This document shows, piece by piece, positions 1 to 64,000 of a stretch of 64,000 bases of DNA (positions within the stretch are counted from its first letter, which is position 1; the number at the start of each line of letters is the position of its first letter). The position numbers were made by a program, and so were the translations under genes. The DNA comes from Bacteroidota bacterium. GTDB lineage: Bacteria; Bacteroidota; Bacteroidia; JABDFU01. The notes under the pieces were generated by a model that was given only the letters and a program-made list of their open reading frames with translations, was not told the origin of the DNA and ran no database searches. Location of the stretch: the NCBI GenBank assembly GCA_016183775.1, contig JACPDY010000098.1:13547-77546 (forward strand). The letters run 5' to 3'.

Positions 1-280
1 AGGATGAGAGGAGCGAAGGGGGGCTTAGTTTTTAATAGACATCAGATTGAATAATTTCGGAAGGGGAAGTCTACGTTTGTTTTATTTTCGTTTCAAATTT
101 TTCGTAAATTTTTTCGGCGGTTTATATGCATCTTCTGTCACCTGTGTTTATCAAATCAGTATAAACAAGTAACGGATGTACTGCATTATCTCGTATCCTA
201 TTGCGCTCATAGAATTTCCTGTATACTTACATTTCTCTTCACTTCGTAACTGCTAAGAATAAATTTTAATGTAATAAAGG

Positions 281-294
281 ATGATTTTAATCAT
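281..294. promoter_or_regulatory. Candidate Crp/Fnr-family binding site ATGATTTTAATCAT (TGAT-N4-ATCA palindrome), ~48 bp upstream of the U32 gene.
   Basis: Perfect 14-bp palindrome seen in sequence. Same architecture recurs upstream of 8 other operons in the window. Confidence 0.45.
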
Positions 295-341
295 ATTCAT
301 TCTGCTTAATATCTGCCACATTAGAGTTCAAAAACTAAAAG

Positions 342-1577
342 ATGGGTAACATTGAACTGATGTCACCTGCAGGGTCATTTGAGTCATTGCATGCCGCTAT
401 TGAAGCAGGGGCTGATGCTGTTTATTTTGGTATAGAGCAATTGAATATGCGGGCCAGGTCAGGCAATAATTTTACTTTATATGATCTGGAAGAAATATAT
501 AAAATATGTTCCGGGAAAAAGGTAAAAACATACCTGACATTAAATACAATAATTTATGATCACGATATTTCTTTAATGAAGAAAATTGTAATGGCTGCAA
601 AGAAAAATCATATTAATGCCGTTATCGCCTGTGATCAGGCTGTTTTGGGATATGCAAAAAAGATTGGAATGCAGGTTCATATATCTACCCAGGCAAATGT
701 AAGTAACCTGGAAAGTGTACTATTCTACTCTGAATATGCTGATGCTGTTGTACTTGCCAGGGAATTAAGTTTGCGGCAGGTTGCAGATATTGTAAAGCAG
801 GTCAGAAGAAAAAACATCAAAGGCCCCTCAGGAGAGCTGATAAAAATAGAAGTATTTGTACATGGCGCGTTATGTATGGCTGTTTCCGGAAAATGCTATA
901 TGAGTTTGCATTCCCATTACGCTTCGGCAAACAGGGGAGCCTGTATTCAAAATTGCAGGAGAAGTTATATTGTAAAGGACAAGGAAGAGGAAATTGAATT
1001 TGAAATTGACAATGAGTATATCATGTCATCCAAAGATTTATGCACAATCGACTTTATTGATAAAATTATTGAGGCCGGCGTTAATATTATGAAAATTGAA
1101 GGGAGAGGACGCTCCGCTGATTATGTATATACTGCAACGAAGTGTTATCGTGAGGCCATTGATTCTTATATCAATGGAACATACAGCAAAACAGGAATTG
1201 ATAAATGGAAACATGAATTAGCCACAGTTTTTAACAGGGGCTTTTGGGAGGGCTATTACCTGGGGAAGAAAACCGGGGAATGGGCGGATACTTACGGTTC
1301 AAAAGCGACGAAAAGAAAAATATATATGGGAAAGGGAATAAAGTATTTCAGTAACAAAAAAGTCGGAGAATTTAAACTTGAGTCCGGGCAGCTATCTATA
1401 GGTAATAGTATAATGATAATAGGGCCGACAACAGGTATAATCCGCGATAAAGTAGCAGAATTACGTTTACAGGATACATCGGTTCAGTCGGTAAGCAAAG
1501 GAGCGGTTTTTTCTCTTCCGTTAAAGAAAAAAATACGTCCTTCTGATAAATTGTATAAAGTGGTTGAAGCCGAATGA
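342..1577 (+). CDS. Peptidase U32 family protein (collagenase-like, RlhA/TrhP/UbiU-type Fe-S protein).
   Basis: N-terminus MGNIELMSPAGSFESLHAAIEAGADAVYFG is typical of U32 (PrtC/YhbU/YegQ). Cys-rich segment ALCMAVSGKCYMS...CIQNCRR matches the Fe-S-binding region of this family. Confidence 0.8.
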   Translation: MGNIELMSPAGSFESLHAAIEAGADAVYFGIEQLNMRARSGNNFTLYDLEEIYKICSGKKVKTYLTLNTIIYDHDISLMKKIVMAAKKNHINAVIACDQAVLGYAKKIGMQVHISTQANVSNLESVLFYSEYADAVVLARELSLRQVADIVKQVRRKNIKGPSGELIKIEVFVHGALCMAVSGKCYMSLHSHYASANRGACIQNCRRSYIVKDKEEEIEFEIDNEYIMSSKDLCTIDFIDKIIEAGVNIMKIEGRGRSADYVYTATKCYREAIDSYINGTYSKTGIDKWKHELATVFNRGFWEGYYLGKKTGEWADTYGSKATKRKIYMGKGIKYFSNKKVGEFKLESGQLSIGNSIMIIGPTTGIIRDKVAELRLQDTSVQSVSKGAVFSLPLKKKIRPSDKLYKVVEAE

Positions 1578-1801
1578 TACGGATTATTCATCAGCGCGAT
1601 AAATGCATTGGATGTAATGCCTGCGTTGAAGCAGCCTGGTCAAGATGGAGAATGTCGCGGAAAGACGGGAAAAGTATTTTGATTGGCGGGATCAAAAAAA
1701 AATATATTTATTCGGCAGTTGTCGGCGATGACGAGCGAAGCGAAAATATTCAGGCATCCGTGAATTGCCCTGTAGGAATAATACAATTAATACAAATGTA
1801 A
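1574..1801 (+). CDS. Small ferredoxin-like protein with a single [4Fe-4S] motif (CIGCNAC...CP).
   Basis: CxxCxxC plus a distal CP, 75 aa. Start overlaps the U32 stop (ATGA), suggesting translational coupling. Confidence 0.45.
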   Translation: MIRIIHQRDKCIGCNACVEAAWSRWRMSRKDGKSILIGGIKKKYIYSAVVGDDERSENIQASVNCPVGIIQLIQM

Positions 1802-1802
1802 A

Positions 1803-2249
1803 ATGGGAATGGACAAAAAGATGGAATCCTTTATGGAAAGTCAGAAAAATTTAACCCTGTGTACGGCGGTTGATAATGCGCCTCATTGTGCAAGTTGTTT
1901 TTACGCTTATGTAAGCGAAGGCCATTTTGTTGTATTTAAATCTGATAAAAAAACACAACATGTATATAACGCATTTATTAATGATAAAGTTGCCGGCACA
2001 ATTATTCCGGATATTGATAAAACAGGAACCATAAAAGGCATTCAATTTATCGGAAAATTTATTGTGCCAACCGGAGCTTTTGCCGAACAGGTGAAAAAAA
2101 AGTATTATGGCAAATATCCTTTTGCCCTGGCGTTTGCCGGAGATTTATGGGGAATAGAATTGCAGTCGGTTAAAATGACCGACAATACGCTTGGATTTGG
2201 AAAAAAGCTGAGCTGGGAGAGATCAGTATCTGAAAAACAAACTTTATGA
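1803..2249 (+). CDS. Pyridoxamine 5'-phosphate oxidase-like FMN-binding protein (general stress protein 26 / YhbP-like).
   Basis: 148-aa protein. N-terminal LTLCT..D..PH..S.FYAY..EG.FVVF pattern is typical of the PNPOx-like split-barrel family. Confidence 0.5.
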   Translation: MGMDKKMESFMESQKNLTLCTAVDNAPHCASCFYAYVSEGHFVVFKSDKKTQHVYNAFINDKVAGTIIPDIDKTGTIKGIQFIGKFIVPTGAFAEQVKKKYYGKYPFALAFAGDLWGIELQSVKMTDNTLGFGKKLSWERSVSEKQTL

Positions 2250-2707
2250 AGAGAACGAAAAGTCCAAATGAATCGGAAACAATTATGACTGAAGTTGTTT
2301 TCCCAAATGACACTAATCCTATGGGAATTGTGCAGGGAGGAAGAATAATACAATTAATGGATATAGCTTGTGCCGTTTGCGCTCAAACACATTCGGGAAA
2401 GGTAGCTGTTACCGCTTCTATTGATAAAGTTTCCTTTAAGGAGTCTGCAAAATTAGGGGATATATTAACTGTGAAGGCGAAAATTACAAGGGCATTTACT
2501 ACTTCTATGGAGATTTATGCGGAAGTATGGGCCAAGCGCTTGCCGGATATGAAACCGTTCCTTGCAAATAAAGCCTTCTTTACATTTGTTGCTCTTGACG
2601 AGAACGCAAGGCCTACCGTCGTTATACCATTGAAACCCGTAACATCCCATGAAATAATACAATATGCCGAGGCATTGAAGAGAAGAAAGAGCAGAATAAA
2701 ACAATAA
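2246..2707 (+). CDS. Acyl-CoA thioesterase (hotdog fold, YciA-like).
   Basis: VVFPNDTNPMGIVQGGRIIQLMDIACAVCA motif is characteristic of the YciA/ACOT hotdog thioesterases. Confidence 0.75.
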   Translation: MKRTKSPNESETIMTEVVFPNDTNPMGIVQGGRIIQLMDIACAVCAQTHSGKVAVTASIDKVSFKESAKLGDILTVKAKITRAFTTSMEIYAEVWAKRLPDMKPFLANKAFFTFVALDENARPTVVIPLKPVTSHEIIQYAEALKRRKSRIKQ

Positions 2708-2718
2708 TAAACTTAACT

Positions 2719-4098
2719 ATGGAATTCAAAACGATAATAGAACCATTTAAAATAAAAATGGTTGAGCCGATTAAAATGACAACGCGTGAAGAGCGAAAGA
2801 TCTTTTTAGAACGGGCACACTATAATCCGTTTCTGCTAAGTTCGGAACAGGTAATGATTGATTTGCTTACGGACAGTGGTACATCGGCTATGAGCTCCAA
2901 TCAATGGGCCGGTATAATGATGGGTGACGAATCCTACGCAGGCGCTAAAAGCTGGCAAAGAATGGAAGCTGCAATCCATTCACTTACCGGATTGGAGTAT
3001 ATTTTTCCGACTCACCAGGGAAGGGCAGCCGAACGTATTTTGTATGGTTACCTCGGAGGCAAAGGAAAAACATTTATCAGTAATACACATTTTGACACCA
3101 CTCGTGCCAATATTGAATTTTCGGGTGCTGAAGCGATTGATATTCCAATTGCCGAAGGACTTAATCCGTCATTGATACATCCCTTTAAGGGAAATATGGA
3201 CTTGAAAAAATTAGAAAGGTTGATCAGGCAAAAAGGCCCGAAAAATATTGGAGGAGTTATACTTACGGTTACTAACAACAGTAGTGGTGGGCAGCCTGCA
3301 AGTATGGATAACGCGAAAGGCATAAGCCGGATATGCAAAAAATATAAGGTGAATTTTTTCCTTGATTGTTGCCGTATTGCCGAGAATGCCTACTTCATCA
3401 AACAGAGGGAGAGCGGCTTTGAAAAATATACTTACAAAGAAATCGCGCAGGAAATGTTTTCACTCACAGATGGAGCTATTATGAGCGCAAAGAAAGACGC
3501 ATTAGTGAATATGGGAGGATTCCTGGCGTTAAAAAATAAAAAGCTCGCAGATGCCTGTAGAAATCTTTTAATAATTACGGAAGGCTTCACAACATACGGA
3601 GGACTTTCAGGCAGGGATATGGAAGCTATCGCCATTGGCCTGGAAGAAGTTTTTGACGCCAATTATTTGCATTATAGAATAAGCAGTACGGCTTACCTTG
3701 GGAAAAGGCTTAATAAAATGGGTATTCCATTAATAATGCCTATTGGAGGACACGCGGTTTATATTGATGCGAAATCGCTTTATCCGCACATCCCGGTTAA
3801 TCAATACCCCGGACAAACCCTGGTATGTGAACTTTACCTGGCAGGAGGCATCCGTTCTGTAGAAATAGGTTCTGTAATGTTCGGTAAATATGACAAAAAG
3901 AAGGCACTCATTCCCGCATCAATGGAACTCGTTAGGCTGGCTATTCCAAGGAGAGTTTATACTCAAAGTCACATAGAATATGTAATAGAAATTTTTGAAA
4001 GGCTCTTGCTAAATCGAAAAAACACCAAAGGCTATAGGATTATTGAAGAACCTGAATTTTTAAGACATTTTACCGCTCATTTCATGCCGGCTTCCTGA
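2719..4098 (+). CDS. Tryptophanase / tyrosine phenol-lyase (PLP-dependent beta-eliminating lyase).
   Basis: N-terminus EPFKIKMVEPIKMTTREERK...FLLSSEQVMIDLLTDSGTSAMSSNQWAGIMMGDESYAG and C-terminal GGHAVYIDAK...ELVRLAIPRRVYTQSHIEYV closely resemble TnaA/TPL. TnaA cannot be distinguished from TPL by eye. Confidence 0.85.
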   Translation: MEFKTIIEPFKIKMVEPIKMTTREERKIFLERAHYNPFLLSSEQVMIDLLTDSGTSAMSSNQWAGIMMGDESYAGAKSWQRMEAAIHSLTGLEYIFPTHQGRAAERILYGYLGGKGKTFISNTHFDTTRANIEFSGAEAIDIPIAEGLNPSLIHPFKGNMDLKKLERLIRQKGPKNIGGVILTVTNNSSGGQPASMDNAKGISRICKKYKVNFFLDCCRIAENAYFIKQRESGFEKYTYKEIAQEMFSLTDGAIMSAKKDALVNMGGFLALKNKKLADACRNLLIITEGFTTYGGLSGRDMEAIAIGLEEVFDANYLHYRISSTAYLGKRLNKMGIPLIMPIGGHAVYIDAKSLYPHIPVNQYPGQTLVCELYLAGGIRSVEIGSVMFGKYDKKKALIPASMELVRLAIPRRVYTQSHIEYVIEIFERLLLNRKNTKGYRIIEEPEFLRHFTAHFMPAS

Positions 4099-4176
4099 CT
4101 TGCTTTATTTCAACGGATTTTAAGTTTCCCAGGCACAAGAATGACTTTTTCTCTACTCTTTTCCTATTATAAAAAT

Positions 4177-4190
4177 ATGATTCAAATCAT
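4177..4190. promoter_or_regulatory. Candidate Crp/Fnr-family site ATGATTCAAATCAT, ~28 bp upstream of the Crp/Fnr gene at 4218.
   Basis: Perfect palindrome, the same 14-mer as at 24363-24376. Confidence 0.45.
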
Positions 4191-4217
4191 ATTATATTAT
4201 GAGGAATAGTTACATCT

Positions 4218-4964
4218 TTGGGCATTCGATATCCGGTGCAGATGATAATTCCTTCAAACAAACAAAAAGAAGCACCTTCATGCGACAAGTGTGAATCTTC
4301 GCATAATTCTATTTTTTGTGTTTTAAACAAGGGAGAGTTAGCTGAGCTCTCAGAAAGCAAGTCATATATTTCATATAAAAAGGGGCAGATGATATTTTAT
4401 GAAGGGAATCATCCCCAGGGTTTGTATTGCATATATTCCGGAAAAGTAAAAATTCACAAGTTAGGACATGATGGGAAAGATCAGATCTTACGCCTTGCAA
4501 AAAAGGGGAATGTGATTGGGTATCGTGCATTGTTGGGCGATGATAGCTATCACGCATCGGCTACAGCAATGGAAGATTCAGTAATATGCTTCTTCCCTAA
4601 AGGGGTATATCAAAATCAAATCATTTCAAATGCCTCGCTTTCAATGCAGATTATAAGACTGCTCTCTGCCGACCTGAAATTAGCAGAACATAAAGCGATG
4701 AATATGGTACAAAAACAGGTGCGTGAACGAATTGCTGAAACTATTCTGATGTTAAAAGAGTTCTTCGGGCTTGAGTCTGATAATGCTACCATAAATACTG
4801 TTCTTACGCGGGAAAGTATCGGAAATATTGCAGGTACTACAACTGAAACTGCGATAAGAATTTTATCCGAGCTTAATAAAAATAAAACTATAGAGTTATT
4901 AGGAAAGAGAATAAAAATCCTGAATAGCAAGGAATTGATAAAAATTGCCAATATTAATGAGTAG
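4218..4964 (+). CDS. Crp/Fnr-family transcriptional regulator with an N-terminal Cys cluster (FNR-like).
   Basis: cNMP-binding-like beta-roll (FYEGNHPQGLYCIYSGKVKIHK) plus C-terminal HTH (TRESIGNIAGTTTETAIRIL). N-terminal CDKCESSHNSIFC cysteines. Confidence 0.8.
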   Translation: MGIRYPVQMIIPSNKQKEAPSCDKCESSHNSIFCVLNKGELAELSESKSYISYKKGQMIFYEGNHPQGLYCIYSGKVKIHKLGHDGKDQILRLAKKGNVIGYRALLGDDSYHASATAMEDSVICFFPKGVYQNQIISNASLSMQIIRLLSADLKLAEHKAMNMVQKQVRERIAETILMLKEFFGLESDNATINTVLTRESIGNIAGTTTETAIRILSELNKNKTIELLGKRIKILNSKELIKIANINE

Positions 4965-5113
4965 TATTCTCTATTCTTTTCGGCACCGAAGTAAAGTAGT
5001 TCGTTGGCATCTCTTCTCGTTGTATTGGTTAAATATGCCCGGTCAGCTCAATAAATCAGAAAGAGTAGAGTGGGTACGGCAGTCTGTTTTTTCGAATTTC
5101 CTATTTAAGTACT

Positions 5114-7081
5114 GTGAGTAAAAAGGAAAGAAAAGATAAATCTTCCAACACATCATCAGCCGGCTCCATTTCCGACAGAAAACTATATTTCTTCATTTTT
5201 GCTTTCTCTTTTTTACTCTATGGAAACACCATTAAGAATGGATTTTCTCTTGACGATGAATATGTTTCACGCAATCATGATCAGGTAAAGAAAGGCATAA
5301 GCGGTATAGCCGAAATTTTTTCGACGTATTATACGGCCGGTTCAAATACAACACATTTATATGGATATCGTCCAATTACAAAAGCAACTTATGCGATTGA
5401 ATATAGTTTGTTTGGAGAGAATCCTCATGTGAGCCATTTTATCAATATTATTATTTATGCTTTAATCGGAGTGGTTATTTTCCGTATGCTCAAAAAGTGG
5501 CTTACTAATTATAACATTGTTTTCCCCTTTTTAATTACGCTTTTATTCCTATCTCATCCCATACATACTGAAGTTGTCGCCTCTATAAAAAACCGGGATG
5601 TATTGTTAACATTTCTCGGAAGTTTTATTATGATATATTTCTCGCTCCGGTATATTGAATTAAACAAGTTTACCTATCTTCTGCTTTCAATTCTTTTTGC
5701 AGTTTTTGCTTTCCTCTCGAAACCGGAAACTGCTCCGGCCGCAGTTATTATTCCATTTGTCGTATATTTTTTCACAAATTCTTCGGTAAAGAAAGGTATT
5801 TGGATCGCGCTTCTCCTGACTGGTCTGGGGATATTGGTGCATTTAATGATAAGTGTTAATCTGCCATACCTCGGGAGACCAGAGAATACTATGGAGTTTC
5901 ACGATAATCCGCTATACTTTATAAAGGACTGGTCGATCCGGTTGGGTGTGGCTTTTAATTCACTCTATTACTACCTGCGGATGCTTATTGTACATTATCC
6001 ATTGCTTTATTTTTACGGATACAATACAATTCCTATTGAAAGTGTTTTTAATGTAGTTCCTCTTTTATCCTTGTTCATTCATCTCAGCATGGCGGTTTTT
6101 GCATTTCTGAATTTGAGAAAAAAAAGTATTCTTTCATTTGGAATTATTTGGTATCTCGTTTACGTTTCAATAATTGCAAATATTCTTATCCCGGCTGCAG
6201 GGATTGTAGCTGAGCGTTTTATTTTTGGCGCTTCATTCGGATTTTGTATTATACTTGCCTATTTCCTGTTGAAATTTTCAAAGGTGCATTTTGAATCAGT
6301 ATCCAAACGCTTTTCAGGGAATCCAACTTTTGTTTTTCTTTCAGGTATTATTCTTTTGCTATTTACGTGGCAAACAATTTCGCGAAACAATGACTGGAAG
6401 GACCAGCTCACACTTTTCCGCCACGACATACAATATCTGGACAATTCGGTAAAAGCGCATGAAACGCTAGGTGCTTCATTAATGAAAGAGAGTAATTTCG
6501 CAAAAAGTGAGGAAGAGCGTGCGCGGATAGTAGCCGAAGCCATAGGACACTATAAGCGCACATTGGAAATCTATCCGGACTTTGCAATGGGTAATAATAA
6601 TCTTGGAACCTTTTACGCTAATCTTTATAATGACTGCGAAAATGCCATTCCTCTTTTTATAAAAGCTATAGAAGTTGACAGTTCTTTCGGCGAGGCAATG
6701 ATCAATCTCGGATTGTGCTACACCCGTCAGTCAAGAATTGATGATGCGATCAGCATGCTGGAGCGCGGAATAACAATTGAACGGGGAAAATTCATGATCT
6801 CGTACACTACTTTAATAGCTTTATATTTTGAAAAAGGAAACTCAGAAAAGGGGATAAGATTATTTGAAGAAGCGGTGAAGTTTTTCCCGGATTCCGAAGT
6901 GCCATATAGGGAAATGGGAAATCAATATATCGCAAAAGGAGACACTCTTGAATCCGTAAAGTATTTTGGGTTATCCCTTAAGATTAAAGGCGACAGCCAG
7001 TTAAGTGATTTTGTTTCCAATTACTTTTACCGAAAAGGTGATACGCTCCGGGGGAAAGCGTATCAAATACAAAAAAGATAG
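5114..7081 (+). CDS. Polytopic membrane protein with C-terminal TPR repeats (PMT-like glycosyltransferase / DUF2723-type architecture).
   Basis: ~400 aa of hydrophobic TM segments, followed by TPR-like repeats (AxxxYxxAL pattern) in the last ~230 aa. Confidence 0.55.
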   Translation: MSKKERKDKSSNTSSAGSISDRKLYFFIFAFSFLLYGNTIKNGFSLDDEYVSRNHDQVKKGISGIAEIFSTYYTAGSNTTHLYGYRPITKATYAIEYSLFGENPHVSHFINIIIYALIGVVIFRMLKKWLTNYNIVFPFLITLLFLSHPIHTEVVASIKNRDVLLTFLGSFIMIYFSLRYIELNKFTYLLLSILFAVFAFLSKPETAPAAVIIPFVVYFFTNSSVKKGIWIALLLTGLGILVHLMISVNLPYLGRPENTMEFHDNPLYFIKDWSIRLGVAFNSLYYYLRMLIVHYPLLYFYGYNTIPIESVFNVVPLLSLFIHLSMAVFAFLNLRKKSILSFGIIWYLVYVSIIANILIPAAGIVAERFIFGASFGFCIILAYFLLKFSKVHFESVSKRFSGNPTFVFLSGIILLLFTWQTISRNNDWKDQLTLFRHDIQYLDNSVKAHETLGASLMKESNFAKSEEERARIVAEAIGHYKRTLEIYPDFAMGNNNLGTFYANLYNDCENAIPLFIKAIEVDSSFGEAMINLGLCYTRQSRIDDAISMLERGITIERGKFMISYTTLIALYFEKGNSEKGIRLFEEAVKFFPDSEVPYREMGNQYIAKGDTLESVKYFGLSLKIKGDSQLSDFVSNYFYRKGDTLRGKAYQIQKR

Positions 7082-7143
7082 GCTATAATATGGCCGTTAA
7101 TATTTAGAAGTGTTAAATACGCTGTGTTCAAATCCGGAGTATA

Positions 7144-8355
7144 TTAACTGCCGAAGCTTTTTTGATTTTTCGGTGTTTCAGAAAGAAGGTCTACCATGCA
7201 AACTGGAATTAACTTTCCGTTTCTGACAGTAATATCCGGACAATCTTTGCAGTACTCTATACTTCCTGATGCTGTCAAATTTGGGCCCTGCTGAAAACAG
7301 GTAAGCTTATATGTTATTTTAGATCCCGGCAATAATAGATTTAATAAGAACCCAATTGTATGAAATAAGGTAATAAAATTAAGACTGATAAAACCATACA
7401 GAAGGCAAACCGAAAATGTTTGAAATTCCGTCCAGACAACATCGAACGAATAAGTTCCGAATTTTTTTTGGTGAAGCATATTCCCTAAAATGGCAAGTCG
7501 CTTAAAGGAGGGCTTTACATGTAAAATTTTTGTTTTGCCATTTTTTTTACTGATGCTAAAAGAAAAATATATAAGCCATCGCATATCTTCTGAGTTTTCA
7601 CTTGAAGCGATGTATGCATAAGGAAGCATTTTGTAATTCCCGTATAAGCTGTGAAACACTTCCTTGTTAGTAACCTGCTGATGAACTAGGGATTCTTTGT
7701 TTGCTTCTGATTTGTAATGACGATCTTTCCCAAATTTTTCACTGATTTTTGATGAGTCGCAGCAGCAAGTGACAAGCAGCCATTGGTAGCCTGGCGATTT
7801 CAGGTAATACTCAAAAAAAGCGGGAAAGTCCTTTAAACTATCTTGATACAATGTAACTTCCAGGCCGCACTTAATCCCATGAGTTAAAATTCTATTTGAA
7901 ATTGTTTCGCGTAAAGTATTTAATTCATTTTCAGAAGCTCCGCTTTCAACATCAGGCCGTTGTTGCTGAGAATCAATATGGAGAAAGATTTTAAAAAGGC
8001 CCGCTTCTTTATATAGCTTCAACCTTTTATCTGTTAAGGCAAAACCATTGCTTAGCATTTGCACCATAACACCCTTTTGAGCAATGTATTTAATGACTTC
8101 AGGTAGTTTGGGATGCAGGCTGGGCTCGCCGCCTGCCAGTGTAATGACATGTAAATTTCTCCGGGAAACAGCGTAGTCAACTTCGGATTTAATTTCATCC
8201 AGCGGCTTGGTATAGTCGAATTTGGATTTATAACAAGCCCTGCAGGTTATATTGCATTTTTGATTTACCTCGATTATCAGGTGCGGCACATCTTTGCCTT
8301 CAAATGGCAGCATTACAGGATGATCTGTATTGTCTGGAATATCTTTGAATAGCAT
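7144..8355 (-). CDS. Radical SAM protein of unknown function, with an atypical Cys-rich C-terminal half.
   Basis: CNITCRACY is a CxxxCxxC motif, and GGEPSLHP matches the GGE SAM-binding motif. C-terminus carries CCC and CKDCPD...C clusters that do not match a canonical SPASM domain. Confidence 0.7.
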   Translation of the reverse strand: MLFKDIPDNTDHPVMLPFEGKDVPHLIIEVNQKCNITCRACYKSKFDYTKPLDEIKSEVDYAVSRRNLHVITLAGGEPSLHPKLPEVIKYIAQKGVMVQMLSNGFALTDKRLKLYKEAGLFKIFLHIDSQQQRPDVESGASENELNTLRETISNRILTHGIKCGLEVTLYQDSLKDFPAFFEYYLKSPGYQWLLVTCCCDSSKISEKFGKDRHYKSEANKESLVHQQVTNKEVFHSLYGNYKMLPYAYIASSENSEDMRWLIYFSFSISKKNGKTKILHVKPSFKRLAILGNMLHQKKFGTYSFDVVWTEFQTFSVCLLYGFISLNFITLFHTIGFLLNLLLPGSKITYKLTCFQQGPNLTASGSIEYCKDCPDITVRNGKLIPVCMVDLLSETPKNQKSFGS

Positions 8356-8502
8356 TAGGCGGGTGCTTGACTTAAATTTTTAAACCCAATAAGTAATTAA
8401 TAAACCTTGTAGTTTAGTTAGAATATTAGGGCACAGCCGTTAAAGTACAATAGATAACATTTACTCTACCCCATATTTAGCTTATGGAACAAATCCAACA
8501 GC

Positions 8503-8652
8503 TCACTTGAAGAGAACACTTAGCTCCATAAGCCCTATAATCATAAGAAGCAAAAACAGCATCAGGATAAAAAAAACACCGGACAATATCAATACTCCAG
8601 AGAAGACTTTTTTATTTACTTCCCTGTTATCTCCCTTTTTGCTTTCCAACAT
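8503..8652 (-). CDS. Possible 49-aa single-TM micro-protein (MLESKKGDNREVNKKVFSGVLILSGVFFILMLFLLLMIIGLMELSVLFK).
   Basis: Hand-translated minus-strand ORF, not in the supplied track. GGAG lies 5 nt upstream of its ATG. It sits between the 68-aa membrane gene and the radical SAM gene. Confidence 0.25.
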   Translation of the reverse strand: MLESKKGDNREVNKKVFSGVLILSGVFFILMLFLLLMIIGLMELSVLFK

Positions 8653-8699
8653 ACGTCTCCTTTTCCAAAATCTAATCGGTCCTCATCTACTCTATAATT

Positions 8700-8726
8700 C
8701 AATCACTCACCGATCCTGAGTGATTG
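8700..8726 (-). terminator. 10-bp perfect stem-loop (CAATCACTCA-ccgatcc-TGAGTGATTG) overlapping the stop of the 68-aa membrane gene.
   Basis: Inverted repeat seen directly. No clear U-tract on the minus strand, so it may be an attenuator or RNA-processing hairpin rather than a terminator. Confidence 0.3.
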
Positions 8727-8913
8727 AAACGCTGGTGCTGTTTTTATCCTGAATCCTTTTATCAATAGATGGTTTTACAACATTGATTAAAACCCAAAAC
8801 ATCACAAAAGTTATTGCGCCCCAAATAGTCAGAATAATTAACGCCCATAGTGGAGCCCTGAAAAGTAAGTCTTCCGTTATTGTCAATTTTAATTGTGCTC
8901 TGCTGATGGCCAT
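8707..8913 (-). CDS. Small single-TM membrane protein (68 aa).
   Basis: Hydrophobic core LWALIILTIWGAITFVMFWVLINVV. Sits 13 bp downstream of the hemerythrin-like gene in the same orientation. Confidence 0.4.
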   Translation of the reverse strand: MAISRAQLKLTITEDLLFRAPLWALIILTIWGAITFVMFWVLINVVKPSIDKRIQDKNSTSVSITQDR

Positions 8914-8925
8914 AATTACATGTTT

Positions 8926-9462
8926 TTATATCAAATTATTTTGTATTTCCCTTAATTGATCTTTGAATGCGGCTTTTTGTTGCTCACCAATTGCCCGGTC
9001 GCAATCTTCAAACCTGAAGTATATTTTTTCAAGTTCCTCTTTAGTCAGAAGGGTTTCTGCCATTTGAAATACTTCATCGTTTTCAACAGCAATATGATCA
9101 AGCAGCGCTTCTGTATAAATACGGAGTTGTTGTTGTACACGGAGGTAATCCTTTTTACCAAGAAACGCTTCAATATTCCTGATCAGACCGCGGAAGTCTT
9201 CGTGATTTTCAAACATTTCCTTTATTACACCGTCTGCCAACAACTCATTTTTTTTATTCATTTCCGGGAAAAGAATATCTTCTTCCTTACGGTGATGATA
9301 CTGATCCGCATAACATTTGAAAAACTTAATCAATTGACTAAGAATTGTTATATATCTTGTTTCGTCTTTTACAAGCAGCGAATCTAATTTCCCTGCTATA
9401 TCTATCGCAAGGACTATAGTTTCATGTTCATTGTACAGTGTCTTTATCGGATCCTTCATCAC
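8926..9462 (-). CDS. Hemerythrin HHE cation-binding domain protein.
   Basis: YADQYHHRKEEDILFPEM and HIAVENDEVF motifs are typical di-iron His/Glu ligands of hemerythrin-like domains. Confidence 0.7.
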   Translation of the reverse strand: MMKDPIKTLYNEHETIVLAIDIAGKLDSLLVKDETRYITILSQLIKFFKCYADQYHHRKEEDILFPEMNKKNELLADGVIKEMFENHEDFRGLIRNIEAFLGKKDYLRVQQQLRIYTEALLDHIAVENDEVFQMAETLLTKEELEKIYFRFEDCDRAIGEQQKAAFKDQLREIQNNLI

Positions 9463-9474
9463 CTAAAATTATTT

Positions 9475-10506
9475 CTATACTATCTGCCAGATTTTTTCTC
9501 CGGACAATATTTTGTTTAAGGGAAGCTTCCCCTTTTTGATTTTAGCATTTTCAACCTGAAGTCTCAATTCCTCTTCATAAATTGTCCTTTCCTCAGTGTA
9601 AACTACGCCAAATGGCCGCGGGAAATGAACTTCAGTACTATCTGAGAATCGTGCTATGATATTGGCTTTTGTTTTATTCCTTTCATCATGTATCCATAGA
9701 TCTTCAATAGATAGGCCGGCTTCTTTAATATTTACAATAACAGGTTTTAATCCGTCCAGCTTTATTCCTTTTTCTTCACTGTTGCCAAACACAAGCGGTT
9801 TCCCGTGATTGATATAAATCGCTTCTTCCTTTTTTGTTTCCTTTTCAGAAAACGGGAAAAAGGCGCCATCATTGAATATCGGGCAGTTCTGATATATTTC
9901 AACAAACGCTCCTCCTTTATGTTGATGAGCGCGCTTAATAACAGCTTGCATATGTTTCGGGTCCCTGTCGAGTGTGCGGGCTATAAATGTTGCTTTAGCA
10001 CCGAGCGCCAACTCTATCGGATTAAAGGGCTCTTCAATAGATCCATAGGGAGTTGTTTTAGTGATTTTACCTTTTTCTGAAGTCGGAGAATATTGTCCTT
10101 TTGTAAGGCTATATATCTGGTTATTGAACACAAGCATTTTGATATCAAAATTCTTTCTCATAAAATGGATAAAGTGATTCCCCCCGATAGATAGGGCATC
10201 TCCATCGCCGCTGATAATCCACACACTCAATTCGGGATTAGCCATCTTAACACCGGAGGCAATGGCCGCAGCTCTTCCATGAATACTGTGCATGCCAAAT
10301 GTATCCATGTAATATGTAAAACGCGAAGAGCAGCCAATACCGGAAATAAAAACGAAATTCTCTTTTGGAATTCCTAATTCCGGAAATACAGTTTGCACCT
10401 GTTTCAAAATGGAGTAATCTCCGCAGCCCGGACACCACTTCACATCCTGATCCGGGATAAAATCCCTGGGAATGAGTTTTGAACCTGTATTTGTAATACT
10501 GTTCAT
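9475..10506 (-). CDS. korB: 2-Oxoglutarate:ferredoxin oxidoreductase beta subunit (TPP-binding).
   Basis: WCPGCGDYSIL N-terminal motif and a TPP-binding GDG region (ISGDGDALSIGGNH). Confidence 0.9.
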   Translation of the reverse strand: MNSITNTGSKLIPRDFIPDQDVKWCPGCGDYSILKQVQTVFPELGIPKENFVFISGIGCSSRFTYYMDTFGMHSIHGRAAAIASGVKMANPELSVWIISGDGDALSIGGNHFIHFMRKNFDIKMLVFNNQIYSLTKGQYSPTSEKGKITKTTPYGSIEEPFNPIELALGAKATFIARTLDRDPKHMQAVIKRAHQHKGGAFVEIYQNCPIFNDGAFFPFSEKETKKEEAIYINHGKPLVFGNSEEKGIKLDGLKPVIVNIKEAGLSIEDLWIHDERNKTKANIIARFSDSTEVHFPRPFGVVYTEERTIYEEELRLQVENAKIKKGKLPLNKILSGEKIWQIV

Positions 10507-12395
10507 TTATCGTTTAGTGTTTTAATAATCTTGTCCTTCAATTCCCGTGTAGTAAAAGGCAACCCTTGTATTTTATTGAAGCCAGTAGCAGGAATAAGAT
10601 ATTTTGCCCGGATGAGTTGAATGAGCTGGCCTGAATTTATTTCGGGAATCAATACTTTTTTGAAATTTCTGAGAAGCTCACCGAGGTTTTTCGGGAATGG
10701 ATTAATATGCCGGAGATGTATATTCGCTACATCATATCCCTCTTCGGCCAGCTCAAGCACAGTGGTTTTAATTGTTCCGTATGTAGAGCCCCAGCTTAAT
10801 ACAACCACGCCGGCATTTTCACTGCCTGTGTCTACCTGGGCTAACGGAATATAATCGGCTATTTTTTGTATTTTTTCCGCACGCAGCTGTGTCATCAATT
10901 CGTGATTTTGGGGATCGTGGGAGACATTGCCTGTATCATTTTGTTTTTCCAGTCCACCAATGCGATGCTCAAGTCCTTTTGTGCCTGGCTTAATCCATGA
11001 GCGTGCGAGTTTCTCATTTCGCTTGTATGGGAGCAAGCCTTCTGCTTCTGAATGCGGTTTGGTGAGAAAACCTGCGTTAATTTCTCTGAGCCGATCTTCG
11101 GTAGGGAAACGCCAGGGCTCCGAGCCATTCGCGATGTATCCGTCACTTAAAAGAATCACCGGTGTCATGTGTTCAACCGCGATCCTGCATGCTTCATAAG
11201 CCGCATCAAAGCAATCGGAGGGGGAAGATGCAGCCAATACAGGGAGTGGAGATTCTCCATGTCTTCCATACATTGCCATTAAGAGGTCTGATTGTTCGGT
11301 TTTTGTAGGAAGTCCTGTTGAAGGTCCCCCTCGCTGAACATTAATAACAACCAAAGGAATCTCGAGCATTGCAGCCAGTCCGAGAGCTTCTGTTTTCAAC
11401 GAAAAACCGGGTCCCGATGTTGTGGTTACAGCCAGGTTTCCAGCGTAAGATGCGCCAATCGCTGAGCATATTCCGGATATCTCATCTTCTGCCTGGAACG
11501 TTAATACTCCGTTCGCTTTGTATTTTGAAAGCTCATGCAATATATCAGATGCCGGGGTAATTGGGTATGACCCAAGGAACAAAGGTAATCTGGCTTTTTC
11601 AGAAGCCGCAAGCAATCCAATAGCTGTAGCGTGGTTACCTGAAATGTTCCGGTAGTTCCCGGTTGGCAGCTTGGCTGAGGAGATTCTAAATCGGGTAGTA
11701 AAAATTTCCGTGTTTTCTCCGAAATTCCAACCTGCCTGCAGCGATTTGATATTCGCGTCAGCCATATCCTGATTTTTTCCAAACTTTTCCTTTATAAAAT
11801 TCAAAGTATAATCAAGCGGCTTATTAAACATCCAGAAAAGAATACCCAGAACAAACATGTTTTTACAACGTTCCCTTTCTTTTGTTCCAAGGCCTGTGCC
11901 CGAAAGCACTTCATTATTAAGCTTGCTTACTTCTACTTTATAAATGATGTAATTGTCAAGCGAGTTGTCTTCGAGGGGGTTAGTACCCGTCGTATAATTG
12001 GCCAGCTTTAAATTTTTAGCATCGAATCCGGATGTATTGGCTATCAGAATCCCGCCCATTTTTAATTTGGGGAAATCCACTTTTAATGCTGCGGCATTCA
12101 TGGCTACCAATACATCATATTGATCTCCCGGAGTAAAGATTTCTTTGCTCCCAAAGTGTACCTGAAAGCCTGAAACACCTGCCACTGTGCCGGCCGGCGC
12201 ACGAATCTCAGAAGGATAGTCCGGAAATGTATTCAGATCCTGGCCCAGAAAAGCTGCAGTGTCTGTAAATTGCATGCCTGTAAGCTGCATACCATCACCA
12301 GAATCGCCGGAAATGCGGATAACTATGCTTTCCGATTCCACACTATTTATGATTTTCTTTTCCTGTCCTTTCAATATGTCCACACTATCCTGCAA
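10503..12395 (-). CDS. korA: 2-Oxoglutarate:ferredoxin oxidoreductase alpha subunit (fused alpha/gamma).
   Basis: 630-aa pyruvate/2-oxoacid:ferredoxin oxidoreductase domains. 4-bp overlap with korB. Confidence 0.9.
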   Translation of the reverse strand: MQDSVDILKGQEKKIINSVESESIVIRISGDSGDGMQLTGMQFTDTAAFLGQDLNTFPDYPSEIRAPAGTVAGVSGFQVHFGSKEIFTPGDQYDVLVAMNAAALKVDFPKLKMGGILIANTSGFDAKNLKLANYTTGTNPLEDNSLDNYIIYKVEVSKLNNEVLSGTGLGTKERERCKNMFVLGILFWMFNKPLDYTLNFIKEKFGKNQDMADANIKSLQAGWNFGENTEIFTTRFRISSAKLPTGNYRNISGNHATAIGLLAASEKARLPLFLGSYPITPASDILHELSKYKANGVLTFQAEDEISGICSAIGASYAGNLAVTTTSGPGFSLKTEALGLAAMLEIPLVVINVQRGGPSTGLPTKTEQSDLLMAMYGRHGESPLPVLAASSPSDCFDAAYEACRIAVEHMTPVILLSDGYIANGSEPWRFPTEDRLREINAGFLTKPHSEAEGLLPYKRNEKLARSWIKPGTKGLEHRIGGLEKQNDTGNVSHDPQNHELMTQLRAEKIQKIADYIPLAQVDTGSENAGVVVLSWGSTYGTIKTTVLELAEEGYDVANIHLRHINPFPKNLGELLRNFKKVLIPEINSGQLIQLIRAKYLIPATGFNKIQGLPFTTRELKDKIIKTLNDK

Positions 12396-12646
12396 GTAAT
12401 GTCTTCTTTTTTAATTGGAGTTCTTCTTTCGATTCCATTCTTTCCTCATCCTGTATGCAACAATTAACAGGATACCGTAAAACATTGGGGTTCATCATAA
12501 AAGCCGGCACACTCAGTGCATTTTTCCGGAACAATGAAATAGATATTTTGGCTTAAGCCTGGTTGCGCGGTATCAGCATCCGCTGTAATTCCTAAATACC
12601 CTCCAATAAAACTTTGTAAATAAACTTGTTTCCGAAAATAATTACT

Positions 12647-12660
12647 ATGATGCAGGTCAT
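12647..12660. promoter_or_regulatory. Imperfect Crp/Fnr-like site ATGATGCAGGTCAT (7/8 core match) in the korA / polyferredoxin divergent region.
   Basis: One mismatch (GTCA vs ATCA). Resembles the site at 34021-34034 (ATGATGCACATCAT). Confidence 0.25.
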
Positions 12661-12927
12661 AGTTTATAATAGGCGCAAAAGATAAATTAACTTGTGCATA
12701 GCAGCATACAATGGTGAAATTCGTAATGTACTTTCATCGTTTGAGTTCAACTTATTGTGAATAATTATATCATGCGCATATGATGATATCCAGGAGATTG
12801 TATGGAGGACTATATGTTGAATTAAGGAGGAATGGCATACTTCATGAATCCATTCCCAATATTTTGCACACCGGAGAGTTCCGGAAATTTCGTTATAAAA
12901 AGAAATTATTAAATGAAATGTTGAGCA

Positions 12928-14907
12928 ATGCCTGATTACAGTCTTCGGCGATCAATAGTTCTTGGAAGTGTATACCTGTTAATTGGTCTGCATATTGCGC
13001 ACTGGAAAATTTCAGGCTGCTCCCTGGCACCACTGGAACTTAATGAAGTGTCGTATACGCTTCATTTAGGAATGATAACTGCCGGATTTATTTTTATGTC
13101 TGCTGCTGTTATTTCAACACTTATTGTGGGCCGTTTTTTTTGTTCCTGGGGATGTCATCTGCTCGCCCTACAGGATTTGTCATCATGGTTACTTTCTAAA
13201 GCCGGCATACGTCCGAAGCCTGTTCGATCCCGTATGTTATTGTGGATACCCATACTTGCCATGTTCAATCTTTTTATTTTTCCACTGGCAAAACGCCTAT
13301 GGGAAGGAAATGGATTGCCCGATTTTCATGTTGTTTCAGATGTACATCAATGGTCTTCATTTATTTCCAATAACCTTTGGAGAAATCTTCCCGGTCCCGG
13401 TATTACAGTATTAACTTTTGTGGTCTGTGGATTTCTGATGATTTACTTTTTGGGATCCAGAAGCTTTTGTAATTACGCATGTCCGTATGGCGCTATTTTC
13501 TCAGTTGTAGATCGCCTGGCTCCCGGCCGGATTGCACTTACCGGTGATTGTACTCAATGCGGGTTATGCACCGCCCGATGCCAGTCAGATATCAGGGTAC
13601 ATGAAGAAATTAACCGTTTTGGAATGGTAGTTAATCCTGCATGTCTGAAAGATCTTGATTGCGTGAGTGTTTGCAACGAACAAGCCATTCATTTCAGTTT
13701 TACCTCGCCTCCTTTATTTGGCAAAGATACCCAGGTAAAAAAATATTATTCTTACTCCCGTTTTGAGGATTTTGTAATCGGTATAATTTTTTTGCTGAGC
13801 CTGTTTATCCTCAGGGGACTTTATGAAACAATTCCGTTTCTGCTTGCAATTGCGATTTCTATTTTATTTGCCAGCTATTTCCTTTTCGCTTACCGGCTTA
13901 TAAAAGAAAAGGGGATCTGTCTTTTTAATAACAACACCCTGAAAAAAATGGGGAGATATACTTCTGTCGGCAAATTTTCGCTGATCATAGGGTTGTTTAT
14001 ATTATCTTTCATGTTACACAGTATATTTATCCGTTGGCATTATTATTCAGGAACACGGGCATATCTTTTAGTCAAAAAATATGCTGAAGTTTCGGCAGGG
14101 GGCTATATGTCGCCTCACCTGTTTAAAACTGCAGACCTGGCATTAGTACATTTTAAAAAAATTGACAGGTGGGGTTTACTGACGCCGGCGAGCATAAATC
14201 GTCAGCTGGCTTCCTTATATCTGATGCAGAGGGATTATCCGTTGGCTGTACAGCATTTGCAAAAAACCTTACTGCAATCACCCGCTGATAATGAGGCGCG
14301 GTTGCGGTTGGGAAATGCATATCACCTTTGGGGTAAAAGCGCTGAAGCTTCCGACGTATTTCGGAATCTGATCTCCGGATTTGGACAACTATTTTCGAAA
14401 CGAGATACAGCGATATTTGCGGGTGCAAATTCGCAATTGGGAGATATTTTAGTGTCTCAAAAAAAATACAGAAGTGCATTTCTTTGTTATTCTGCTGCTT
14501 TATCAATGGATTCCTGCAATGCTGTTCTGTGGCTTTCTTATGGATCCGCCCTGGTAAAAAACGGACAACTCTCCCGGGCAAAAGACTGCCTGATAAAAAG
14601 CCTGGAAATTGATCCCGGCTGTGCACCAGCACATTTTAACCTGGGAACAGTTTACGCGCTCATGAGTCAAACAGAAGATGCTGTACTGCATTACCGCTTG
14701 TCGGCTCAATTGAACCCTAAAAGGGCAGAAACATTCTGTAATCTCGGTATACTTTTTTTCAAACAGCACAAATTTAATGAAGCGGAAGTTGCTCTTGGCA
14801 AAGCAGGGGAATTGGATCCAAATTCAGCTATTATATATTCTTACATGGCCAAGGTGCTTGATGAAAAGAAGGAAAGCCACAGGTCGGATAATATTATTCA
14901 ACAGTAA
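12928..14907 (+). CDS. NapH/MauN-type membrane polyferredoxin (4Fe-4S) fused to C-terminal TPR repeats.
   Basis: N-terminal TM region with FCSWGCHLLALQDL, then CNYACPYGAIFS and CTQCGLCTARCQSD ferredoxin motifs. C-terminal ~300 aa are TPR-like (AxxYxxxG, LxPxxAxxxxNLG repeats). Confidence 0.65.
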   Translation: MPDYSLRRSIVLGSVYLLIGLHIAHWKISGCSLAPLELNEVSYTLHLGMITAGFIFMSAAVISTLIVGRFFCSWGCHLLALQDLSSWLLSKAGIRPKPVRSRMLLWIPILAMFNLFIFPLAKRLWEGNGLPDFHVVSDVHQWSSFISNNLWRNLPGPGITVLTFVVCGFLMIYFLGSRSFCNYACPYGAIFSVVDRLAPGRIALTGDCTQCGLCTARCQSDIRVHEEINRFGMVVNPACLKDLDCVSVCNEQAIHFSFTSPPLFGKDTQVKKYYSYSRFEDFVIGIIFLLSLFILRGLYETIPFLLAIAISILFASYFLFAYRLIKEKGICLFNNNTLKKMGRYTSVGKFSLIIGLFILSFMLHSIFIRWHYYSGTRAYLLVKKYAEVSAGGYMSPHLFKTADLALVHFKKIDRWGLLTPASINRQLASLYLMQRDYPLAVQHLQKTLLQSPADNEARLRLGNAYHLWGKSAEASDVFRNLISGFGQLFSKRDTAIFAGANSQLGDILVSQKKYRSAFLCYSAALSMDSCNAVLWLSYGSALVKNGQLSRAKDCLIKSLEIDPGCAPAHFNLGTVYALMSQTEDAVLHYRLSAQLNPKRAETFCNLGILFFKQHKFNEAEVALGKAGELDPNSAIIYSYMAKVLDEKKESHRSDNIIQQ

Positions 14908-16978
14908 TCTTGCCTGCTGCCAAAGTAGTTCTCTCTGAAAATATTTTGTAGAAATAAAGGCCATTTGTCAGACCCATCTTGCCAATAACTGTTGTACCGG
15001 AAGATATATTTGTCGCTGTCTTAACAATTCGTCCTGTAATATCATAAATTACAAGACGATAATTAATTACTGTACCCTCCTCAATTTTTATGTTTAATAC
15101 ATCTGTGAATAAATTACGGGTAAGCGTGTAATCTGGCATAGATTTATCAAAACGCTTTGCTCTTAGGAGGCAGGTTTTGTCAACAAATGCTGTCCCAGAT
15201 ACCCGGGCGCTTGCCGGATGAAAGTCGGCAGTTGTTATCTCCCAGTCATAAAGACAGGTATAATCACTTTTCCCTAATCCTGAAGTTTTTATTGATAAAA
15301 CACCGGGTATAGTATATGGATAGCTGAGGTTGGCGGTGTTTCCATAAAAGGCATGACCAGAATCGGCTTTAATGAAGAGCATATAATTAAATTCAGGAAT
15401 GACAGGAAATCCAAGTGGAATACGATTCTTTCCGGTAACCAGACTTACTCTTTTTGTATTAAGTTCATTGCCACTCCACTCCAACATTGACAGGGTAAAT
15501 GTTCCTGGATTTTTTGCATAAACTGTTATAGCCTCAAGTGTAAAGGGCGACATACAGTCAAATATCAAGTATGATGAACGTTTATAGTATTTCCCTTCAC
15601 CACTCGTATCTGATTTGCCAACATGACCCGACAGCCCTGGTATTGTTTTCACATTTTCTACAAAGAAGGTTGTTGAGTTTGTAAGAGAAGGGGTCATATA
15701 TGAATTTCCCTTTGCTACAACTCTCCCCCCGATTGGCTTATCGTACCATACAAGGCTTTCAGTGCCAAATGCCTTCAACAGCACAGAGTCACCTGAGCAA
15801 ATTGTATCGCCAATAGTTATGGGAGGAGCAGGTGGATCAAGCATATTCACAGTAAGCGGTGCTGATGTAGCGGTCCCACACGGGCTTGTAAGCGTCACAT
15901 AGTATATTCCTCCTGACTTCACTGTAATAAATGAAGTAGTATCACCGGTTGACCATTTGTAAGAATAGGCGGCTGTTGCAAGAAGTTTTAAACTGTCTCC
16001 CTGACAAATAGTAGTGGGCCCCTGGGGATAAATAATAGCCGTAGGATTTCCGACATTGTCCTGCCTGGACAAATTAACTGGTACTGTTATTATATTATTG
16101 CTCTTGTCCGATTCAAGAAAATGATTGTCAGGATCGATTTCTAATACCAGATAGTAATCATTTCCGTTACATGTTCCTGGTGGAATGTCTATCCACATAC
16201 CATAGAGATTTTTATCATATGTGTCAGTATAGCCGGGAGATATGCCCTGAAATCCCAAAGCACAGTCATAATATCCTTCCCTTCCGGAGTTGGGGAATTT
16301 ATCGTCAAGCAATATATTGTCTTTTGAATCCCGGCAGATACCGGGATAGGAGGAGCATTTTCGCTCATCATCTAAACAGAATGAATTTTTGTAGGCTCCT
16401 GCGACTATTGGCCATTTTTTAGGATTAGGCTCTTTCGGATTTTTAAGCCGTAAGCTCAGAAATTCAAAATTCCCAATATAAAAACTTGAGCTCAGCACGT
16501 TATATGGCATTGCACCCAATACGTGATCAAAATAAGAAACAGAATCCGATGTTTTTTGATAGATGCGCTGTATCACTATATGCTTGGGCTCAAGACCATC
16601 CGGGCATTTACCTATATACCCGGTAGAGAAGGTATCACTGCCGCATACCAAAAAATTTGTAGTACGTAATTCAAGAGGTCCTGATCCGATATTTGGTGTT
16701 GAAACAGAGAGCCTCAGCCTGCCATCATTCATACTAAAATCGGCGTTTTTTTGAGGATATTCAATATACCCTCCCGTATCCGTCAGAATTTGGCGGGAGA
16801 TAGTCATGTCAGGCAACAAATCGCAGTTTATAGTGGTTTCATTAATGCATTTGCTTCCTCTGGCGTCTTTAGTTGTGCAGGATTGGGAATACATAGCAAG
16901 TAATAAAGAAACATAACAAAGTAAAAAGGATATTGAACGTTTAACTAAATGTGAAAAATTTAATACGAATGAAAGCAT
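14894..16978 (-). CDS. Secreted T9SS cargo protein with a lysyl-oxidase-like domain, Ig-like beta repeats and a Por C-terminal sorting domain.
   Basis: Signal peptide. Segment KNSFCLDDERKC...GISPGYTDTYDKNLYGMWIDIPPG...YYLVLEIDPDNHFLESDKSNN parallels the LOX catalytic domain (ASFCLEDTSC...[33 protein letters not shown]...ESDYTNN). C-terminus GLYFYKIFSERTTLAAGKITVE is T9SS-CTD-like. Confidence 0.6.
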   Translation of the reverse strand: MLSFVLNFSHLVKRSISFLLCYVSLLLAMYSQSCTTKDARGSKCINETTINCDLLPDMTISRQILTDTGGYIEYPQKNADFSMNDGRLRLSVSTPNIGSGPLELRTTNFLVCGSDTFSTGYIGKCPDGLEPKHIVIQRIYQKTSDSVSYFDHVLGAMPYNVLSSSFYIGNFEFLSLRLKNPKEPNPKKWPIVAGAYKNSFCLDDERKCSSYPGICRDSKDNILLDDKFPNSGREGYYDCALGFQGISPGYTDTYDKNLYGMWIDIPPGTCNGNDYYLVLEIDPDNHFLESDKSNNIITVPVNLSRQDNVGNPTAIIYPQGPTTICQGDSLKLLATAAYSYKWSTGDTTSFITVKSGGIYYVTLTSPCGTATSAPLTVNMLDPPAPPITIGDTICSGDSVLLKAFGTESLVWYDKPIGGRVVAKGNSYMTPSLTNSTTFFVENVKTIPGLSGHVGKSDTSGEGKYYKRSSYLIFDCMSPFTLEAITVYAKNPGTFTLSMLEWSGNELNTKRVSLVTGKNRIPLGFPVIPEFNYMLFIKADSGHAFYGNTANLSYPYTIPGVLSIKTSGLGKSDYTCLYDWEITTADFHPASARVSGTAFVDKTCLLRAKRFDKSMPDYTLTRNLFTDVLNIKIEEGTVINYRLVIYDITGRIVKTATNISSGTTVIGKMGLTNGLYFYKIFSERTTLAAGKITVE

Positions 16979-17224
16979 CGCCTATGTTATTTGGTAAGTT
17001 GGGAATACAAATTATTTTTGATAAACATTTTAAGTATGTGAACTTTTCTGAAAAAACAGGCTTGCAAATCGCAGTTCAAAATAGCAGGTATGAGTACTTC
17101 CAGGGGAGGAAGAAATCGGCAAGTTGGTATAAAGATATTTGATGCAGGCCGAAAAAATTATGATCAAACGCAATAGAAGATTTTGTTTATGAACAGAAAC
17201 AAAATCAGATATGGGAACAGCCGA

Positions 17225-18451
17225 TCATCCTAAATTCATCTCCCTTTGACCTGAAGATATTACGCTTTCATTTAGATCAAATTTTATTATAAACGTAGTC
17301 CCCTCTCCAAGCTTGCTGGTAAAATCAATTTTCCCGTTCAATAGTTCCACATACTTTGCAACAATATTGAGTCCAAGGCCTGTCCCCTGTATGGCGGAAA
17401 CATTTTCTCCTCTGAAAAATCTTTCGAAAAGATGTACCTGGTCTTCATCAGAAATCCCCATTCCATTATCCTCAACTTTAAGAATTAAATTTGAATGGAG
17501 AGCTTCACTTTTAATGCTTATTCTGCAGTCTTCCTTCGAAAACTTAATTGAATTTGAGATAAGGTTTAATAAAATATGTTTTAATATCTTCTTATCAAGG
17601 ATAATTTCATCCTGGCCAAAGTGATGGTATTCGATTTTCTGCCCGGGTTGGGCCACTAAAAGCATTTCCCGGACAACGTCTGACACCGCATTGTATATCG
17701 AAAACTGCTCTAATGAGGTTGTCATTCCTCCTTCTTCGAGTTTACTAACAGAAAGGATATCATTTAATATATCAGTAAGATGGACTACAGCAGATTTTAT
17801 CCGGTCAATATGCCTGTTTTGTTTTGCTTTTTCGTTTTGTTCACCATATTTCGAGACCAGGGATAGCGAAGACAGAATGGTGGCAAGAGGTGTCCGGAAC
17901 TCATGGGACGCAGTTGAAACAAATCGTGTTTTAAGCTCATTTAATTCCTTTTCGTGCTCTAAAGATTTCTGCAGCTCTTCCTCCGACTTTTTAAGATTTT
18001 TAAGTGCATTTTCCAGAACAACAGTTCGTTCTTTAACACGCTCCTCAAGATAAAAATTTGACTCTTTAAGATCTGCTGTCAATTGCTGCAGGACTTCATG
18101 CTGCTCTATAGCTTTCCGTTCAATTTTTTTATACCTGACAATAACAATCGCGCATGTAATAACAACCATAATAGAAAGCAGACGATTGGCAATGGCTATA
18201 TAGGCAACCGCACCCACAGAAGCTGGCGGCGAAAAAAAATACCCGGAAATTATCAGTACAACTCCCGTCAGGGCAGAGATAACAATGTATCTCTTATCAT
18301 TAGCCCACATTGAAAGAAGCATAACACCTACATACCAGATGCCATCCGCAACACCAAGGGGTGTAAGCAGGTCAATAGCGAATATTATCAACGAGAGGGA
18401 TAGCCCTGTAATAAATATAAAATTCGAACTTGAATTTTTGTTAGGCGGCAT
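17225..18451 (-). CDS. Membrane-bound sensor histidine kinase (HisKA + HATPase_c).
   Basis: H-box ASHEFRTPLATI, plus N- and G-boxes (NLISNSIKFS, GTGLGLNIV). Four N-terminal TM segments without a periplasmic domain. Confidence 0.85.
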   Translation of the reverse strand: MPPNKNSSSNFIFITGLSLSLIIFAIDLLTPLGVADGIWYVGVMLLSMWANDKRYIVISALTGVVLIISGYFFSPPASVGAVAYIAIANRLLSIMVVITCAIVIVRYKKIERKAIEQHEVLQQLTADLKESNFYLEERVKERTVVLENALKNLKKSEEELQKSLEHEKELNELKTRFVSTASHEFRTPLATILSSLSLVSKYGEQNEKAKQNRHIDRIKSAVVHLTDILNDILSVSKLEEGGMTTSLEQFSIYNAVSDVVREMLLVAQPGQKIEYHHFGQDEIILDKKILKHILLNLISNSIKFSKEDCRISIKSEALHSNLILKVEDNGMGISDEDQVHLFERFFRGENVSAIQGTGLGLNIVAKYVELLNGKIDFTSKLGEGTTFIIKFDLNESVISSGQREMNLG

Positions 18452-18468
18452 TTTTTCAGATAATTTGC

Positions 18469-19401
18469 TTATAGCTGCAATTCCTTAAAACTCCTGTTGA
18501 GAAATACGGTTATCATTTCCTTCCGGTATTCCCGGGAGTACACGTCGTTATCCACAATCCTGGACTTTTTAACTGCTATCCGGATCATTTCCTCTTTATT
18601 ATCCGATTGATTTCCTTCAATAACAATTGGTCCGGGATCAATGCAGCCTAATACAATTTTAATTTTCCCCTGTTTATTAATGGTTACTGCGCTAGTTAAA
18701 GATCCAAAGTCCATGCTTTCCCGTGGCCTTAATTTTATAAACCGCGAACGGTGTTCTTCATGAAGCGGGAGGTAAATAGCCTTGATGAGTGATGTTCTTT
18801 TGATCTTGAGAGAATTAATTCCATTCCGGCTATAGATGTCTTCGAGACGAGACATATAGCCTTCGCTATATTCAATGACTTCTACACATGCGTTCATACT
18901 AATTAATGCAATAGCCATATCAGAAACGAACTTTGAAAAGCAATTCTTTTTCCCTCCTGTCGCAATACACGTATCTCCATTACATTTGAGACAATTACCG
19001 ACCGCATTTCTCCACCATTTGGTTTGATTGTAAAATGTACAGCGATTTTCACATAAAATATTCCCCCCGATAGTAGCTGTCTTTCGTATCACGGGCGTTG
19101 CCACTGCATTTGAGGTTTCTATCAGCAATGGGAATTCACTTACGATATCCGGATTCTCTTTTAAAGCATCTAAGGAAACGGCTGCGCCAATTTTCAGGTG
19201 TTTGCCGTTCCGGTTGATTTGTCTCATGTCATCAATATCAGATATATCAATCAGGCAGGATGATGAATTGTTACCGTGCAGCGTATTTACAATGACATCA
19301 GTTCCGCCTGCAATGAAACTAAAATCACTTCCGCATTCGTGAGCCAGTTTTACAGCTTCTTCAACTGTTTTTGGCCGGATATATTTTTCCATCGCAGTCA
19401 T
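18469..19401 (-). CDS. Xanthine-dehydrogenase-family FAD-binding medium subunit with a Cys-rich insertion (HcrB-like).
   Basis: CoxM/XdhB-type FAD domain (FSFIAGGTDVIVN, TIGGN). Has an extra CENRCTFYNQTKWWRNAVGNCLKCNGDTCIATGGKKNC loop like the 4Fe-4S insertion of 4-hydroxybenzoyl-CoA reductase beta subunit. Confidence 0.8.
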   Translation of the reverse strand: MTAMEKYIRPKTVEEAVKLAHECGSDFSFIAGGTDVIVNTLHGNNSSSCLIDISDIDDMRQINRNGKHLKIGAAVSLDALKENPDIVSEFPLLIETSNAVATPVIRKTATIGGNILCENRCTFYNQTKWWRNAVGNCLKCNGDTCIATGGKKNCFSKFVSDMAIALISMNACVEVIEYSEGYMSRLEDIYSRNGINSLKIKRTSLIKAIYLPLHEEHRSRFIKLRPRESMDFGSLTSAVTINKQGKIKIVLGCIDPGPIVIEGNQSDNKEEMIRIAVKKSRIVDNDVYSREYRKEMITVFLNRSFKELQL

Positions 19402-19402
19402 T

Positions 19403-22204
19403 TTACACTATAGCCCTTTTTTCAAGGCGCTTCTTCTTTATTTTGTTTAATACATCTTCAGCACTTATTGGCAAACGGGTTATCCTGACTCCTACTGCAT
19501 TAAATACAGCATTTGCTATGGCCGGAATTACCGGATGCAAAGCGCCTTCGCCGCATTCTTTTGCACCGAATGGGCCTTCCGGATCATTTGATTCAATAAT
19601 ATTTGTGTGAATATCAGGGGTGTCGAGCGTGGTGGGGATTTTATAATCAAGAAAATTGTTGTTCAGTAATAGGCCATTGAAATATTTCATTTGTTCAGAC
19701 ATTGCCTGTCCGATTCCCATGTGCCATGAGCCTTCCAATTGACCTTCCACAGCGAGCGGATTTATCGCCTTCCCGCAATCATGGGCTCCCCAAACATTTA
19801 ATACTTTTACAGATCCGGTTTCCACATCTACTTTTACTTCTGCCACACAAGCGCCAAAGGAATAGGATGGACTCAACCCCGCACCTGATCCTTTAAAATC
19901 GCCGCCGAGCTTTGGTGAGATATATTTGCCGCTCACACTTACCGCACCACGATGTGCTGTAAGAATATCAATCGCTTCATCCCAGGTTAAGTTAATTTCC
20001 CTGTTATTACTAAAAATCCGATTGCCGGAAAAATTCAACTCCTCAATTGCCACCCTGGTTTTTTTTGCAATTGCAGTACAAATTTCAGTCCTGAGATTTT
20101 CAGCAGCATTTTTTGCGGCATTTCCCGCCATAAATGTTACACGGCTTGAATAACTTCCTAAGTCAACAGGAGTAAGGAGTGTATCGGCGGAAAGGACAAA
20201 TATTTTATCAAAACTTATACCCAATACCTCAGCCACTATCATGGCAAGCATTGTATCGCTGCCCTGGCCTATGTCGCTTGCCCCGGAAGCGATCACTATG
20301 CGTCCATCAAAATCAACTTTAAGGTGAACCACTGATTGCGGTAATTCGTTCCATACAATAGGTAAAGCGCTTCCACTGATAAAGAAACCACAGCCTACTC
20401 CGAGACCATAACCATATTCCAGCTTTCCAAAGCGCTTCTTCCAATCGGACTGCTCCATGACTTTTAGCAGGGATTCCCGGCTTCCGTTCGAAGTAATGCG
20501 GTAATGGCCAACTGTAAGAGTGTTTGAGTCCAGAAAATTCTTCATTCTGAGTTCACAGGGGTCCATTTTAATTTCATGTGCCAGATCATCAATAACAGAC
20601 TCTACGGCAAACCGGGAATTTACAGCGCCGTGACCCCGCATTGCCCCGCATTGGGGTTTATTGGTATACACGCGAAAGGTCCGGAAACCAAAGTTGTTAA
20701 GCTTATAGGGAGCTTGCAGCAATACGCCATTGTAATAAGATGTAACTACTCCAAAGCTGCCATAAGCTCCGCCGTCAATCGCAATATCCGCATCAAGAGC
20801 CGTGAAGGTGCCATCTTTTGATAGTCCCATTTCTATTGTCATCTTTGAAGGATGTCGGCCATGATTCGTAATAAAAACTTCCTCGCGGGAAAGCCTTACG
20901 CGCACAGGACGTCCGATTTTTTTTGCCAGGTAAGAAATAATAATCTCGTGAGGAAAAGGATCACTTTTCCCGCCAAACCCGCCGCCAACATAAGGTTTAA
21001 TGACCCTGACGCGGCTTAGTGGCAGTTCCATAACCCTGGCGAGCGACCGATGAAGGTAATGAGGAACCTGAGTAGCTGATATTATTGTCAACCCGTTTTC
21101 ATTCCAAAAAGCCGTTGCAGCGTGAGGTTCGGTAAAGCCATGATTAATACCTTCAAATTCAAATGACATTTTACTTGTAACATCCGATTCACTCAGTCCT
21201 TGTTTCTGATTTCCAAAACGCAGTTCGGCTTTCTTATGTATGTTGTTATTAAACTTGCAATGTTCATGTATCTTCTCATTAGTTCCGACATCGTTCAAAG
21301 AGTCTTCAATGTGTAGAAATTCTTTAATGGTATTGTATTTAACCACGATCTTCCTGCATGCTTCAAGAGCCAGGGCCTCTGTATCAGCCGCCACTGCTGC
21401 AACAATTTCTCCAACATACCGTACTTTGTCAATTGCGAGTGCTGTTTCATCCTGTGAAATAGGCAGAACGCCGAACGTAACCGGCAACTCTTTTCCTGTT
21501 ACAATATAATGCACGCCTTCCATTCCCGCTGCTGCAGAAATATCAATGCTTTCAATTTTGGCATGAGGGTAAATACTTCTCAGAAATTTACAATGAAGGG
21601 CATTCTTAATCTCTATATCGTCTGCATATTCAGCTGTTCCCTTTACTTTCCTTTCAGATTCAATATAGGGCTTTCGTTTACCAATAACGTTCAAAGTATT
21701 TAACTCGGGTGTATCAATATTTTCCGATGGAACTATTCCTCCCGCTATTTCGGATGAATATTCAGCAACAGCCTCTATAATTTTCTTGTATCCCGTGCAG
21801 CGACATAAATTTCCTGAAAGAGCCGTCTTAATTTCTTCTGTTGACGGATTAACGGTTTTGCTGACAAATTCGAGTGCGGTAATTACCATACCGGGAGTAC
21901 AAAATCCGCACTGAATCGCACCCTTTTCAATAAATTTTTGCTGTAGTTTATGGAGTTCACCGTTTTTAGAGAGCGCTTCGATAGTTATTATTTCAGCGTT
22001 CCCGCAGCGGTGAGCCGGAGTTATGCAACTTAAGGCTGGTTTTCCATTAACTAATACCGTACATGCTCCGCAACTGCCTTGCTCACAACCAATTTTAGTC
22101 CCCGTTAATCTTACTTTCTCACGAATCACTTTCGAAAGCATTTCATGTTCCTCTGCAAGCAGGGTAATAAGACTTCCGTTTATTCTGAGTTGAAGTTCTT
22201 TCAT
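19403..22204 (-). CDS. Fused [2Fe-2S] small subunit plus molybdopterin-binding large subunit of a xanthine dehydrogenase/aldehyde oxidase-family molybdoenzyme.
   Basis: N-terminal GCEQGSCGACTV...CGFCTPGM...CRCTGY 2Fe-2S motifs, followed by ~770 aa of aldehyde oxidase/xanthine dehydrogenase Mo-binding domains. Confidence 0.9.
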   Translation of the reverse strand: MKELQLRINGSLITLLAEEHEMLSKVIREKVRLTGTKIGCEQGSCGACTVLVNGKPALSCITPAHRCGNAEIITIEALSKNGELHKLQQKFIEKGAIQCGFCTPGMVITALEFVSKTVNPSTEEIKTALSGNLCRCTGYKKIIEAVAEYSSEIAGGIVPSENIDTPELNTLNVIGKRKPYIESERKVKGTAEYADDIEIKNALHCKFLRSIYPHAKIESIDISAAAGMEGVHYIVTGKELPVTFGVLPISQDETALAIDKVRYVGEIVAAVAADTEALALEACRKIVVKYNTIKEFLHIEDSLNDVGTNEKIHEHCKFNNNIHKKAELRFGNQKQGLSESDVTSKMSFEFEGINHGFTEPHAATAFWNENGLTIISATQVPHYLHRSLARVMELPLSRVRVIKPYVGGGFGGKSDPFPHEIIISYLAKKIGRPVRVRLSREEVFITNHGRHPSKMTIEMGLSKDGTFTALDADIAIDGGAYGSFGVVTSYYNGVLLQAPYKLNNFGFRTFRVYTNKPQCGAMRGHGAVNSRFAVESVIDDLAHEIKMDPCELRMKNFLDSNTLTVGHYRITSNGSRESLLKVMEQSDWKKRFGKLEYGYGLGVGCGFFISGSALPIVWNELPQSVVHLKVDFDGRIVIASGASDIGQGSDTMLAMIVAEVLGISFDKIFVLSADTLLTPVDLGSYSSRVTFMAGNAAKNAAENLRTEICTAIAKKTRVAIEELNFSGNRIFSNNREINLTWDEAIDILTAHRGAVSVSGKYISPKLGGDFKGSGAGLSPSYSFGACVAEVKVDVETGSVKVLNVWGAHDCGKAINPLAVEGQLEGSWHMGIGQAMSEQMKYFNGLLLNNNFLDYKIPTTLDTPDIHTNIIESNDPEGPFGAKECGEGALHPVIPAIANAVFNAVGVRITRLPISAEDVLNKIKKKRLEKRAIV

Positions 22205-22205
22205 T

Positions 22206-22946
22206 TTAAATCATATTACTTCCAATACTTTTACCGCCATCCACATAAATTGTTTGACCTGTTATAAACTGTGTCGTTTCTGCAGCCAGGAAGGAAACTG
22301 CGGTTGCCACATCCTCCGGTTTTCCCATGGACTTTGTTGGCTGCGCTTCAATTAATTTTCCTAAAATTTCCTTTTCCAATTTTTGTGTAAGCGGTGTGTC
22401 AATTAGCCCCGGGGCTATTGCATTTACAAACACATTATATTTGCCGAGCTCGAGGGCTAAAGCTCGTGTAAGCGAAACAACACCTGCTTTGGATGCGGAG
22501 TAATTACTTTGTCCGCGATTCCCAAGCCATGCGCGTGAAGATATGTTAATGATTCGCCCCCCATTTTGCCTTTTCATAATTATTGCCGCTTCCCGGCACA
22601 TTAACCAGGTACCTTTCAGGTTTATATTTATTACTGTATCAAATTCGGCAGTAGTCATGTTCCAGATCAGGTTATCACGAATAACGCCGGCATTGTTTAC
22701 CAGTATATCAACCTGTTTGTGCTTCGAAATAATTTTCTGAAATAATTGTTGGATGATTTTCTCTTTGGTGATGTCGGCTTTGGCAAAGCTCAATTTGTCT
22801 TTGCCGAATTCAGCCAAAAGCTTTTTGCCGCCATTTTCATCTATATCAATCGCGATTACAAAACAGTTATCTGCAATGAGTTTCTTTACGATCGCTTTTC
22901 CAATACCTTTTCCTGCGCCGGTTACGAGTGCAATTCTTTTTCCCAT
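22206..22946 (-). CDS. SDR-family NAD(P)-dependent oxidoreductase.
   Basis: TGAGKGIGKAI Rossmann motif, NNAG, and YSASKAG catalytic triad region. Confidence 0.85.
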   Translation of the reverse strand: MGKRIALVTGAGKGIGKAIVKKLIADNCFVIAIDIDENGGKKLLAEFGKDKLSFAKADITKEKIIQQLFQKIISKHKQVDILVNNAGVIRDNLIWNMTTAEFDTVININLKGTWLMCREAAIIMKRQNGGRIINISSRAWLGNRGQSNYSASKAGVVSLTRALALELGKYNVFVNAIAPGLIDTPLTQKLEKEILGKLIEAQPTKSMGKPEDVATAVSFLAAETTQFITGQTIYVDGGKSIGSNMI

Positions 22947-23710
22947 TGTTTCACATTGTTTTTAACTAGTATTAATTTCGCCAAAATGCTAAACGCTATT
23001 TCATCCGGCCCTTCGGCTCCGATATTAATACCCATGGGCATATCAACTGTTTCCAGTTTTTCTTCCGGTATGTTTAGCCCCTGTACAAATATTTTTTTTG
23101 TCATTTCAACTTTCCGCCGGCTCCCGATCATGCCCAAATATGCGAATGGCTTTTTTAGGCAAAAGGCCAGAATATCTCTGTCCTTTGGATGACTGTGAGT
23201 CATAATACAGATAAAAGTGTTTTCATCGAATGGAAGCAGCTGCAATGCCTTTTGACAGGGTATATTCATTTTATTGACCTCCTCAGTAGTACATTGGTTA
23301 ATGTATTCTTTACGTTCATCAATTAAAACAATTTCGAAATTGAGATTGCTGGCATACCTAGCAAGTGCCTGGCCGGTATGCCCGGCACCAAAAATGTATA
23401 ATTTGTTCATTTTCATAATCGGCTCAATGTAAATGTCCACCGTTCCTCCACAACACATATTATGTTGGTTCAATAAATCATGCCGATAAAGCTTTGGCCT
23501 CTTCTCACTAATTGTCGACAATGCATTACCAATAACTTTTCTTTCTAATTCTCCTCCTCCTATGGTTCCGTAAATTTGACCATCGGAATAAACTATCATC
23601 TTTGCACCAATCTTTCTGGGAGTACTTCCATGTGTATTCACAACGGTGCATAGTGCCACTCCCTGATTAATTGCTTCAGCTTCAGCTATCTTTTTATATA
23701 AGTCCTTCAC
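22922..23710 (-). CDS. XdhC/CoxI-family molybdoenzyme maturation factor.
   Basis: Family-typical NAD-binding-like central region (KLYIFGAGHTGQALA). Sits in the Mo-enzyme operon. Confidence 0.75.
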   Translation of the reverse strand: MKDLYKKIAEAEAINQGVALCTVVNTHGSTPRKIGAKMIVYSDGQIYGTIGGGELERKVIGNALSTISEKRPKLYRHDLLNQHNMCCGGTVDIYIEPIMKMNKLYIFGAGHTGQALARYASNLNFEIVLIDERKEYINQCTTEEVNKMNIPCQKALQLLPFDENTFICIMTHSHPKDRDILAFCLKKPFAYLGMIGSRRKVEMTKKIFVQGLNIPEEKLETVDMPMGINIGAEGPDEIAFSILAKLILVKNNVKQWEKELHS

Positions 23711-24314
23711 TTATTTTTACTTTTTGCTCAATAGCCCTTTCGTAATCATCCGGAGTATTTATATTGGTCAATATATATTCGTCGTTAACAATAATGTTCC
23801 GCCTTGGAAACCCCGACAAAACACTTCTGAGATTTAAATCCTGATCAGGAATTACTGAACTCACATACCGTATAATATTTTTTGAGATTACGATAGGATG
23901 ACCGTTTTTGCCCTGGTAAGAAGGAATAGTGTATCCATATGAATTTCTGTTCTCCAGCAAATTTTTAATGGTTTCCATATTCACAAAGGGGTTATCAATA
24001 TTCTGAATGAAACAACAATCCATGTCCATCATCCTTTCCATCCCGAGTTTAATAGAATGAAATCTTCCGGCTTCACGTGCAGGGCTTCTGACTATTTCAG
24101 AAGTTGGCAGTACTTCGTCAATGTATTTGCTCCACTCATCACTGCAGAAATCTGAATTCAATACAACACAGATATTTTTTATTCCCGCATTCCAATATCT
24201 GTCAACAATTCTTTTCAGAAACGTTTCACCCTGGTACAAGAGATAGGCTTTCGGAAAATTCATCCGTTCTGATTTCCCTCCTGCCAAAATGAGTGCTCCG
24301 GTCATATTATTCAT
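23694..24314 (-). CDS. MobA/MocA-like molybdenum cofactor nucleotidyltransferase (probable cytidylyltransferase for the MCD cofactor).
   Basis: MTGALILAGGKSERM N-terminal signature. ORF opens at 24371, but the likely start is Met at 24314 or 24305, clear of the palindrome at 24363-24376. Confidence 0.75.
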   Translation of the reverse strand: MNNMTGALILAGGKSERMNFPKAYLLYQGETFLKRIVDRYWNAGIKNICVVLNSDFCSDEWSKYIDEVLPTSEIVRSPAREAGRFHSIKLGMERMMDMDCCFIQNIDNPFVNMETIKNLLENRNSYGYTIPSYQGKNGHPIVISKNIIRYVSSVIPDQDLNLRSVLSGFPRRNIIVNDEYILTNINTPDDYERAIEQKVKISEGLI

Positions 24315-24362
24315 TCTCAGTCCATTTATATACGAAAGTATTCTTATTCGCCTTTTAATATT

Positions 24363-24376
24363 ATGATTCAAATCAT
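24363..24376. promoter_or_regulatory. Candidate Crp/Fnr-family site ATGATTCAAATCAT in the divergent promoter region between the Mo-enzyme operon and the bcr/hgd-like operon.
   Basis: Perfect palindrome. 48 bp upstream of the 24424 ATG and ~50 bp upstream of the mobA-like start. Confidence 0.5.
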
Positions 24377-24423
24377 AGTATTTTCATTGGCATTGGAGTT
24401 ATTTTGTTTAAAATAAATTTGAA

Positions 24424-25587
24424 ATGAAATCTCTTGATGCCATACTGAAAGAATGCGAAGAGCTTGCTTTCGATTTAAATTTTTCACGTGCTAAAAAATG
24501 GAAAGCGGAACACAAGGATCGGATTTTAGTAGGGTATCTACCGATTTATATTCCGCGCGAGATCATACATGCCGCAAGTGGTCTTCCGGTTGGCATCATG
24601 GGGGCGGGCGACAGAAAACAAATAATCAAAGGCGACGCCTATTATCAGTCCTATATTTGCCATTTGCCCCGTGGCATTATTGAAATGGCACTCGATACTA
24701 ATTTAAGCGGGTTTGACGGGTTCCTGTTTCCTGCGATTTGCGATTGCGTAAGAAATCTTTCCGGAATGTTTAAGCTCTCTCATAAAGGAAAATTTCAAAG
24801 ATATTTTGATTACCCTCAAAACTTTGACGCTTTCGTTGGTGGAACTTTTTACGTTCAGGAAATGGAAAAAGTAATGGAAGACATGTATAATATTAACAAA
24901 GTTAAAGTTGCTGAAGAAAATATAAATAAGGCGATTATACTCTATAATAGAAATCGAAAGTTGATCGAAGAAATATATAATATCCGGCAACAATATCCCT
25001 GGAGGTTATCTGCGGTAGAAACATATTTCATCCTCCGGGCGGGAATCACAATACCTGTTGAAGAGCATAATAAAATACTAGATCAGGTATTGGTTTATAT
25101 TAATGAAGAACGGGGTGAACCAATGGATAATATTCGTGTTGTTGTTTCGGGCTCGTTTTGTGAACAACCTCCTGTCGGGTTAATAAAATCAATAGAAATG
25201 GCAGGATGTTATATTGTGGATGATGACTTTATGCTTGGGTCACGGTGGATACAGGGCGAAATTAATTCGGCTGCTGATAATCCTTTGAAATCCCTTGCGA
25301 ATGCGTATATCAATCAAAGTACATTTTCATCCGCGTATTATGATGTGGGAAATCCGAAGGGAAAACGATTGGTTGAATTGGCAAAAGCGAGAAATGCAGA
25401 CGGAATTATTTTTTCCGCGGCCAGCTTCTGTGATCCGGCTTTGCTCGATAGGCCGCAGATGCAGAAGGAATGTGATGAAGCGGGAATTCCCCATATCAAT
25501 TTTCAGTTTCATGAAAACACAGGACAGTTTAAGGTTATTAAAGAACAGGCAGGTACATTCTCAGATTCGATTAAACTATGGGCCTGA
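24424..25587 (+). CDS. 2-Hydroxyacyl-CoA dehydratase / benzoyl-CoA reductase family component (HgdB/BcrC-like).
   Basis: 387 aa, the size of BcrC (386 aa). Conserved Cys for the [4Fe-4S] cluster (ICDCVRN, SFCDPAL). HgdB-type N-terminus. Confidence 0.75.
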   Translation: MKSLDAILKECEELAFDLNFSRAKKWKAEHKDRILVGYLPIYIPREIIHAASGLPVGIMGAGDRKQIIKGDAYYQSYICHLPRGIIEMALDTNLSGFDGFLFPAICDCVRNLSGMFKLSHKGKFQRYFDYPQNFDAFVGGTFYVQEMEKVMEDMYNINKVKVAEENINKAIILYNRNRKLIEEIYNIRQQYPWRLSAVETYFILRAGITIPVEEHNKILDQVLVYINEERGEPMDNIRVVVSGSFCEQPPVGLIKSIEMAGCYIVDDDFMLGSRWIQGEINSAADNPLKSLANAYINQSTFSSAYYDVGNPKGKRLVELAKARNADGIIFSAASFCDPALLDRPQMQKECDEAGIPHINFQFHENTGQFKVIKEQAGTFSDSIKLWA

Positions 25588-25769
25588 AGCAAGTCAATAA
25601 TACCGGCTATTCTGCAATAATTTTCCATAAAGAGATTTTTGGATCGATGAAAATTGCCCTGATATCGGAATGTATAATTAAAGTCATTTCATTTGGTTAA
25701 AGGACTGTATTAAAAGCCGGGGTGATTAAATTTTTCTTCGGCAGTTATTTATTTTTTAAAAAACAGATA

Positions 25770-27071
25770 ATGGCAAATCCACAAGAGGCTATCAAGGAGA
25801 AAAGTATGAATCTCCAGAAGGAAATGCTGGCAAAGCAATTTCACGAGTTAAGTATGGCAAAAGAACTTGGGAAAAAAGTTGTATACACTTTTGTTCCCGG
25901 AAATCTTACTGAGCTGATTCTTTCATTTGATATGCTCCCTGTGTATCCTGAAATTAATGCACTTCAATCGGGAATGAGAAAAAAATCAGGTTCATTTATA
26001 AAGGATGCTGAAAAAATCGGGTTTTCGGAAGATGTGTGTACATATGTAAAATGCGACATAGGCATGATGTTGAATGGAAATATCGGACCTACAGGAGAAA
26101 AGCTTCCCAGTCCCGATTTACTTCTGCTCAGTTACACAGGCTGCTTTACTTTTCTCAAGTGGTTCGAAAACCTGGAGAGGCTTTATCCGGGAGTTCCGGT
26201 TGCTATGCTTCATACGCCCTACCAAGAGGACGGAAAGATAACCAAAGATCAGATCGAGTATATGGTAAAGCAGCTGAAGGAAGATGTAATTCCTAAAATG
26301 GAAAAGGTTTCAGGAAAAAAGTATGATCCTTCAAGATTGTCGAAAATGATGGAGAATTCGGTAAAGGCCGAAGATCTGCTTGTAAAAGTTCTGGAAAGTG
26401 CAAAAAATGTTCCTTCGCCAATTGATGCATATTTTGCCGGGGTGTATTATATAGGCCCCATATTCACTGCGTTTCGGGGAACGGAAGAATCGGTAAATTA
26501 TTATACAGAGCTTTGGAATGAGGTTCAGGATCGGATGAAACTTGGATTGGGACCGGTTACGCCGGAAGGCGAGATGAAAGAGCAAAAGTTTCGCTTAGTA
26601 GTGGAAGGCCCTCCAAACTGGACAAATTTTCGGGAATTTTGGAAAATATTTTACGACATGGGTGCAGTTATTGTGGCTTCTTCCTATACAAAAGTAGGGG
26701 GTGTTTATGACTTAGGATTCCGACATGATCCCAAAGAACCATTGGAAAGCTTATCCAGGTATTGTATGGGATGCTATACCAACATGAATTTACCGCAGCG
26801 TGTTGGCCTTCTTGAGAAATATGTGAAGGAGTATAAAGCGGATGGCTTCCTTATTAATTCCATTAAAAGTTGTAATTCCTTTTCGGCCGGACAGCTTATG
26901 ATTATGCGTGAAATTGAACAACGAACGGGAGTTCCGGTTGGCTTTATCGAAAGCGACCTGGTCGATCCGCGGTATTTCTCATATGCGAATATTAAAAACC
27001 GCCTGGAATCGTACTTCCAGATGCTGGAACAACGAAAAATTATTTTGAAGCAGGAAGGCATAGCTGCCTGA
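25770..27071 (+). CDS. 2-Hydroxyacyl-CoA dehydratase / benzoyl-CoA reductase family component (HgdA/BcrB-like).
   Basis: Track ORF opens at 25722, but the likely start is MANPQEA at 25770. ~433 aa, HgdA/BcrB-sized. Conserved Cys (CTYVKCD, GCFTF, SCNSFSAG). Confidence 0.75.
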   Translation: MANPQEAIKEKSMNLQKEMLAKQFHELSMAKELGKKVVYTFVPGNLTELILSFDMLPVYPEINALQSGMRKKSGSFIKDAEKIGFSEDVCTYVKCDIGMMLNGNIGPTGEKLPSPDLLLLSYTGCFTFLKWFENLERLYPGVPVAMLHTPYQEDGKITKDQIEYMVKQLKEDVIPKMEKVSGKKYDPSRLSKMMENSVKAEDLLVKVLESAKNVPSPIDAYFAGVYYIGPIFTAFRGTEESVNYYTELWNEVQDRMKLGLGPVTPEGEMKEQKFRLVVEGPPNWTNFREFWKIFYDMGAVIVASSYTKVGGVYDLGFRHDPKEPLESLSRYCMGCYTNMNLPQRVGLLEKYVKEYKADGFLINSIKSCNSFSAGQLMIMREIEQRTGVPVGFIESDLVDPRYFSYANIKNRLESYFQMLEQRKIILKQEGIAA

Positions 27072-27097
27072 TTAATAAATAAAAACTGTATACTAAA

Positions 27098-28516
27098 ATG
27101 AATAAATACTATCTCGGGGTTGATCTGGGATCTACTACCTCAAAAGCGGTCATCATCGACGAAAGGGATGAAATTATCGGACGTGGAATTACTAATACCC
27201 GCGCTAACTATGCAGTTGCTGCTGATATTGCCCGCGATGAAGCCCTTTATAACGCCCGATTCTTCGTGCTTCAAAAAAAATTGGAGGAAGAAATAAAAGC
27301 AAAACCTGAGTACAGGAAATACATCACCGACCTCGAAAGTGTTTTTCAATACGAGCAATTCAAAGTTCGCCTTGATAGATTGGGCTTGGAGTTATTGAAA
27401 ACGTGCAATACTTTTTTTAAAGATGAAAAACAGAAGGAAGAAATCATCGGCCACCTGAGAAATATCCGAAAGGCATTCAAGCCGGTAATCAAACGCGACT
27501 ATCTCTACAATAACCTGGGTTCTAAAAATCAATTCTTCAGGGATATTGTTTCGGAAAAATATAATGAAGAAGTGAATAAACTTGACATGTCTCTATTTGA
27601 GCCACTCATGACTGTATGGGACAAAAGTATTAGTCCCGCCGAAAATGAGCGTATTCAATTCAACTTTCAGGAACTTGTTCACAAAGCGATGGGAGAACTG
27701 AAGGATAAGTATAAAAATCTTCCTGATACGGTTGCGGATAACACAAGTGTAAATTTTGACGCGGAAATGAATTTACTTAAGGGTAATTTCAACCATGTTT
27801 CAGAAACGCTTCGCGAACATATTGATGAGATCGCTGAGATCGAATTCAACATTACCAGCATGACCGGAACAGGTTATGGTCGTGCGCTATTACCTTTTCC
27901 ACAGGATTGTATTCGGTCCGAAATTTTGTGTCATGCCTTTGGCGCGCACGCAGTTTTCCCGGAAACCAGAACAGTACTTGATATTGGCGGGCAGGATACC
28001 AAAGCTATACAAGTTGATAAATATGGCCTTGTTACAAGTTTCCAGATGAACGACAGATGCGCGGCAGGATGCGGAAGATACCTGGGCTACATTGCTGATG
28101 AAATGAGCATTTCACTGAATGAGCTTGGTCCCATGGCCATGAAGGCAGAAAAGGAAGTGACCATTTGTTCTACCTGTACCGTATTTGCCGGAGCAGAATT
28201 GCGTGAACTTACCAATCTTGGAGAGAAACGGGAAGACATACTTGGAGGATTGCACAAGGCAATAATCATGCGTGCTATGTCCTTAATTGCACGCTCCGGA
28301 GGAGTATTTAATGAATTTACATTTACAGGCGGAGTTGCACGGAATCCGGCAGTTATAAAATACCTGGGTCAGCTTGTAAAAGAAAATTACGGAGATGGCA
28401 TAAAAATAAATATTCATGCTGATTCCATATTCATGGGAGCCCTTGGCGGTGCAATGTTTGCCAGAAGAAATATTCAGGCAGATTTACCAATTGTGAAAAA
28501 AGAAAAGGTAATATAA
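27098..28516 (+). CDS. BadF/BadG/BcrA/BcrD-type ATPase (electron-transfer activase) with a ~200-aa internal insertion (BcrA-like large ATPase).
   Basis: LGVDLGSTTSKAVI N-terminal ATPase motif, TGYGR, and DRCAAGCGRYLG cluster-bridging Cys. Insertion between residues ~45 and ~250 is absent from HgdC. Confidence 0.8.
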   Translation: MNKYYLGVDLGSTTSKAVIIDERDEIIGRGITNTRANYAVAADIARDEALYNARFFVLQKKLEEEIKAKPEYRKYITDLESVFQYEQFKVRLDRLGLELLKTCNTFFKDEKQKEEIIGHLRNIRKAFKPVIKRDYLYNNLGSKNQFFRDIVSEKYNEEVNKLDMSLFEPLMTVWDKSISPAENERIQFNFQELVHKAMGELKDKYKNLPDTVADNTSVNFDAEMNLLKGNFNHVSETLREHIDEIAEIEFNITSMTGTGYGRALLPFPQDCIRSEILCHAFGAHAVFPETRTVLDIGGQDTKAIQVDKYGLVTSFQMNDRCAAGCGRYLGYIADEMSISLNELGPMAMKAEKEVTICSTCTVFAGAELRELTNLGEKREDILGGLHKAIIMRAMSLIARSGGVFNEFTFTGGVARNPAVIKYLGQLVKENYGDGIKINIHADSIFMGALGGAMFARRNIQADLPIVKKEKVI

Positions 28517-28582
28517 ATAAAATACTTTCCTTTCCGTTTCATCATAGTTTATGGGGTATTCAAGATATACCTTCGCTGAAAA

Positions 28583-29407
28583 GTGCCATTGCAAAACATC
28601 AGACAAATAGACGTTGAAGATATTATTGCGAGTAAAAACCCCGTACTGCTCAGGCTTCTCCCTCTACCGGTTTTACAATACATTAAACGAATTGTTCACC
28701 AGGAAGAATTCAACCGGTTCCTGCGGCTCACAAGGAATGAATATGCACACGATTTTGTAAATGCCGCGCTTGCAAACTTCCAGATACAGGTGATTACTGA
28801 AGGGTTGGAGAATATACCCGGGGAAGGAGGGTGCATTGTTGCCTGCAACCACCCTCTTGGCGGAATTGATGGAATTGCAGTGATGAAAGAAATAGGAAGA
28901 GTGAGAAAAGATATTAAAGCATTGGTGAATGATATATTAATGAATCTTGAAAATCTGAATAGCTTATTAGTTCCGATAAACAAGCACGGGAAAAACAACG
29001 CCGACAATGTAAGGCATATAGACCATGTGTATGCATCAAATGAGTGCGTCATTGTATTCCCGGCCGGGCTTGTTTCACGCAGGCAAAATGGAATAATCAA
29101 AGATCTTGATTGGAAAAAGAGTTTTGTTACCAAGGCCATAAAATATAAACGTAACGTCATTCCTGTGCACATTGATGCCTGCAACAGCAATTTTTTTTAT
29201 ACCCTGGCATCTATTCGCAGGATAGTTGGGATAAAAGCGAACCTGGAGATGTTTTACCTTGTTGACGAAGTCTACAAGCAAAAGGGAAAATTTATCAAAC
29301 TAACTATCGGCAAGCCTATTTCATACACCACATTTACAAAAATGCACACAGATCTTTATTGGGCCGGGAAAGTAAAAGAACATGTATATAATTTAAAAGA
29401 AAGTTAG
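28583..29407 (+). CDS. Lysophospholipid acyltransferase-family protein.
   Basis: NHPLGGIDG (H..D block I-like) and FPAG block. 274 aa. Confidence 0.55.
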   Translation: MPLQNIRQIDVEDIIASKNPVLLRLLPLPVLQYIKRIVHQEEFNRFLRLTRNEYAHDFVNAALANFQIQVITEGLENIPGEGGCIVACNHPLGGIDGIAVMKEIGRVRKDIKALVNDILMNLENLNSLLVPINKHGKNNADNVRHIDHVYASNECVIVFPAGLVSRRQNGIIKDLDWKKSFVTKAIKYKRNVIPVHIDACNSNFFYTLASIRRIVGIKANLEMFYLVDEVYKQKGKFIKLTIGKPISYTTFTKMHTDLYWAGKVKEHVYNLKES

Positions 29408-29451
29408 AGTAAAATACGGTTTAATTTATACTCCCCATATATCACGAAAAC

Positions 29452-30195
29452 ATGCAATATATTGTAGCGCCCTTTCGTATCATTTATAAAATATACTACT
29501 TCATCTTTTTTGCGCTCTCGCTCATTATTCTATTTCCCTTCTTCTATTTCCTGTTGTCAGACTCAAAGCGATTTCCCAAAGCCTTTATATTAATGAGACT
29601 TCATGCATTTGTATTACTGCTTTTCGCGGGAGTTTTTATGAAAATCAAGGGCGCCGGCAACATTCCAAAAAATGGAGCATATATTATTTGTCCGAATCAC
29701 AGTTCATTTTTTGATACTTTTTGTCTTTATAGCATATTTGATCAGTACTTTGTTTTTATAGGAAAGAAAGAAATTGAAAAATGGCCGCTCTTCCATATCT
29801 TTTATACATCCGGAATGAATATTTTGGTAGATAGACAGAATGCTGCAGGATCTGTTAGCGCCTTACGCAAAATGTGTACCGAGATTGATAAAGGACATCC
29901 CCTTGCAATATTCCCTGAAGGTACAATATCCAAAGAGGCCCCAAAACTTGGCCCTTTTAAATCAGGCGCCTTTGCTATTGCAATTCAAAAACAGGTACCT
30001 GTCCTTCCTGTTACATTCGTTACCAATTATAAACTGCTTGAGCGCGGAGGTATCTGGAAGGGCCGGGCAAGGCCTGGAATAGCTGAGATCATTATCCATA
30101 AACCAATCAATACAACTGGATTAAATAAGAAAAGCATTAACCGGCTTCAAATGGATGTACAGGCGATAATTAATACTCCACTATCAGTTAGTTGA
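29452..30195 (+). CDS. 1-Acyl-sn-glycerol-3-phosphate acyltransferase (PlsC family).
   Basis: NHSSFFD (HX4D), FPEGT, and an N-terminal TM anchor. Confidence 0.75.
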   Translation: MQYIVAPFRIIYKIYYFIFFALSLIILFPFFYFLLSDSKRFPKAFILMRLHAFVLLLFAGVFMKIKGAGNIPKNGAYIICPNHSSFFDTFCLYSIFDQYFVFIGKKEIEKWPLFHIFYTSGMNILVDRQNAAGSVSALRKMCTEIDKGHPLAIFPEGTISKEAPKLGPFKSGAFAIAIQKQVPVLPVTFVTNYKLLERGGIWKGRARPGIAEIIIHKPINTTGLNKKSINRLQMDVQAIINTPLSVS

Positions 30196-30870
30196 AATGG
30201 AAATGCCTGATGTGCCGATGAGATTTTCCCGAATCGCAAACATTACAAGTGATGCCCTGTTGTTAACATTGAGTTTACTCATGAGGTTCTTTCTGTGAGT
30301 TGTTACAGTATGCACACTTATAAAAAGCTTATCGGCGATTTGCTTGCTTGGAAGCCCATCTGCAATAAGTTGCAATATCTGAATCTCGCGCTCTGAAATT
30401 TTAACTCCGCTGCAGGAAACATTTGATGAAATGAGCATACTCTGCTCCATTAGCAGATCAACAATTTTCCCGCACAGAAATTTTTTACTCATTGAAGTAC
30501 TGTAAATAGATTCTATGATTTCTTCTTTCCCACAATCATTCCATAAATGGCTCGTAATTCCATATTCAATTGACTTTGAAACTATAGATTTAGGCTGAAG
30601 GGACGTGATGGCCAAAATATTTACCATTGGAAAATGTTCCCGGATAATAGAGATGTCATCTAAACAAAAATAGCGTGATGAGTAGTCCATTATAAGTACA
30701 TCCGGGCTATTGAGCAACAATTTTTCACTAAGTTCCTCCGCCTTTTCCGCCTCGCCTACTATAGAAAAATCTTCAACCTGGTCAATAATGGATTGAAGTC
30801 CTTTACGGATCAGGTAGCTATTATCAGCAATAAGTATTTTTATTTTTCTCATAAAACAATCCATATTCAT
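30184..30870 (-). CDS. LuxR/NarL-family response regulator (receiver + HTH_LuxR).
   Basis: KILIADNSYLIRKGL, then DVLIMD receiver region. C-terminal LSEREIQILQLIADGLPSKQIADKLFISVHTVTTHRKNLMSKL. Confidence 0.85.
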   Translation of the reverse strand: MNMDCFMRKIKILIADNSYLIRKGLQSIIDQVEDFSIVGEAEKAEELSEKLLLNSPDVLIMDYSSRYFCLDDISIIREHFPMVNILAITSLQPKSIVSKSIEYGITSHLWNDCGKEEIIESIYSTSMSKKFLCGKIVDLLMEQSMLISSNVSCSGVKISEREIQILQLIADGLPSKQIADKLFISVHTVTTHRKNLMSKLNVNNRASLVMFAIRENLIGTSGISISTN

Positions 30871-30922
30871 CCGCTACGAAGCTAATGTCATGCTAAACTG
30901 CACTTTATTACTTTTAAAAAAT

Positions 30923-30936
30923 ATGATATAAATCAT
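30923..30936. promoter_or_regulatory. Candidate Crp/Fnr-family site ATGATATAAATCAT between the luxR-like gene and the TonB-dependent receptor gene.
   Basis: Perfect TGAT-N4-ATCA palindrome in a divergent intergenic region. Confidence 0.4.
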
Positions 30937-31139
30937 CTCCTTCTCATGAATTGGCTTAAACCTTAGCAAACCTAACAGAAGTCAGTGTATACAAGCATAT
31001 TATCCGAACAAACTATAAATACCTTGTTATGGGTATTGTAATTCCATTTGTTTTCTCATTAATTTGATCCGGAAAATATAATTGCCGCATTTCATTTTCA
31101 CTTGTGACTAGAGTAAAGCGATTAAAGAGAATCCGTAAT

Positions 31140-33821
31140 ATGAAAAAAAGCAGAGTAATATTTTGGTACATGATCATTTCAGTGACAGCCTTTGCACAGC
31201 ATGCCGTTATTAGAGGTGTTGTAAGAAACGAAAGCGATGGGGCGTTAATGTCAGATGTTGCTGTAATAATTAACGGGACAGCAAATACAAATACAGATTC
31301 AAAAGGCGTATTTCAATTTTCCGAAGTCGCAATAGGAACGCATAAATTGTCCATAACTCTTTTGGGATATGAAAAGGCCGAGCGTATAATCAATATTATT
31401 TCAGAACTTGAAGTGGTTGAAATCCCGGAAATAAAATTAAAATCAAGTGCGATTCAATTTCCGGAGATCGTTATTTCTGAAAGCCTCTCCAATTATTCAT
31501 ATAAATACCAGGGCTCTAATATTATAATCTCTTCCAGGGATATTGAACTTAGCAAGCCTGTTGGAACAGAAGAGATTTTAAAAAAGGTTTCCGGGATCAA
31601 TGTTTCCGGAGATATGGGAATTTCCAACCGGTTAAATGTAGGCATCAGAGGTTCTTATCCCCGTCGCTCGGTCAATATACTGTTGATGGAAGATGGAACG
31701 CCAATTGCCCCTGCTCCTTATTTGGCTCCTGAAGCATATTATAATCCTCCGGCCGACCGGCTGGATGGAATTGAAATAATGAAGGGAACTGATATATTGG
31801 CTTATGGCAGTAATACTATGTACGGAACAATAAATTATATAACCAAGAAACCACCGTTAAAACCAACCTTGGGAGTTAATCTGTCCGGTGGCGAAAATGG
31901 GTATCACTCCGAGTATGTTACCTATGGCGGAACCTGGGATAAAGTTGGAGCTGAGCTACAGGTGTTGAACAAATATTTTGATGGATTTCAGGATAATTCC
32001 CAATCATCCATCTTTAACACTACTGCAAAATTACATTCTGAATTAACTGCGCGTTCATCCGTGTATATGAAATTAAATTATCACCAGGAGGAATCAAAAG
32101 CAAGTTATAGCGCGCTTACGCCATATACATTTAAGATGGATCCATGGCAGAATCCATTTGATGCTGATGACCTGACCACCAAACGCTATGGCGTTGATCT
32201 GTCATACAATTACAAGCTTAGCAACAACTTTATTCTGTCTTCGAAAATTTACGTATCTCAATTTCAGCGCGACTGGTGGAGACAGGAAAATACATTGATC
32301 AAAGCGTCGACTGCTAAAGCGTACCTTGGAAATAATTTATACAATGAAAGATATTCGTACCTGGATGGCCAATCTTTTGGGATTAACGATTACATAAGAG
32401 TTGGGAAAGTAACCGGAGGTAAGGAAAGTACAAGGGCCCGTAATCGTTTGTTCAGAGTAGGAGGAGCCCAGCAAACATTAAGGTATAATGTAGATAAGGA
32501 AAAGTTTAAAATGAACCTGGAAGGAACAATAAAGGGCCACTGGGAATCATTCGCTAATGTTGAAATAAAAAATGACTCTTCACGCTTTGCCAGAAGCGGG
32601 ACAATTGACAGGGACCAATATTATGAATTGGCGGCTTACTCAGGGTTTATTAAGGATAAATTAACCTATAGCAAAATAGCTTTTACGCCATCTATACGCT
32701 ATGAATTTGTAAAAATGTATGGCTTCGATAAATTGGCCATTTCCAAAATGAGCGGTAATGATGGCAGCAAATATTTCGGAAGTCAAAAAAATACTTACAC
32801 AAGTTTTATTCCGGGTGCTGCGATCGCGTATGATCTGATAAACAAACCTTCGAATAAATTAAATATTTTTGGAGGTATTTACAAGGGCTATACCGCGCCG
32901 ATAGCCGACTTTGCCTTTTTAAACGTTGAAGACGGTATTGTTTCTTCCCCAACCACTTCCAAGCCGATAAACCGTGAGCCTGAAGTAAGTTTAAATTTTG
33001 AGGTCGGGATCAGGAGTGATCTATTGAATAAGTTTGCGAATGTTCAATTAACATATTTTAATAACAACGTTAAGAATTATTATTCCGCAGGAAGGAATGA
33101 GGCTTTTCAGACATTAGGTGCTGTAAATATTAACGGAATTGAATCATCAATAAATCTGTATTTGCATAAGCTTTTTAATGCCGAGAACCATGAGTTGGTT
33201 TTAAATCTGTCGGGGACACTGATGAACGGGACAATTTTAAGCGGGTTACTTAAAGATGCAGACTTGTTGAAAGCCAAGCATACTGACGCTACAAAAGCTG
33301 AGCTTATTACTAAGATCAATTCAGAACGAAAAGGGTTTGATGTTTATTTTTCGAATGTTGCTGGACAGGATAGTTTGATAACAAGTAATTTGTCGGTGGT
33401 CGATTTCGGTAAAATAAAGCGTCTTGATTTTATTTTTGGCGAGTCGGGAATTTCAAATAATTCGATCCCATATTTACCGCCATTTATTTTAAATGCTGGA
33501 TTTACCTATGCATTCAAGGGTCTAAGTATTAGCGCTAATATAAATTATGTGGCAAGTCAATACACCGACTATTTGAATTTTGATAGTGAGACAGCAGAGG
33601 GTGCCATTGGAAAGTTACAGGCATTTAAAACTATTGATGCGAATATTGCCTATTCATTTGAAAGACATAATGCAAAATACTTAAATGGATTAAGTCTTTT
33701 TGTGGCTGCAAAAAACATTACAGATGAAGTGTATCAGGCTTCCCGATTACACAGGCTTTCTTCCGGAATTATGCCCGGCGGATTCAGACAAATTAACGCC
33801 GGCCTTAAATTCAAATTTTAA
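31140..33821 (+). CDS. TonB-dependent outer-membrane receptor (CarboxypepD_reg N-terminal domain + plug + beta-barrel).
   Basis: Signal peptide MKKSRVIFWYMIISVTAFAQ, and VIRGVVRNESDGALMSDVAVII carboxypeptidase-regulatory-like domain. C-terminal ...NAGLKFKF with terminal Phe. Track ORF opens at 31104. Confidence 0.85.
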   Translation: MKKSRVIFWYMIISVTAFAQHAVIRGVVRNESDGALMSDVAVIINGTANTNTDSKGVFQFSEVAIGTHKLSITLLGYEKAERIINIISELEVVEIPEIKLKSSAIQFPEIVISESLSNYSYKYQGSNIIISSRDIELSKPVGTEEILKKVSGINVSGDMGISNRLNVGIRGSYPRRSVNILLMEDGTPIAPAPYLAPEAYYNPPADRLDGIEIMKGTDILAYGSNTMYGTINYITKKPPLKPTLGVNLSGGENGYHSEYVTYGGTWDKVGAELQVLNKYFDGFQDNSQSSIFNTTAKLHSELTARSSVYMKLNYHQEESKASYSALTPYTFKMDPWQNPFDADDLTTKRYGVDLSYNYKLSNNFILSSKIYVSQFQRDWWRQENTLIKASTAKAYLGNNLYNERYSYLDGQSFGINDYIRVGKVTGGKESTRARNRLFRVGGAQQTLRYNVDKEKFKMNLEGTIKGHWESFANVEIKNDSSRFARSGTIDRDQYYELAAYSGFIKDKLTYSKIAFTPSIRYEFVKMYGFDKLAISKMSGNDGSKYFGSQKNTYTSFIPGAAIAYDLINKPSNKLNIFGGIYKGYTAPIADFAFLNVEDGIVSSPTTSKPINREPEVSLNFEVGIRSDLLNKFANVQLTYFNNNVKNYYSAGRNEAFQTLGAVNINGIESSINLYLHKLFNAENHELVLNLSGTLMNGTILSGLLKDADLLKAKHTDATKAELITKINSERKGFDVYFSNVAGQDSLITSNLSVVDFGKIKRLDFIFGESGISNNSIPYLPPFILNAGFTYAFKGLSISANINYVASQYTDYLNFDSETAEGAIGKLQAFKTIDANIAYSFERHNAKYLNGLSLFVAAKNITDEVYQASRLHRLSSGIMPGGFRQINAGLKFKF

Positions 33822-34020
33822 TTTTAAACGGAGACAGGACTTCGTTAAAATACTAATGCAGGGAAATGGCGCCGGTAGGATCCGACATAAAAACCCCCAT
33901 TACAACTCATAATAGGAGTCTGTAATCAGTCTCATTCTTCTCAGATAATTGTTGCCCAAAGGATATTAACAGTGCTGCGGCAGAGCTGTATTCCTCGGTA
34001 ATATTCATCCCTTATAAAAT

Positions 34021-34034
34021 ATGATGCACATCAT
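34021..34034. promoter_or_regulatory. Candidate Crp/Fnr-family site ATGATGCACATCAT, ~125 bp upstream of the BcrD-like ATPase operon.
   Basis: Perfect TGAT-N4-ATCA palindrome in a 336-bp intergenic region. Confidence 0.45.
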
Positions 34035-34157
34035 AGAATAACTGTGCATTTCAGCGTTTCTTTATTACACCTAATTGGTCATTTTCCCCAGAATGAAATA
34101 TTTCATTCGCAACACGATTGATACAAATAGCATATTAACCTCAATATATTAAAGACT

Positions 34158-34997
34158 ATGGTAAAATCTTTTTATACACTGGGAGTCGACGTAGGAAGTA
34201 ATTTTATAAAGGTGGCTCTTGTGGACTACTCTGAGAGTCCAAAAATCATCGACAAGCATACAGAAAAGATACGAAAACGGAATCCTACAACTGTTGCAGA
34301 TGAGATGATTCAAACAATCCTTCAGAAAAACGGATTGAAGGATTGTGATATTGCATATTTGGCTTCAACCGGTGAGGGAGATTTAGTAAAGCGTAAACGC
34401 GGTCATTTTTATGGAATGACGACACATTCCAAGGGCGCAAACTTTTTTTTTCCTGACGCAAAGTCTGTGGTAGATATGGGGGCATTATATGTCCGTGCAG
34501 TAAAAGTTGCAGAAGATGCGAGGGTACTGGATTATAAGATGACCGGTCAATGCGCATCCGGGTCTGGTCAATTCGTTGAAAACATTTCCCGCTATCTGGG
34601 TTTATCTATTGAGGAAGTGGGAGATGTTTCTCTCATGGCCGATGAAGCTGAAGTTTCATCAGGGATTTGCGCGGTACTCGCGGAAACAGATGTTATCAAC
34701 ATGGTTTCACGTGGTATAACTACTCCTAATATTATTAAAGGAATTCATATTTCTATAGCAGGAAGAATTATCAAGCTTCTGAGTTCACTCAAGGCAGAAT
34801 CGCCTATAATCCTGACGGGGGGTATGTCTCTTAACAAAGGAATGATTCAGGCTATCGAAGAGCAATTAAAGGAGACGGGGAAGAAATTTGTCATTAAAAC
34901 TCATTCCGATGCTATTTATGCAGGGGCCATTGGTGCTGCATTATGGGGAGGATTCAGACATATTAAACTGAAAGAAAAGCAAGCTGTAATATCATAA
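34158..34997 (+). CDS. BadF/BadG/BcrA/BcrD-type ATPase (small activase, BcrD/HgdC-sized).
   Basis: LGVDVGSNFIKVALV, then MTGQCASGSGQF cluster-binding Cys pair. 279 aa. Confidence 0.85.
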   Translation: MVKSFYTLGVDVGSNFIKVALVDYSESPKIIDKHTEKIRKRNPTTVADEMIQTILQKNGLKDCDIAYLASTGEGDLVKRKRGHFYGMTTHSKGANFFFPDAKSVVDMGALYVRAVKVAEDARVLDYKMTGQCASGSGQFVENISRYLGLSIEEVGDVSLMADEAEVSSGICAVLAETDVINMVSRGITTPNIIKGIHISIAGRIIKLLSSLKAESPIILTGGMSLNKGMIQAIEEQLKETGKKFVIKTHSDAIYAGAIGAALWGGFRHIKLKEKQAVIS

Positions 34998-36742
34998 TGC
35001 AATATTTAAGGTCAGAAAAAGATTTAGGAGATGTGATTCCGAATATCGCATTGATGCTGGAAAGGAATGTTGTCCATTTTCCGGACAACATCGTTTATGC
35101 GGAGAAACAAAATGGGAGCTATAATGGCATTACCTGGAAGATCTTTTTTGAGCAAATTCAGAATATTGCAGTCAACCTGACCAATATCGGATTTAAAAAG
35201 GGAGATAAAATGGTTATGTTTTCTCCAAACAGACTTGAGATGCTTGAGCTTGAATTGGCAGTTATGGCCAGTGGGGGGATAAGTGTTCCTATTTTTGCAT
35301 TCTTTCATAAGGAAACAGCGGAATTTCTTATAAAACATTCCAGCGCGCGGTTTTTAGCTGTAGCCGGGGAATTACAACTAAGCAGGACTGGTTCCGGAAT
35401 TCCTCTTCATAAAATTATTTCCTTCGATAAACTTGAAAAGCATAATCGCCGAAATCTTATTCCCTTTAGTGAACTGCTATCCCCTCAAAGCGAGGCTACA
35501 TCCTCTTTATTATTTAATGCGCCGGCCAATGATATTTGTCTGAACATGTATACTTCCGGTACCATGGGAACTCCGAAATGTGTGCAGCTGACTCACCAAA
35601 ATATACTATCTCAGCAAGCCGCGCTGAAAAAGATATGGGAAGTAAATGAAAAAGATCGCTTTCTCTCCTATTTACCATGGCATCACAGCTTTGGAGGCAT
35701 TTTTGAGCGATTCTCTGCACTTTATAATGGGGCTGCTATATACCAGGAATCGGGGTATGGGAAAGATTCAAAGGTTATAATGGAAAACTGGAAACTCGTT
35801 CAGCCCAACTTATTTTTTAGTGTTCCTAAAGTATACCAATCACTTGTGGATCTCACTAAAGCAGATAAAGAAGCTGAAAAGTTATTTTTTCATTCCGGCT
35901 TAAAATTCATTTTTACAGCCGCTGCCGCCCTTCCTCAAAAAATTTCTGAAGAGTTTGAACGCAAAAGAATTCCGGTGATAGAAGGGTGGGGCCTGACAGA
36001 AACTTCACCCTGCTGCACACTTACCGATCCTGCCCTGAAAAGAGAAAATGGTATAGTTGGAAAACCCATTCCCGGAGTTTGTTTGCGGATAACTGATGAT
36101 GGAGAAATCCAGGTAAAGGGGCCCAATGTAATGAAGGGATATTATAATAATGATGAAGCAAACAAAGAAGCCTTTACTGATGACGGCTGGTATTGCACAG
36201 GCGACATAGGAAAATTTACCCCCACCGGATTAAAACTTATATCACGCAAGGACAGGATTTTTAAACTGACTAATGGAGAAAAGGTTATTCCATCGGAAGT
36301 GGAGGAGCTTATTCAAACTAAATGTCATTATATCACTTTTGCTGTCATTTGTGGAAAGGGCAAAGAATATCCGGTCGCACTGTTGTTTCCAAACAAAAGG
36401 GCTCTGGATAATCCCAGTTATGAAATCTCACCGGACGAGGGCTGTTTTTGTCCCAAAAGCATGAATGAATTAGGAAAATGTCTTCAAGGTTGTTTGCACG
36501 ATGTTAATTGCGGGCTCACACAAAAATTTTCTAAAGTAAAATATGCAATGATTATTGATGATGAGTTGACAATCGAAAATAATACACTTACTCCATCAAT
36601 GAAAGTGGCACCCAATAAGTTAATGGAAACATATAAAGCTCACATCGAAAATCTTTATGGTGGGAAAAACTTCCTGAGCGGGGATGTTTATATCATAAAA
36701 CTGGAGACAGAAGGAGTGATGAAGGAAAAACACAGCATGTAA
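34997..36742 (+). CDS. AMP-dependent acyl-CoA synthetase/ligase.
   Basis: YTSGTMGTPKCV AMP-binding motif, and GWGLTETS and GDIGKF motifs. 581 aa, FadD-like in size. Confidence 0.85.
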   Translation: MQYLRSEKDLGDVIPNIALMLERNVVHFPDNIVYAEKQNGSYNGITWKIFFEQIQNIAVNLTNIGFKKGDKMVMFSPNRLEMLELELAVMASGGISVPIFAFFHKETAEFLIKHSSARFLAVAGELQLSRTGSGIPLHKIISFDKLEKHNRRNLIPFSELLSPQSEATSSLLFNAPANDICLNMYTSGTMGTPKCVQLTHQNILSQQAALKKIWEVNEKDRFLSYLPWHHSFGGIFERFSALYNGAAIYQESGYGKDSKVIMENWKLVQPNLFFSVPKVYQSLVDLTKADKEAEKLFFHSGLKFIFTAAAALPQKISEEFERKRIPVIEGWGLTETSPCCTLTDPALKRENGIVGKPIPGVCLRITDDGEIQVKGPNVMKGYYNNDEANKEAFTDDGWYCTGDIGKFTPTGLKLISRKDRIFKLTNGEKVIPSEVEELIQTKCHYITFAVICGKGKEYPVALLFPNKRALDNPSYEISPDEGCFCPKSMNELGKCLQGCLHDVNCGLTQKFSKVKYAMIIDDELTIENNTLTPSMKVAPNKLMETYKAHIENLYGGKNFLSGDVYIIKLETEGVMKEKHSM

Positions 36743-36744
36743 TT

Positions 36745-37962
36745 ATGTATGAGATAAAAGCCACACAGGAATTAAAAAAGGTAATGCGCGATTATTTTCT
36801 GTCGCTTGATAGCGGTGAAAATAAAATTGCGTGGTGTACAAGCGTGGGTCCTGCAGAATTACTCAGGTCATTTGGCTTTGAGGTTTATTTTCCTGAAAAT
36901 CATGGAGCGCTTTTAGGTGCAACACGTACTGCAATGGATCTTATTCCTGAATCCGCCAAACTAGGCTATTCCAATCATATATGCTCATATACTACTGCTG
37001 ATATTGGCTCGTACCTGGCAAAAATATCTCCGCTTAAAAATCAATATGGGATGAAAGGTGTACCAAAGCCGGATTTGATTGTATACAATACCAATCAGTG
37101 CCGTGAGGTTCAGGATTGGTTCGGTTTTTTTGCAAAAGAATTTAATTGCCCTATTGTTGGAATTCACCCTCCGAGATATATAGATGACGTGTCAAAAGAA
37201 GAGATAGCGCTTGTTGTTGACCAGCATAAAAAAATAATTACACTATGTGAAAAAGTCAGTGGTAATAAATTTGATATTGACAGGTTCCGTGAAACGCTGA
37301 GATTAAGTAAAGAAGCGACCCATCTTTGGCAGGAGGTCCTTAAAACTTCCACGGCATCACCTGCGCCAATCAGCTTTTTTGACGGAGTGATTCACATGGG
37401 TCCCATTGTAGTGATGCGGGGAACAGAACAAGCAATAGATTATTACACTTTACTTCTGAAGGAGCTGAAAGAGAATGTGATGAACAAGAATGGGGTCGTA
37501 AAAAACGAACAATTACGTATTTTTTGGGAGGGAATGCCAATTTGGGGAAAAATCCGGATGCTTTCAGATTTATTTGTTCAGAATAATACCGCTGTTGTTG
37601 CTTCCACATATTGCAGCAGTTGGGTGTTTGATGAGTTTGATGAAAGGAACCCATTCGAATCGTCAGCACTTGCGTATACAAAAATTTTTATAAACAGAAG
37701 TGAGAAGGCAAAATTAAAAATGTTAAAACTCTGGCTTGACGAATACAAGTGTGATGGTATTTTATTTCATGATACGAAAACATGCTTTAATAATTCGAAT
37801 GCAAAATTCGGAATGCCATTACGTTTAAAGGAAGAAACAGGTATGCCCTACCTTATTATAGAAGGAGATTTATGTGATTTGAGATTTTTCTCGGAAGGAC
37901 AAAGCATCACAAAAATTGAAACGTTTATTGAGCAAATTGAATCTTCAAAAATACATTCGTGA
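36745..37962 (+). CDS. Second 2-hydroxyacyl-CoA dehydratase / benzoyl-CoA reductase family component (HgdB/BcrC-like paralogue).
   Basis: 405 aa, with the same architecture as the 24424 gene. WCTSVGP N-terminal region and conserved Cys (HICSYT, YCSSW, TKTCFN). Confidence 0.7.
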   Translation: MYEIKATQELKKVMRDYFLSLDSGENKIAWCTSVGPAELLRSFGFEVYFPENHGALLGATRTAMDLIPESAKLGYSNHICSYTTADIGSYLAKISPLKNQYGMKGVPKPDLIVYNTNQCREVQDWFGFFAKEFNCPIVGIHPPRYIDDVSKEEIALVVDQHKKIITLCEKVSGNKFDIDRFRETLRLSKEATHLWQEVLKTSTASPAPISFFDGVIHMGPIVVMRGTEQAIDYYTLLLKELKENVMNKNGVVKNEQLRIFWEGMPIWGKIRMLSDLFVQNNTAVVASTYCSSWVFDEFDERNPFESSALAYTKIFINRSEKAKLKMLKLWLDEYKCDGILFHDTKTCFNNSNAKFGMPLRLKEETGMPYLIIEGDLCDLRFFSEGQSITKIETFIEQIESSKIHS

Positions 37963-39788
37963 GTAACAAACAAAAAATAAAAGCAGGTGTTATAGGCTTA
38001 GGTCCTGTGGGGATGATACTGGCTGTTCATTTACAGGAATCGGGATGTGATGTCCTGATTTGCGACAATGACAGGATCAAGATTAATCAGATAAAGAATG
38101 AGGGAATTAAACTTGAAAATATAATTCAAAAGAGAGAAAAATTTGAACACATTTATGCTTCCACTTCAGAATTGCTTGATCAAAATCCTGATTATGTTTT
38201 TATTGCTTTGAAATCCTACCAGGTGGAAAGTGTTCTTAAAGATCTCCCGGAAGATAATACTTCCATTTTCATTAGTGCCCAAAATGGAATTGACATAGAG
38301 AATATAATTGCGGAAAAGGTAGGGGCCGCCAGGACTATGCGATTAGTTATCAATTTCGCAGGTAATTCACTGTCGCCTAATTGTGTTAAAGTAACTTTTT
38401 TTAATCCCCCAAATTATCTGGCTTGCCTTGACGACAATAAAAAAGAAAGCTCCGAAGTTATTTCCGATTTGTTTAATAAAGTGGGTCTTCAAACAAAGGC
38501 AATTACTCCTTTCGAATTGACCAGGTGCGCATGGGAGAAGACCATTTTAAATGCTTCCCTCAGTCCGCTCTGCGGAATCGGGCGATTTACGATGGCTGAG
38601 GCAATGGCATTTCCGGATACAATTGAACTTGTGGAACAAATTATTGAAGAAGCCATTGAAGTGGCGGAAGCCGAAAAAATCCGCTTCCCTGATGATTTTA
38701 TCCGAAATTGCCTTCGCTATCTGAAAAATGGCGGAAATCACTATCCATCACTCGCCGGCGATTTAATGAACAAGCGACAAACAGAGATTGATTATATGAA
38801 TGGAAAAATTGTAGAGTACGGAAGGAAGCATTATATCCGGACTTCGCTCAATCTTTCGATGGTGAATATGGTAAAAGCCATGACACATAAAACGCTTCTT
38901 TCCCAATTTTCATCCAGGCCGTCAATCTCACAGAAGCCGATACTGAATATACAAAACAAAATCAACCCTAAAGGAAGTTGTTTCCTTGGCATTGATTTAG
39001 GTTCTGCATATACAAAGTTGACAGTTATTGATGAAAATAAAAATGTTGTATTCCGCTATACATTAAAGACGCTAAACCGTGATAAAATAGCCTCCAGGCA
39101 TATTATTAATGCTATACACGAGGAATTTCCCGTCAAATATAGTTGTGCTACCGGTTACGGAAGAAAAACATTTACAGATGCTGATATTGTAAAGACCGAG
39201 ATTAATTGTGCGGCCCTGGGGGCTAATGAATTTGTACCCGGAGAAAAGAACATACTTGATATTGGAGGTGAAGATATTAAGATGATTCATTGCGACACTC
39301 AGGGACGGGTGGAAAATTTTTATCTCAACGATAAATGTGCTGCCGGAACAGGTGTTTTTCTGATTGAAATTGCAGAACGTGCAGGAATCGACATAAACGA
39401 GATGAGTCGCCTCGCAGCGCAGTCAGAATACAAACAGGAATTAAACAGTTTTTGTACTGTATTTGCAAAAACTGAAATCATGAAATGGATTTTTGACGGG
39501 CAGCCGATTGAGAATCTCGCGAAAGGAATCTATCTCTCTATCGGGAATCGCATAGCCAAAATGAGAATACATCCTTCTGTACCTATTGTCATGATTGGCG
39601 GGGTAGTTGCATACCATCCATATTTAAAAATATTACTGGAGGAAAAGTTGGGAAGGCAGATTGTCGTCTTGGAGCATCCTCAGCATATTGTTTCATTCGG
39701 AGCAGCACTTATTGCCCGCGAACAGCTTCTGATGCAGACCAAACAGGAATCATTCTCAGAATCACAAAAAATAATTAAAAAATTATGA
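37959..39788 (+). CDS. Fusion protein: N-terminal 2-dehydropantoate 2-reductase (ApbA/PanE)-like NAD(P)H oxidoreductase plus C-terminal BcrAD/HgdC-type activase ATPase.
   Basis: N-terminus AGVIGLGPVGMILAVHL (GxGxxG), then a KPR C-terminal domain. Linker is followed by LGIDLGSAYTKLTVI ... NDKCAAGTGVF activase motifs. Confidence 0.8.
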   Translation: MSNKQKIKAGVIGLGPVGMILAVHLQESGCDVLICDNDRIKINQIKNEGIKLENIIQKREKFEHIYASTSELLDQNPDYVFIALKSYQVESVLKDLPEDNTSIFISAQNGIDIENIIAEKVGAARTMRLVINFAGNSLSPNCVKVTFFNPPNYLACLDDNKKESSEVISDLFNKVGLQTKAITPFELTRCAWEKTILNASLSPLCGIGRFTMAEAMAFPDTIELVEQIIEEAIEVAEAEKIRFPDDFIRNCLRYLKNGGNHYPSLAGDLMNKRQTEIDYMNGKIVEYGRKHYIRTSLNLSMVNMVKAMTHKTLLSQFSSRPSISQKPILNIQNKINPKGSCFLGIDLGSAYTKLTVIDENKNVVFRYTLKTLNRDKIASRHIINAIHEEFPVKYSCATGYGRKTFTDADIVKTEINCAALGANEFVPGEKNILDIGGEDIKMIHCDTQGRVENFYLNDKCAAGTGVFLIEIAERAGIDINEMSRLAAQSEYKQELNSFCTVFAKTEIMKWIFDGQPIENLAKGIYLSIGNRIAKMRIHPSVPIVMIGGVVAYHPYLKILLEEKLGRQIVVLEHPQHIVSFGAALIAREQLLMQTKQESFSESQKIIKKL

Positions 39789-41047
39789 AAGGGTATCATC
39801 ATAAACAAAAGGGAGTCGGAATAATCTTTGATAATATTTTTCTGGTAAATGGAGCCCGTACTCCGTTCGGAAGGTATTGTGGGACACTTTCACATGTTTC
39901 TCCGACCGATTTGGGTATATATGCAAGCCGTGGAGCCCTCGACAGGTGCACCTTATCGCCTAATGACATTGATCAAATAATTGTTGCCAACATCGGTCAA
40001 AGTTCCTGCGATGCCTATTTTCTGCCCCGACACATTGGATTATTCACCGGTATTCCCACTGAAGTACCGGCGCTGATGGTGCAAAGAATTTGTGGATCCG
40101 GATTTGAGGTGATTATAACCGCATCGGAACAGATTACTCTTAATAAAGCACAGGCCGTGTTATGCACAGGAACCGAAAATATGTCATTGGCACCTACTGT
40201 AAGTTTTGGAAACAGGATGGGATATCCTTTAGGGCGCCCGGTATTTAAAGACATGCTTTGGGAAGCTCTTGATGATACTGCTGCAGGCTATCCAATGGGA
40301 TATACAGCAGAAAATGTAGCTAAAAAGTATAATATTACCAGGAAAGACACGGATGAGTACGCGAAGCTTTCGTTTGACAGGGCAGTTATTGCTTCCGAAA
40401 GAGGAGTTTTTAAAGAAGAGATTGTTCCCATACAAAATTCCGTATTTGAAATCGAGGGATTAAAATCAAGGAAAATAACTCTTCCAAAAGGAATTGCTTC
40501 ATTGGCTTCTGATGAACACATCCGGGCCACAACCTTTGAAGCATTGTCGAAACTTCCTTCTGTTTTTAGTGATGTCGGCGTTCTTACTGCAGGAAATTCA
40601 AGTGGGATTGTTGATGGAGCTGCATCGGTTATTATCGCGGATCGTTTATTCATAGAGAACCGGGCATTAAAACCAATTTCAAGAGTTGTTGCCGCTGCAA
40701 GTTGTGGGATTGATCCGAAAATTATGGGACTCGCACCTGTTCCTGCTATCAGGCTCCTGCTTGAGATGACAGGGTTGAAGATAGATGACATAGGTCTTTT
40801 TGAGATTAACGAAGCGTTCTCAGCTCAGGTTATTGGATGCGAACGCGAACTGAATATAGACAGGAGTATACTTAATGTTAACGGAGGAGCAATTGCCATA
40901 GGTCACCCGCTGGCAGCTACTGGCGGACGCTTATCACTTACAATTTCAAAAGAAATGACCCGGAGGAAAGTGAAATATGGCATTGCCTCAGCCTGTATCG
41001 GCGGTGGACAAGGAACAGCCCTACTATTTGAAAATGTAAATTATTGA
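39785..41047 (+). CDS. Acetyl-CoA C-acyltransferase (thiolase).
   Basis: Thiolase motifs NGARTPFGRY, RICGSGFE (active Cys) and C-terminal GIASACIGGGQGTAL. Confidence 0.9.
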   Translation: MKGYHHKQKGVGIIFDNIFLVNGARTPFGRYCGTLSHVSPTDLGIYASRGALDRCTLSPNDIDQIIVANIGQSSCDAYFLPRHIGLFTGIPTEVPALMVQRICGSGFEVIITASEQITLNKAQAVLCTGTENMSLAPTVSFGNRMGYPLGRPVFKDMLWEALDDTAAGYPMGYTAENVAKKYNITRKDTDEYAKLSFDRAVIASERGVFKEEIVPIQNSVFEIEGLKSRKITLPKGIASLASDEHIRATTFEALSKLPSVFSDVGVLTAGNSSGIVDGAASVIIADRLFIENRALKPISRVVAAASCGIDPKIMGLAPVPAIRLLLEMTGLKIDDIGLFEINEAFSAQVIGCERELNIDRSILNVNGGAIAIGHPLAATGGRLSLTISKEMTRRKVKYGIASACIGGGQGTALLFENVNY

Positions 41048-41050
41048 GAA

Positions 41051-41242
41051 ATGAGCCGTTGGAAATACCCATTTAATACAAAGGCGCATGCTGAGAAATA
41101 CCTGAAACAGGCAGAGCAGGAGACAGGAAAAAGATGTTTCATTCGCCAGGTTTCAACCAGAGCGCATGTGTTTAAAATATTTTCATCTGAGACTGAATAT
41201 ATAGAATATCAAAAGAAAAAAAGTACAGGACATGGGCACTAA
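41051..41242 (+). CDS. Small hypothetical protein (63 aa) filling the thiolase-ADH gap.
   Basis: Fits exactly between neighbouring genes and overlaps the next start by 11 bp. No recognisable motif. Confidence 0.3.
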   Translation: MSRWKYPFNTKAHAEKYLKQAEQETGKRCFIRQVSTRAHVFKIFSSETEYIEYQKKKSTGHGH

Positions 41243-42296
41243 TCGATTATATCAATGGCAAATGGTGGAAACCGATCAGGAATTTCGCTTAATAGAAAGC
41301 AATTTACCTGAAGTGAAAAACGGAGAGGTGCTTGTAAAAGTTTCCGGATGCGGGGTCTGCCACACTGATTTAAGCTTTTGGCACTCGGGTGTTCAAACCA
41401 AGCATGCATTGCCACTTACACTCGGACACGAAATCAGTGGAGTAGTGATTGCCGGCAATAAAAACTGGCTAAAGAAAAAAATAATCATTCCGGCCGTTCT
41501 ACCCTGCGGAGAATGCGAATTATGTAAAAAGGGCCGAAGCAATATTTGTCGCAACCAGCTAATGCCTGGAAATGATTTTCATGGAGGCTTTGCTTCACAC
41601 ATTAAGGTTCCTTCAAAGTTTTTGTGTCCTGTTTCTGAAAATATTTTAAAAAAGTATTCGCTCGAACAATTAGCAGTAATTGCGGATGCTATATCAACTC
41701 CTTACCAGGTAGTGGAAAAATCTGAACTGGAAGCGGGCGACCTGGCTATTGTAATCGGGGTTGGCGGAGTCGGTTTGTATGGGGCGTTGATTGCAAAGAT
41801 ATTCGGAGCAAAAGTTATCGCTCTTGATCTCAGTGACGAGAAGCTGAACATTGCTTTGAATAACGGGGTAGATGCCATTCTTAATATAAAAGGAATGGAC
41901 ATAAAAGCGATTAAGGAAAGGGTGAAAGAAATTGCAAAGAGTATCAAAGCCCCGAAGATTGGCTGGAAGATATTTGAGATAAGCGGTACAAAGGCCGGTC
42001 AGGATCTTGCATTTAATCTGATCACTTTTACTTCAACGCTTTCTATAGTTGGTTTCACAATGGATAAAGTAGAAGTAAGACTGAGTAATTTAATGGCTTT
42101 CGATGCGAAACTAATCGGAACATGGGGATGCAGAGCTGAATTATATCCTAAAGTTCTGGACCTAATTGAAAGCGGGAAACTTGAAATTTCCGGATTTGTT
42201 CAGACATTCCCTATGTCAAAAATAAATGAAGTATTTAAAAATACATTGGAGCACAAATACAATAAGCGTTCCGTCCTTGTCCCTGATTTTAATTAA
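41232..42296 (+). CDS. Zinc-dependent MDR alcohol/hydroxyacyl-CoA dehydrogenase (Had-like).
   Basis: GHEISGVV catalytic Zn motif, CGECELCKKGRSNIC structural Zn Cys, and GVGGVGLYGALIA Rossmann fold. Confidence 0.85.
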   Translation: MGTNRLYQWQMVETDQEFRLIESNLPEVKNGEVLVKVSGCGVCHTDLSFWHSGVQTKHALPLTLGHEISGVVIAGNKNWLKKKIIIPAVLPCGECELCKKGRSNICRNQLMPGNDFHGGFASHIKVPSKFLCPVSENILKKYSLEQLAVIADAISTPYQVVEKSELEAGDLAIVIGVGGVGLYGALIAKIFGAKVIALDLSDEKLNIALNNGVDAILNIKGMDIKAIKERVKEIAKSIKAPKIGWKIFEISGTKAGQDLAFNLITFTSTLSIVGFTMDKVEVRLSNLMAFDAKLIGTWGCRAELYPKVLDLIESGKLEISGFVQTFPMSKINEVFKNTLEHKYNKRSVLVPDFN

Positions 42297-42312
42297 ATAA
42301 AAAATATACAAA

Positions 42313-43413
42313 ATGGAAAATTTAAAAAGTCACAAACTTGTTGATGTAAATTACAAGGAAATTATTTTTGAAAAAAGGGCTTGCCTGGATAAGGAAGGGA
42401 TACCTGTCAAAGATTTATACAACGCATGGATAGTTCTGAACAATCCAAAGCAATTCAATTCGTATACTACACAGGCCATAAAGGAAGTAATTCTTGCATT
42501 CGGAGAGGCTTCAAATGACAGAAGTATTGTTGCGGTAGTATTTACATCCGTTGGTGATAAAGCATTTTGCACAGGAGGAAATACAAAAGAGTACGCGGAA
42601 TACTATTCCGGAAATCCACAGGAATATTCACAATACATGCGCCTCTTTAATGATATGGTGAGTGCCATTTTAAAATGTGAGAAGCCGGTTATATGTCGCG
42701 TAAACGGAATGCGTATAGGTGGTGGACAAGAAATTGGAATGGCCTGCGATTTCAGTATTGCGGGCGATATGGCACGATTCGGCCAGGCAGGACCCAAACA
42801 TGGAAGCGCACCTATCGGGGGTGCTACTGATTTTCTTCCTCTTTTTATAGGTGTGGAACGTGCTATGATGTCGCTTACATTATGTGAGCCATGGAGTGCG
42901 CATCAGGCATATTATTATGGAGTTATCAGTGAAATAGTACCTGTACTCAGGCATAATGGAAAATTTATTTCTAATCCAATGGTGGTCACGGATAGGATCG
43001 TTGATGAATTCGGACGGCTTGTTTTTGGTACATCCAAAACAGGTGACGCATTAAAAGCGGCGAAGGAAATTATAGCAGCATCGGAAATAGATTTAAGTAT
43101 GCTGGATTCGGCAGTGAATAAACTCATAGCTAAACTCCTGAATACGTTCCCCAATTGTACGAATAAAACTATTTCGGAAGTACGTAAGTTCAAATTGGAG
43201 CATTGGGATAAAAACAAGGAAAGCAGCAGGGAATGGCTCGCATTAAATATGATGACCGAAGCAAAAGCCGGCTTTAAAGCATTTAATGAGGGGCCTAAAG
43301 AAAACCGCGAAGTTGATTTTATTAAACTCCGGCAATTGCTTGCCAATGGCCATGAATGGAATGAAGAATTACACAGAATAATTTCTCCACAATATCAAAA
43401 AGTAAATTCTTGA
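42313..43413 (+). CDS. Crotonase-superfamily enzyme with a long C-terminal extension (candidate ring-hydrolysing 6-oxocyclohex-1-ene-1-carbonyl-CoA hydrolase, Oah/BamA-like; MenB-like alternative).
   Basis: Enoyl-CoA hydratase core (FCTGGN...GGGQEIGMACDFSIA). At 366 aa it is ~100 aa longer than ordinary ECH, matching Oah size. Confidence 0.6.
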   Translation: MENLKSHKLVDVNYKEIIFEKRACLDKEGIPVKDLYNAWIVLNNPKQFNSYTTQAIKEVILAFGEASNDRSIVAVVFTSVGDKAFCTGGNTKEYAEYYSGNPQEYSQYMRLFNDMVSAILKCEKPVICRVNGMRIGGGQEIGMACDFSIAGDMARFGQAGPKHGSAPIGGATDFLPLFIGVERAMMSLTLCEPWSAHQAYYYGVISEIVPVLRHNGKFISNPMVVTDRIVDEFGRLVFGTSKTGDALKAAKEIIAASEIDLSMLDSAVNKLIAKLLNTFPNCTNKTISEVRKFKLEHWDKNKESSREWLALNMMTEAKAGFKAFNEGPKENREVDFIKLRQLLANGHEWNEELHRIISPQYQKVNS

Positions 43414-44189
43414 ATATGGAAAAGATAAAAATTGAATTTAAAAATGATAATTCTGTCGCACGGATAATTCTCGATGACGGCAAAGGGAATGTGTTGGACC
43501 ATGTTATGATGGAAGAGTTAAAACAGATTCTGAATTCATTTAAGAGCAGTTCTCAAATAAAGCTGATTACCATGGAAGGAAATGGAAAGCATTTCTCATT
43601 TGGAGCCAGTATTGAGGAGCATAAGAGGGAATTCGCCGCGACAATGATTCGCGAATTTCATCAATTGTTTTATATTATTCGTGATTTAACAATACCTATG
43701 GCTGCCAAAATCAGCGGAAGTTGTTTAGGAGGAGGGTTAGAACTCGCGCTCATGTGCAACTTCATGTTTGCCGACAAGACTGCCAGGCTTGGACAGCCCG
43801 AGATTTCGCTGGGAGTATTTCCTCCTCCCGCTTCCATACTTCTTCCGGAGAAAATCGGATTGGCAAAAGCCGAGGATCTGCTTATTACCGGAAGAATAAT
43901 TACCGCTGAGGAGGCAAAGTCAATCGGGCTTGTAAATGAATTATTTGATACGAGAGATACTATGGATTCAGGGGTTGAAAAATGGGTGGAGAGTTATATC
44001 CTTCCCAAAAGCGCGTCTTCGCTTCATTTTGCTGTAAAAGCTGTAAGAATAAAATTTAATCATGTTATCAGTAATTTCTTACCGCAGTTAGAATCAATCT
44101 ATGCAAATCAACTGATGCAAACACATGATGCGAATGAAGGCATCAATTCCTTTTTGGAGAAGAGAAAACCGGTTTGGAGCAATAATTAA
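43410..44189 (+). CDS. Enoyl-CoA hydratase (Dch-sized, 259 aa).
   Basis: Crotonase motifs GNGKHFSFGASIEE and GGGLELALMCNFMFA. Confidence 0.85.
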   Translation: MNMEKIKIEFKNDNSVARIILDDGKGNVLDHVMMEELKQILNSFKSSSQIKLITMEGNGKHFSFGASIEEHKREFAATMIREFHQLFYIIRDLTIPMAAKISGSCLGGGLELALMCNFMFADKTARLGQPEISLGVFPPPASILLPEKIGLAKAEDLLITGRIITAEEAKSIGLVNELFDTRDTMDSGVEKWVESYILPKSASSLHFAVKAVRIKFNHVISNFLPQLESIYANQLMQTHDANEGINSFLEKRKPVWSNN

Positions 44190-44200
44190 ATTATTTTATT

Positions 44201-46213
44201 ATGAAAACTATTAAAACAGTTGGTGTTGTTGGTGCAGGAACTATGGGTTCCGCCCTTGCACAAAAATTCTTACAGGAAGGGTTCAAAGTAATTCTTGCCG
44301 ATCGCGCTATAAATTTCGCTGAAAAAGGATTGGAAATGATCAGGAGCTCGCTTAATCAGGGCTTGCAGAAATACATTTTTACATATGAACAGCTAAGTGA
44401 ATACTTGTCCAATTTAAAAATAACAGATACGCTTACAGATTTAAAAGGATGTGATTTGATTGTTGAAGCAATTTATGAAAACTTCAACGCTAAAACTACA
44501 CTATTTAAAGAACTTTGTGTCATAATTCCTCCCGACACAATTCTTGCGACTAACACATCTTCATTTTCTGTTACGGAATTATCCGCTGCCGTAAGCCACC
44601 CGGAAAGATTTATCGGACTGCATTATTTTTATCATGCAGCCAAAAACCGGTTGGTGGAAATTATTCCGGGCGATAAAACGTCTGAAGAGACTACCCAAAC
44701 GGCATACCGGTTTTCTATCTTGTCGGGTAAAGATCCTATCTATAGCCGGGATGCTTATGGATTTGTAGTCAACAGGTTTTTTGTTCCATGGCTGAATGAA
44801 GCAGTTCGCTTATACGAAGAAAATGTAGCATCCATTGAACAAATTGAAACTGTTTGTAAAGAGCTCTTTGGAATAACAATGGGTCCATTTGAATTGATGA
44901 ATGTGACCGGAATCCCAGTCGCATATCATGCGGAAAAGACTCTTGAAGTATTCGGTAATTTATATAAAGTTGCGAAAGCACTGGAGAAACAAACCAAAGA
45001 AAATCAACTATGGACATTGAAAATTGCCGGCGAAGAAGCTGATAAGACCATTCCCATTAAAGTGAAGCAGGAAATTAAAGATAGAATGCTGGGTGTTATA
45101 TTTTTTATCTGCTCACAAATTCTGGATGAAAAAATATGCAGTGCGGCAGAGATAGATCGGGGTGCTAAAATCGGGCTAAAATGGAAAAAGGGTCCTATTG
45201 AATTGATGAAAGAACAGGGCGAAGACGAAGTGACATGTATCATAGTTAAATTAATTGACCGGTATAATATGAAATTACCGGATTCAATCGGGAAGAAATA
45301 CTGGACACCAAATTATGTAAAACTAAAAAGCAAAGGAACCATTGCAGTTATTACAATGGATCAGCCCGAAAATCTGAATGCTTTAAGCGAAGAAACTGTT
45401 AAGCAGTTGGGAGAATGTTTCAATAAAGCCGAAAGGAATCCGCTTGTTAAAACTGTTTTTATAACCGGCTCCGGAAAGGCATTTGTTGCAGGGGCGGACA
45501 TTAAATTCTTTGTTAAGAATATAAAAAAAGAAAGGATTTGCGACATAGAGACGTTTACCGAATTCGGCCAGAAAATTTTTGACAACATTGATAATTCAAG
45601 CAAAAAAGTAGTTGCCATTATTAATGGATTGGCATTGGGTGGAGGACTTGAGCTTGCGCTTTGTGCTGATGTAATACTTGCGTTGCCAAAGGCCCAAATG
45701 GCATTTCCTGAAACAGGTATAGGAATTTATCCAGGTCTTGGAGGCACACAACGTTCTGTGAGGAAAATTGGGAGAGGGCTAAGTAAATACCTTATTCACA
45801 CCGGTAAAATGCTTTCTGCCACAGAAGCAGAAGAAATAGGACTTGTTGACAAAATTATTTCAAGAGAAGAAATGTTTTCTATACTATCAGGTGAGATAGA
45901 CGCTCCACTAATCAATAAGAAAAATATGAAGTCAGAATGGATAGCTATAAGAGATTTCTTCGAGAAAAATTCCCTGAAGGCAATTCTTGATAAAAACTAT
46001 TCCGATGCTGGATTGACTTCTGAATATGCCGAAAAGCTTGCGAAAACAGTTCGATTCAAGGCGCCAATTGCGTTAAAACTTGCCGATCAACTTATTGATG
46101 AAGCGAAAGGTTGCACGTCAGAACTGGAACACTTGCGTGAAATATTTTCGACATCCGATGCTTTATTGGGGCTTACCTCCATTGGTGAAAAAGTAAATTA
46201 CCTCGGAAAATAA
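44201..46213 (+). CDS. Bifunctional 3-hydroxyacyl-CoA dehydrogenase (N-terminal) / enoyl-CoA hydratase (C-terminal).
   Basis: VGVVGAGTMGSALAQ NAD-binding N-terminus. C-terminal crotonase (ITGSGKAFVAGADI, GGGLELALCADV). Confidence 0.9.
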   Translation: MKTIKTVGVVGAGTMGSALAQKFLQEGFKVILADRAINFAEKGLEMIRSSLNQGLQKYIFTYEQLSEYLSNLKITDTLTDLKGCDLIVEAIYENFNAKTTLFKELCVIIPPDTILATNTSSFSVTELSAAVSHPERFIGLHYFYHAAKNRLVEIIPGDKTSEETTQTAYRFSILSGKDPIYSRDAYGFVVNRFFVPWLNEAVRLYEENVASIEQIETVCKELFGITMGPFELMNVTGIPVAYHAEKTLEVFGNLYKVAKALEKQTKENQLWTLKIAGEEADKTIPIKVKQEIKDRMLGVIFFICSQILDEKICSAAEIDRGAKIGLKWKKGPIELMKEQGEDEVTCIIVKLIDRYNMKLPDSIGKKYWTPNYVKLKSKGTIAVITMDQPENLNALSEETVKQLGECFNKAERNPLVKTVFITGSGKAFVAGADIKFFVKNIKKERICDIETFTEFGQKIFDNIDNSSKKVVAIINGLALGGGLELALCADVILALPKAQMAFPETGIGIYPGLGGTQRSVRKIGRGLSKYLIHTGKMLSATEAEEIGLVDKIISREEMFSILSGEIDAPLINKKNMKSEWIAIRDFFEKNSLKAILDKNYSDAGLTSEYAEKLAKTVRFKAPIALKLADQLIDEAKGCTSELEHLREIFSTSDALLGLTSIGEKVNYLGK

Positions 46214-46291
46214 CAGTAAATGATTCAAAAAAAGCATAAAAGACTTTTTAAGATCTAGATGATTTTTTACCGTTTAATTTGACTAACAATA

Positions 46292-46669
46292 TCATGCCCC
46301 GAATTTCACCGCATAAATGATTCCAGCCAGCACTAGCAATGCTATCATGATGGCAACTGTTTTCTCGTTATTGGCCATCTTTCTGATTATGGGAAAATTA
46401 AACTCAATCGTCCTGCCATTTTCATGAAGAACATTTATCGCACGGCTAAAAACATAAATAACACTTCCAATGAAGATTACTGCAAATCCACCCCAAAACC
46501 AATAAGCCAATAAATCATTTATAGGTATTTCACTAGCTGCATTTTGTGCAATTGCACTCTTGTTGCCAAGTAGTAAAAGCAACAGAAGGAATAGAGAAAT
46601 CTGTTTCGCAGTTTTGTTTTGTTTGTTCCCTGATTTCAGGAATTCAAACTTATGTCTGACAGTTTTCAT
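46292..46669 (-). CDS. Small membrane protein (125 aa), paralogous at its C-terminus to the 92-aa protein at 47207-47485.
   Basis: Signal/TM region, and C-terminus VAIMIALLVLAGIIYAVKFGA resembling IMILIVLSGIIMAIRFGV. Confidence 0.4.
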   Translation of the reverse strand: MKTVRHKFEFLKSGNKQNKTAKQISLFLLLLLLLGNKSAIAQNAASEIPINDLLAYWFWGGFAVIFIGSVIYVFSRAINVLHENGRTIEFNFPIIRKMANNEKTVAIMIALLVLAGIIYAVKFGA

Positions 46670-46795
46670 AATGATTAATGTTATATGTTAATTTATATCA
46701 ACTCCCATGTTGTAATCGTGCTATAAACAAATAATCAGAGCGAATACACAAAAAACACCCTTATAATGCAACAGGTGCTTCAAAAATTCGCTTTT

Positions 46796-47092
46796 TCATG
46801 CCTTCATATTTATATCCGGATCTTTGTCATCGTCAATTTTATGCCTGCCCCATTCAATCTTAATCCAGGCCCGTTCATGTAAATAATAAAGGATCATTTT
46901 TGTTACCACTTCAATTCCTCCTATACTCAAAGCCAAACCCATCTCTCTGCTTAAAATAAATGCGATTAAGATTGTATCTATTGTTCCTGTAATTCTCCAT
47001 GTAATTCCTTTAATTATACTTCTAAAATGATATTCTTTCATCACTATCAATTCCCCATTACGAATGGCCTGATAACATTTAAGATGAACCAA
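46796..47092 (-). CDS. Small membrane protein (DUF2061-like, 98 aa).
   Basis: Two predicted TM helices (ITWRITGTIDTILIAFIL, GLALSIGGIEVVTKMILYYL), a pattern typical of DUF2061. Confidence 0.4.
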   Translation of the reverse strand: MVHLKCYQAIRNGELIVMKEYHFRSIIKGITWRITGTIDTILIAFILSREMGLALSIGGIEVVTKMILYYLHERAWIKIEWGRHKIDDDKDPDINMKA

Positions 47093-47206
47093 ATAAATAA
47101 GGAGGCAACTCCTCCCGTTAGCTGTGTCCTTGCTTGAGTAAGCCTGGGCTTTTCTGTAATAATATTTTCCATTGGTTATTTATTGACGACTTTTATGATG
47201 AATAAA

Positions 47207-47485
47207 TTACACTCCAAATCTAATTGCCATTATAATTCCAGATAAGACGATAAGAATCATTATTACTCCGGTTTTAGTTTGATGCACAGACGTCCACTTA
47301 AAAATATTTGCAAAAGGGTTGCCAAATAAACTATATGATAATTGAATTCCTTCACCTTTCAGGATTCGGGTCGTAGTAATGATTTCCCGAACTGATATTA
47401 GTATAACAAGTAATATCACTCCGAAAAAATAGGTTAGCGGACTACTTAAGGTTAGTACATCGCCAAGGTATACATTGCTTGACAT
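47207..47485 (-). CDS. Small membrane protein (92 aa), paralogue of 46292-46669, immediately downstream of narI.
   Basis: Two TM segments. C-terminal GVIMILIVLSGIIMAIRFGV. Confidence 0.4.
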   Translation of the reverse strand: MSSNVYLGDVLTLSSPLTYFFGVILLVILISVREIITTTRILKGEGIQLSYSLFGNPFANIFKWTSVHQTKTGVIMILIVLSGIIMAIRFGV

Positions 47486-47498
47486 GATATTGGTTTTA

Positions 47499-48224
47499 TT
47501 AGTTATTCTTTGATTTATGCCCCTCAGAATGAGCCCTTGATACGCGTATATGTTTCCTTGGCCAGTTCCAGATCACCTGTTGGTAGCTTCTCCATAAATA
47601 ATCCACGGGATAAACCAGGAAGTGAATAAACCTTGTGAAAGGAATCAGGCCAATCAATAAAAATGCAGAGATCACATGGACTTTCAGTGACAATGAATTC
47701 ACACTTGAAACAGCGTCGATCTGCGGATCAAAAACAAATATAGAGCGCAGGTATGGTGAAAGGAATGCTGCAAACCATGATGATCCCCAACGGCTGTGGT
47801 ATGCCACCAATAAACCGGAAATGATCTGGATAAGCAAAACAAGAAATACAACCACATCCATTTTACTGGTTACCATTTGTACTCTTCTTGTAGTGAGCCT
47901 TCTGTATACAAGCATAATCAATCCAAGACAGGCCGATAAGCCAAAGGCAAAGGCTGTGATTTCAAGGATTAGTAATCGCACCGGCTGTCCATTCCATGCA
48001 ATTATAGCACGGGGGAAAAGGAAAGCGACAAGGTGTCCAAAAAACAGGAAGAACAATCCCCAGTGAAACGGCTGGCTTCCAATGAATAACTTTCTTCCTT
48101 CAAGAAATTGCGTTGAAAGTGAAGAAACGGTAAAACCTTTATTTATGTATCGGTAAATTGAACCGATCAGAAAGATAGCCAAACATGCGTAAGGCAAAAC
48201 GACGTACAAGAGAATATTTGTCAT
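47499..48224 (-). CDS. narI: Respiratory nitrate reductase gamma subunit (dihaem cytochrome b).
   Basis: Five TM helices with conserved His (FHWGLFFLF.GHL, HSRWG, HFLVYP). 241 aa. Confidence 0.9.
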   Translation of the reverse strand: MTNILLYVVLPYACLAIFLIGSIYRYINKGFTVSSLSTQFLEGRKLFIGSQPFHWGLFFLFFGHLVAFLFPRAIIAWNGQPVRLLILEITAFAFGLSACLGLIMLVYRRLTTRRVQMVTSKMDVVVFLVLLIQIISGLLVAYHSRWGSSWFAAFLSPYLRSIFVFDPQIDAVSSVNSLSLKVHVISAFLLIGLIPFTRFIHFLVYPVDYLWRSYQQVIWNWPRKHIRVSRAHSEGHKSKNN

Positions 48225-48226
48225 AA

Positions 48227-48931
48227 TTAATCGAGTTTAAGTTCATTAACTAATTTATTTACTTCAATATTTACACTTTGTTTTGCAAAAAATGAGTTGT
48301 GATGCTGTATATCTACTACAGGATCGGGAACTCCGCTAAAACTCACATTTTCAAAATCTTTCTTTAGTACAATCAGCAACGCAGAGAAAACATTCCTGTA
48401 TACATTGCCTTGATTCAACTCCGGCTGAATAATGGCTCTGTGAAGCTTTTTTAAGATTTTCATTTTCAATTCCACTCTCGCTTGCTTAAATTCACCGATC
48501 ATTTTTTCCAAACCAGGAATAAGAATTTTTACTGCGAGTTCATCTAATAACGACTGGTCGCTTGTTTTTGTGTAAAGGGTTAGCATATTGCAAATGTTAT
48601 CTGAAAGATCAGTTCCGCAATCATTTCCGGCCCGCAATTGCTCTTCCTGCATATGCAACAAGAAAGCGCCTCTTTTATAATCTTCCCCGAAGATTACAAA
48701 CCCAAGATCGAGATAGCAGATAGGCTGCACATCAAATGTCCTTGTATACAACTCTTCTCGTTCATCCTGGCTGTGAGCAGACATATAGTCAACAAAAGGC
48801 TTTAATTCGAGCGCTGCATCGGGATAATATTCCTCCAGTATTGCCATGCATTTATTTGCCATTTCAGTGTAGTCCTTGTTTGGATACCTTAGCAGATCAG
48901 CAAAAGCAATATAGTGCTTATAGTTTCTCAT
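48227..48931 (-). CDS. narJ: Nitrate reductase molybdenum cofactor assembly chaperone (NarJ/TorD family).
   Basis: Position between narH and narI. NarJ-like acidic helical protein (LYTRTFDV.P...YLDLGF). Confidence 0.8.
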   Translation of the reverse strand: MRNYKHYIAFADLLRYPNKDYTEMANKCMAILEEYYPDAALELKPFVDYMSAHSQDEREELYTRTFDVQPICYLDLGFVIFGEDYKRGAFLLHMQEEQLRAGNDCGTDLSDNICNMLTLYTKTSDQSLLDELAVKILIPGLEKMIGEFKQARVELKMKILKKLHRAIIQPELNQGNVYRNVFSALLIVLKKDFENVSFSGVPDPVVDIQHHNSFFAKQSVNIEVNKLVNELKLD

Positions 48932-48933
48932 AT

Positions 48934-50424
48934 TTATAGCCCCCTTGCAGGTGTTTCTTTAAATCCAAATCCTGTGTTACCTTTTACGTCAGCTGTATTT
49001 TCAAGCATTTCGATAGATTCCTCGCGGTGTGCAGGAGGAATAACAAAGCGTTCGTCAAAAGTTGCCAGCGCTGTTAGCCTGAAAATCGCGTCAGCAGTTT
49101 CTTTATCCATGTTCACCTCATTCATCGCCATTGAAATTTCCGCGGCATTTAAATCACCTACAGTAACTCCTCTTCTATGTAATCTCACTGCCATCAATCT
49201 CTTCATAACATCTACCACCTGTCCGGTATTTCCTGCAGAGAATAGAGACGCAAGGTATTTCATCGGTAAACGATTACTTTCTACCCCGTTCCAAAGTGAT
49301 TTGGACGTTGTATTATAAACTCCATCTGATACTGTTGCCATTGTTGGCAACAAAGCCGGCACATAGAATAGATTAGGTAATGTTCTGAACTCAGGGTGCA
49401 ATGGCAAAGCGAGTTTCCATACTTTAACAAATTTGTACACGGGAGAGTTTTGCGCCGCGGTAATTGTTGAATCGGCAATCCCATTTAGCTTAGCTTGTTT
49501 GATCACTTCCGGATCAAACGGATCAAGATATATATCCATTTGTGCGTTTACCAATTGGTCTTCCGGAGCTGCTGCCGCTGCTTCAATTTTATCCGCATCA
49601 TATAACATTACTCCTAAGTAACGAATGCGGCCTACACAAGAGTGGAAGCATGCAGGAGCTTGACCTGATTCTAACCTCGGATAGCACAATACACATTTTT
49701 CCGATTTGCCGGTATTCCAGTTGTAATAGCTTTTTTTGTAAGGACAAGCTGTTACACACATTCTCCATGCGCGGCAACGTTCCTGATTAATAAGTACGAT
49801 CCCGTCTTCACCTCTTTTGTAAAGAGCCCCCGATGGACAAGAAGCTACGCAGGCCGGATTTAAACAGTGATTGCATATTCTTGGTAAATAATGGAATGTC
49901 ATTCTTTCCAATTGAAACATTGCTTCTTGTTCAGCAGAACTAAGCTTTTGAAGATTTACATCCTGACGGGCATAGTCAATTGAACCACCCATATCATCAT
50001 CCCAATTCGGACCTGATTGCACATCCATATGCTCACCCGTAACAAGAGAAACAGCTGTTGCAGTAGGTTGATCATCACCCTCCGGAGCTGTGAACAGATC
50101 CTGATACTTGTATGTCCACGGCTCATAATAGTCGTCAAGTACAGGCATATGTGGGTTGTGAAAAATATTTTTCAAACCTTTGAACTTGCCGGCCCCTTTC
50201 AGGGAAACGGTATCTCCGTTTTTTTCCCAACCACCTTTGTATATATCCTGGTTTTCCCACTTGGTAGGATAACCGGTTCCTGGCTTTGTTTCCACATTGT
50301 TCCACCACATGTATTCGGCACCTTTCCTGTCAGTCCAGATATTTTTGCAGGCAATAGAACAAGTATGACACCCGATACATTTATCAAGGTGAAAAACCAT
50401 TGAGACTTGAGATCTTACGTCCAT
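48934..50424 (-). CDS. narH: Respiratory nitrate reductase beta subunit (Fe-S).
   Basis: Four Cys clusters (CIGCHTCSIACKN, CNHCLNPACVASCP, CRAWRMCVTACPY, CVLCYPR...C) and the canonical NarH N-terminus. Confidence 0.95.
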   Translation of the reverse strand: MDVRSQVSMVFHLDKCIGCHTCSIACKNIWTDRKGAEYMWWNNVETKPGTGYPTKWENQDIYKGGWEKNGDTVSLKGAGKFKGLKNIFHNPHMPVLDDYYEPWTYKYQDLFTAPEGDDQPTATAVSLVTGEHMDVQSGPNWDDDMGGSIDYARQDVNLQKLSSAEQEAMFQLERMTFHYLPRICNHCLNPACVASCPSGALYKRGEDGIVLINQERCRAWRMCVTACPYKKSYYNWNTGKSEKCVLCYPRLESGQAPACFHSCVGRIRYLGVMLYDADKIEAAAAAPEDQLVNAQMDIYLDPFDPEVIKQAKLNGIADSTITAAQNSPVYKFVKVWKLALPLHPEFRTLPNLFYVPALLPTMATVSDGVYNTTSKSLWNGVESNRLPMKYLASLFSAGNTGQVVDVMKRLMAVRLHRRGVTVGDLNAAEISMAMNEVNMDKETADAIFRLTALATFDERFVIPPAHREESIEMLENTADVKGNTGFGFKETPARGL

Positions 50425-50489
50425 AATTTTAAAATTTAGATTTTAGATTTGAGCGGGAGGTTTTGTCTCACATCTCACATCTATTTATA

Positions 50490-53400
50490 TTAAAATTCTA
50501 CTTTCTCCATTCTTCTTACTAAAACATGTGTGTCACGGTTTACTCCTACCGGTCCCCAGTAATTGAAGTGGTAAGAAAACTGTCCATAACCACCAGCCAT
50601 TAAACTTGGTTTTAAGTGAATGCGGGTAAAGCTATTGTGCCCTCCGGCTCTTCTCCCGCCACGTTCTTGCGATTTTGGAACAGTATATGTCCTTTCGGGT
50701 GAGTGATAAACAATACAAACACCGTTCGGAATACGAGCACTTACACAAGCCCGGGTACAATAAACACCATGGTCGTTATAAACTTCAACCCAATCGTTAT
50801 CTTTTACTCCAATTGATGCTGCATCTTCTTCACTCATCCAACAAGGTTCCATACCACGGGATAGAGTTAACATACGCAATGTATCCCCGTAAGTTGAGTG
50901 AATGTGCCATTTACCGTGAGGTGTTAACACATTAAACATTTTTGCTTTCCCATCATTAATTGTCTTTCTTAAATCACCATACGCTTTTGGTGTTGGGGAT
51001 GGTTTATAAGTTGGAAGGTGTTCTCCAAACGCAATATACATATCGTGATCAAGATAAAATGCCTGACGTCCGGTTAGTGTTCTCCATGGAACCCAGCAAT
51101 CCACATTATAAGTGTATGCACAATATGCTCTTCCATTGTCCATTAACCCTGACCAAAGCGGTGAGTTATTGTAACGTCTTGGCTGCGATTGTAAATCCTT
51201 ATAATCGATACGAACATCTTTGCTTCCGATACCATGTTGAACGATTGGCATGCCTATTTTTTTCTCCATGTTCTCATAAGCACGAACCGTCAACTTTCCA
51301 TTTGTTAAAGAAGAAAGCCTCAATACTGCATTCACTGCTTCAACATCTTCCTTCAAAGAAGGATATTCAACACCATTAACTTTTTGCACATGACGCTTGT
51401 CCTCTCCCATTTCCTTGTATACATCATCCGCCATAAAGTTTACACCATGAGCTCCCAATGTATTGGTATTCAGATTCGGACCTAAAGCAATATATTTGTT
51501 ATAAATCTGAGTATAATCTCTTTCAACAATTGCAATTTTGTGCATTGTTTTTCCAGGAATAGGCTCACACTCCCCTTTATACCAATCCAGTAATTTTGGT
51601 TGTGAAATCTCATCCACACTATCATGTGACAACGGTATGTTCACAACATCTTTTACAGGAGTTGGCATATAACCTTTTGCCATTTCACTTACTGTTTTTG
51701 CAAGCAATTGAAATATCTGCCAGTCGCTTTTCGACTCCCACACCGGTGCAACTGCGGCTGATAACGGGTGAATGAAGGAATGCATATCAGTAGAATTGAT
51801 ATCTGCCTTCTCGTACCACGATGCTGTTGGAAGAACTATGTCAGAATATAGTGCAGAAGTATCCATTCGGAAATTGATATCCACAATCAGATCCATTTTT
51901 CCCTTTGGTGCTTCCCTCCATAATATTTCTGTTACTTTATCCTGAGCAACTTCATCCGCAATTTTATTTGTGTGCGTACCTAAATAGTGGTCCAGCATAT
52001 ACTCATGTCCTTTTGCGCTGGCCATTAACGCATTTCCTCTCCAGATAAACCAGTTACGAGGAAAATTCACTTCGTTGTCCGGGTCAGCACAGGAATACTT
52101 TATTTCCCTTGATTTCAGTTTTTCAACTACATAATTTTTAATCTCATCATCCGTCTTGGCTCCAACTGCTGCTGCATCCGTAGCTATTGTTAAATTATTT
52201 TTATCATACTGTGGATAAAAAGGCATCCAACCATTGCGAACCGCCATTGCAACCATATCTGCTGTGTGCAAATTTCCCAATTTACTTCCCGCAGGAATGC
52301 TGTTGTATTCAGCCTGGTTACCATCATACCTCCATTGGTCGGAATTCATGTAGTGCCATATAGGAGCCTGCTGCAAACGATTGGCGCCTTGCCAGTCTTT
52401 AGCTGCCATAATTGTTCCCCATGAATCAACCGGTGCAAGTTTTTCCTGGCCTACATAGTGATTCATCCCGCCCCCATTTACACCATTGCAGCCGGTAAGC
52501 ATTTGGGTCATAATTGCAGAACGATACATCAGGTTATTATGGAACCAGTGGCAAATTGCAGCACCAACAATCACCATACATTTTCCTTTTGTAATTTCTG
52601 CGGTGCTACCCCACTCGCGTGCAAGTTGAAGAACTGTTTCCTGGCCAATTCCGGTAAATATTTCCTGCCATGCCGGAGTGTATGCCTGATTTTTGTCGTT
52701 ATAATCTTTAGGGTATTCTCCAGGCAATCCACGACCTACGCCATATTGGCCAAAAGTCAAGTCGTAAACGGTAACAGTCGGAATTCTTTTGCCATCAGCA
52801 GTTTCCACATACTTAACAGGAACTCCGCGTACTGATTTTTTATTTAAACCGAATTCAGTAAACTCAACTTGTAACACATCATCACTTTTTCCAAGGAAAG
52901 TTAATGTTGGGTCAAATTCTTCATTTGTTTCCCCATCTTCGAATTTAAGGTTCCAGTTACCTATTTTACCTTTATCCCAGCGTTGACCCATTGAACCTTT
53001 TGGCATGACCGGCTTTCCGGTTTTACTATCAACATTCAGAAATTTCCAATCACCATTCTCTGTATTTTTATATTTTGCAAGTCGGTTAGCTCTTACCAGT
53101 TTCATTGGAAGATAATGATCGCCCTGCTTTTCCAATTCAACAAGGAACGGACAATCTGTGTAACGCTTTACATAATCAATAAAGTAAGGCACCTGCCTGT
53201 CGGCATGGAATTCTTTAAGAATTACATGAGTAACTGCCATCCAGAATGCGCCATCGCTGCCGGCATGTACCGGAATCCACTGGTCAGCATGCTTAGCCAC
53301 CATACTAAAGTCCGGCGACATAACCACTGTTTTAGTTCCATTGTGTTTTGATTCAGAGAAAAAGTGAATATCTGGTGTACGTGTCATACCAAGGTTAGCA

Positions 53401-54113
53401 CCCATAGACACACAGAATTTAGAGTTGTACCAATCCGCACTTTCGCAAACATCTGTTTGCTCTCCCCAGATTTCAGGATAAGCAGTTGGCAAGTCGCAGT
53501 ACCAATCATAAAAACTAAGGTTAACTCCGCCTAACAATTGCAGGTATCGTGCTCCTGAAGCATAGCTCAACATTGACATTGCTGGAATCGGCGAAAATCC
53601 GATCACTCGGTCAGGTCCATATTTTTTAATTGTATATAAATTAGCAGCAGCGATAAGTTCAACGGCTTCTTCCCATCTTACCCGTCTGAATCCGCCTTTG
53701 CCTCTTGCGCGTTGGTATCTTTTTCTTTTTTCGGGATTGCTTTGTAAACTTTCCCAGGCCTTTATAGGGTCGCCCCCTACAGCTCTTTTTTCATTTTGAA
53801 AAAGGTCAAGCAAAGCGCCACGCATCAGCGGGTACTTAACACGGATAGGGCTGTATAGGTACCAGGAATAGGATATACCTCTTTGACACCCCCTCGGCTC
53901 ATAGGGTGGGAGAGAAGCTTCAAGCAAAGGGTAATCCAGTGCCTGCGTTTCCCATACTACTATGCCATCTTTTACGTGGATATTCCAGGAACATCCACCT
54001 GTACAATTTACACCGTGTGTACTGCGTACAACTTTATCATATTGCCAGCGATTACGGTAAAACTCTTCCCATTTACGGGTTTGCGGTGATATTATATCTT
54101 CGATCCAGCTCAT
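50490..54113 (-). CDS. narG: Respiratory nitrate reductase alpha subunit (Mo-bisMGD). No Tat signal, so cytoplasm-facing nNar type.
   Basis: 1207 aa. N-terminal [13 protein letters not shown]0-cluster motif is typical of NarG. Confidence 0.95.
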
Positions 54114-54141
54114 AGTTATTTGATTTTAATATTCGTTACGA

Positions 54142-55008
54142 TTAGATTGATTTGATCTGCCTGTTATAAATGTCTTTTTTTACAGTGAATCTTTTTCTGC
54201 TATACCATAGAATGAAAATCATAATGAGGATTCCCCCTAACCCCAAAACACCTCCGTACAATAATGGATTTGTGGTGCTTACCAGCTGATTCGGTTTATC
54301 TTTATCAATTTTATTAAGGAATGCTATAAGAGCCGCAATTTCCGTTTCCGTCAACGGCTTTTCTTTATAGGATTGCGTCATTGCCGGAAAAGGGGGTGCT
54401 CCTAAAATTCCTTGCAATCCGGCATCTCCGCCTAAGCGGCTATACGAAGCAGTTAAATCCTTTGCAAGCAAGCCGCCAGGCATAACACCGTTGTAATTAA
54501 CATTGTGACAGGAGATACAAGCAGGACCGCCATTTGCGAGCGCATAACTTCCAATGAAAATATTCTTACCTGTTTCAATTTGTTCCGGGGTGGCATTAGC
54601 TGATGCATCAGGGAGTGCTTCCTTTTTAGTGGTGTCGGCGGATGCACTTGCCGGTTCCGGAGTGCTCCTGCCAGCGATAAACGCATAAATTGACTTGATA
54701 TCAGCATCAGGAAGATGAGCCTGATCGGGCATCACAATCCCGCCAAACTCATCAAAAATTGCCTTTGCATCGGCATCTCCGCTCTTGATAAATTCTTGTG
54801 AGGATTTTGTCCATTTCAATAGCCACTCCTCAGAGCGTTTGGTCGTCACACCCATAAGATCAGGCCCTACCATTCGTCCCCCTCCCACTTTGTGACAAAC
54901 TCCGCAGTTTTGTTTGAATATCGCTTCTCCGTTTTGAGCACTCACCCCGTCGGTAAAAAGCATGAAGCACAGAGATATTGAAGCTAAATATTTTTTTATT
55001 TTTTCCAT
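54142..55008 (-). CDS. Membrane-anchored dihaem cytochrome c immediately upstream of narG (NarC-like).
   Basis: Signal peptide MEKIKKYLASISLCFMLFTDGVSAQ. Two CxxCH motifs (CGVCH, CISCH) and a C-terminal TM helix. Start taken at internal Met 55008; the ORF opens at 55125. Confidence 0.75.
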   Translation of the reverse strand: MEKIKKYLASISLCFMLFTDGVSAQNGEAIFKQNCGVCHKVGGGRMVGPDLMGVTTKRSEEWLLKWTKSSQEFIKSGDADAKAIFDEFGGIVMPDQAHLPDADIKSIYAFIAGRSTPEPASASADTTKKEALPDASANATPEQIETGKNIFIGSYALANGGPACISCHNVNYNGVMPGGLLAKDLTASYSRLGGDAGLQGILGAPPFPAMTQSYKEKPLTETEIAALIAFLNKIDKDKPNQLVSTTNPLLYGGVLGLGGILIMIFILWYSRKRFTVKKDIYNRQIKSI

Positions 55009-55134
55009 GTTATACATGTTTGAAAGTTTCATATTTCTTTTATCTGTCTTCATAGTAATTGAGATATTATCTTTTAAAGAACCTGTGAATAACATTACCT
55101 GCAACAAATGTATTTGCGATAACAATATTCAACT

Positions 55135-55148
55135 ATGATTAATATCAT
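55135..55148. promoter_or_regulatory. Candidate Crp/Fnr-family site ATGATTAATATCAT, ~127 bp upstream of the narC-like/narGHJI operon (divergent from the crp/fnr gene at 55644).
   Basis: Perfect TGAT-N4-ATCA palindrome, an FNR-box-like position for an anaerobically induced nar promoter. Confidence 0.5.
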
Positions 55149-55643
55149 ATTTTTAAAAGACATTGATCACGTGCACAAAATAGCTTCTGGAATTCAGTGT
55201 GGACCAGCATTTGGCAGGTTTCATCAAAAAGAATTAAAATCGTTCAATTCTATACATTTATTGATCCCTGAATGCAGTATTATTCTCAACAGAAAAGGTA
55301 AAATGGAGAAGTGTGCTAATCGCATGGAATTATTACAATACACGAAGGCACAAAATTGTTAGAACTGACAAGTGTTCTCAATGATAAACTCATCTATACC
55401 TGGCGGGTTTTTATAATACGATACGGACAGCTATATTATGATTGCGGTCATTGTACTGCTTTTTACACTCATTTACTTTTGAGCAAAAGATAACAAACAT
55501 GTATCGGAACGGCTTAAAAAAATAATGAATAAAGGGGCTGTGCATTCCCGATACCTGATCTCTGAGGCATAGCTTATACGTACCAGCGCTTGGTTAAATA
55601 TTGAGATAATTACAAATCCTGAGAAGTGAACTGACCAAAAAAG

Positions 55644-56387
55644 ATGAAACTCGATTGCACGAATTGTTCCCCTGAAGAATGCTATATTAATAAATACTGT
55701 AACAGTCAGTCGATCGGAATAATGGCGCAAGCAAAAAGTGTTATTCGGTATAAAAAGAATCAATATATCTTTCGTGAAGGGAATCCGGTGCAAGGCATGT
55801 ACATCATATATTCCGGGAAAGTAAAAGTGCTCAGTACCGGCTTTAATGATAAGGCTCAGATAATACGTATCGCAAGACCGGGATACCTGTTAGGGCATAG
55901 GGGATTTGGCGATAAGTTTTATCAGATATCGGCCGTGGCGATTGAGGATTCTACTATTTGTTTTATTGAAGCAGGCATTTTCACTAAGCTTCTTAAAAGC
56001 GACCCGGAGTTAACCTATCAGCTGATGCTCTTCTACGCCAACGAACTGCGGTTGGCTGAGTCAAGAATGAAAAACCTTGCTCAAATGACAGTGATGGAAA
56101 AATCAGCGGAATCTCTTTTGCTTTTGATCCAGATCTTTGGGGTAAGAAAGGGAAACGATGTTGTTCTGAATACTGTTTTAACCCGAAAAGACATGGCCGA
56201 GTTGGCCGGGTTGAGTCCCGAACAATTAACAAGATGCTTCTCGGAGCTCAGGGAGGAAAAGATAATTCGCATAGACGGGAAAACAATAACGATTCTGCAA
56301 CCGCAAATTTTGTTCAAACTTATTTCACCATATTATACAGTACAAAATTTAAAAGAAGGTCAGTCTTCCGATGTCTTTTCTCTTTAG
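55644..56387 (+). CDS. Crp/Fnr-family transcriptional regulator with an N-terminal Cys cluster (FNR-like oxygen/redox sensor candidate).
   Basis: N-terminal CTNCSPEECYINKYC, a cNMP-binding-like domain, and HTH (TRKDMAELAGLSPEQLTRCFSELR). Confidence 0.8.
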   Translation: MKLDCTNCSPEECYINKYCNSQSIGIMAQAKSVIRYKKNQYIFREGNPVQGMYIIYSGKVKVLSTGFNDKAQIIRIARPGYLLGHRGFGDKFYQISAVAIEDSTICFIEAGIFTKLLKSDPELTYQLMLFYANELRLAESRMKNLAQMTVMEKSAESLLLLIQIFGVRKGNDVVLNTVLTRKDMAELAGLSPEQLTRCFSELREEKIIRIDGKTITILQPQILFKLISPYYTVQNLKEGQSSDVFSL

Positions 56388-56404
56388 TAATTCTGAAGTT
56401 ATTT

Positions 56405-56418
56405 ATGATTTAGATCAT
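56405..56418. promoter_or_regulatory. Candidate Crp/Fnr-family site ATGATTTAGATCAT upstream of narK.
   Basis: Perfect palindrome ~100 bp upstream of the narK-usp ATG. Confidence 0.45.
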
Positions 56419-56448
56419 AAATAATACTTACAAAATTCAAATTTAGTG

Positions 56449-56462
56449 TGATTAATATCATT
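56449..56462. promoter_or_regulatory. Second candidate site GTGATTAATATCAT upstream of narK.
   Basis: TGAT-N4-ATCA core ~60 bp upstream of the ATG. Tandem sites spaced ~44 bp centre to centre. Confidence 0.4.
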
Positions 56463-56520
56463 CTTTCCCTCGCAAATCTGAACGTCCTTTGACGTGAAAT
56501 AGTAGTGTAGCTGTTAATTC

Positions 56521-58260
56521 TTGGAACTTATGGCAAACTTTAAAACATTTCTAAAAGCAGGTCACCCTCCCACTTTGTTTTCTGCCTTCATTTATTTTGA
56601 TTTTTGTTTTGCAATATGGGTGCTTAACGGAGCGATGGCTCCATTTATCAGCGAGGAGTTCCATTTAACTCCGGCTCAAAAAGGATTTATGATCTCTGTT
56701 CCCATACTTGCAGGAGCGATCATGAGATTTCCTTTAGGTGTGTTGTCGCAATATATAGGAAGAAAATGGGCGGCTATGGTTGAGATGTCTTTAATATTCA
56801 TGGCGCTCGTTTATGGCTATTTTATGGTTGATACCTATTCCGAGGTCATTAATATGGGAATTCTGTTAGGTATCGCCGGGGCAAGTTTTGGTGTTGCGCT
56901 TTCGTTAGGGTCCGGATGGTTTCCCCCCAAATATAAGGGATTAGCAATGGGGATAGCCGGAGCCGGAAATAGCGGTACCGTATTGGCAATGCTTTTTGCT
57001 CCGCCATTAGCCGTTAAATATGGATGGCAGGCTGTGTATGGTTTTGGCGCCGCATTTATGCTGCTTCCAATGGTAGTGATGTTAATTTTTGCAAAAGAAC
57101 CTCCGGATAGAGAAAAGCAATCATTGAAAGAACATTTAGCTTGCCTGTTTGAACGCGATGGATGGACATTTAATTTGATATACATCATCACATTCGGTGG
57201 TTTTATTGGGTTGTCAAATTTTTTACCAACATATTACTACGATCAGTTTCATGTATCAAAAGTAGAAGCGGGCCAACTAACCATGCTGGCCGCTTTAATG
57301 GGAAGCGCAATAAGAGTTGTGGGAGGGTGGGCGTCTGACAGATGGGGAGGCATTAATACACTTACCGCAATATTTGGGTTTGTTATTTTAACAATGGTGT
57401 TGGCAAGTTTCCAGCCTTCTATCGGAATATCAACCGCTTTATTCATGTTTTGTTTTGCCGCGTTGGGCGCCGGTAATGGCGCCTTGTTCCAATTAGTTCC
57501 GTTACGCTGGCCATTAACCACGGCTGTTGCGGGAAGTATGATCGGGGAGATCGGCGCGTTAGGAGGCAGCTTCATTCCCAACGCCATGGGGATATCAAAA
57601 CAAAGCACCGGTACTTTTGCCTGGGGTTTCATCGCCTTCGCTGTTTTAGGTGTAGTTGCGTTCGTCATACTGAGGATTGCGCAAAAAAAATGGACAAAAA
57701 CCTGGGTTGACAAAGGCGGCAAAGCCCGTATACGAAAAGAAGAAATTGAGTTTGAAATTCACACTCACATAGCGGAAGAAGGCGTTGAAATAATAAAACC
57801 AACTTATGCTAAAGGGGAATTTGCATACAGAACAATTATATACCCGGTAGGCAATTCGGAGCTGGCTGATAAGGCACGGGAACAAGCGGCATACTTAGCT
57901 AAATCGACCGGTTCTAAATTGCTACTATTATATGTAAATGAAAAATTTCACAGTACAGGATTGCTTGCATCGGACTCGCCGGAATGGTCGAAGATCAGGG
58001 AAGCATGGATCGATGAAGGGAAGGAATTACTTATTAACGAAGCAAAAAAATTAAAAAAATTGAATGTAAGCAATATTGAAGCCGTATTTGGCCAGGGAGA
58101 TGTGGCATCCGAAATAATTACCATAGCGAAAGAAAGAAGTGCGGAACTTATTATTCTTGCCAGTCATATTGCATCTCCTTTAGGAAAACTATTGATGGGA
58201 AGCCGAACATATAGCGTATTTAAAGAAGCGCCTTGTCCTGTATTAAGAATTGTACGATAA
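56521..58260 (+). CDS. narK: Nitrate/nitrite porter (MFS, NNP family) fused to a C-terminal universal stress protein (UspA) domain.
   Basis: 12-TM MFS with NNP signature-like GIAGAGNSGT. C-terminal ~150 aa (TIIYPVGNSELADKA...LLLLYVN...ILASH...GSRTYSV) is UspA-like. Confidence 0.8.
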   Translation: MELMANFKTFLKAGHPPTLFSAFIYFDFCFAIWVLNGAMAPFISEEFHLTPAQKGFMISVPILAGAIMRFPLGVLSQYIGRKWAAMVEMSLIFMALVYGYFMVDTYSEVINMGILLGIAGASFGVALSLGSGWFPPKYKGLAMGIAGAGNSGTVLAMLFAPPLAVKYGWQAVYGFGAAFMLLPMVVMLIFAKEPPDREKQSLKEHLACLFERDGWTFNLIYIITFGGFIGLSNFLPTYYYDQFHVSKVEAGQLTMLAALMGSAIRVVGGWASDRWGGINTLTAIFGFVILTMVLASFQPSIGISTALFMFCFAALGAGNGALFQLVPLRWPLTTAVAGSMIGEIGALGGSFIPNAMGISKQSTGTFAWGFIAFAVLGVVAFVILRIAQKKWTKTWVDKGGKARIRKEEIEFEIHTHIAEEGVEIIKPTYAKGEFAYRTIIYPVGNSELADKAREQAAYLAKSTGSKLLLLYVNEKFHSTGLLASDSPEWSKIREAWIDEGKELLINEAKKLKKLNVSNIEAVFGQGDVASEIITIAKERSAELIILASHIASPLGKLLMGSRTYSVFKEAPCPVLRIVR

Positions 58261-58286
58261 TAATTAATTAACTAAATAATAAAATT

Positions 58287-59630
58287 ATGGCAACATGGCT
58301 AGAAAAATGGACACCTGAAGACAATAGTTTTTGGGAAGCACAAGGCAGTAAGATCGCCTGGCGAACACTTACAGTAACAACATTTGCTCTGATACTTTCA
58401 TTTGCCACCTGGTTTATGATGAGCGCCATAGTAACAAAACTTCCCGGCATTGGTTTTAAATTTGATAAGGATCAATTATTCTGGCTGGCTGCTATGCCTG
58501 GATTAGCGGCAGGCTTATTGCGGATAGTGCATACGTTTTTGCTCCCGATCTTCGGATCGCGACACGTAATTACAATCTCAACGATCATTAAACTAATTCC
58601 TGCTGTTGGACTGGGCTTGGCGGTTATGGATCCCGCAACTCCTTTTTGGGTATTTATGATCATTGCGTTTACGGCCGGCTTCGGCGGCGGGGATTTTTCT
58701 TCGTACATGCCAAGCACTAGTTTATACTTTCCGAAAAGATTACAGGGAACAGCCTTAGGTATCCAGGCCGGAATTGGAAATTTTGGGGTTAGCGTTGCTC
58801 AATTTATGACTCCTGCAATGCTTGGCATTGCAACATATGGCGCGGCACAAGTATTCACTAAAGTAAATCCTAAAACAAAAGAAATAGTTGGCACCTCAGA
58901 AATATTTCTTCAAAGTGCGGCATTCTGGTACGTTCCCTTATTGATTATTTTGGCAATCGCGTCATGGTTTTTAATTAAAAGTATCCCGGTAAAAGCCTCA
59001 TTTAAAGAACAGCTTGATATTTTTTCGGACAAACATACCTGGTTTTGTACAATAACATACGTGATGACCTTCGGCGGTTTTTCGGGATTAGCCGCTATTT
59101 TTCCGTTGATGATTAAAACAGTTTACGGCGATTTTGCTAATGCTCCGGATCCTTTAAAATATGCGTTTCTTGGACCATTGATCGGCGCCGGCAGCCGGGT
59201 TTTATTTGGATTTATTGCCGATAAAGTAGGTGGAGCCGTATTAACAACATTAACGGGTATAGCATTGATCGCAGGTTGCGTTGCTATGGTTCAAATGGGA
59301 TTGCTGACACCAACATCCGTTGAACAATTTCCAACCTTTCTGTATTTAATGCTTTTCTTGTTCTTCATTACCGGCATGGGCAATGCGGCTACTTTCCGTC
59401 AATACCCCATCATTTTTGGCCACAACCCACGCCAGGCCGCCGGTGTAATTGGCTTTTCGGCTGCCATAGCCGCATTTGGCCCTTTTATTTTCGCAACTTC
59501 TGTTAGCAGTATAATAAAAAGTACAGGGAATGCAAATGGATTTTTTTATGCAATAGCGGCATTTTTTGTACTGGCAACTATAATTAACTGGTGGTATTAC
59601 AATAGAAAAGGATGTGAAAGGCCAAGCTGA
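58287..59630 (+). CDS. narK: Nitrate/nitrite porter (MFS, NNP family), second tandem copy.
   Basis: 12-TM MFS. GFGGGDFSS and GIQAGIGNFGVS resemble NNP signatures. Confidence 0.85.
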   Translation: MATWLEKWTPEDNSFWEAQGSKIAWRTLTVTTFALILSFATWFMMSAIVTKLPGIGFKFDKDQLFWLAAMPGLAAGLLRIVHTFLLPIFGSRHVITISTIIKLIPAVGLGLAVMDPATPFWVFMIIAFTAGFGGGDFSSYMPSTSLYFPKRLQGTALGIQAGIGNFGVSVAQFMTPAMLGIATYGAAQVFTKVNPKTKEIVGTSEIFLQSAAFWYVPLLIILAIASWFLIKSIPVKASFKEQLDIFSDKHTWFCTITYVMTFGGFSGLAAIFPLMIKTVYGDFANAPDPLKYAFLGPLIGAGSRVLFGFIADKVGGAVLTTLTGIALIAGCVAMVQMGLLTPTSVEQFPTFLYLMLFLFFITGMGNAATFRQYPIIFGHNPRQAAGVIGFSAAIAAFGPFIFATSVSSIIKSTGNANGFFYAIAAFFVLATIINWWYYNRKGCERPS

Positions 59631-59665
59631 TTTTCGTAAAATATGATTCTAAAAAAACACTAACT

Positions 59666-60949
59666 ATGAAAACAAAATTAAAAGGCGCAGTGCTTACAGC
59701 TTTGATAGCAACAACAGCACTAACAGCAAATGCACAAATGACATTGACTGGAGAAATAAGGCCCAGGTTTGAATACAGGCACGGATTTAAAGCCCTCTCC
59801 GACTCCGCGATGGATGCGGCCATGTTTGTTTCTCAGCGTACACGTATAAACTTTGGATATAGTAATGATAATTTTAAAACGAAAGTTGTCTTTCAGGATG
59901 TACGTATCTGGGGCAGCCAATCTCAATTGAATTCCACGGATGGATTGACTGCCATACATGAAGCCTGGGCTGAATACAATTTTTCCAAGAAAGTGGCGGC
60001 TAAATTTGGCCGTCAGGAAATCGTTTATGATGATGAACGAATTTTCGGGGGATTGGGATGGGCACAGCAAGGCAGAAAGCATGATGCGGCTTTGTTTAAA
60101 TACAATGACAGCACGTTCATATTACATGTGGGATTTGCATATAATCAGGATATGGAACAATTTAAAACAACCAAATATACTATTGCAAGCAGCTATAAAG
60201 CCATGCAATATTTATGGCTAAACAAAAAATGGCCGAAACTTGAATTAAGCTACCTGGCTCTTACAAATGGACAGCAGTCTTCTGTGACAAATAGTGTTTC
60301 AAGGTATAGTTTTATGACCGGGCCGCATATACAATATAAATCAGGTAAATTAAGTTTGGTTGGAAAGGGATATTACATGGGTGGAATGGATGTCGCGTTA
60401 AATGATATGCAGGCTTACCTGGCAGGAATAGATGTCTCCTACTCAATAACTCCAAAGGTGTCAGCTACATTAGGCTATGAACTTCAGTCAGGACAAAGTC
60501 AAACCGATACCACAAAAGCGTATAAAAAAATCAACCATTCATTCAATCCGCTATTCGGAACGAATCACGCTTTCAATGGCTATATGGATTACTTTTATGT
60601 TGGAAATCATATTAATAGTGTCGGATTACAGGATATATGGCTCAGATTAAAATACAAAACCGAAAAATGGTGGATTACCGCGGATGCCCATATGTTTAAT
60701 GCCGCCGCCGATATTCTTGATACAAAAGAATTTGCGAAATCAGGAAAATATACGGCCATGAATGCCAATTTGGGAACAGAGCTTGATGTTACATTCGCGT
60801 ATAATCTGGCTCCTAATGTTGTGCTGCAGGGAGGTTATTCTCAAATGTTTGGAACAGATAGCATGAAAGCTATAAGGGGTGGAAAAACAAATACCCCAAG
60901 TAATTGGGCATATCTCATGCTCACCTTCAGGCCCAATTTCTTAAAATAA
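59666..60949 (+). CDS. Outer-membrane beta-barrel protein (porin-like) following narK genes.
   Basis: Signal peptide ...ALTANAQ. Alternating amphipathic beta-strand pattern and aromatic-rich C-terminus (LMLTFRPNFLK). Confidence 0.5.
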   Translation: MKTKLKGAVLTALIATTALTANAQMTLTGEIRPRFEYRHGFKALSDSAMDAAMFVSQRTRINFGYSNDNFKTKVVFQDVRIWGSQSQLNSTDGLTAIHEAWAEYNFSKKVAAKFGRQEIVYDDERIFGGLGWAQQGRKHDAALFKYNDSTFILHVGFAYNQDMEQFKTTKYTIASSYKAMQYLWLNKKWPKLELSYLALTNGQQSSVTNSVSRYSFMTGPHIQYKSGKLSLVGKGYYMGGMDVALNDMQAYLAGIDVSYSITPKVSATLGYELQSGQSQTDTTKAYKKINHSFNPLFGTNHAFNGYMDYFYVGNHINSVGLQDIWLRLKYKTEKWWITADAHMFNAAADILDTKEFAKSGKYTAMNANLGTELDVTFAYNLAPNVVLQGGYSQMFGTDSMKAIRGGKTNTPSNWAYLMLTFRPNFLK

Positions 60950-60966
60950 CTCAGCCGAAACTGATT

Positions 60967-60998
60967 AAATAGCCTATTTATCCGGGGGCTATTTTTAT
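60967..60998 (+). terminator. Rho-independent terminator candidate after the porin-like gene (AAATAGCC-loop-GGCTATTT followed by TTT).
   Basis: 8-bp perfect inverted repeat with a 12-nt loop and a T-run, 18 bp after the stop codon. Confidence 0.45.
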
Positions 60999-61002
60999 AA
61001 TA

Positions 61003-61016
61003 TGATTGATATCATT
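61003..61016. promoter_or_regulatory. Candidate Crp/Fnr-family site ATGATTGATATCAT upstream of the hemerythrin-moaA operon.
   Basis: Perfect palindrome ~47 bp upstream of the probable hemerythrin start at 61063. Confidence 0.45.
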
Positions 61017-61062
61017 TTTTGTTTATTTGCACTTACCGTTATTTGCATTAAAACATAACGCT

Positions 61063-61731
61063 ATGATTGATTTGAAACAACTTTCCAAAAGTGATCCTGT
61101 AAAAAGGAACGTGGACAAAGGACTTGAACAGGTAGAACATACACCTATGGATCCGCCTTCGGCATATGAACAGCCGGGAAAAATGAAAGTCGATTTTGAA
61201 AACATGGATAAGCCGCTTCAAACATTTGTTGAAGAACATAAAATAGCGGCGCAGCAGGTTGAAGCATTTGAAAGAGCGCTTGTGCAGTTTAAAACAAGCG
61301 ACTATAAAGTGGATCAAAAGATAAATGAAATATTCGCAACTTTCTTTAGGTATTTTGATTCCGAACTCCTTCCGCATAACGACAAAGAAGAGAAGGCACT
61401 ATTTCCACTCCTCAACAAAAGATTGATTGAAGCGGGAGAGCATAGTACAGGCGAAACTAAATTAACGGCCATTGATGTAATGGAAGACGACCATGTGAAA
61501 TTTATTCAGTTGGGTGCTTTGTCTTTTAATTTTTTCGGACTCGCGACCAGGATTAAAGATGAAGGATCAAAAATGTTCATTCTTGACACAGCCTACGAAA
61601 CGGCCCGTGAATTGATCGAACTTCTTAAACTTCATATATACCGGGAGGATTACACATTGTTTCCACTGGCTCAAAAATACCTGAGCAAGGATGAATTTGA
61701 TGCCATTGAAAAAGAAATGCACAGCCACTAA
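61063..61731 (+). CDS. Hemerythrin-like HHE cation-binding domain protein.
   Basis: LPHNDKEEKALFPLL and HIYREDYTLFPLA repeats match the hemerythrin H-x-x-x-E ... LFP pattern. Start moved to the internal Met because the ORF's N-terminal 19 aa overlap the palindromic site. Confidence 0.65.
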   Translation: MIDLKQLSKSDPVKRNVDKGLEQVEHTPMDPPSAYEQPGKMKVDFENMDKPLQTFVEEHKIAAQQVEAFERALVQFKTSDYKVDQKINEIFATFFRYFDSELLPHNDKEEKALFPLLNKRLIEAGEHSTGETKLTAIDVMEDDHVKFIQLGALSFNFFGLATRIKDEGSKMFILDTAYETARELIELLKLHIYREDYTLFPLAQKYLSKDEFDAIEKEMHSH

Positions 61732-62735
61732 TGAGCAAAGATCAAATTATACTCACTGATCAGTTCGGAAGAGTTCATGATTACCTCCGGATATCACTCA
61801 CCGAACGATGTAATCTGCGGTGCTTTTATTGTATGCCGGAAGAAGGAATCCCGCTTCGCCCCCGTTCAGAATTCATGAGCAAAGATGAGATAGTGAGTAT
61901 CACGAATACTTTCGTTGGTTTGGGTGTAAAAAAAATACGGCTTACCGGAGGTGAACCGCTTGTAAGAAGTGACGCGAATGAAATTATCCATGAATTATCA
62001 AAGCTTCCGGTAGAACTTGCTATCACAACAAATGGCATCCTTGTGGATAAATTTATTGCTACATTCAAATCGAATCGGATGAACTCTATTAATGTTAGCC
62101 TTGATTCATTACAGGAAGAGAAATTAAATAAAATTACGCGGCGAAATTATTTTAAAAGTATCTTTTCAAATATTCAAACATTAATAAAGGAAAATTTCCA
62201 TGTGAAACTCAATGCGGTAATTATGAGAGGAGTGAATGATGATGAAATTATTGATTTCATTGAATTTACAAAGGATAACAATGTGCATTTCCGGTTTATT
62301 GAATTTATGCCTTTTGATGGTAATAAGTGGAACTGGAGCAAAGGGCTTTCGTATAAGGAAATGATGGGGATTATAAATGGCGGGTATAAAACAAAAGTGT
62401 CAAAAATTGAGGATAAGAAGAACGATACGGCAAAAAATTATCAAATAAATGGCTACAAAGGAACGTTCGCTGTAATTTCATCCGTTACCAACCCATTTTG
62501 TGATAACTGTAATAGAATACGGCTTACAGCCGATGGGAAATTAAAAAATTGCTTATTTTCGGGTTTCGAAACGGATTTGCTTACTCCACTTCGTGAGGGT
62601 ATTGATATACGGCCATTAATAGCAGAATCGATTTGGAAAAAAAAGGCAAAACGGGCCGGAATGAATACCATTAATCAATTCTCAGCTTCTGCTATATATA
62701 ACAATAACCGGTCAATGGTTGCGATAGGGGGGTAA
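61731..62735 (+). CDS. moaA: GTP 3',8-cyclase (molybdenum cofactor biosynthesis protein A, radical SAM).
   Basis: CNLRCFYCMPEE radical SAM motif, GGEPLVR, and C-terminal CDNCNRIRLTADGKLKNCLF second cluster. Start overlaps the hemerythrin stop (ATGA). Confidence 0.9.
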   Translation: MSKDQIILTDQFGRVHDYLRISLTERCNLRCFYCMPEEGIPLRPRSEFMSKDEIVSITNTFVGLGVKKIRLTGGEPLVRSDANEIIHELSKLPVELAITTNGILVDKFIATFKSNRMNSINVSLDSLQEEKLNKITRRNYFKSIFSNIQTLIKENFHVKLNAVIMRGVNDDEIIDFIEFTKDNNVHFRFIEFMPFDGNKWNWSKGLSYKEMMGIINGGYKTKVSKIEDKKNDTAKNYQINGYKGTFAVISSVTNPFCDNCNRIRLTADGKLKNCLFSGFETDLLTPLREGIDIRPLIAESIWKKKAKRAGMNTINQFSASAIYNNNRSMVAIGG

Positions 62736-62791
62736 GGCCAGTTTTATAATTTAGTTAGTCATATACATTATAAAAAGCCAGTCCAATTAAA

Positions 62792-63451
62792 ATGCAGCAT
62801 ATGTTATACGAGTATTGTTCGGAGGAATGGTATCCGATTATAAACATTAACCAGGTGCTTTATTCCATAAAAGAAGGGGATAAGATATTTTCTCAAGGCG
62901 AGAAGGTTAATGGTATCTATTTCATAAATGACGGATATGTTAAAGTAGTTTCACTATATGATAAAAATAAAGAACGGATATTAAGACTTGCCGGGAAAGG
63001 CAAATTATTGGGGCATAGGGGATTTGCAACTTCTCAATATCCTATATCAGCTATAGCTCTTACGAATACAACGGTTACATTTATTCCAAATAATATTTTC
63101 AGAATCCTGATTAAATCCAATCCGCCATTAAGTATTTATTTAATTGATTTTCTCGCAGGTGAACTTAGGGAATCTGAAGAAAGAATGAAAAGCCTGATGT
63201 ATTCCGACATTAAAAAGCGTATTGCAAAAATACTGATCAAGCTTATTGAATCATTTGGATATGACAAACAGACTCCCCGAAAATTAGCCTATACCTTATC
63301 CAGAAAAGATTTTGCGAATATGGCAGGAACAACGTATGAAACGGTGATCCGGACTTTGGCGCATTTTCAAAAGAAAAAATATATTAAACTCGAGGGGAAA
63401 GCTATTCTCATTGTTAATGCCAAAGAGCTGATAGCTATCAGCGAATTATAA
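62792..63451 (+). CDS. Crp/Fnr-family transcriptional regulator (third paralogue, no N-terminal Cys cluster).
   Basis: cNMP-binding-like domain (FSQGEKVNGIYFINDGYVKV) and HTH (SRKDFANMAGTTYETVIRTL). Confidence 0.8.
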   Translation: MQHMLYEYCSEEWYPIININQVLYSIKEGDKIFSQGEKVNGIYFINDGYVKVVSLYDKNKERILRLAGKGKLLGHRGFATSQYPISAIALTNTTVTFIPNNIFRILIKSNPPLSIYLIDFLAGELRESEERMKSLMYSDIKKRIAKILIKLIESFGYDKQTPRKLAYTLSRKDFANMAGTTYETVIRTLAHFQKKKYIKLEGKAILIVNAKELIAISEL

Positions 63452-63638
63452 GTTGCGGAGAAATATATTTAACGACCGGCAACCACCACACACATTTTCA
63501 CTTCTGTACTTCCCGTTGTAATTTTTCTCCAATTATTTCTCCTTTCGATCCCTCCCATTCACCTTGCTTACAAATTATGACCCCCATCATGTTATTTGAG
63601 AATAAATCAATGCTTCTTTGATAAAAGCAACTGTTATT

Positions 63639-64000
63639 ATGAATGAGATCCATTTACTTTCGGGAGCCGGGGTAACCCGCTCATATAATGAATATAAAGC
63701 CATGGTAGTCCGCTGCTCGGAAACGGGGAGGACAACAGGAAGAGAGGCGCTGCCTGAGCGCATTGAGGCCACCAAAATTAATGTGCAACGGATGAAGCGC
63801 ATTGACAAGCAAATTAAAATCAATGACGTGTTAAGGTTCGCACTCGAAAATATTAATAATAAGTGGACGTGGATTTTAATTGCGGAATCGTGGTGTGGCG
63901 ACGGGGCTCAAAACATTCCGCTTATTGCAATGATGGCCAAACACTCAGTCAATATTGAATTAAAAATAATATTGAGAGATGAAAATCCGGATATTATAGA
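63639..64000 (+). CDS. Thioredoxin-like fold protein (WCGDG motif), 5' partial, runs off the window end.
   Basis: Hand-translated MNEIHLLSGAGVTRSYNEYKAMVV...WTWILIAESWCGDGAQNIPLIAMMAKH. The Cys-x-x-x-(Gly) WCGDG pattern resembles thioredoxin-family proteins. Not in the ORF track because no stop is reached. Confidence 0.4.
   Translation, partial: MNEIHLLSGAGVTRSYNEYKAMVVRCSETGRTTGREALPERIEATKINVQRMKRIDKQIKINDVLRFALENINNKWTWILIAESWCGDGAQNIPLIAMMAKHSVNIELKIILRDENPDII

Follow-up and report, generated by a model that had tools for sequence, protein, structure and literature searches.

The 64,000-nucleotide stretch analysed here (the window; contig JACPDY010000098.1, positions 13,547 to 77,546) raises the question whether a member of the Bacteroidota encodes anaerobic degradation of aromatic compounds via benzoyl-CoA, or a 2-hydroxyacyl-CoA dehydratase for amino-acid fermentation. 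Both possibilities had been put forward in a first-pass annotation, and all open reading frames named therein were recovered at the coordinates it gave (Table 1). Proteins were assigned by means of NCBIfam equivalog models with their cut-offs, Pfam and PDB sequence matches; gene order was surveyed in 80 loci, out of 332 GTDB species matches, and additionally in loci L082–L084. The region is best read as a single conserved catabolic unit of Bacteroidota for anoxic aromatic-ring breakdown via benzoyl-CoA, with pathway roles predicted from curated family models. The complete explanation, i.e., a benzoyl-CoA pathway combined with a dehydratase-like module fed by phenylalanine/tyrosine and placed under Fnr-type control together with nitrate respiration, is considered probable.

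Table 1. Features of the window discussed in the text (positions count from the first letter of the window)
Feature	Position	Strand	Evidence or remark
Fnr-like Crp-family regulator (N-terminal CxxCx9C + central Cys)	4218..4964	+	palindrome at 4176-4191
korAB-type two-subunit 2-oxoacid:ferredoxin oxidoreductase	9475..12395	-	TIGR03710 651 bits (cut-off 483), TIGR02177 262 bits; palindrome at 12646-12661
FAD subunit, 310 aa, 4-Cys ([4Fe-4S]) loop at residues ~117-154	18469..19401	-	TIGR03195 191 bits (cut-off 404), best match
Gamma (2x[2Fe-2S])-alpha (Mo-cofactor) fusion, 933 aa	19403..22204	-	TIGR03194 819 bits (cut-off 995), TIGR03193 166 bits
SDR (FabG-like), XdhC-type Mo-cofactor insertion protein, MobA/MocA-like nucleotidyltransferase	22206..24371	-	Pfam
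Palindrome TATGATTCAAATCATA, candidate Fnr-family operator	24362..24377	.	62 bp upstream of bcrC
bcrC (gamma-type catalytic-module subunit)	24424..25587	+	TIGR02263 461 bits (cut-off 421)
bcrB (substrate-binding catalytic subunit)	25770..27071	+	TIGR02260 697 bits (cut-off 487)
bcrA (large ATPase, BcrA-type insertion), 472 aa	27098..28516	+	TIGR02259 436 bits (cut-off 578)
Four-gene insertion between bcrA and bcrD	28583..33821	.	NCBIfam/Pfam
Palindrome, second copy TATGATGCACATCATA	34020..34035	.	upstream of bcrD
bcrD (small ATPase)	34158..34997	+	TIGR02261 308 bits (cut-off 313)
AMP-forming acyl-CoA ligase (AMP-binding + AMP-binding_C_3)	34997..36742	+	Pfam/NCBIfam
HGD3, third HGD-D protein, alpha-type HadB-like radical dehydratase subunit	36745..37962	+	HadB model 235 bits
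PanE/ApbA-type 2-oxoacid reductase (~1-310) :: HadI/HgdC-type activase ATPase (~340-590)	37959..39788	+	Pfam/NCBIfam
Thiolase (3-oxoacyl-CoA thiolase)	39785..41047	+	Pfam, TIGR01930 380 bits
had, 6-hydroxycyclohex-1-ene-1-carbonyl-CoA dehydrogenase	41232..42296	+	TIGR03201 445 bits (cut-off 339)
oah, 6-oxocyclohex-1-ene-1-carbonyl-CoA hydrolase (ring cleavage), 366 aa	42313..43413	+	TIGR03200 591 bits (cut-off 464)
dch-like, cyclohexa-1,5-diene-1-carbonyl-CoA hydratase	43410..44189	+	TIGR03189 224 bits (cut-off 292.5)
3-Hydroxyacyl-CoA dehydrogenase/enoyl-CoA hydratase (HAD/ECH) fusion	44201..46213	+	Pfam/NCBIfam; PDB FadB-type
Cytochrome c-narG-narH-(narJ-position ORF)-narI operon	47499..55149	-	palindrome at 55134-55149
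Second Fnr-like gene	55644-56387		Fnr-type Cys motif; past nar operon
narK genes beyond second Fnr-like gene	first at 56521		palindrome at 56404

Benzoyl-CoA reductase and ring cleavage

All four subunits of a BcrCBAD-type reductase are encoded, as the first-pass annotation had proposed: BcrB (433 aa, with an ATG start backed by homologues of the same length) and BcrC exceed the equivalog cut-offs, and BcrA and BcrD have the respective BCR model as best match below the cut-off (BcrD 4 bits short; BcrA aligned end to end). The nearest PDB relative of BcrC is MbdN (207 bits), and BcrB matches MbdO (193 bits), HadB (153 bits) and BzdO (83 bits), in each case with the three cluster cysteines aligned. 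Both cluster cysteines are kept in BcrA and BcrD; indeed, neither the two catalytic subunits nor any of the operon's three ATPases has lost its cluster-ligand cysteines. That BcrC and BcrB (24424-27071) constitute a 2-hydroxyacyl-CoA dehydratase for amino-acid fermentation, a benzoyl-CoA reductase being absent, would be compatible with their Pfam family HGD-D, which spans dehydratases as well as reductases, but can practically be dismissed, being contradicted by the model scores (697 and 461 bits for BcrB and BcrC on BCR-type models versus 200 and 162 on HadB and HadC, and 90 and 89 on BzdO and BzdN), by MbdO and MbdN as closest structures, by the two BcrA/BcrD-type ATPases, and by Had and Oah, specific for the dienoyl-CoA route, sharing the operon with bcrCB.

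BcrCBAD is thus predicted to be an ATP-dependent class I reductase of the Thauera BCR type, converting benzoyl-CoA to the 1,5-dienoyl-CoA, with KorAB as probable source of reduced ferredoxin. The korAB genes, likewise named in the first-pass annotation, are present at some distance in the window, close the bcr operon in L084 and adjoin it in L061. Subsequently, Dch would hydrate the dienoyl-CoA, Had would oxidise the product and Oah would open the ring to 3-hydroxypimelyl-CoA, the later β-oxidation steps being attributable to the HAD/ECH fusion and the thiolase. Had and Oah both score above their cut-offs, the 366-aa crotonase clearly being Oah rather than BadI (120 bits) or MenB (107–117 bits). 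In case of Dch, TIGR03189 is the top match despite the score below cut-off, and the gene position matches that in L082 and L084. The thiolase and the HAD/ECH fusion were also found as annotated; the position of the former is conserved in 39–40 loci, and the latter is the final operon gene or precedes korAB in L082–L084. Pfam scans of the window detected neither a ferredoxin gene nor, as already remarked in the first pass, an acyl-CoA (glutaryl-CoA) dehydrogenase gene; complete oxidation would require glutaryl-CoA dehydrogenase and ferredoxin from genes elsewhere.

The organization resembles that of Thauera aromatica, in which the reductase genes have the same order C-B-A-D, in the occurrence of Dch, Had and Oah downstream instead of the BadK/H/I route of Rhodopseudomonas, and in the linkage of a two-subunit KorAB to the cluster. 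It differs in the host (Bacteroidota/Ignavibacteria versus Proteobacteria), in lacking a ferredoxin gene and a benzoate-CoA ligase of the usual type, in containing the dehydratase-like module and β-oxidation genes within the operon, and in BcrA, BcrD and Dch scoring below equivalog cut-offs.

Affiliation of the window with the Bacteroidota, as presumed in the first pass, agrees with a T9SS CTD, the glycine-lipid acyltransferase GlsA and a collinear Bacteroidia MAG of ~85 % nucleotide identity. Related genomes also carry the reductase genes: matches were obtained in 332 GTDB species representatives, and of these the 80 listed, each one a MAG or uncultured assembly, have titles that nearly all name a MAG of the Bacteroidota/Ignavibacteria. 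In the 80 GTDB loci, as well as in L082–L084, the genes repeatedly follow the order bcrC-B-A-D-ligase-HGD3-PanE::activase-thiolase-had-oah-dch-HAD/ECH(-korAB), and since these 80 genomes are independent, the arrangement is not due to chance. No description of the gene set was found in the searchable literature. In this respect the pathway is indeed undescribed for Bacteroidetes, as had been supposed, but it is not unseen, since in many MAGs such proteins already bear the name 'benzoyl-CoA reductase subunit B', given by public pipelines.

A dehydratase-like module within the operon

The third HGD-D gene (HGD3) and the gene for a third ATPase, which carries a PanE domain as fusion partner, had been overlooked in the first pass. 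HGD3 is more similar to HadB than to BcrB (182 bits on the BcrB model; 174 bits to HadB in the PDB), and its AlphaFold model (pLDDT 96) matches HadB in Foldseek with a TM score of 0.90–0.92 and an rmsd of 2.0–2.2 Å. Residues E51, C80, C119 and C347 are invariant. The gene is present in 45 of the 53 loci with sufficient downstream sequence, and a beta partner was found in none of the contexts examined. The PanE::activase protein matches HadI (140 bits) and the KPR family (72–80 bits) in the PDB, displays the GxGxxG, catalytic Lys and TEID motifs and possesses both cluster cysteines of the activase. Among its 696 homologues, all 120 listed are fused. Whereas PanE is joined to the activase here, distant relatives carry it on the HGD-D subunit; unfused versions of PanE, HGD-D, activase and ligase are likewise encountered away from bcr, and beside such modules a second HGD-D gene was never seen in the contexts examined. 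In one distant genome without bcr, the module adjoins an unrelated XDH-family enzyme.

The adjacent ligase is most similar to oxalate-CoA ligase among PDB entries (127 bits; benzoate-CoA ligase 58 bits). In 20 loci it is replaced by an ADP-forming acyl-CoA synthetase, AMP- and ADP-forming ligases interchanging at the same position within and outside bcr operons, and it also accompanies HGD-D and activase genes outside of them. By sequence, the ligase is part of the dehydratase-like module and not of the benzoate-CoA ligase type; the acyl-CoA ligase which the first pass counted among the pathway genes thus exists, but has a different affiliation. Since its CoA ligase belongs to the module, the operon lacks a dedicated benzoate-CoA ligase.

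Sequence, structure model and gene context suggest that HGD3, PanE::activase and the ligase form a single-subunit 2-hydroxyacyl-CoA-dehydratase-like module. The dehydratase proposed in the first pass, refuted for BcrB/BcrC, is borne out in kind by HGD3. Known 2-hydroxyacyl-CoA dehydratases are alpha/beta heterodimers, and to our knowledge a single-subunit enzyme of the HGD3 kind has not been demonstrated. The module would convert a 2-oxoacid via the (R)-2-hydroxyacid and the 2-hydroxyacyl-CoA to the 2-enoyl-CoA. It may be fed by arylpyruvates or aryllactates derived from phenylalanine and tyrosine: as no benzoate-CoA ligase is encoded in the operon, phenylpyruvate/phenyllactate and the 4-hydroxy forms from tyrosine represent the most coherent substrates. 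One round of β-oxidation of the resulting cinnamoyl-CoA or 4-coumaroyl-CoA would then yield benzoyl-CoA or 4-hydroxybenzoyl-CoA. However, the nearest solved relatives of the ligase use small dicarboxylates (oxalate, malonate) rather than aryl acids.

The latter finding could indicate that, with the benzoyl-CoA pathway retained, the module handles an aliphatic dicarboxylic 2-oxoacid, aromatic acids entering via a ligase encoded elsewhere. Candidates are 2-oxoglutarate (via 2-hydroxyglutaryl-CoA to glutaconyl-CoA) and 2-oxoadipate (via 2-hydroxyadipoyl-CoA to 2,3-dehydroadipyl-CoA), the products of which would feed into the aliphatic reactions at the lower end of the pathway. Besides oxalate-CoA and malonyl-CoA ligases as closest solved relatives, good scores of the thiolase on 3-oxoadipyl-CoA thiolase models, a saccharopine-dehydrogenase-like gene within the operon in 11 loci and the occurrence of the module without bcr are in accord with such a function. 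Nevertheless it appears unlikely: the fixed position of the module between bcrD and the thiolase gene in nearly every operon would be left unexplained, the TCA cycle offers a nitrate respirer a route for the oxidation of glutamate or 2-oxoglutarate, the operon contains neither glutaconyl-CoA decarboxylase nor glutaryl-CoA dehydrogenase, and the ligase similarities are weak (≤127 bits).

Still less probable is an accessory role of HGD3 and the fusion protein in ring reduction, be it as second ATP-driven reductase/dehydroxylase for substituted benzoyl-CoAs or as helper in electron delivery. HGD3 does resemble BcrB, MbdO and BzdO (182 bits; TM 0.87–0.89), shares with them the conserved Glu and three Cys, and its module is tightly linked to bcr in the operon. 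Yet HadB is nearer to HGD3 than any reductase subunit in every comparison, known class I reductases require two different HGD-D subunits plus two ATPases, and the PanE fusion, the dedicated CoA ligase and the bcr-free occurrence better fit a route from 2-oxoacid to enoyl-CoA.

The closest known counterparts of the proposed aryl-acid-fed dehydratase module are the (R)-2-hydroxyisocaproyl-CoA dehydratase system of Clostridioides difficile (LdhA, HadA, HadI, HadBC) and the phenyllactate dehydratase of Clostridium sporogenes (FldABC/FldI). Common to them are a [4Fe-4S] subunit of the alpha type that has three Cys and a shared fold (TM 0.9; HGD3 modelled), a HadI-like ATP-dependent activator with two bridging-cluster Cys, and an accompanying D-2-hydroxyacid-forming reductase and CoA-activating enzyme. 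In contrast to both systems, the module was in none of the contexts examined accompanied by a beta subunit, and its reductase, which is of the PanE/ketopantoate-reductase type, is joined to the activator or, in distant relatives, to the dehydratase subunit. For CoA activation, an AMP- or ADP-forming ligase would take the place of the CoA-transferase, and the host is a respiratory organism rather than a fermenter.

A 4-hydroxybenzoyl-CoA reductase-like enzyme

The divergently oriented genes upstream of bcrC encode a Mo-enzyme, all three parts of which are closest to the 4-hydroxybenzoyl-CoA reductase of Thauera aromatica (HcrABC, PDB 1RM6), albeit below the equivalog cut-offs. The alpha part matches 1rm6_A with 599 bits (next PDB match 336), the top match of the gamma part is 1rm6_C, and the FAD subunit is nearest to 1rm6_B (125 bits) with all four loop cysteines aligned. 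The Cys-rich loop, recognized already in the first pass, is kept in 17 of 17 orthologues of the FAD subunit and corresponds to the beta-subunit insertion of HcrABC that binds an additional [4Fe-4S] cluster. With this presumably ferredoxin-accepting loop, the enzyme would remove the para-hydroxyl group, allowing hydroxylated aryl-CoAs to enter the pathway. The SDR, XdhC-type and MobA/MocA-like genes are co-transcribed with the Mo-enzyme and conserved upstream of bcrC in 31–41 of the 80 loci. Like HcrABC, the enzyme has the four-Cys insertion, and its genes adjoin bcr; the gamma-alpha fusion, the scores below cut-off and the co-transcription with an SDR set it apart.

Fnr-like regulators and nitrate respiration

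The palindrome TATGAT-N4-ATCATA occurs at 10 sites in the window (0.48 expected), nearly always in promoter regions, and precedes bcrC in 40 of 71 loci (0.046 expected). No enrichment was seen for the canonical Fnr box, TTGAT-N4-ATCAA. Both Crp-family regulators encoded in the window possess Cys motifs of the Fnr type and match Fnr best, scoring below the cut-off of the Fnr model. An O2-sensing Fnr-like regulator probably drives transcription by binding to the palindrome. Since sites precede not only bcrC and bcrD but also korAB, cytC-narGHJI, narK and the Fnr-like gene, the pathway would be co-expressed with nitrate respiration, and is best read as probably FNR-controlled and nitrate-linked. 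NarG, NarH and NarI (1459, 652 and 134 bits) each exceed the equivalog cut-off. The denitrifying aromatic degrader envisaged in the first pass is thus supported as to respiratory nitrate reduction, but not as to further steps, no nir, nor or nos genes having been found in the window.

The palindrome shares the TGAT-N4-ATCA core and spacing with the Fnr box of Escherichia coli and, as in Fnr/Crp regulons, the regulators have N-terminal Cys clusters and the targets comprise nitrate respiration and O2-sensitive enzymes. It differs from the E. coli box in its flanks (TATGAT...ATCATA), in the lack of enrichment of the canonical form and in being a predicted site.

A further observation, overlooked in the first pass, concerns the interruption of the operon between bcrA and bcrD. 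The insertion encodes the lyso-glycine-lipid acyltransferase GlsA, a PlsC-like acyltransferase, a LuxR response regulator (minus strand) and a TonB-dependent receptor, and lies outside the pathway. Most loci lack it, bcrD following bcrA directly or one gene later, and the complete four-gene insertion is common only to the window and L002. In other genomes, a palindrome in front of bcrD is confined to split operons (L002, L053, L066).

Predicted class I benzoyl-CoA reductase and lower pathway

The genes of the window were mapped by ORF listing and Pfam/NCBIfam scans, which were mutually consistent and confirmed the Thauera-type gene set described in the first-pass annotation. A third HGD-D gene (HGD3) and the gene for a PanE/ApbA::activase fusion protein were omitted from that description.

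Coordinates of genes and palindromic sites in the window, with model scores where available
Feature	Position	Strand	Basis
bcrC	24424-25587	+	TIGR02263, 461 bits (cut-off 421)
bcrB	25770-27071	+	TIGR02260, 697 bits (cut-off 487); 433 aa from homologue-backed ATG
bcrA	27098-28516	+	TIGR02259, 436 bits (cut-off 578), end-to-end alignment
Insertion of four unrelated genes	28583-33821	LuxR on -	GlsA, PlsC-like, LuxR, TonB-dependent receptor
bcrD	34158-34997	+	TIGR02261, 308 bits (cut-off 313)
AMP-forming CoA ligase	34997-36742	+	Pfam/NCBIfam
HGD3 (third HGD-D protein, 405 aa)	36745-37962	+	HadB model 235 bits, BcrB model 182 bits
PanE/ApbA::activase fusion (609 aa)	37959-39788	+	Pfam/NCBIfam
Thiolase	39785-41047	+	Pfam/NCBIfam
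had	41232-42296	+	TIGR03201, 445 bits (cut-off 339)
oah	42313-43413	+	TIGR03200, 591 bits (cut-off 464)
dch-like	43410-44189	+	TIGR03189, 224 bits (cut-off 292.5)
HAD/ECH fusion	44201-46213	+	Pfam/NCBIfam
MobA-like, XdhC, SDR, XDH-family Mo-enzyme (gamma-alpha fusion and FAD subunit)	18469-24371	divergent to bcr	
korAB	9475-12395		
cytC-narGHJI	47499-55125		narG, narH and narI all above equivalog cut-offs
Palindrome upstream of U32 operon	280		
Palindrome upstream of first Fnr-like gene	4176		
Palindrome upstream of korA	12646		
Palindrome upstream of bcrC	24362		
Palindrome upstream of LuxR/TonB receptor	30922		
Palindrome upstream of bcrD	34020		
Palindrome upstream of cytC-narG	55134		
Palindrome upstream of narK	56404		
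Palindrome inside an ORF	60596		
Palindrome upstream of ORF preceding moaA	61001		

Class I benzoyl-CoA reductases are split into BCR, MBR and BZD types (Fuchs et al. 2025, PMC11971306). As is characteristic of the BCR type, the window encodes two different HGD-D subunits that exceed the cut-offs of the equivalog models for BcrB (697 bits) and BcrC (461 bits), and the NCBIfam models place the enzyme in this type; the two subunits score far lower with the HadB/HadC (200 and 162 bits) and BzdO/BzdN (90 and 89 bits) models. Their nearest solved structures are MbdO (193 bits) and MbdN (207 bits) of the 3-methylbenzoyl-CoA reductase from Thauera chlorobenzoica, ahead of HadB/HadC. Based on curated HMM cut-offs and PDB relatives, rather than on percent identity to Thauera proteins, the two subunits are assigned to a benzoyl-CoA reductase rather than to a dehydratase, and the core interpretation of the first-pass annotation stands. 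Both ATPases have the right model as end-to-end top match, yet score below its cut-off. The three cysteine ligands of the [4Fe-4S] cluster are kept in each catalytic subunit (aligned with MbdO/MbdN, HadB/HadC and BzdO/BzdN), and both columns of the bridging-cluster cysteines are invariant across the three ATPases of the window. His131 of BzdO was dropped as a membership criterion, since a phenylalanine occupies this position here and in MbdO and the residue hence does not define the BCR and MBR types. A tblastn search of 72,556 plasmids with BcrB of the window, aimed at a Thauera-type reference, yielded only matches of at most 26 % identity, belonging to the dehydratase family where annotated.

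BcrCBAD is predicted to use ATP and reduced ferredoxin to convert benzoyl-CoA into cyclohexa-1,5-diene-1-carbonyl-CoA. A six-frame scan of the window for the ferredoxin motif CxxCxxCxxxC retrieved only NarH and a 660-aa Fer4/TPR protein, but no ferredoxin gene. Equivalogs of Had and Oah adjoin the reductase genes, as is typical of the Thauera-type lower pathway. The crotonase, for which a MenB or BadI affiliation had been considered, scores 591 bits with the Oah model versus 120 bits (BadI) and 107–117 bits (MenB). Dch has TIGR03189 as top match, though under its cut-off, and the position of its gene after oah is conserved. No gene for a glutaryl-CoA/acyl-CoA dehydrogenase is present in the window.

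Conserved operon in uncultured Bacteroidota and Ignavibacteria

To our knowledge, studies of class I benzoyl-CoA reductases have been confined almost entirely to Proteobacteria. Bacteroidota and Ignavibacteria are usually counted as degraders of polymers and proteins, not as anaerobic degraders of aromatic compounds. More than 6,900 BcrB homologues are found in databases (E ≤ 1e-30); the best 120 are 83–94 % identical, and the named ones among these are nearly all termed 'benzoyl-CoA reductase subunit B' and originate from Bacteroidetes, Bacteroidia, Flavobacteriales, Saprospirales or Ferruginibacter MAGs. Scanning one genome per GTDB species revealed 332 encoding stretches, of which the best 80 are nearly all titled Bacteroidota or Ignavibacteria; all of these 80 are MAGs or uncultured assemblies, with no cultured carrier seen. 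No published description of the operon or of the module embedded in it was found in the searchable literature. The operon is widespread among MAGs and has already received automatic annotations there, so that the lineage is less exotic than supposed in the first-pass annotation. Base composition (GC 0.36–0.43 throughout the window) gives no sign of a horizontally acquired genomic island.

The canonical gene order, derived from tblastn of the window proteins against related loci and from ORF clustering, is bcrC-bcrB-bcrA-bcrD-[ligase]-HGD3-PanE::activase-thiolase-had-oah-dch-HAD/ECH, with the ligase position occupied by an AMP ligase in 39 loci and by an ADP-forming acyl-CoA synthetase in 20. 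Two related loci (L082, L083) share this order, their fusion protein being assigned to 'Chlorobi bacterium' in the databases. In a third (L084), the operon ends with korA-korB, followed on the opposite strand by a hemerythrin gene and the gene for the Mo-enzyme FAD subunit. MAG JAEUTS01 is collinear with the window at ~85 % nucleotide identity, including the insertion. The conserved order in relatives indicates that the window holds the standard operon, split by the insertion between bcrA and bcrD.

Several accessory genes were observed at these loci. A gene for a saccharopine-dehydrogenase-like protein (~375 aa, no NCBIfam match; L031, 12723-13862; L082, 5042-6163) is located between bcrA and bcrD in 11 loci and absent from the window. 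Within the insertion, GlsA represents a lyso-glycine-lipid acyltransferase (347 bits, above cut-off), the PlsC-like protein is also an acyltransferase and the LuxR protein a response regulator; bcrA is followed by GlsA and/or PlsC-like genes in six other genomes. The operon variant with the ADP-forming synthetase (15–20 loci; e.g., L008, 13637-15604 and 17182-17646) contains a 154-aa ORF between HGD3 and the fusion gene, which matches only the start of AMP-binding_C_3 and resembles a leftover of the AMP ligase that was displaced. A hemerythrin-domain gene adjoins korB in the window (8926-9462) and lies directly beside bcrC or the Mo-enzyme genes in 33 of 80 related loci; its product may serve in sensing or scavenging of O2 beside O2-sensitive enzymes. 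The window also encodes a T9SS-sorted protein (14894-16978, Por_Secre_tail) with a lysyl-oxidase domain and a CHU_C-associated Ig-like domain.

The complete predicted pathway is encoded in this conserved operon in hundreds of uncultured Bacteroidota and Ignavibacteria species, whose habitats include groundwater, lakes, soils and wastewater. Provided that the pathway functions, estimates of anoxic aromatic-carbon turnover at sites of nitrate reduction would have to take these groups into account, and marker-gene surveys of bcr or bamA/oah would need to be read accordingly. New observations are the conserved embedded dehydratase-like module, its Rosetta-stone fusions and the shared candidate operator, which appear to make this a novel variant of a known pathway.

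Embedded dehydratase-like module and its proposed substrates

By curated HMM, PDB sequence search (174 bits versus 118 bits for MbdO) and predicted structure (pLDDT 96; Foldseek against 3o3m_A, TM 0.90–0.92, rmsd 2.0–2.2 Å), the nearest relative of HGD3 is HadB, which forms the substrate-binding alpha subunit of 2-hydroxyisocaproyl-CoA dehydratase. HGD3 is of the alpha type, with a TM of 0.9 to HadB and only ~0.72 to beta-type (HadC) subunits. An exhaustive HMMER search with HGD3 yielded a small family of 254 cluster representatives (E ≤ 1e-30). Family members invariably possess E51, C80, C119 and C347. In the fusion protein encoded next to HGD3, HadI is the nearest relative of the C-terminal half (140 bits), in which both cluster cysteines are kept. 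The N-terminal half belongs to the ketopantoate-reductase family, which includes D-2-hydroxyacid and D-mandelate dehydrogenases, and has intact GxGxxG, catalytic lysine (WEKTILN) and TEID motifs. All of the best 120 of 696 homologues share the fusion architecture; their database names refer to Bacteroidota or 'Chlorobi' MAGs and usually to '2-dehydropantoate 2-reductase'.

Of the 53 loci in which at least 9.5 kb of sequence follow bcrB, 45 contain HGD3, and 43 contain both HGD3 and the fusion gene. Some distant relatives of HGD3 (52 %, 41 % and 35 % identity) carry the PanE domain as a fusion with the HGD-D subunit rather than with the activase. Distant contexts contain (i) PanE::HGD-D and activase (L085), (ii) PanE, HGD-D and activase as separate proteins, plus a homologous AMP ligase (40 % identity), with an acyl-CoA dehydrogenase next to them (L086), (iii) HGD-D, activase and an ADP-forming ligase (L089), or (iv) HGD-D and activase (L091). 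From these contexts, which lie outside bcr operons, it is concluded that PanE reductase, one HGD-D protein, activase and CoA ligase probably constitute a recurring functional unit, and that the ligase is likely to belong to this unit rather than to the reductase. The module combines an activator with a three-cysteine alpha subunit, as in 2-hydroxyacyl-CoA dehydratases, but has one HGD-D gene instead of an alpha/beta pair; a second one is absent from the module here and from the four distant contexts. Its logic (reductase, CoA activation, radical dehydratase, activator) is that of the clostridial 2-hydroxyacid pathway, whereas it is built from different parts and without beta subunit. Given that its reductase is a fused PanE-type domain and that a CoA ligase is linked to it, the module is predicted to form an (E)-2-enoyl-CoA by dehydration of the (R)-2-hydroxyacyl-CoA. 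It points to a radical dehydratase without beta subunit, physically fused to its upstream reductase.

For all three parts of the divergently encoded Mo-enzyme, the best solved relative is the 4-hydroxybenzoyl-CoA reductase (4-HBCR) of Thauera: alpha has 599 bits to 1rm6_A versus 336 bits for the next PDB match, beta 125 bits (1rm6_B) and gamma 143 bits (1rm6_C). The FAD subunit contains the ~40-residue insertion with four cysteines aligning with the [4Fe-4S] loop of 1rm6_B, kept in 17 of 17 recovered orthologues. In 4-HBCR, this insertion carries a [4Fe-4S] cluster for reverse electron flow. The Cys-rich loop noted in the first-pass annotation is thus confirmed, but the 4-HBCR models, although top matches, stay under their equivalog cut-offs (alpha 819 vs 995, beta 191 vs 404, gamma 166 vs 258 bits), and the enzyme is therefore named 4-HBCR-like rather than a proven orthologue. 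In L085 (GCA_054682455.1, 10001-18157), the PanE::HGD-D fusion and activase genes are located directly upstream of a different XDH-family Mo-enzyme, accompanied by XdhC and a MobA-like gene and without bcr genes. An obligate partnership of Mo-enzyme and HGD3 module, considered from this locus, was rejected, since its alpha subunit shares only 40 % identity with that of the window and its FAD subunit, at 291 aa, leaves no room for the Cys loop of ~40 residues.

The operon encodes no benzoate-CoA-ligase-type enzyme, benzoate-CoA ligase being a distant PDB match (58 bits) to the ligase of the module. Hydratase, dehydrogenase and thiolase for one round of β-oxidation are all encoded in the operon, and for such a round to yield benzoyl-CoA, the starting enoyl-CoA must be cinnamoyl-CoA. 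The missing benzoate ligase, the β-oxidation set and the 4-HBCR-like enzyme together favour phenylpyruvate/phenyllactate and their 4-hydroxy analogues as the proposed entry substrates. Arylpyruvate would be reduced to (R)-aryllactate by the PanE-linked reductase, activated to aryllactyl-CoA and dehydrated to cinnamoyl-CoA or 4-coumaroyl-CoA by the single-subunit, PanE-linked 2-hydroxyacyl-CoA dehydratase. One round of β-oxidation would then form benzoyl-CoA or 4-hydroxybenzoyl-CoA, the tyrosine-derived latter being taken by the 4-HBCR-like enzyme, prior to ATP-dependent ring reduction of benzoyl-CoA. The module may accordingly represent an undescribed funnel of aromatic amino acids into benzoyl-CoA, hypothesized here as an anaerobic route for phenylalanine and tyrosine. 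A dicarboxylic 2-oxoacid (2-oxoglutarate or 2-oxoadipate) as substrate of the module stays a serious rival to these arylpyruvates, since the closest solved relatives of the ligase are oxalate-CoA (127 bits) and malonyl-CoA (106 bits) ligases, both scores being weak, and since the module is also found without bcr.

Candidate Fnr-type regulation and nitrate respiration

The canonical Fnr box of E. coli (TTGAT-N4-ATCAA, ≤1 mismatch) is not enriched in the window (13 versus 7.3 expected) and absent from the bcr promoters; it was therefore dropped as bcr operator in favour of the palindrome TATGAT-N4-ATCATA shared by the upstream regions of bcrC and bcrD. The latter (≤1 mismatch) occurs 10 times in the window versus 0.48 expected, a count reached by no shuffle. 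In GTDB loci, a site (≤2 mismatches, within 300 bp upstream) was detected at 40 of 71 bcrC promoters, versus 0.046 expected per stretch; it is essentially missing upstream of bcrB, HGD3 and the thiolase gene, and precedes bcrD only in the three genomes in which an insertion parts bcrD from bcrA.

The window also contains two narK genes and two genes for Fnr-like regulators. Both Crp-family proteins possess N-terminal cysteine clusters and a central cysteine and have Fnr as top model, below its cut-off. The enriched TGAT-N4-ATCA palindrome combined with such regulators corresponds to an Fnr-type regulon, which would join bcr, korAB and nitrate respiration via this candidate operator, a concrete handle on regulation. 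In the first-pass annotation, a coupling to narGHJI was suggested to make the organism a denitrifying degrader of aromatics. narG, narH and narI score above their cut-offs, but only the step from nitrate to nitrite is encoded in the window, leaving the label 'denitrifier' unsupported. A tentative and rather doubtful reading is that widespread uncultured members of the Bacteroidota and Ignavibacteria break down phenylalanine and tyrosine in the absence of O2 by an undescribed route via aryllactate and a single-subunit dehydratase, encoded in one Fnr-controlled operon co-regulated with nitrate respiration.

In the nar cluster, where narG, narH and narI are clearly equivalogs, the ORF at the position of narJ (48227-48931, 234 aa) is matched by neither Pfam nor NCBIfam. 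Downstream of narI, two short ORFs (46292-46669, 125 aa, no match in the Pfam scan; 47207-47485, 92 aa) encode predicted membrane proteins that are alike in their C-terminal hydrophobic segments. A four-gene cluster on the + strand (342-4098), with a palindrome ahead, encodes a U32 protein (top matches the prephenate-dependent hydroxylases TrhP and UbiU), a YhbP-family protein, a YciA-like thioesterase and a lyase of the tryptophanase/tyrosine-phenol-lyase family (NF009709, 674 bits). The U32 and YhbP genes are located upstream of bcr in 6–7 other genomes, and the lyase gene is also present in the related loci L037 and L053. At 60596-62735, two palindromes precede a 241-aa ORF without annotation and moaA (TIGR02666, 338 bits), which suggests that Mo-cofactor synthesis is part of the same regulon.

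Follow-up and report, generated by a model that had tools for sequence, protein, structure and literature searches.

Which reaction is catalyzed by the molybdoenzyme encoded at positions 18469-24314 of a 64,000-nucleotide stretch of Bacteroidota DNA (hereafter the window), and in which direction does it run? The region contains five closely packed genes on the minus strand, encoding a MocA-like protein, XdhC, a short-chain dehydrogenase (SDR), a 933-aa fused subunit and a 310-aa FAD subunit. The junctions between these genes are 1-bp gaps or overlaps, and the five genes are therefore considered to form one operon. The fused HcrC-HcrA gene is followed by the hcrB-like gene, giving the gamma-alpha-beta order that is also found in hcrCAB of Thauera aromatica. 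To our knowledge, all biochemically or genetically characterized 4-hydroxybenzoyl-CoA reductases (4-HBCR; HcrCAB/HbaBCD) are proteobacterial (Thauera, Rhodopseudomonas, Geobacter). We propose, with a probability of roughly 65%, that the enzyme is a 4-hydroxybenzoyl-CoA reductase (dehydroxylating) of a divergent type found in Bacteroidota, and that its operon also supplies genes for maturation of the cofactor; this assignment was made from sequence comparison.

The large subunit (19403-22204, minus strand) had been described in the preliminary description as a fusion of HcrC-like and HcrA-like proteins, and the single 933-aa ORF does carry both sets of Pfam domains. Two [2Fe-2S] domains occupy residues 1-150 (21755-22204, minus strand; Fer2/Fer2_2 at residues 7-146), with eight cluster cysteines visible in the motifs CEQGSCGAC...C and CGFC...CRC. 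The molybdopterin-binding catalytic part spans residues 166-933 (19403-21709, minus strand) and consists of the hammerhead (189-292), MoCoBD_1 (319-557) and MoCoBD_2 (582-863) domains. The same gamma-alpha fusion was found in 71 full-length orthologues. The best PDB match of the large subunit is HcrA (1rm6_A, 598.8 bits, E 1.8e-178), and the next family reaches 336 bits. The latter score belongs to the Desulfovibrio gigas aldehyde oxidoreductase MOP (1SIJ), which likewise holds two [2Fe-2S] domains and the Mo domains in one polypeptide of ~907 aa; MOP is an oxidative aldehyde enzyme lacking both an FAD subunit and a [4Fe-4S] cluster. Among the NCBIfam models, TIGR03194 is the top match with 818.8 bits versus 562.9 for the next model, although its cut-off of 994.55 is missed; the gamma part scores 166.3 bits with TIGR03193, below the cut-off of 257.8. 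The alpha part is 41% identical to Thauera HcrA, and the gamma part matches Thauera HcrC with about 143 bits. A neighbor-joining tree, which was built from corrected p-distances with partial outgroup sequences rather than by maximum likelihood and whose support values are therefore indicative, places the large subunit inside a superclade with canonical HcrA (bootstrap 84/100) and unites the Bacteroidota clade at 100/100. Thus, by both PDB scores and the tree, the protein groups with HcrA and not with N-heterocycle hydroxylases or CO dehydrogenase, the families to which it might have belonged instead.

The residues of the Mo site are retained as well. Gln379 corresponds to HcrA Gln214, Arg523-Gly-His525 to the RGH of HcrA, and the Glu of the GEG motif to HcrA Glu726; the core motifs TQVP, GGGFG, CGAMRGHG and GAKE-x-x-EG are common to both proteins. 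The position of Glu802 in xanthine dehydrogenase (XDH) is occupied by Ser414 (Ser/Thr, as in HcrA) and that of Arg880 by Gly493 (Gly, as in HcrA), while the HcrA-type CGAMRGHG stands where CoxL has VAYRCSFR, so the active site is not of the CoxL type. Assignments to form I CO dehydrogenase (CGAMRGHGA at the VAYRCSFR position; CoxL matches of only 204-254 bits), xanthine dehydrogenase/oxidase (Ser414 and Gly493), PaoABC-type aldehyde oxidoreductase (PaoC, 183.5 bits versus 598.8 for HcrA) and nicotinate dehydrogenase (203 bits versus 599) were considered and rejected.

The FAD-binding medium (beta) subunit (18469-19401, minus strand; 310 aa; PF00941 FAD_binding_5, 115.6 bits) conserves the FAD motifs AGGTD and TIGGN. 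Its closest PDB match is HcrB (1rm6_B, E 4e-35), its identity to Thauera HcrB is 28%, and its best NCBIfam match is the 4-HBCR beta model TIGR03195, with 191.4 bits against a cut-off of 404.55. A Cys-rich insertion had been pointed out in this subunit, and the peptide CENRCTFYNQTKWWRNAVGNCLKCNGDTCIATGGKKNC is encoded exactly at 18940-19053 (minus strand; residues 117-154), where a [4Fe-4S] loop is predicted. Alignments with the medium subunits of CoxM, CutM, XdhB and nicotinate dehydrogenase end at residue 115-116, just ahead of the Cys stretch, which is thus an insertion relative to all of them; its claimed absence from ordinary CoxM/XdhB proteins is thereby borne out. In HcrB, Cys122, 138, 146 and 155 reportedly hold an extra [4Fe-4S] cluster in an insertion of ~40 residues in the FAD subunit. 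The loop of the window's protein aligns with that of Thauera HcrB without a gap, and Cys121, 137, 145 and 154 fall on these four positions, a correspondence that had been chosen as a check beforehand. All four cysteines are kept without exception in 52 Bacteroidota homologues and in two further lineages of the superclade, and they are likely to be the ligands of the predicted cluster. An AlphaFold2 model of the subunit is well folded (pTM 0.81) with a Cys loop of pLDDT < 50, and a Foldseek search with this model returned 1rm6_B on top with CoxM-type subunits close behind, at scores that do not separate them. The structural result is consistent with HcrB but not decisive, and the argument rests on the sequence alignment.

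The loop had also been taken as the HcrB hallmark of the reductive direction. Its HcrB-like position holds, but its exclusivity does not: the medium subunits of two aldehyde oxidoreductases, 5y6q_B and PaoB (5g5g_B), align through the Cys-rich stretch too, and since enzymes of this type work oxidatively, the loop alone is no proof of reduction. [quoted passage not shown] Such an enzyme is highly improbable here. The alignment with 5y6q_B requires gaps within the loop whereas that with HcrB does not; the E. coli PaoABC and Methylobacillus aldehyde oxidase, both heterotrimeric XO-family enzymes with an FAD subunit aligning through the stretch at the same place, match the loop only with gaps and a different Cys spacing, and their large subunits give only ~183-186 bits. 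More generally, the large subunit scores 599 bits with HcrA versus 183-254 for PaoC, Methylobacillus AOX (up to 186), nicotinate dehydrogenase and CoxL, it carries neither the CoxL VAYRCSFR nor the XDH Glu802 or Arg880, and its gene is surrounded by an anaerobic, FNR-linked benzoyl-CoA pathway.

Within the HCR-type enzymes, the Bacteroidota clade is clearly set apart. Of 323 positions with ≥90% conservation both in it and in the canonical HcrA clade, 107 carry a different fixed residue in each. Among them are positions of the loop that aligns with the Phe1009/Thr1010 pocket element of XDH, which reads FVSGTsTPKHW in the canonical clade and FISGSALPIiW in Bacteroidota, and of a second stretch reading TPKDNGSYSSR and TPVDlGSYSSR, respectively. 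As placed by sequence alignment to XDH and HcrA, Ile and Ile/Val stand for canonical Lys452 and His453, and Phe and Val for the fixed His443 and Lys516 nearby. The clade-specific replacements, along with the failure to reach any of the three NCBIfam equivalog cut-offs, argue for a ferredoxin-driven reductive molybdoenzyme of the same HCR type that also feeds the benzoyl-CoA pathway but acts on another para-substituted aryl thioester, such as protocatechuyl-, vanilloyl-, 4-aminobenzoyl- or p-coumaroyl-CoA. About ten other uncharacterized clades, which are 40-54% identical to each other, to the Bacteroidota clade and to canonical HcrA, suggest a functional radiation, and the upstream pathway seems to differ, judging from the conserved SDR and an atypical ligase. 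We consider an alternative substrate possible, if unlikely. Phenolic and tyrosine-derived compounds commonly converge on 4-hydroxybenzoyl-CoA, and the window's protein has the catalytic core motifs of HcrA. In 29 of the 44 related loci, Bcr or Dch/Had/Oah genes are no more than 10 kb away from the module; a linkage so tight and so often repeated points to benzoyl-CoA, or another substrate of benzoyl-CoA reductase (BCR), as the product. Given the missed cut-offs, the altered loop, the fusion and the Cys loops in oxidative enzymes, 4-hydroxybenzoyl-CoA is a substrate that we infer only. A precedent for other substrates is provided by Ucdh (UcdCFO), the urolithin C dehydroxylase of Enterocloster and second known XO-family reductive phenol dehydroxylase, which is 32.7% identical to 4-HBCR and dehydroxylates a non-CoA phenol (PMC12771579). 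Likened by description only, Ucdh resembles the proposed enzyme in the hydroxyl para to an electron-withdrawing carbonyl and in XdhC dependence (PMC12771579), and it differs in using NADH as donor, in a substrate that is no CoA ester and in having no link to benzoyl-CoA reductase. Ucd and Uxd reportedly do not have a 4Fe-4S cluster near FAD in common (PMC12658268).

The remaining genes of the operon fit the maturation of such an enzyme in part. The mocA-like gene (23694-24314, minus strand) encodes a nucleotidyltransferase (NTP_transf_3, PF12804, 88 bits; TIGR03310, 91.6 bits, below the cut-off) whose predicted product is the Mo cofactor in its cytosine dinucleotide form; the start of the gene was assigned to the ATG at 24314 (205 aa; relatives 203-204 aa) and not to a TTG further upstream. 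The xdhC gene (22922-23710, minus strand; PF02625 and PF13478; TIGR02964, 151.3 bits) encodes a chaperone of the XdhC family for Mo cofactor insertion/sulfuration. The FabG/BbsD-like SDR (22206-22946, minus strand; adh_short_C2, 205 bits) has BbsD (7pcs_B, 186.7 bits) as its best PDB match, barely ahead of FabG. It is a conserved member of the hcr module: 28 of the 37 large related loci have it, and in 4 loci it adjoins a thiolase; we know of no counterpart in a characterized hcrCAB operon. A membrane sensor histidine kinase (17225-18451, minus strand; HisKA and HATPase_c) had been listed with xdhC, the mocA-like gene and the SDR as part of the operon. All four genes are present, but the kinase gene lies 17 bp downstream of hcrB, outside 18469-24314, and is kept in just 3 of 44 related loci; it is a lineage-specific addition.

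A complete anaerobic pathway for degradation of the benzene ring is encoded beside the Hcr-like operon. With its start at 24424 (plus strand), bcrC is separated from the mocA-like start by a divergent intergenic region of 109 bp (24315-24423), in agreement with the divergent transcription proposed earlier. The bcrC, bcrB and bcrA genes (24424-28516, plus strand) encode a class I (Thauera-type, ATP-dependent) benzoyl-CoA reductase: BcrC (TIGR02263, 461.4; cut-off 421) and BcrB (TIGR02260, 696.9; cut-off 487) exceed the equivalog cut-offs, and BcrA has TIGR02259 as its best match (436.4 bits, well under the cut-off of 578). A bcrD-like ATPase subunit gene (34158-34997, plus strand) heads the downstream pathway operon, its TIGR02261 score of 308.4 falling 4.5 bits short of the cut-off of 312.85. 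Hydration, oxidation and hydrolysis of the dearomatized ring are assigned to had, oah and dch (41232-44189, plus strand), of which Had (TIGR03201, 445; cut-off 339) and Oah (TIGR03200, 591; cut-off 464) pass, and Dch has TIGR03189 as its best match at 224 bits, well under the cut-off of 292.5. A korAB-type two-subunit 2-oxoacid:ferredoxin oxidoreductase (9475-12395, minus strand; TIGR03710, 651 against a cut-off of 483; TIGR02177, 262) is the probable source of low-potential electrons. For a 4-HBCR, the expected donor is reduced ferredoxin that a 2-oxoglutarate:ferredoxin oxidoreductase regenerates. A Cys-motif search of all small ORFs revealed no ferredoxin gene in the 64-kb window, nor was a benzoate or 4-hydroxybenzoate-CoA ligase recognizable there, and both absences count against the 4-HBCR assignment; the adjacent atypical AMP-ligase (34997-36742) resembles oxalate, malonate and fatty-acid ligases. 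Next to this ligase gene are encoded one HGD-D protein (36745-37962) and a fusion protein (37959-39788) in which a ketopantoate-reductase-like domain is joined to a dehydratase activase. The window also encodes narGHI and a cytochrome c, in keeping with a facultatively nitrate-respiring organism that relies on an ATP-dependent BCR. With bcrD, had, oah, dch, korAB, the Fnr-like regulator and narGHI, the wider context is stronger than in the first annotation.

The intergenic region shared by bcrC and the mocA-like gene contains the FNR-type palindrome that had been noted there, aTGAT-N4-ATCAt, at 24363-24376 (aTGATTCAAATCAt). Its core occurs 13 times in the window versus 2.4 expected, a number reached in none of 100 shuffles, and 12 of the 20 orthologous regions between bcrC and mocA contain the exact TGAT-N4-ATCA. 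Chance explains neither this enrichment nor the HcrB and HcrA matches. Another copy is located at 34022, upstream of the bcrD-like gene. A Crp-family regulator (4218-4964, plus strand; cNMP_binding and HTH_Crp_2), for which Fnr is the best NCBIfam match (104.7 bits, below the cut-off), contains Cys22-x2-Cys25-x8-Cys34 and Cys124, and its gene is preceded, at a distance of 29 bp, by an identical TGATTCAAATCA site (core at 4178). This Fnr-like protein is a candidate for binding the palindrome. A scan for sigma-70 promoters and terminators performed no better than on shuffled sequence, Bacteroidota promoters being outside the models of the scan.

The mocA-xdhC-SDR-hcrCA-hcrB module recurs in Bacteroidota MAGs, and relatives of the medium subunit are encoded in at least 258 genomes at species level. 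The search for related loci started from an alignment that included Thauera HcrB but used Bacteroidota-specific patterns, and its set accordingly contains no proteobacterial loci. In three of the loci (L017, L022 and L059) korAB is directly downstream of hcrB, and in L041 korA alone is seen. Association with an ATP-dependent benzoyl-CoA reductase and a KorAB-type oxidoreductase is thus shared with Thauera HcrCAB (PDB 1RM6/1SB3), as are the catalytic core motifs, the four Cys positions and, by prediction, the cofactor set (MCD-Mo, two [2Fe-2S], FAD and an extra [4Fe-4S]). Unlike the three separate subunits of Thauera, the Bacteroidota enzyme combines gamma and alpha in one polypeptide, and its operon incorporates the SDR, xdhC and mocA-like genes, with no ferredoxin gene nearby. 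Within the best 120 matches, identity to Thauera does not fall below 74% for the canonical HcrA clade; for Geobacter PcmRST, the literature gives only "high similarity" to the Thauera enzyme. Two further lineages (P0244 at locus L084 and P0242 at L085) are 50-54% identical to the alpha part of the window's protein and have the same four-Cys loop in their FAD subunits. Both lack the SDR and have other neighbors. L084 is an independent fused lineage adjoining BcrAD ATPases, a Zn-ADH and a 2-oxoacid:ferredoxin oxidoreductase, whereas L085 is unfused and has no aromatic-pathway context.

If the operon encodes a 4-hydroxybenzoyl-CoA reductase, reduced ferredoxin regenerated by KorAB would supply low-potential electrons. 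Their entry point would be the FAD subunit's extra [4Fe-4S] cluster, with Cys121/137/145/154 as its ligands, and FAD would relay them to the two [2Fe-2S] clusters, which are carried by the first 150 residues of the catalytic polypeptide instead of by a separate gamma subunit. The electrons would arrive at a molybdopterin cytosine dinucleotide cofactor, which the MocA-like enzyme would synthesize and XdhC would insert. At the Mo site, the para-hydroxyl of an aroyl-CoA, most likely 4-hydroxybenzoyl-CoA, would be removed to give benzoyl-CoA. The divergently transcribed, ATP-dependent BcrCBA(D) would then dearomatize benzoyl-CoA, leaving its further processing to Dch, Had and Oah. Under anoxia, the Fnr-like regulator may turn on both operons from the shared TGAT-N4-ATCA site.

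Literature searches for Hcr/Bcr of Bacteroidota turned up no paper specific to them. No concept is overturned by these results, and some members of the clade have already been labelled as 4-HBCR subunits by automated pipelines; what the results describe is a deep sister clade with fused subunits, linked to a Thauera-type ATP-dependent benzoyl-CoA pathway and widespread in uncultured Bacteroidota of freshwater, groundwater, peat and sludge. Provided that the enzymes are active, common polymer- and protein-degrading Bacteroidota would also mineralize phenolics without oxygen, and the attribution of carbon cycling and bioremediation in anoxic, nitrate-bearing habitats would change. The natural gamma-alpha fusion and the altered pocket loop could be useful for studying how XO-family enzymes are driven reductively.

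A more speculative role, which we regard as improbable, is that the Hcr module forms one arm of an undescribed FNR-controlled anaerobic route for tyrosine, phenylalanine or phenylpropanoids in nitrate-respiring Bacteroidota. The activase fusion, the HGD-D protein and the AMP-ligase would convert aryl-pyruvate or aryl-lactate to aryl-acryloyl-CoA, and the BbsD/FabG-like SDR, a thiolase and an HCDH-ECH protein would shorten the side chain to (4-hydroxy)benzoyl-CoA, from which Hcr would take off the hydroxyl before dearomatization of the ring by Bcr. Were this route true, the Bacteroidota, with at least 258 species genomes encoding the medium subunit, would amount to a large guild degrading aromatic compounds without oxygen that has so far been overlooked. 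A beta-eliminating lyase scores 521 bits with the tyrosine phenol-lyase model versus 510 with that of tryptophanase, both below the cut-off.

The minus strand carries a compact operon (17225-24314), in which successive genes overlap or lie 1 bp apart and the last one follows after 17 bp. The first gene in transcription order encodes a MocA-like nucleotidyltransferase (23694-24314, 205 aa), for which the ATG at 24314 was read from the sequence as the start codon, the resulting length being equal to that of its orthologues (203-204 aa). It is followed by the genes for XdhC (22922-23710, 262 aa), a short-chain dehydrogenase (SDR; 22206-22946, 246 aa), a fused 2Fe-2S/Mo subunit (19403-22204, 933 aa), the FAD-binding medium subunit (18469-19401, 310 aa), and a sensor histidine kinase (17225-18451, 408 aa). 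By Pfam, the medium subunit contains the FAD_binding_5 domain, whereas the large protein comprises Fer2 and Fer2_2 (residues 7-146), the hammerhead domain (189-292), MoCoBD_1 and MoCoBD_2; all eight Cys of two [2Fe-2S] sites are recognisable in its N-terminal 150 residues. The gene set named in the preliminary description is present, and the Cys-rich peptide quoted there is encoded exactly at 18940-19053. The proposed fusion of HcrC-like and HcrA-like subunits is likewise borne out by the single 933-aa ORF, and it recurs in 71 of 71 full-length orthologues.

[quoted passage not shown] Residues 110-212 align by HMMER without gaps to HcrB residues 111-213, and Cys121, Cys137, Cys145 and Cys154, as counted along this alignment, fall on HcrB Cys122, Cys138, Cys146 and Cys155, which are reportedly the [4Fe-4S] ligands (Unciuleac and colleagues, 2004). 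None of these four Cys varies among 52 Bacteroidota homologues or between the medium subunits of two further HcrA-like lineages (loci L084 and L085), whereas the remaining Cys of the stretch do vary. The window protein and HcrB also have the loop pattern RCTFYNQ-x2-WWR-x3-G-x-CLK-x2-GD-x-C in common. Since alignments to the medium subunits of CoxM, CutM, XdhB, nicotinate dehydrogenase and quinoline oxidoreductase stop at residue 115-116, the stretch is an insertion relative to all of these, as had been claimed for CoxM/XdhB. Its description as a hallmark of HcrB was too strong: two aldehyde oxidoreductase medium subunits, 5y6q_B and PaoB, align through a Cys-rich stretch at the same position, so the loop alone is no proof of a reductive enzyme. 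An AlphaFold2 model of the medium subunit has the right fold (pTM 0.81) and 1rm6_B (HcrB) as its top structural match, with CoxM-type structures nearly equal and the Cys loop unmodelled; this comparison is consistent with HcrB likeness and adds little.

In PDB searches, residues 166-921 of the catalytic subunit match HcrA with 598.8 bits, followed by the aldehyde oxidoreductase of D. gigas, likewise a 2Fe-2S/Mo fusion (336 bits), the mammalian XDH/AOX enzymes and CoxL of M. smegmatis (~245-256 bits), other CoxL proteins (~200 bits) and PaoC (183 bits). The NCBIfam ranking agrees (4-HBCR alpha 818.8 bits, then XdhA 562.9), and BLASTP identity to Thauera HcrA is 41%. Known pocket positions of the xanthine oxidase family were mapped through pairwise alignments and an alignment of 191 sequences. 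Gln379 is kept (XDH Gln767, HcrA Gln214), Arg523-Gly-His525 corresponds to the RGH of HcrA, with XDH Phe914 at the position of the His, and the catalytic Glu of GAKE-x-GEG corresponds to HcrA Glu726; the Gly at the position of XDH Arg880 and the Ser/Thr at that of XDH Glu802 are both HcrA-like. A CoxL identity was rejected, the VAYRCSFR motif being absent from the large subunit in both kinds of alignment.

The same affinity was recovered by phylogeny. When 1.84 billion cluster representatives were searched exhaustively, 5295 relatives were recovered at E <= 1e-30. The closest of them (P0241, 62% identity, fused) stands for the Bacteroidota clade; next come some ten other clades at 42-54%, and then P0253, which represents the canonical clade (61% identical to Thauera), at 41%. 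In a neighbour-joining tree of 100 sequences and 742 columns, a simple method whose support values are indicative only, the Bacteroidota clade has a bootstrap of 100/100, and a superclade of canonical HcrA, the intermediate clades and the Bacteroidota clade has 84/100, or 93/100 with four more representatives; the many other xanthine oxidase-family representatives, at ~35-38% identity, branch outside. Grouping with HcrA, as predicted by the preliminary description, is therefore supported by the best match in bits and by the tree. A second, independent lineage with the fusion is seen at locus L084 (GCA_018335975.1, 8001-12450): its gamma-alpha Hcr-like subunit of 949 aa shares 47% identity with Thauera and 50% with the window protein, and is accompanied by a MocA-like gene and an FAD subunit that has the four-Cys loop. 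The neighbours are two BcrAD-type ATPases, a Zn-ADH, an acyl-CoA dehydrogenase and a 2-oxoacid:ferredoxin oxidoreductase.

The best 120 relatives of Thauera HcrA, many of them named 4-HBCR alpha, form a tight canonical clade, each sharing 74% identity or more with it. The protein encoded here is far removed from that clade, and none of the three subunits reaches its own NCBIfam 4-HBCR equivalog cut-off; it is HcrA-like rather than a canonical orthologue. The system departs from 4-HBCR both in the curated equivalog scores and in architecture, its gamma and alpha subunits being fused whereas those of HcrCAB are separate, although the two share a superclade and probably work alike. Conservation reaches at least 90% within each of the two clades at 323 alignment columns, and at 107 of these canonical HcrA and the Bacteroidota proteins are fixed to different residues. 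The differences include the loop aligned, with gaps in the XDH alignment, to XDH Phe1009/Thr1010 (CSHFVSGTsTPKHWTGEPHAT in canonical proteins vs CGFFISGSALPIiWNElPQSv in Bacteroidota) and a second segment (TPKDNGSYSSR vs TPVDlGSYSSR); at several positions where canonical HcrA has a conserved basic or polar residue, the Bacteroidota proteins have a hydrophobic one. Because of these differences in pocket-equivalent loops, the conserved SDR in the module and a neighbouring CoA ligase of a kind other than the benzoate ligases, the substrate might be another, related para-substituted aryl-CoA, which we consider unlikely. The best PDB match of the SDR is BbsD, an aryl-hydroxyacyl-CoA dehydrogenase (186.7 bits, only marginally over FabG), and in four loci the SDR lies beside a thiolase, which hints at a part in side-chain beta-oxidation yielding aroyl-CoA.

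The cofactor motifs, homology and synteny were observed directly; the substrate, 4-hydroxybenzoyl-CoA, the direction and the electron donor are inferred, as follows. Reduced ferredoxin, regenerated by KorAB, would pass electrons to the [4Fe-4S] cluster on the beta loop, then through FAD and both [2Fe-2S] clusters of the fused subunit's N-terminal domain to MCD-Mo, where 4-hydroxybenzoyl-CoA would be dehydroxylated to benzoyl-CoA. The latter would then be processed by BcrCBAD and further by Dch, Had and Oah.

As previously described, a bcr operon (bcrCBA, 24424-28516) is divergent from the hcr operon; two of its products, BcrC and BcrB, exceed the respective equivalog cut-offs. The first gene of a second operon (34158-46213) is bcrD (308 bits vs a cut-off of 313), and the operon also contains a thiolase, had and oah (both above cut-offs), dch, and an HCDH-ECH fusion. 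Inside it (34997-39788) lie genes for an atypical AMP-ligase (581 aa), a single HGD-D (HadB-like) protein (405 aa) and a 609-aa protein in which a ketopantoate-reductase (ApbA/PanE) domain is joined to a dehydratase/BCR-type activase ATPase; the set, parts of which recur in loci L009, L058, L064 and L072, may form a 2-hydroxyacyl-CoA (perhaps aryl-lactyl-CoA) dehydratase system. The distance of ~5.6 kb between bcrCBA and bcrD (28583-34157) is occupied by two acyltransferase genes, a LuxR-type response regulator and a TonB-dependent receptor; bcrD immediately follows bcrA in loci L002, L061, L076 and L078. The two subunits of a 2-oxoacid:ferredoxin oxidoreductase are encoded upstream (9475-12395); in Thauera, this is the type of enzyme by which ferredoxin is re-reduced for BCR. 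The 64-kb window (1-64000) nowhere contains a recognisable ORF for a small 2[4Fe-4S] ferredoxin, although such a gene is part of the bcr cluster in Thauera. The genes for a NarG-like respiratory nitrate reductase subunit (1207 aa), NarH, NarI and a dihaem cytochrome c (47499-55125) imply that the host is a nitrate-respiring facultative anaerobe, which fits an ATP-dependent class I BCR.

The module is widespread in Bacteroidota, to which the host is also assigned by a T9SS-tailed protein in the window. The exact medium subunit was found in one Logan contig, and 1911 database proteins match it at E <= 1e-10. The best 120 of these are 54-98% identical and, where named, derive from MAGs of Bacteroidia, Flavobacteriales, Sphingobacteriales or Chitinophagaceae; JGI or NCBI pipelines have already given several of them the name 4-hydroxybenzoyl-CoA reductase subunit beta. 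With one genome per GTDB species, at least 258 genomes encode a relative, and the best 80 of 258 are nearly all labelled Bacteroidota MAGs from lakes, groundwater, peat and sludge, none more than 72% identical. The core order mocA-xdhC-SDR-hcrCA-hcrB is seen repeatedly among 44 loci that span 15 kb or more, and ahead of it lies either bcrCBA(D) in divergent orientation or thiolase-had-oah-dch-HCDH/ECH in the same orientation; bcr or dch/had/oah genes lie within 10 kb in 29 of the 44, and korAB directly follows hcrB in three, with korA alone in a fourth. The histidine kinase does lie 3' of hcrB, but it is not a conserved operon member (3/44 loci). Literature searches turned up no paper that describes Hcr, or an anaerobic benzoyl-CoA pathway, for Bacteroidota. 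To a specialist, an hcr homologue next to bcr would come as no surprise; its wide occurrence in this phylum, the subunit fusion and the SDR within the module might.

The 109-bp intergenic region shared by the divergent operons holds the FNR-type palindrome noted earlier, aTGATTCAAATCAt (24363-24376), centred 54-55 bp from both start codons. Its core, TGAT-N4-ATCA, occurs 13 times in the window vs 2.4 expected, a count reached in none of 100 shuffles. Nine of the 13 sites lie just 5' of genes, among them a U32 UbiU/TrhP-like gene (282-293), an Fnr-like regulator (4178-4189, a 12-mer identical to that at bcrC/mocA), bcrC/mocA (24364-24375), bcrD (34022-34033) and the nar/cytochrome c operon (55136-55147); the sites at 30924-30935, 56406-56417, 56449-56460 and 61003-61014 complete the set, in which the LuxR response regulator with the TonB receptor and other genes are also represented. 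The sites apparently form an FNR-type regulon. When 20 orthologous bcrC/mocA intergenic regions were compared, 12 contained the exact core, in which only the central bases vary; this constitutes a phylogenetic footprint. The Fnr-like regulator (4218-4964), whose Cys22-x2-Cys25-x8-Cys34 and Cys124 resemble the FNR cluster motif, is inferred to pair with the candidate site TGATTCAAATCA.

Several other genes accompany these operons. A hemerythrin-domain protein (8926-9462) adjoins korAB, and of 37 large related loci, 18 have a hemerythrin gene 3' of hcrB; it may serve in oxygen sensing or in protection of oxygen-sensitive enzymes. Between korAB and the kinase are encoded a 659-aa membrane protein with Fer4_5 and TPR domains (12928-14907) and a T9SS-sorted lysyl-oxidase-like/Ig protein (14894-16978). 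A gene of the tryptophanase/tyrosine phenol-lyase family (2719-4098; 521 bits for TnaA vs 510 for TPL, both under cut-offs) has counterparts near the hcr module in loci L002, L003, L017, L023, L025, L036, L041, L042 and L059.

Follow-up and report, generated by a model that had tools for sequence, protein, structure and literature searches.

The closest described relatives of the locus reported here are the (R)-2-hydroxyacyl-CoA dehydratase systems, that is, HadI and HadBC with LdhA and HadA in C. difficile, FldI and FldABC in C. sporogenes, and HgdC with HgdAB. In these systems a D-specific 2-oxoacid reductase and an enzyme for CoA activation are combined with an HGD-D catalytic subunit and its ATP-dependent [4Fe-4S] activator, and our locus appears to encode the same set of functions. 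To our knowledge, every 2-hydroxyacyl-CoA dehydratase characterised so far is an alpha/beta heterodimer. The class I benzoyl-CoA reductases (BCR; BcrCBAD, BzdNOPQ or MbdONPQ) also draw on the HGD-D and BcrAD_BadFG families, and a BCR of this class is encoded in the same operon as the proteins described below.

A homodimeric HGD-D-type protein acting with a homodimeric ATPase is known from DCCP and DCCP-R of C. hydrogenoformans and from YjiM/YjiL of E. coli (PMC7317905). As activase fusions to a dehydratase or reductase subunit have already been described as well (PMC7317905), the statement in a preliminary description of our locus that activases normally stand alone needs correction. The KPR family is likewise known to contain D-2-hydroxyacid dehydrogenases (PMC4230899; bioRxiv 10.1101/2024.01.05.573888).

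A conserved fusion of a KPR-family domain and a complete activase

The window, that is, the whole stretch of 64,000 nucleotides analysed, carries on its plus strand a gene (37959..39788) for a protein of 609 aa with three Pfam domains. The preliminary description had taken this stretch as a single gene, and we find a continuous ORF with a GTG start and no internal stop from 37959 to 39788. The 4-bp overlap with the upstream gene reported there is also seen (GTGA, shared by the fusion start codon and the stop codon of the gene for HGD3, see below). ApbA covers residues 10–147 (1.8e-20), ApbA_C residues 188–308 (1.4e-27) and BcrAD_BadFG residues 343–586 (7e-37). The motifs on which the claim of two complete domains had been based are all present, namely AGVIGLGPVG (9–18), LGIDLGSAYTKL (342–353) and NDKCAAGTG (457–465), and the catalytic residues are kept in both domains. 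Between the domains lies a linker (38892..38978, plus strand; residues ~312–340) which differs in length and sequence among the aligned homologues and has a pLDDT below 50 in the AF2 model; it had been called Ser/Pro-rich, and while the linker itself is real, its Ser/Pro content is only moderate.

Relatives of the fusion protein are encoded in 327 species-level genomes, and ORF mapping of the loci gave 86 fused and 2 split cases, so that the proposed search for the same fusion in other genomes was successful. The homologues have 599–649 aa, carry all three Pfam domains and are 56–92% identical. As relatives occur in so many genomes and a single ORF is present at all 86 fused loci, an assembly artefact is ruled out. 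Thus, the fusion is a genuine, conserved two-domain protein with a complete KPR domain and a complete activase. Its holders are uncultured bacteria, in the hundreds. The fusion had been presented as novel; it is indeed uncharacterised, but hundreds of entries are already in the database, where NCBI names them '2-dehydropantoate 2-reductase'.

The N-terminal KPR-family domain (37986..38882, plus strand; residues ~10–308) was delimited by Pfam, TIGR00745, residue conservation and PDB relatives and combines the Rossmann domain PF02558 with the helical domain PF08546. In 28 homologues (55–92% identity) the GxGxxG glycines G13/G15/G18 and the catalytic set N109, K194, S264, D268 and E276 are invariant, and the catalytic residues line up with the corresponding motifs of 8wl1, 2ew2 and 3wfi. 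Their E. coli counterparts are presumably N98, K176 and E256, with S244 and D248 as the Ser-x-x-x-Asp motif. The window sequence has an aspartate, D36, at the NADH-specifying position, and an invariant segment, VTFFNPPNY, is specific to the fusion family in the alignment of the 28 homologues. The best PDB relatives are the D-mandelate dehydrogenases 8wl1 (L. brevis) and 3wfi/5x20 (E. faecium), with E values of ~1e-22 to 1e-20 including the E. faecalis homologue 2ew2, which was deposited as a putative KPR; E. coli PanE reaches just 5e-06. The domain is therefore closest to D-mandelate dehydrogenases and not to PanE.

The C-terminal domain, ACT (38985..39716, plus strand; residues 343–586), is an activase ATPase of the HgdC/HadI type according to PF01869, TIGR00241 (179, cutoff 125), PDB matches and Foldseek. 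Among the same 28 homologues the cysteines C460 (in NDKCAAGTG) and C499 (in NSFCTVFA) as well as the nucleotide-binding motifs D346/G348, DIGGED (434–439) and G547 G548 are invariant. The sequence thus has the two cluster cysteines per monomer, and a dimer bridged by a [4Fe-4S] cluster is predicted. The best PDB match is HadI (140 bits), followed by MbdQ (136), DCCP-R (134) and HgdC (124), and the Foldseek TM scores to HadI, HgdC and MbdQ are 0.81–0.88. The likeness to HadI is higher than that to BcrA (102 bits) and BcrD (77–80 bits) of the window itself.

A module with a single HGD-D subunit inside a benzoyl-CoA operon

Directly upstream of the fusion gene lies the gene for HGD3 (36745..37962, plus strand; 405 aa, PF06050), the presumed partner of ACT. 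It had been described as HgdB-like, yet by sequence it is a catalytic subunit of the alpha/HadB/BcrB type and not a beta subunit. HGD3 matches HadB alpha with 174 bits, MbdO with 118 and BzdO with 73, whereas BcrB of the window shows the opposite order; against the BcrB-family profile hhalign gives a probability of 100. The cysteines C80, C119 and C347 align with the cysteines of HadB and with the [4Fe-4S] ligands C95, C128 and C380 of BzdO, as expected of an alpha-type subunit with a three-cysteine cluster site. Conserved cysteines are found at positions 31, 80, 119, (135, 168), 290, 347 and (377); five are invariant, in contrast to the three expected of dehydratases, and therefore the cofactor may differ. 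The spacing does not fit the 7-Cys motif of DCCP (CX19CX18-19CX29CX166-170CX32-34CX32C), which is absent from HGD3, and the DCCP model NF040772 scores 62 (cutoff 350).

No gene for a beta-type partner was found beside HGD3 at any locus examined. The operons contain only three HGD-D genes, encoding BcrC, BcrB and HGD3, and at the loci L084, L090 and L095 HGD3 has no HGD-D neighbour. The missing beta subunit, on which the preliminary description was silent, is the main difficulty for reading HGD3 as a classical dehydratase. In addition, a dehydratase and a reductase cannot be separated here by sequence, as equivalents of E50 and S33 are common to HadB and BzdO.

On the other side of HGD3 an ACSL/FadD-like AMP-forming CoA ligase is encoded (34997..36742, plus strand; 581 aa, PF00501 and PF23562). 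At the mapped loci its gene is constantly found beside HGD3, in either order. It is not a canonical benzoate-CoA ligase, as it matches 2v7b with 58 bits and an oxalate-CoA ligase with 127. A thiolase gene (39785..41047, plus strand; 420 aa, Pfam and NCBIfam) overlaps the fusion gene by 4 bp. Where the flanks were sufficient (n=48), HGD3 and the ligase each accompany the fusion at 47/48 loci and the thiolase at 44/48.

The fusion gene lies inside a complete benzoyl-CoA degradation operon, which the preliminary description did not mention and which has BcrA and BcrD ATPases of its own. On the plus strand, bcrC, bcrB and bcrA (24424..28516) encode Thauera-type class I BCR subunits identified with NCBIfam and form a separate system; BcrC (TIGR02263, 461, cutoff 421) and BcrB (TIGR02260, 697, cutoff 487) pass, and BcrA scores 436 with TIGR02259 (cutoff 578). 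A bcrD-like ATPase of 279 aa follows (34158..34997, plus strand; TIGR02261, 308.4 versus a cutoff of 312.85). The lower benzoyl-CoA pathway and beta-oxidation are represented downstream (41232..46213, plus strand) by had (TIGR03201, 445, cutoff 339), oah (TIGR03200, 591, cutoff 464), a dch-like gene (TIGR03189, 224, cutoff 292) and a 3-hydroxyacyl-CoA dehydrogenase/enoyl-CoA hydratase gene with 3HCDH and ECH domains. On the minus strand (18469..22204) a 4-hydroxybenzoyl-CoA-reductase-like (4-HBCR-like) Mo enzyme is encoded as a fused gamma-alpha protein of 933 aa and a FAD subunit of 310 aa (TIGR03194 819, cutoff 995; TIGR03193 166; TIGR03195 191). Such an enzyme is also found in or beside the operon at L084, L085, L087, L093 and ~30 other loci.

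The arrangement of the fused parts varies between lineages. KPR and ACT are separate, adjoining and translationally coupled genes at L087, L093/L094 and L084. At the Myxococcota locus L090, KPR is joined to an orthologue of HGD3 (51% identity) and the ACT gene adjoins; within 10 kb of it, ligase and beta-oxidation genes are absent, and an XDH-family enzyme is encoded beside HGD3. In Asgard archaea (L091) KPR is joined to a crotonase. At L095 an ADP-forming acyl-CoA synthetase takes the place of the AMP-forming ligase and the thiolase is again adjacent, as it also is outside BCR operons at L076; therefore the module seems to require that a free acid be activated and that the product be cleaved by thiolysis. 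Both L090 and L095 have the module with no BCR genes nearby. Thus, the fusion most likely belongs to a separate module of CoA ligase, HGD3, KPR and ACT, for which we found no describing paper in the literature.

Proposed role and competing explanations

We suggest, with a probability of about 0.5, that the module converts a 2-oxoacid via the (R)-2-hydroxyacid and the 2-hydroxyacyl-CoA into an enoyl-CoA which enters beta-oxidation and feeds the benzoyl-CoA pathway, by which aromatic rings are degraded in the absence of oxygen. One polypeptide chain would then hold two enzymes of one pathway. The KPR domain would reduce the 2-oxoacid with NAD(P)H in the manner of D-mandelate dehydrogenases and the adjacent ligase would activate the (R)-2-hydroxyacid. 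ACT, as a homodimerising ATPase with a bridging [4Fe-4S] cluster, would use ATP to transfer one low-potential electron into HGD3, which in turn would form the (E)-2-enoyl-CoA via a ketyl radical. HGD3 is presumably a homodimer, by analogy to DCCP. The enoyl-CoA would be hydrated and oxidised by the hydratase/dehydrogenase of the operon and cleaved by the thiolase encoded directly downstream. Phenylpyruvate and 4-hydroxyphenylpyruvate, derived from Phe and Tyr, would be the most likely substrates because of the complete benzoyl-CoA operon and the neighbouring 4-HBCR-like enzyme; cinnamoyl- or 4-coumaroyl-CoA would be formed from them and yield benzoyl- or 4-hydroxybenzoyl-CoA and acetyl-CoA. 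A gene for an aromatic aminotransferase is not consistently linked across the loci; a single HisC-type gene is found upstream, and this in Marinimicrobia alone.

With such a conversion of a 2-oxoacid no gene of the operon is left without a role and a classical benzoate-CoA ligase is unnecessary, although the ligase could instead be the (hydroxy)benzoate-CoA ligase of the operon. In its composition the module follows the canonical set of dehydratase genes, in which a dehydrogenase and CoA activation are combined with an activator and the dehydratase itself, and several independent fusions and the one ligase replacement point in the same direction. The preliminary description had offered a supply of the (R)-2-hydroxyacid to the dehydratase by the KPR domain as one option, and together with the likeness to D-mandelate dehydrogenases these observations favour it. 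More tentatively, HGD3 with its KPR-linked activator might be an unrecognised single-subunit (homodimeric) ketyl-radical dehydratase which defines a new anoxic route for aryl-2-oxoacids and aromatic amino acids, via aryl-lactyl-CoA and cinnamoyl-/coumaroyl-CoA to benzoyl-CoA, in abundant, uncultured Bacteroidota, Ignavibacteria, Calditrichota, marine Flavobacteriales and Marinimicrobia.

A rather unlikely alternative, and the one that survives best, is that HGD3 and ACT form a second ATP-dependent reductase, similar to BCR or DCCP, which acts on a substituted aryl- or alicyclic-CoA delivered by the adjacent ligase, for example, in a dehydroxylation, deamination or dearomatisation, with KPR reducing or oxidising a keto or hydroxy group of the intermediate. 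The similarity of HGD3 to BcrB (182 bits with TIGR02260, 163 bits to BcrB of the window) is indeed nearly the same as to HadB (235 and 174), and its five invariant cysteines and missing beta partner are unlike dehydratases. In addition, HGD3 stands in BCR operons beside the 4-HBCR-like enzyme, and in Myxococcota beside the XDH-family enzyme with no beta-oxidation genes, and the physical joining of KPR to HGD3 or ACT would suit a coupled reaction on the same substrate. On the contrary, KPR retains the full catalytic and carboxylate-binding motif of 2-oxoacid enzymes and is nearest to the D-mandelate dehydrogenases, whose substrates are free acids; the make-up of the module parallels the dehydratase gene sets, the thiolase neighbour persists outside BCR operons and the 7-Cys motif of DCCP is lacking.

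It is very improbable that the fused ATPase is a BCR subunit of the BcrA type with an extra domain and that BcrC is shared with HGD3 as an alternative catalytic subunit. The position between bcrD and the lower-pathway genes, the partial match of ACT to the BcrA model and the absence of an own partner for HGD3 would agree with this. Nevertheless, the operon has its own BcrCBAD reductase, with BcrC and BcrB above the cutoffs, and therefore the fusion is not the BCR ATPase; ACT stays far below the cutoffs for BcrA (TIGR02259, 114 versus 578) and BcrD (TIGR02261, 70 versus 313) as well as for TIGR03192 (88 versus 380), and the module occurs at loci with no BCR genes nearby.

The second option of the preliminary description, an electron-input module in which NAD(P)H bound to KPR re-reduces the [4Fe-4S] cluster and makes the activator self-sufficient with NAD(P)H and ATP, is unsupported and deserves hardly any credence. 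KPR is joined to ACT in the FCB group or to HGD3 in Myxococcota and the operon showed no ferredoxin gene, but Pfam finds no flavin domain or other converter of hydride to single electrons, the residues that pass hydride to a carbonyl substrate are invariant, several lineages encode KPR and ACT as two proteins, and a KorAB-type 2-oxoacid:ferredoxin oxidoreductase is encoded near or within the operon. Just as implausible is the function implied by the NCBI name, PanE of the organism in CoA biosynthesis, tied to a CoA-hungry pathway, since only the broad apbA_panE subfamily model TIGR00745 is passed (159.7, cutoff 141.35), all PanE equivalog models are far below their cutoffs (NF005091 97 versus 252, NF005092 92 versus 500, NF004887 83 versus 360, and 134 versus 371), D-mandelate dehydrogenases are much closer than E. 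coli PanE, the distribution follows the HGD3/ACT module and not genomes generally, and KPR is joined to HGD3 or crotonase elsewhere.

Comparison with known systems

If the proposed conversion of 2-oxoacids is correct, HGD3 would be the first enzyme of the 2-hydroxyacyl-CoA dehydratase type that has only one kind of subunit and works with a reductase of the KPR family and with a CoA ligase, and one operon would link 2-hydroxyacyl-CoA dehydratases with benzoyl-CoA reductases. The benzoyl-CoA pathway would also gain a new peripheral entry in which, in contrast to the known phenylacetate route, the side-chain carbons are kept as acetyl-CoA. The widespread database name of hundreds of entries would be corrected, and ATP-dependent reduction of aromatic rings would be flagged in the FCB group including marine Flavobacteriales and Marinimicrobia, which would matter for how aromatic carbon is turned over in sediments and oxygen-poor waters. 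Should the substrate be guessed wrongly, KPR, the single HGD-D protein and the activase are still a conserved, uncharacterised radical-enzyme trio that is experimentally approachable.

Compared with the dehydratase systems, which provide the top matches of ACT (HadI) and HGD3 (HadB alpha), the module has a reductase of the KPR family joined to the activator instead of one of the D-LDH family, a ligase or ADP-forming synthetase instead of a CoA transferase, and one HGD-D subunit with no beta subunit. It would feed the oxidative benzoyl-CoA pathway of nitrate-respiring FCB bacteria, whereas the dehydratase systems serve amino-acid fermentation. By sequence and by fold, the N-terminal domain is best matched by the KPR-family D-mandelate and D-2-hydroxyacid dehydrogenases (E. 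faecium, L. brevis, and PanE of L. lactis), with which it has the catalytic motif in common; however, the identity is only ~25%, the N-terminal domain is joined to an activase, and the VTFFNPPNY segment is a feature of the fusion family, whose substrate is predicted from its gene context.

From the class I BCR, to whose subunits MbdQ and MbdP the fold of ACT is similar (TM 0.81–0.86), the module differs in having one type of ATPase and one type of HGD-D protein instead of two of each; a complete BcrCBAD is encoded separately, and ACT and HGD3 are well under the Bcr/Bzd equivalog cutoffs. DCCP, finally, is a precedent for HGD3 acting with no beta subunit, but HGD3 lacks its cysteine motif and has its place among the catalytic subunits known from dehydratases and BCRs.

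The fusion gene and its relatives

The gene at 37959..39788 (+) is a continuous open reading frame of 609 aa with a GTG start, which overlaps the stop of the upstream gene by 4 bp (GTGA), and it joins an N-terminal ketopantoate-reductase-family domain (KPR) to a C-terminal HgdC/HadI-type [4Fe-4S] activase ATPase domain (ACT). This agrees with the preliminary description, whose 4-bp overlap with the upstream gene and whose quoted motifs were likewise found in place. Pfam places ApbA at residues 10–147, ApbA_C at residues 188–308 and BcrAD_BadFG at residues 343–586, and the NCBIfam models TIGR00745 (apbA_panE; 159.7 vs. a cutoff of 141) and TIGR00241 ("acyl-CoA dehydratase activase"; 179 vs. 125) both match. 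In an alignment of 28 homologues all expected functional residues of both domains are kept (GxGxxG with G13/G15/G18, N109, K194, S264, D268, and E276 in KPR; D346/G348, DIGGED 434–439, G547 G548, and the cluster cysteines C460 and C499 in the ATPase), and variation is confined to the linker at about residues 312–340. An AlphaFold2 model made from the 28-sequence alignment has a mean pLDDT of 73 with low confidence in the KPR C-subdomain and the linker, and was used solely for fold matching.

Homologues with all three domains (599–649 aa, 56–92% identity) were found among 5.8 billion proteins in Bacteroidia, Flavobacteriales, Saprospiraceae, and Chlorobi/Ignavibacteria MAGs. When one genome per species was scanned, relatives occurred in 327 species, the best 80 of which are all MAGs from Bacteroidota, Ignavibacteria, and Calditrichota. 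Among 1.84 billion representatives at 50% identity the full-length fusions form about three clusters: the Bacteroidota family, a Marinimicrobia family (569 aa, 47% identity), and a singleton (41% identity). Given these full-length homologues, the invariant residues, and the small number of clusters, the fusion is a conserved and taxonomically bounded family; an assembly artefact or frameshift is ruled out by 86 independent fused loci and by clean stop/start junctions in the split forms. In the databases the family is named "2-dehydropantoate 2-reductase" or "dehydratase-activating ATPase".

A KPR-ACT fusion of 41% identity (1164–2993 of contig L089) is surrounded by genes for housekeeping functions (ribosomal proteins, SecY, ClpB, NifU), and an HGD-D gene is absent from this 12.6-kb contig. 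Contig CAYRJA010000005.1, titled "uncultured Bifidobacteriaceae bacterium", has the operon in its Bacteroidota form, 75% identical to the query, and its taxonomic label or binning is probably wrong.

The benzoyl-CoA operon

The preliminary description had missed that the fusion lies in a benzoyl-CoA operon with BcrA and BcrD ATPases of its own. Comparison of all window ORFs by phmmer revealed further HGD-D and ATPase genes upstream of the fusion, namely BcrC, BcrB, and BcrA, which refutes the notion of a single HGD-D gene in the window. BcrC (24424–25587; TIGR02263, 461 vs. a cutoff of 421), BcrB (25722–27071; 697 vs. 487), BcrA (27098–28516; 436 vs. 578), and BcrD (34158–34997; 308 vs. 313) make up a complete Thauera-type class I benzoyl-CoA reductase (BCR). 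With BcrCBAD complete, the fusion is a third ATPase and the catalytic-type protein encoded directly upstream (HGD3, 405 aa, 36745–37962) a third HGD-D protein, both additional to BCR. Downstream of the fusion follow a thiolase, Had (445 vs. 339), Oah (591 vs. 464), a Dch-like hydratase, and a 3-hydroxyacyl-CoA dehydrogenase/hydratase. Upstream and divergent is a Mo enzyme similar to 4-hydroxybenzoyl-CoA reductase (4-HBCR) with XdhC and MobA, and the window further encodes a KorAB-type 2-oxoacid:ferredoxin oxidoreductase and the respiratory nitrate reductase NarGHI. A search for a ferredoxin gene in the operon found none.

To compare the synteny, the ORFs of all fetched loci were assigned to the window proteins and counted on the 48 loci whose flanks were long enough. 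Nearly all loci share the order bcrC-bcrB-bcrA-bcrD-ligase-HGD3-[KPR+ACT]-thiolase-had-oah-dch-(hbd/ech). HGD3, the CoA ligase, and BcrD are each present in 47 of the 48 loci, BcrCBA and the thiolase in 44, Had and Oah in 43, and Dch in 42. Some loci have ligase and HGD3 in reversed order, their adjacency always being kept. The same operon is present in Marinimicrobia, and 4-HBCR-like genes lie within or flank the operon in many loci.

In the window itself the operon is split between bcrA and bcrD by an insert of ∼5.6 kb (28583–33821) with two HX4D-motif acyltransferases, a LuxR-type response regulator (minus strand), and a TonB-dependent receptor. Both genes are adjacent in most other loci, and in one (L001) a saccharopine-dehydrogenase-like gene stands between them. 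The 4-HBCR-like enzyme of the window (cluster at 18469–24371, minus strand) has fused gamma and alpha subunits (933 aa), and its FAD subunit contains a Cys-rich loop (CENRC...CLKCNGDTC...C), the diagnostic feature of 4-HBCR beta subunits. Alongside lie genes for an SDR, XdhC, and a MobA-like protein, and many other loci have this cluster next to the operon. The BCR and Had/Oah/Dch genes directly adjoin nitrate-respiration genes (24424–28516, 34158–46213, 47499–54113), the latter stretch comprising NarGHI, cytochrome c, Crp/Fnr regulators, MFS transporters, and MoaA. The host genome is of low GC (39%) and Bacteroidia-like, and the window suggests a nitrate-respiring degrader of aromatic compounds, in a phylum which is not known for this lifestyle. 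Elsewhere a tryptophanase-family gene (NF009709, 674 bits) adjoins a U32 peptidase gene (342–4098) and a hemerythrin-like gene adjoins KorAB (8926–12395); hemerythrin genes are also found beside KorAB or the operon in two other loci (L003, L084).

Splitting and re-fusion of the module

The strongest evidence on function is that the parts form a separable, recombining module. KPR and ACT are separate, adjacent, and coupled genes in a widespread marine Flavobacteriales clade (L093/L094), in locus L084, and in a Fidelibacterota MAG (L087), where the translational coupling is by the junction TGAATG. In a Myxococcota MAG the fusion partner of KPR is instead an HGD3 orthologue (51% identity over 403 aa), and ACT follows as a gene of its own. 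In Asgard archaea the partner of a related KPR (35% identity) is a crotonase-type enoyl-CoA hydratase, and a Bzd-like BCR cluster lies beside the fused gene. Finally, the Logan SRR25013270 contig (L095, 2–10583) has the order thiolase, ADP-forming acyl-CoA synthetase, HGD3, KPR, ACT, the synthetase replacing the AMP-forming ligase, and no BCR genes are visible on it. From the splits, the re-fusions, and this swap it follows that the functional unit consists of acid-CoA activation, a single HGD3, KPR, and ACT, with a thiolase close by. Since split forms exist, the fusion is probably a device for co-expression or assembly and not a mechanistic necessity.

Some of these loci have further features. 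The 728-aa KPR-HGD3 fusion and the activase of the Myxococcota MAG (GCA_054682455.1, L090, 10001–17576) lie directly upstream of an XDH-family Mo enzyme with a 4-HBCR-like alpha subunit and an FAD subunit without the Cys loop. Within 10 kb of this trio there are no genes for BCR, a ligase, or beta-oxidation, and the locus hints at a direct link between trio and Mo enzyme which our main model does not explain. In a Promethearchaeota/Hermodarchaeota MAG (L091, 1477–10829) the KPR-crotonase fusion (619 aa) is divergent from the Bzd-like cluster, which includes a ferredoxin and an 843-aa Fe-S flavoprotein. On the Logan contig, hydantoinase A/B-like genes of the acetone/acetophenone carboxylase or oxoprolinase family come after ACT, a different catabolic context for the module.

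The proposed pathway and its rivals

The had, fld, and hgd gene sets for 2-hydroxyacid dehydration comprise a D-2-hydroxyacid dehydrogenase, CoA activation, an activator, and a dehydratase. Because the module matches this set, we suggest that it turns a 2-oxoacid into an enoyl-CoA by 2-hydroxyacyl-CoA dehydration in three steps, to which we assign a probability of about one half. KPR would reduce the 2-oxoacid to the (R)-2-hydroxyacid, the ligase would form its CoA ester, and the [4Fe-4S] cluster bridging an ACT homodimer would, driven by ATP, inject one electron into HGD3, which would convert the 2-hydroxyacyl-CoA to the enoyl-CoA via a ketyl radical. The chain would afterwards be shortened by hydratase/dehydrogenase and the adjacent thiolase. 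A ligase instead of a CoA transferase makes sense because the oxidative pathway offers no product CoA ester to recycle. It had been proposed that the fusion couples substrate preparation to radical-enzyme activation; the composition of the module favours, at even odds, a KPR that prepares the hydroxyacid, but the split forms suggest that physical fusion is probably not required.

As the module sits in a benzoyl-CoA operon beside a 4-HBCR-like enzyme, phenylpyruvate and 4-hydroxyphenylpyruvate are the economical substrate assignment; they would yield benzoyl-CoA and 4-hydroxybenzoyl-CoA plus acetyl-CoA. A comparable route from phenylpyruvate via phenyllactyl-CoA and cinnamoyl-CoA to benzoyl-CoA has been raised for a sulfate reducer as speculation only (PMC13416013). 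Mandelyl-CoA was rejected as a substrate, as it has no beta-hydrogen for dehydration. A downstream role leading from glutaryl-CoA via glutaconyl-CoA and 2-hydroxyglutaryl-CoA to 2-oxoglutarate and into KorAB was also rejected, since glutaryl-CoA dehydrogenase would still be required and the AMP-forming ligase implies the opposite direction.

The best solved relatives of KPR are D-mandelate dehydrogenases (E about 1e-22 to 1e-20; L. brevis 8wl1, E. faecium 3wfi/5x20, and the E. faecalis homologue 2ew2), whereas E. coli PanE matches only at 5e-06. Among the members of the family are NADH-dependent D-2-hydroxyacid dehydrogenases whose substrates are bulky 2-oxoacids (PMC4230899; bioRxiv 10.1101/2024.01.05.573888). 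ACT is nearest to HadI (140 bits), MbdQ (136), DCCP-R of the double-cubane cluster protein (DCCP) system (134), and HgdC (124), and more distant from BcrA and BcrD of the window. HGD3 can be aligned over its whole length with the BcrB family (hhalign probability 100), and its C80/C119/C347 coincide with the [4Fe-4S] ligand positions, which are Cys95/128/380 in BzdO (PMC11971306). It prefers HadB alpha (174 bits) to MbdO (118) and BzdO (73), whereas the BcrB of the window prefers the reverse, and it is thus a catalytic-type subunit, "cluster III" of PMC7317905. The ligase resembles ACSL/FadD and is only distantly similar to classical benzoate-CoA ligases.

A substantial rival explanation is that HGD3 and ACT form an ATP-dependent reductase for another aryl-CoA and that KPR is a coupled ketoreductase. 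To our knowledge all characterised 2-hydroxyacyl-CoA dehydratases are alpha/beta heterodimers, whereas no beta-type supporting subunit was found beside HGD3 in any locus examined; the sole precedent for one HGD-D type with one ATPase is the homodimeric DCCP/DCCP-R pair (PMC7317905). HGD3 has five invariant cysteines (C31, C80, C119, C290, and C347 in 72 orthologues and the Myxococcota fusion), two of which are unexplained by a HadB/BzdO-type [4Fe-4S] site that needs only three. Their pattern fits neither the 7-Cys motif of DCCP, which is missing from HGD3, nor the BcrC cysteines, and a double-cubane reading was rejected. Sequence alone does not separate dehydratase from reductase, and the Glu65/His131 test derived from BzdO (PMC11971306) does not discriminate between them: HadB shares the Glu, and both MbdO and the BcrB of the window have Phe in place of the His. 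Moreover, the ligase may be nothing more than the operon's own (hydroxy)benzoate ligase, and the Myxococcota trio lies beside an XDH-family enzyme and away from beta-oxidation genes. Because of these weak points the reductase explanation is retained and the dehydration pathway is not rated higher.

The remaining explanations are rejected or minor. HGD3 and ACT could be subunits of BCR, but a full BcrABCD is present, they score far under the cutoffs, and loci without BCR have the module too. The preliminary description had alternatively considered KPR as an NAD(P)H electron-input module, which is at odds with the lack of a flavin, the invariant carbonyl-reduction residues, and the split forms. 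A housekeeping PanE is dismissed, as KPR falls far below the cutoffs of all PanE equivalog models of NCBIfam and its distribution tracks the module.

Full-text searches of the freely accessible literature found neither the fusion nor the module described. Protein families and chemistry are known and the arrangement is new: the activator is linked to KPR, the HGD-D protein is a single catalytic subunit, activation relies on a ligase, and the whole is placed within BCR operons of FCB-group bacteria and Marinimicrobia. For specialists the surprise should be moderate, and that the module is a new way into the benzoyl-CoA pathway under anoxic conditions is a hypothesis open to direct testing. Compared with the had, fld, and hgd systems, the module reproduces the same canonical gene set, but with non-orthologous parts.
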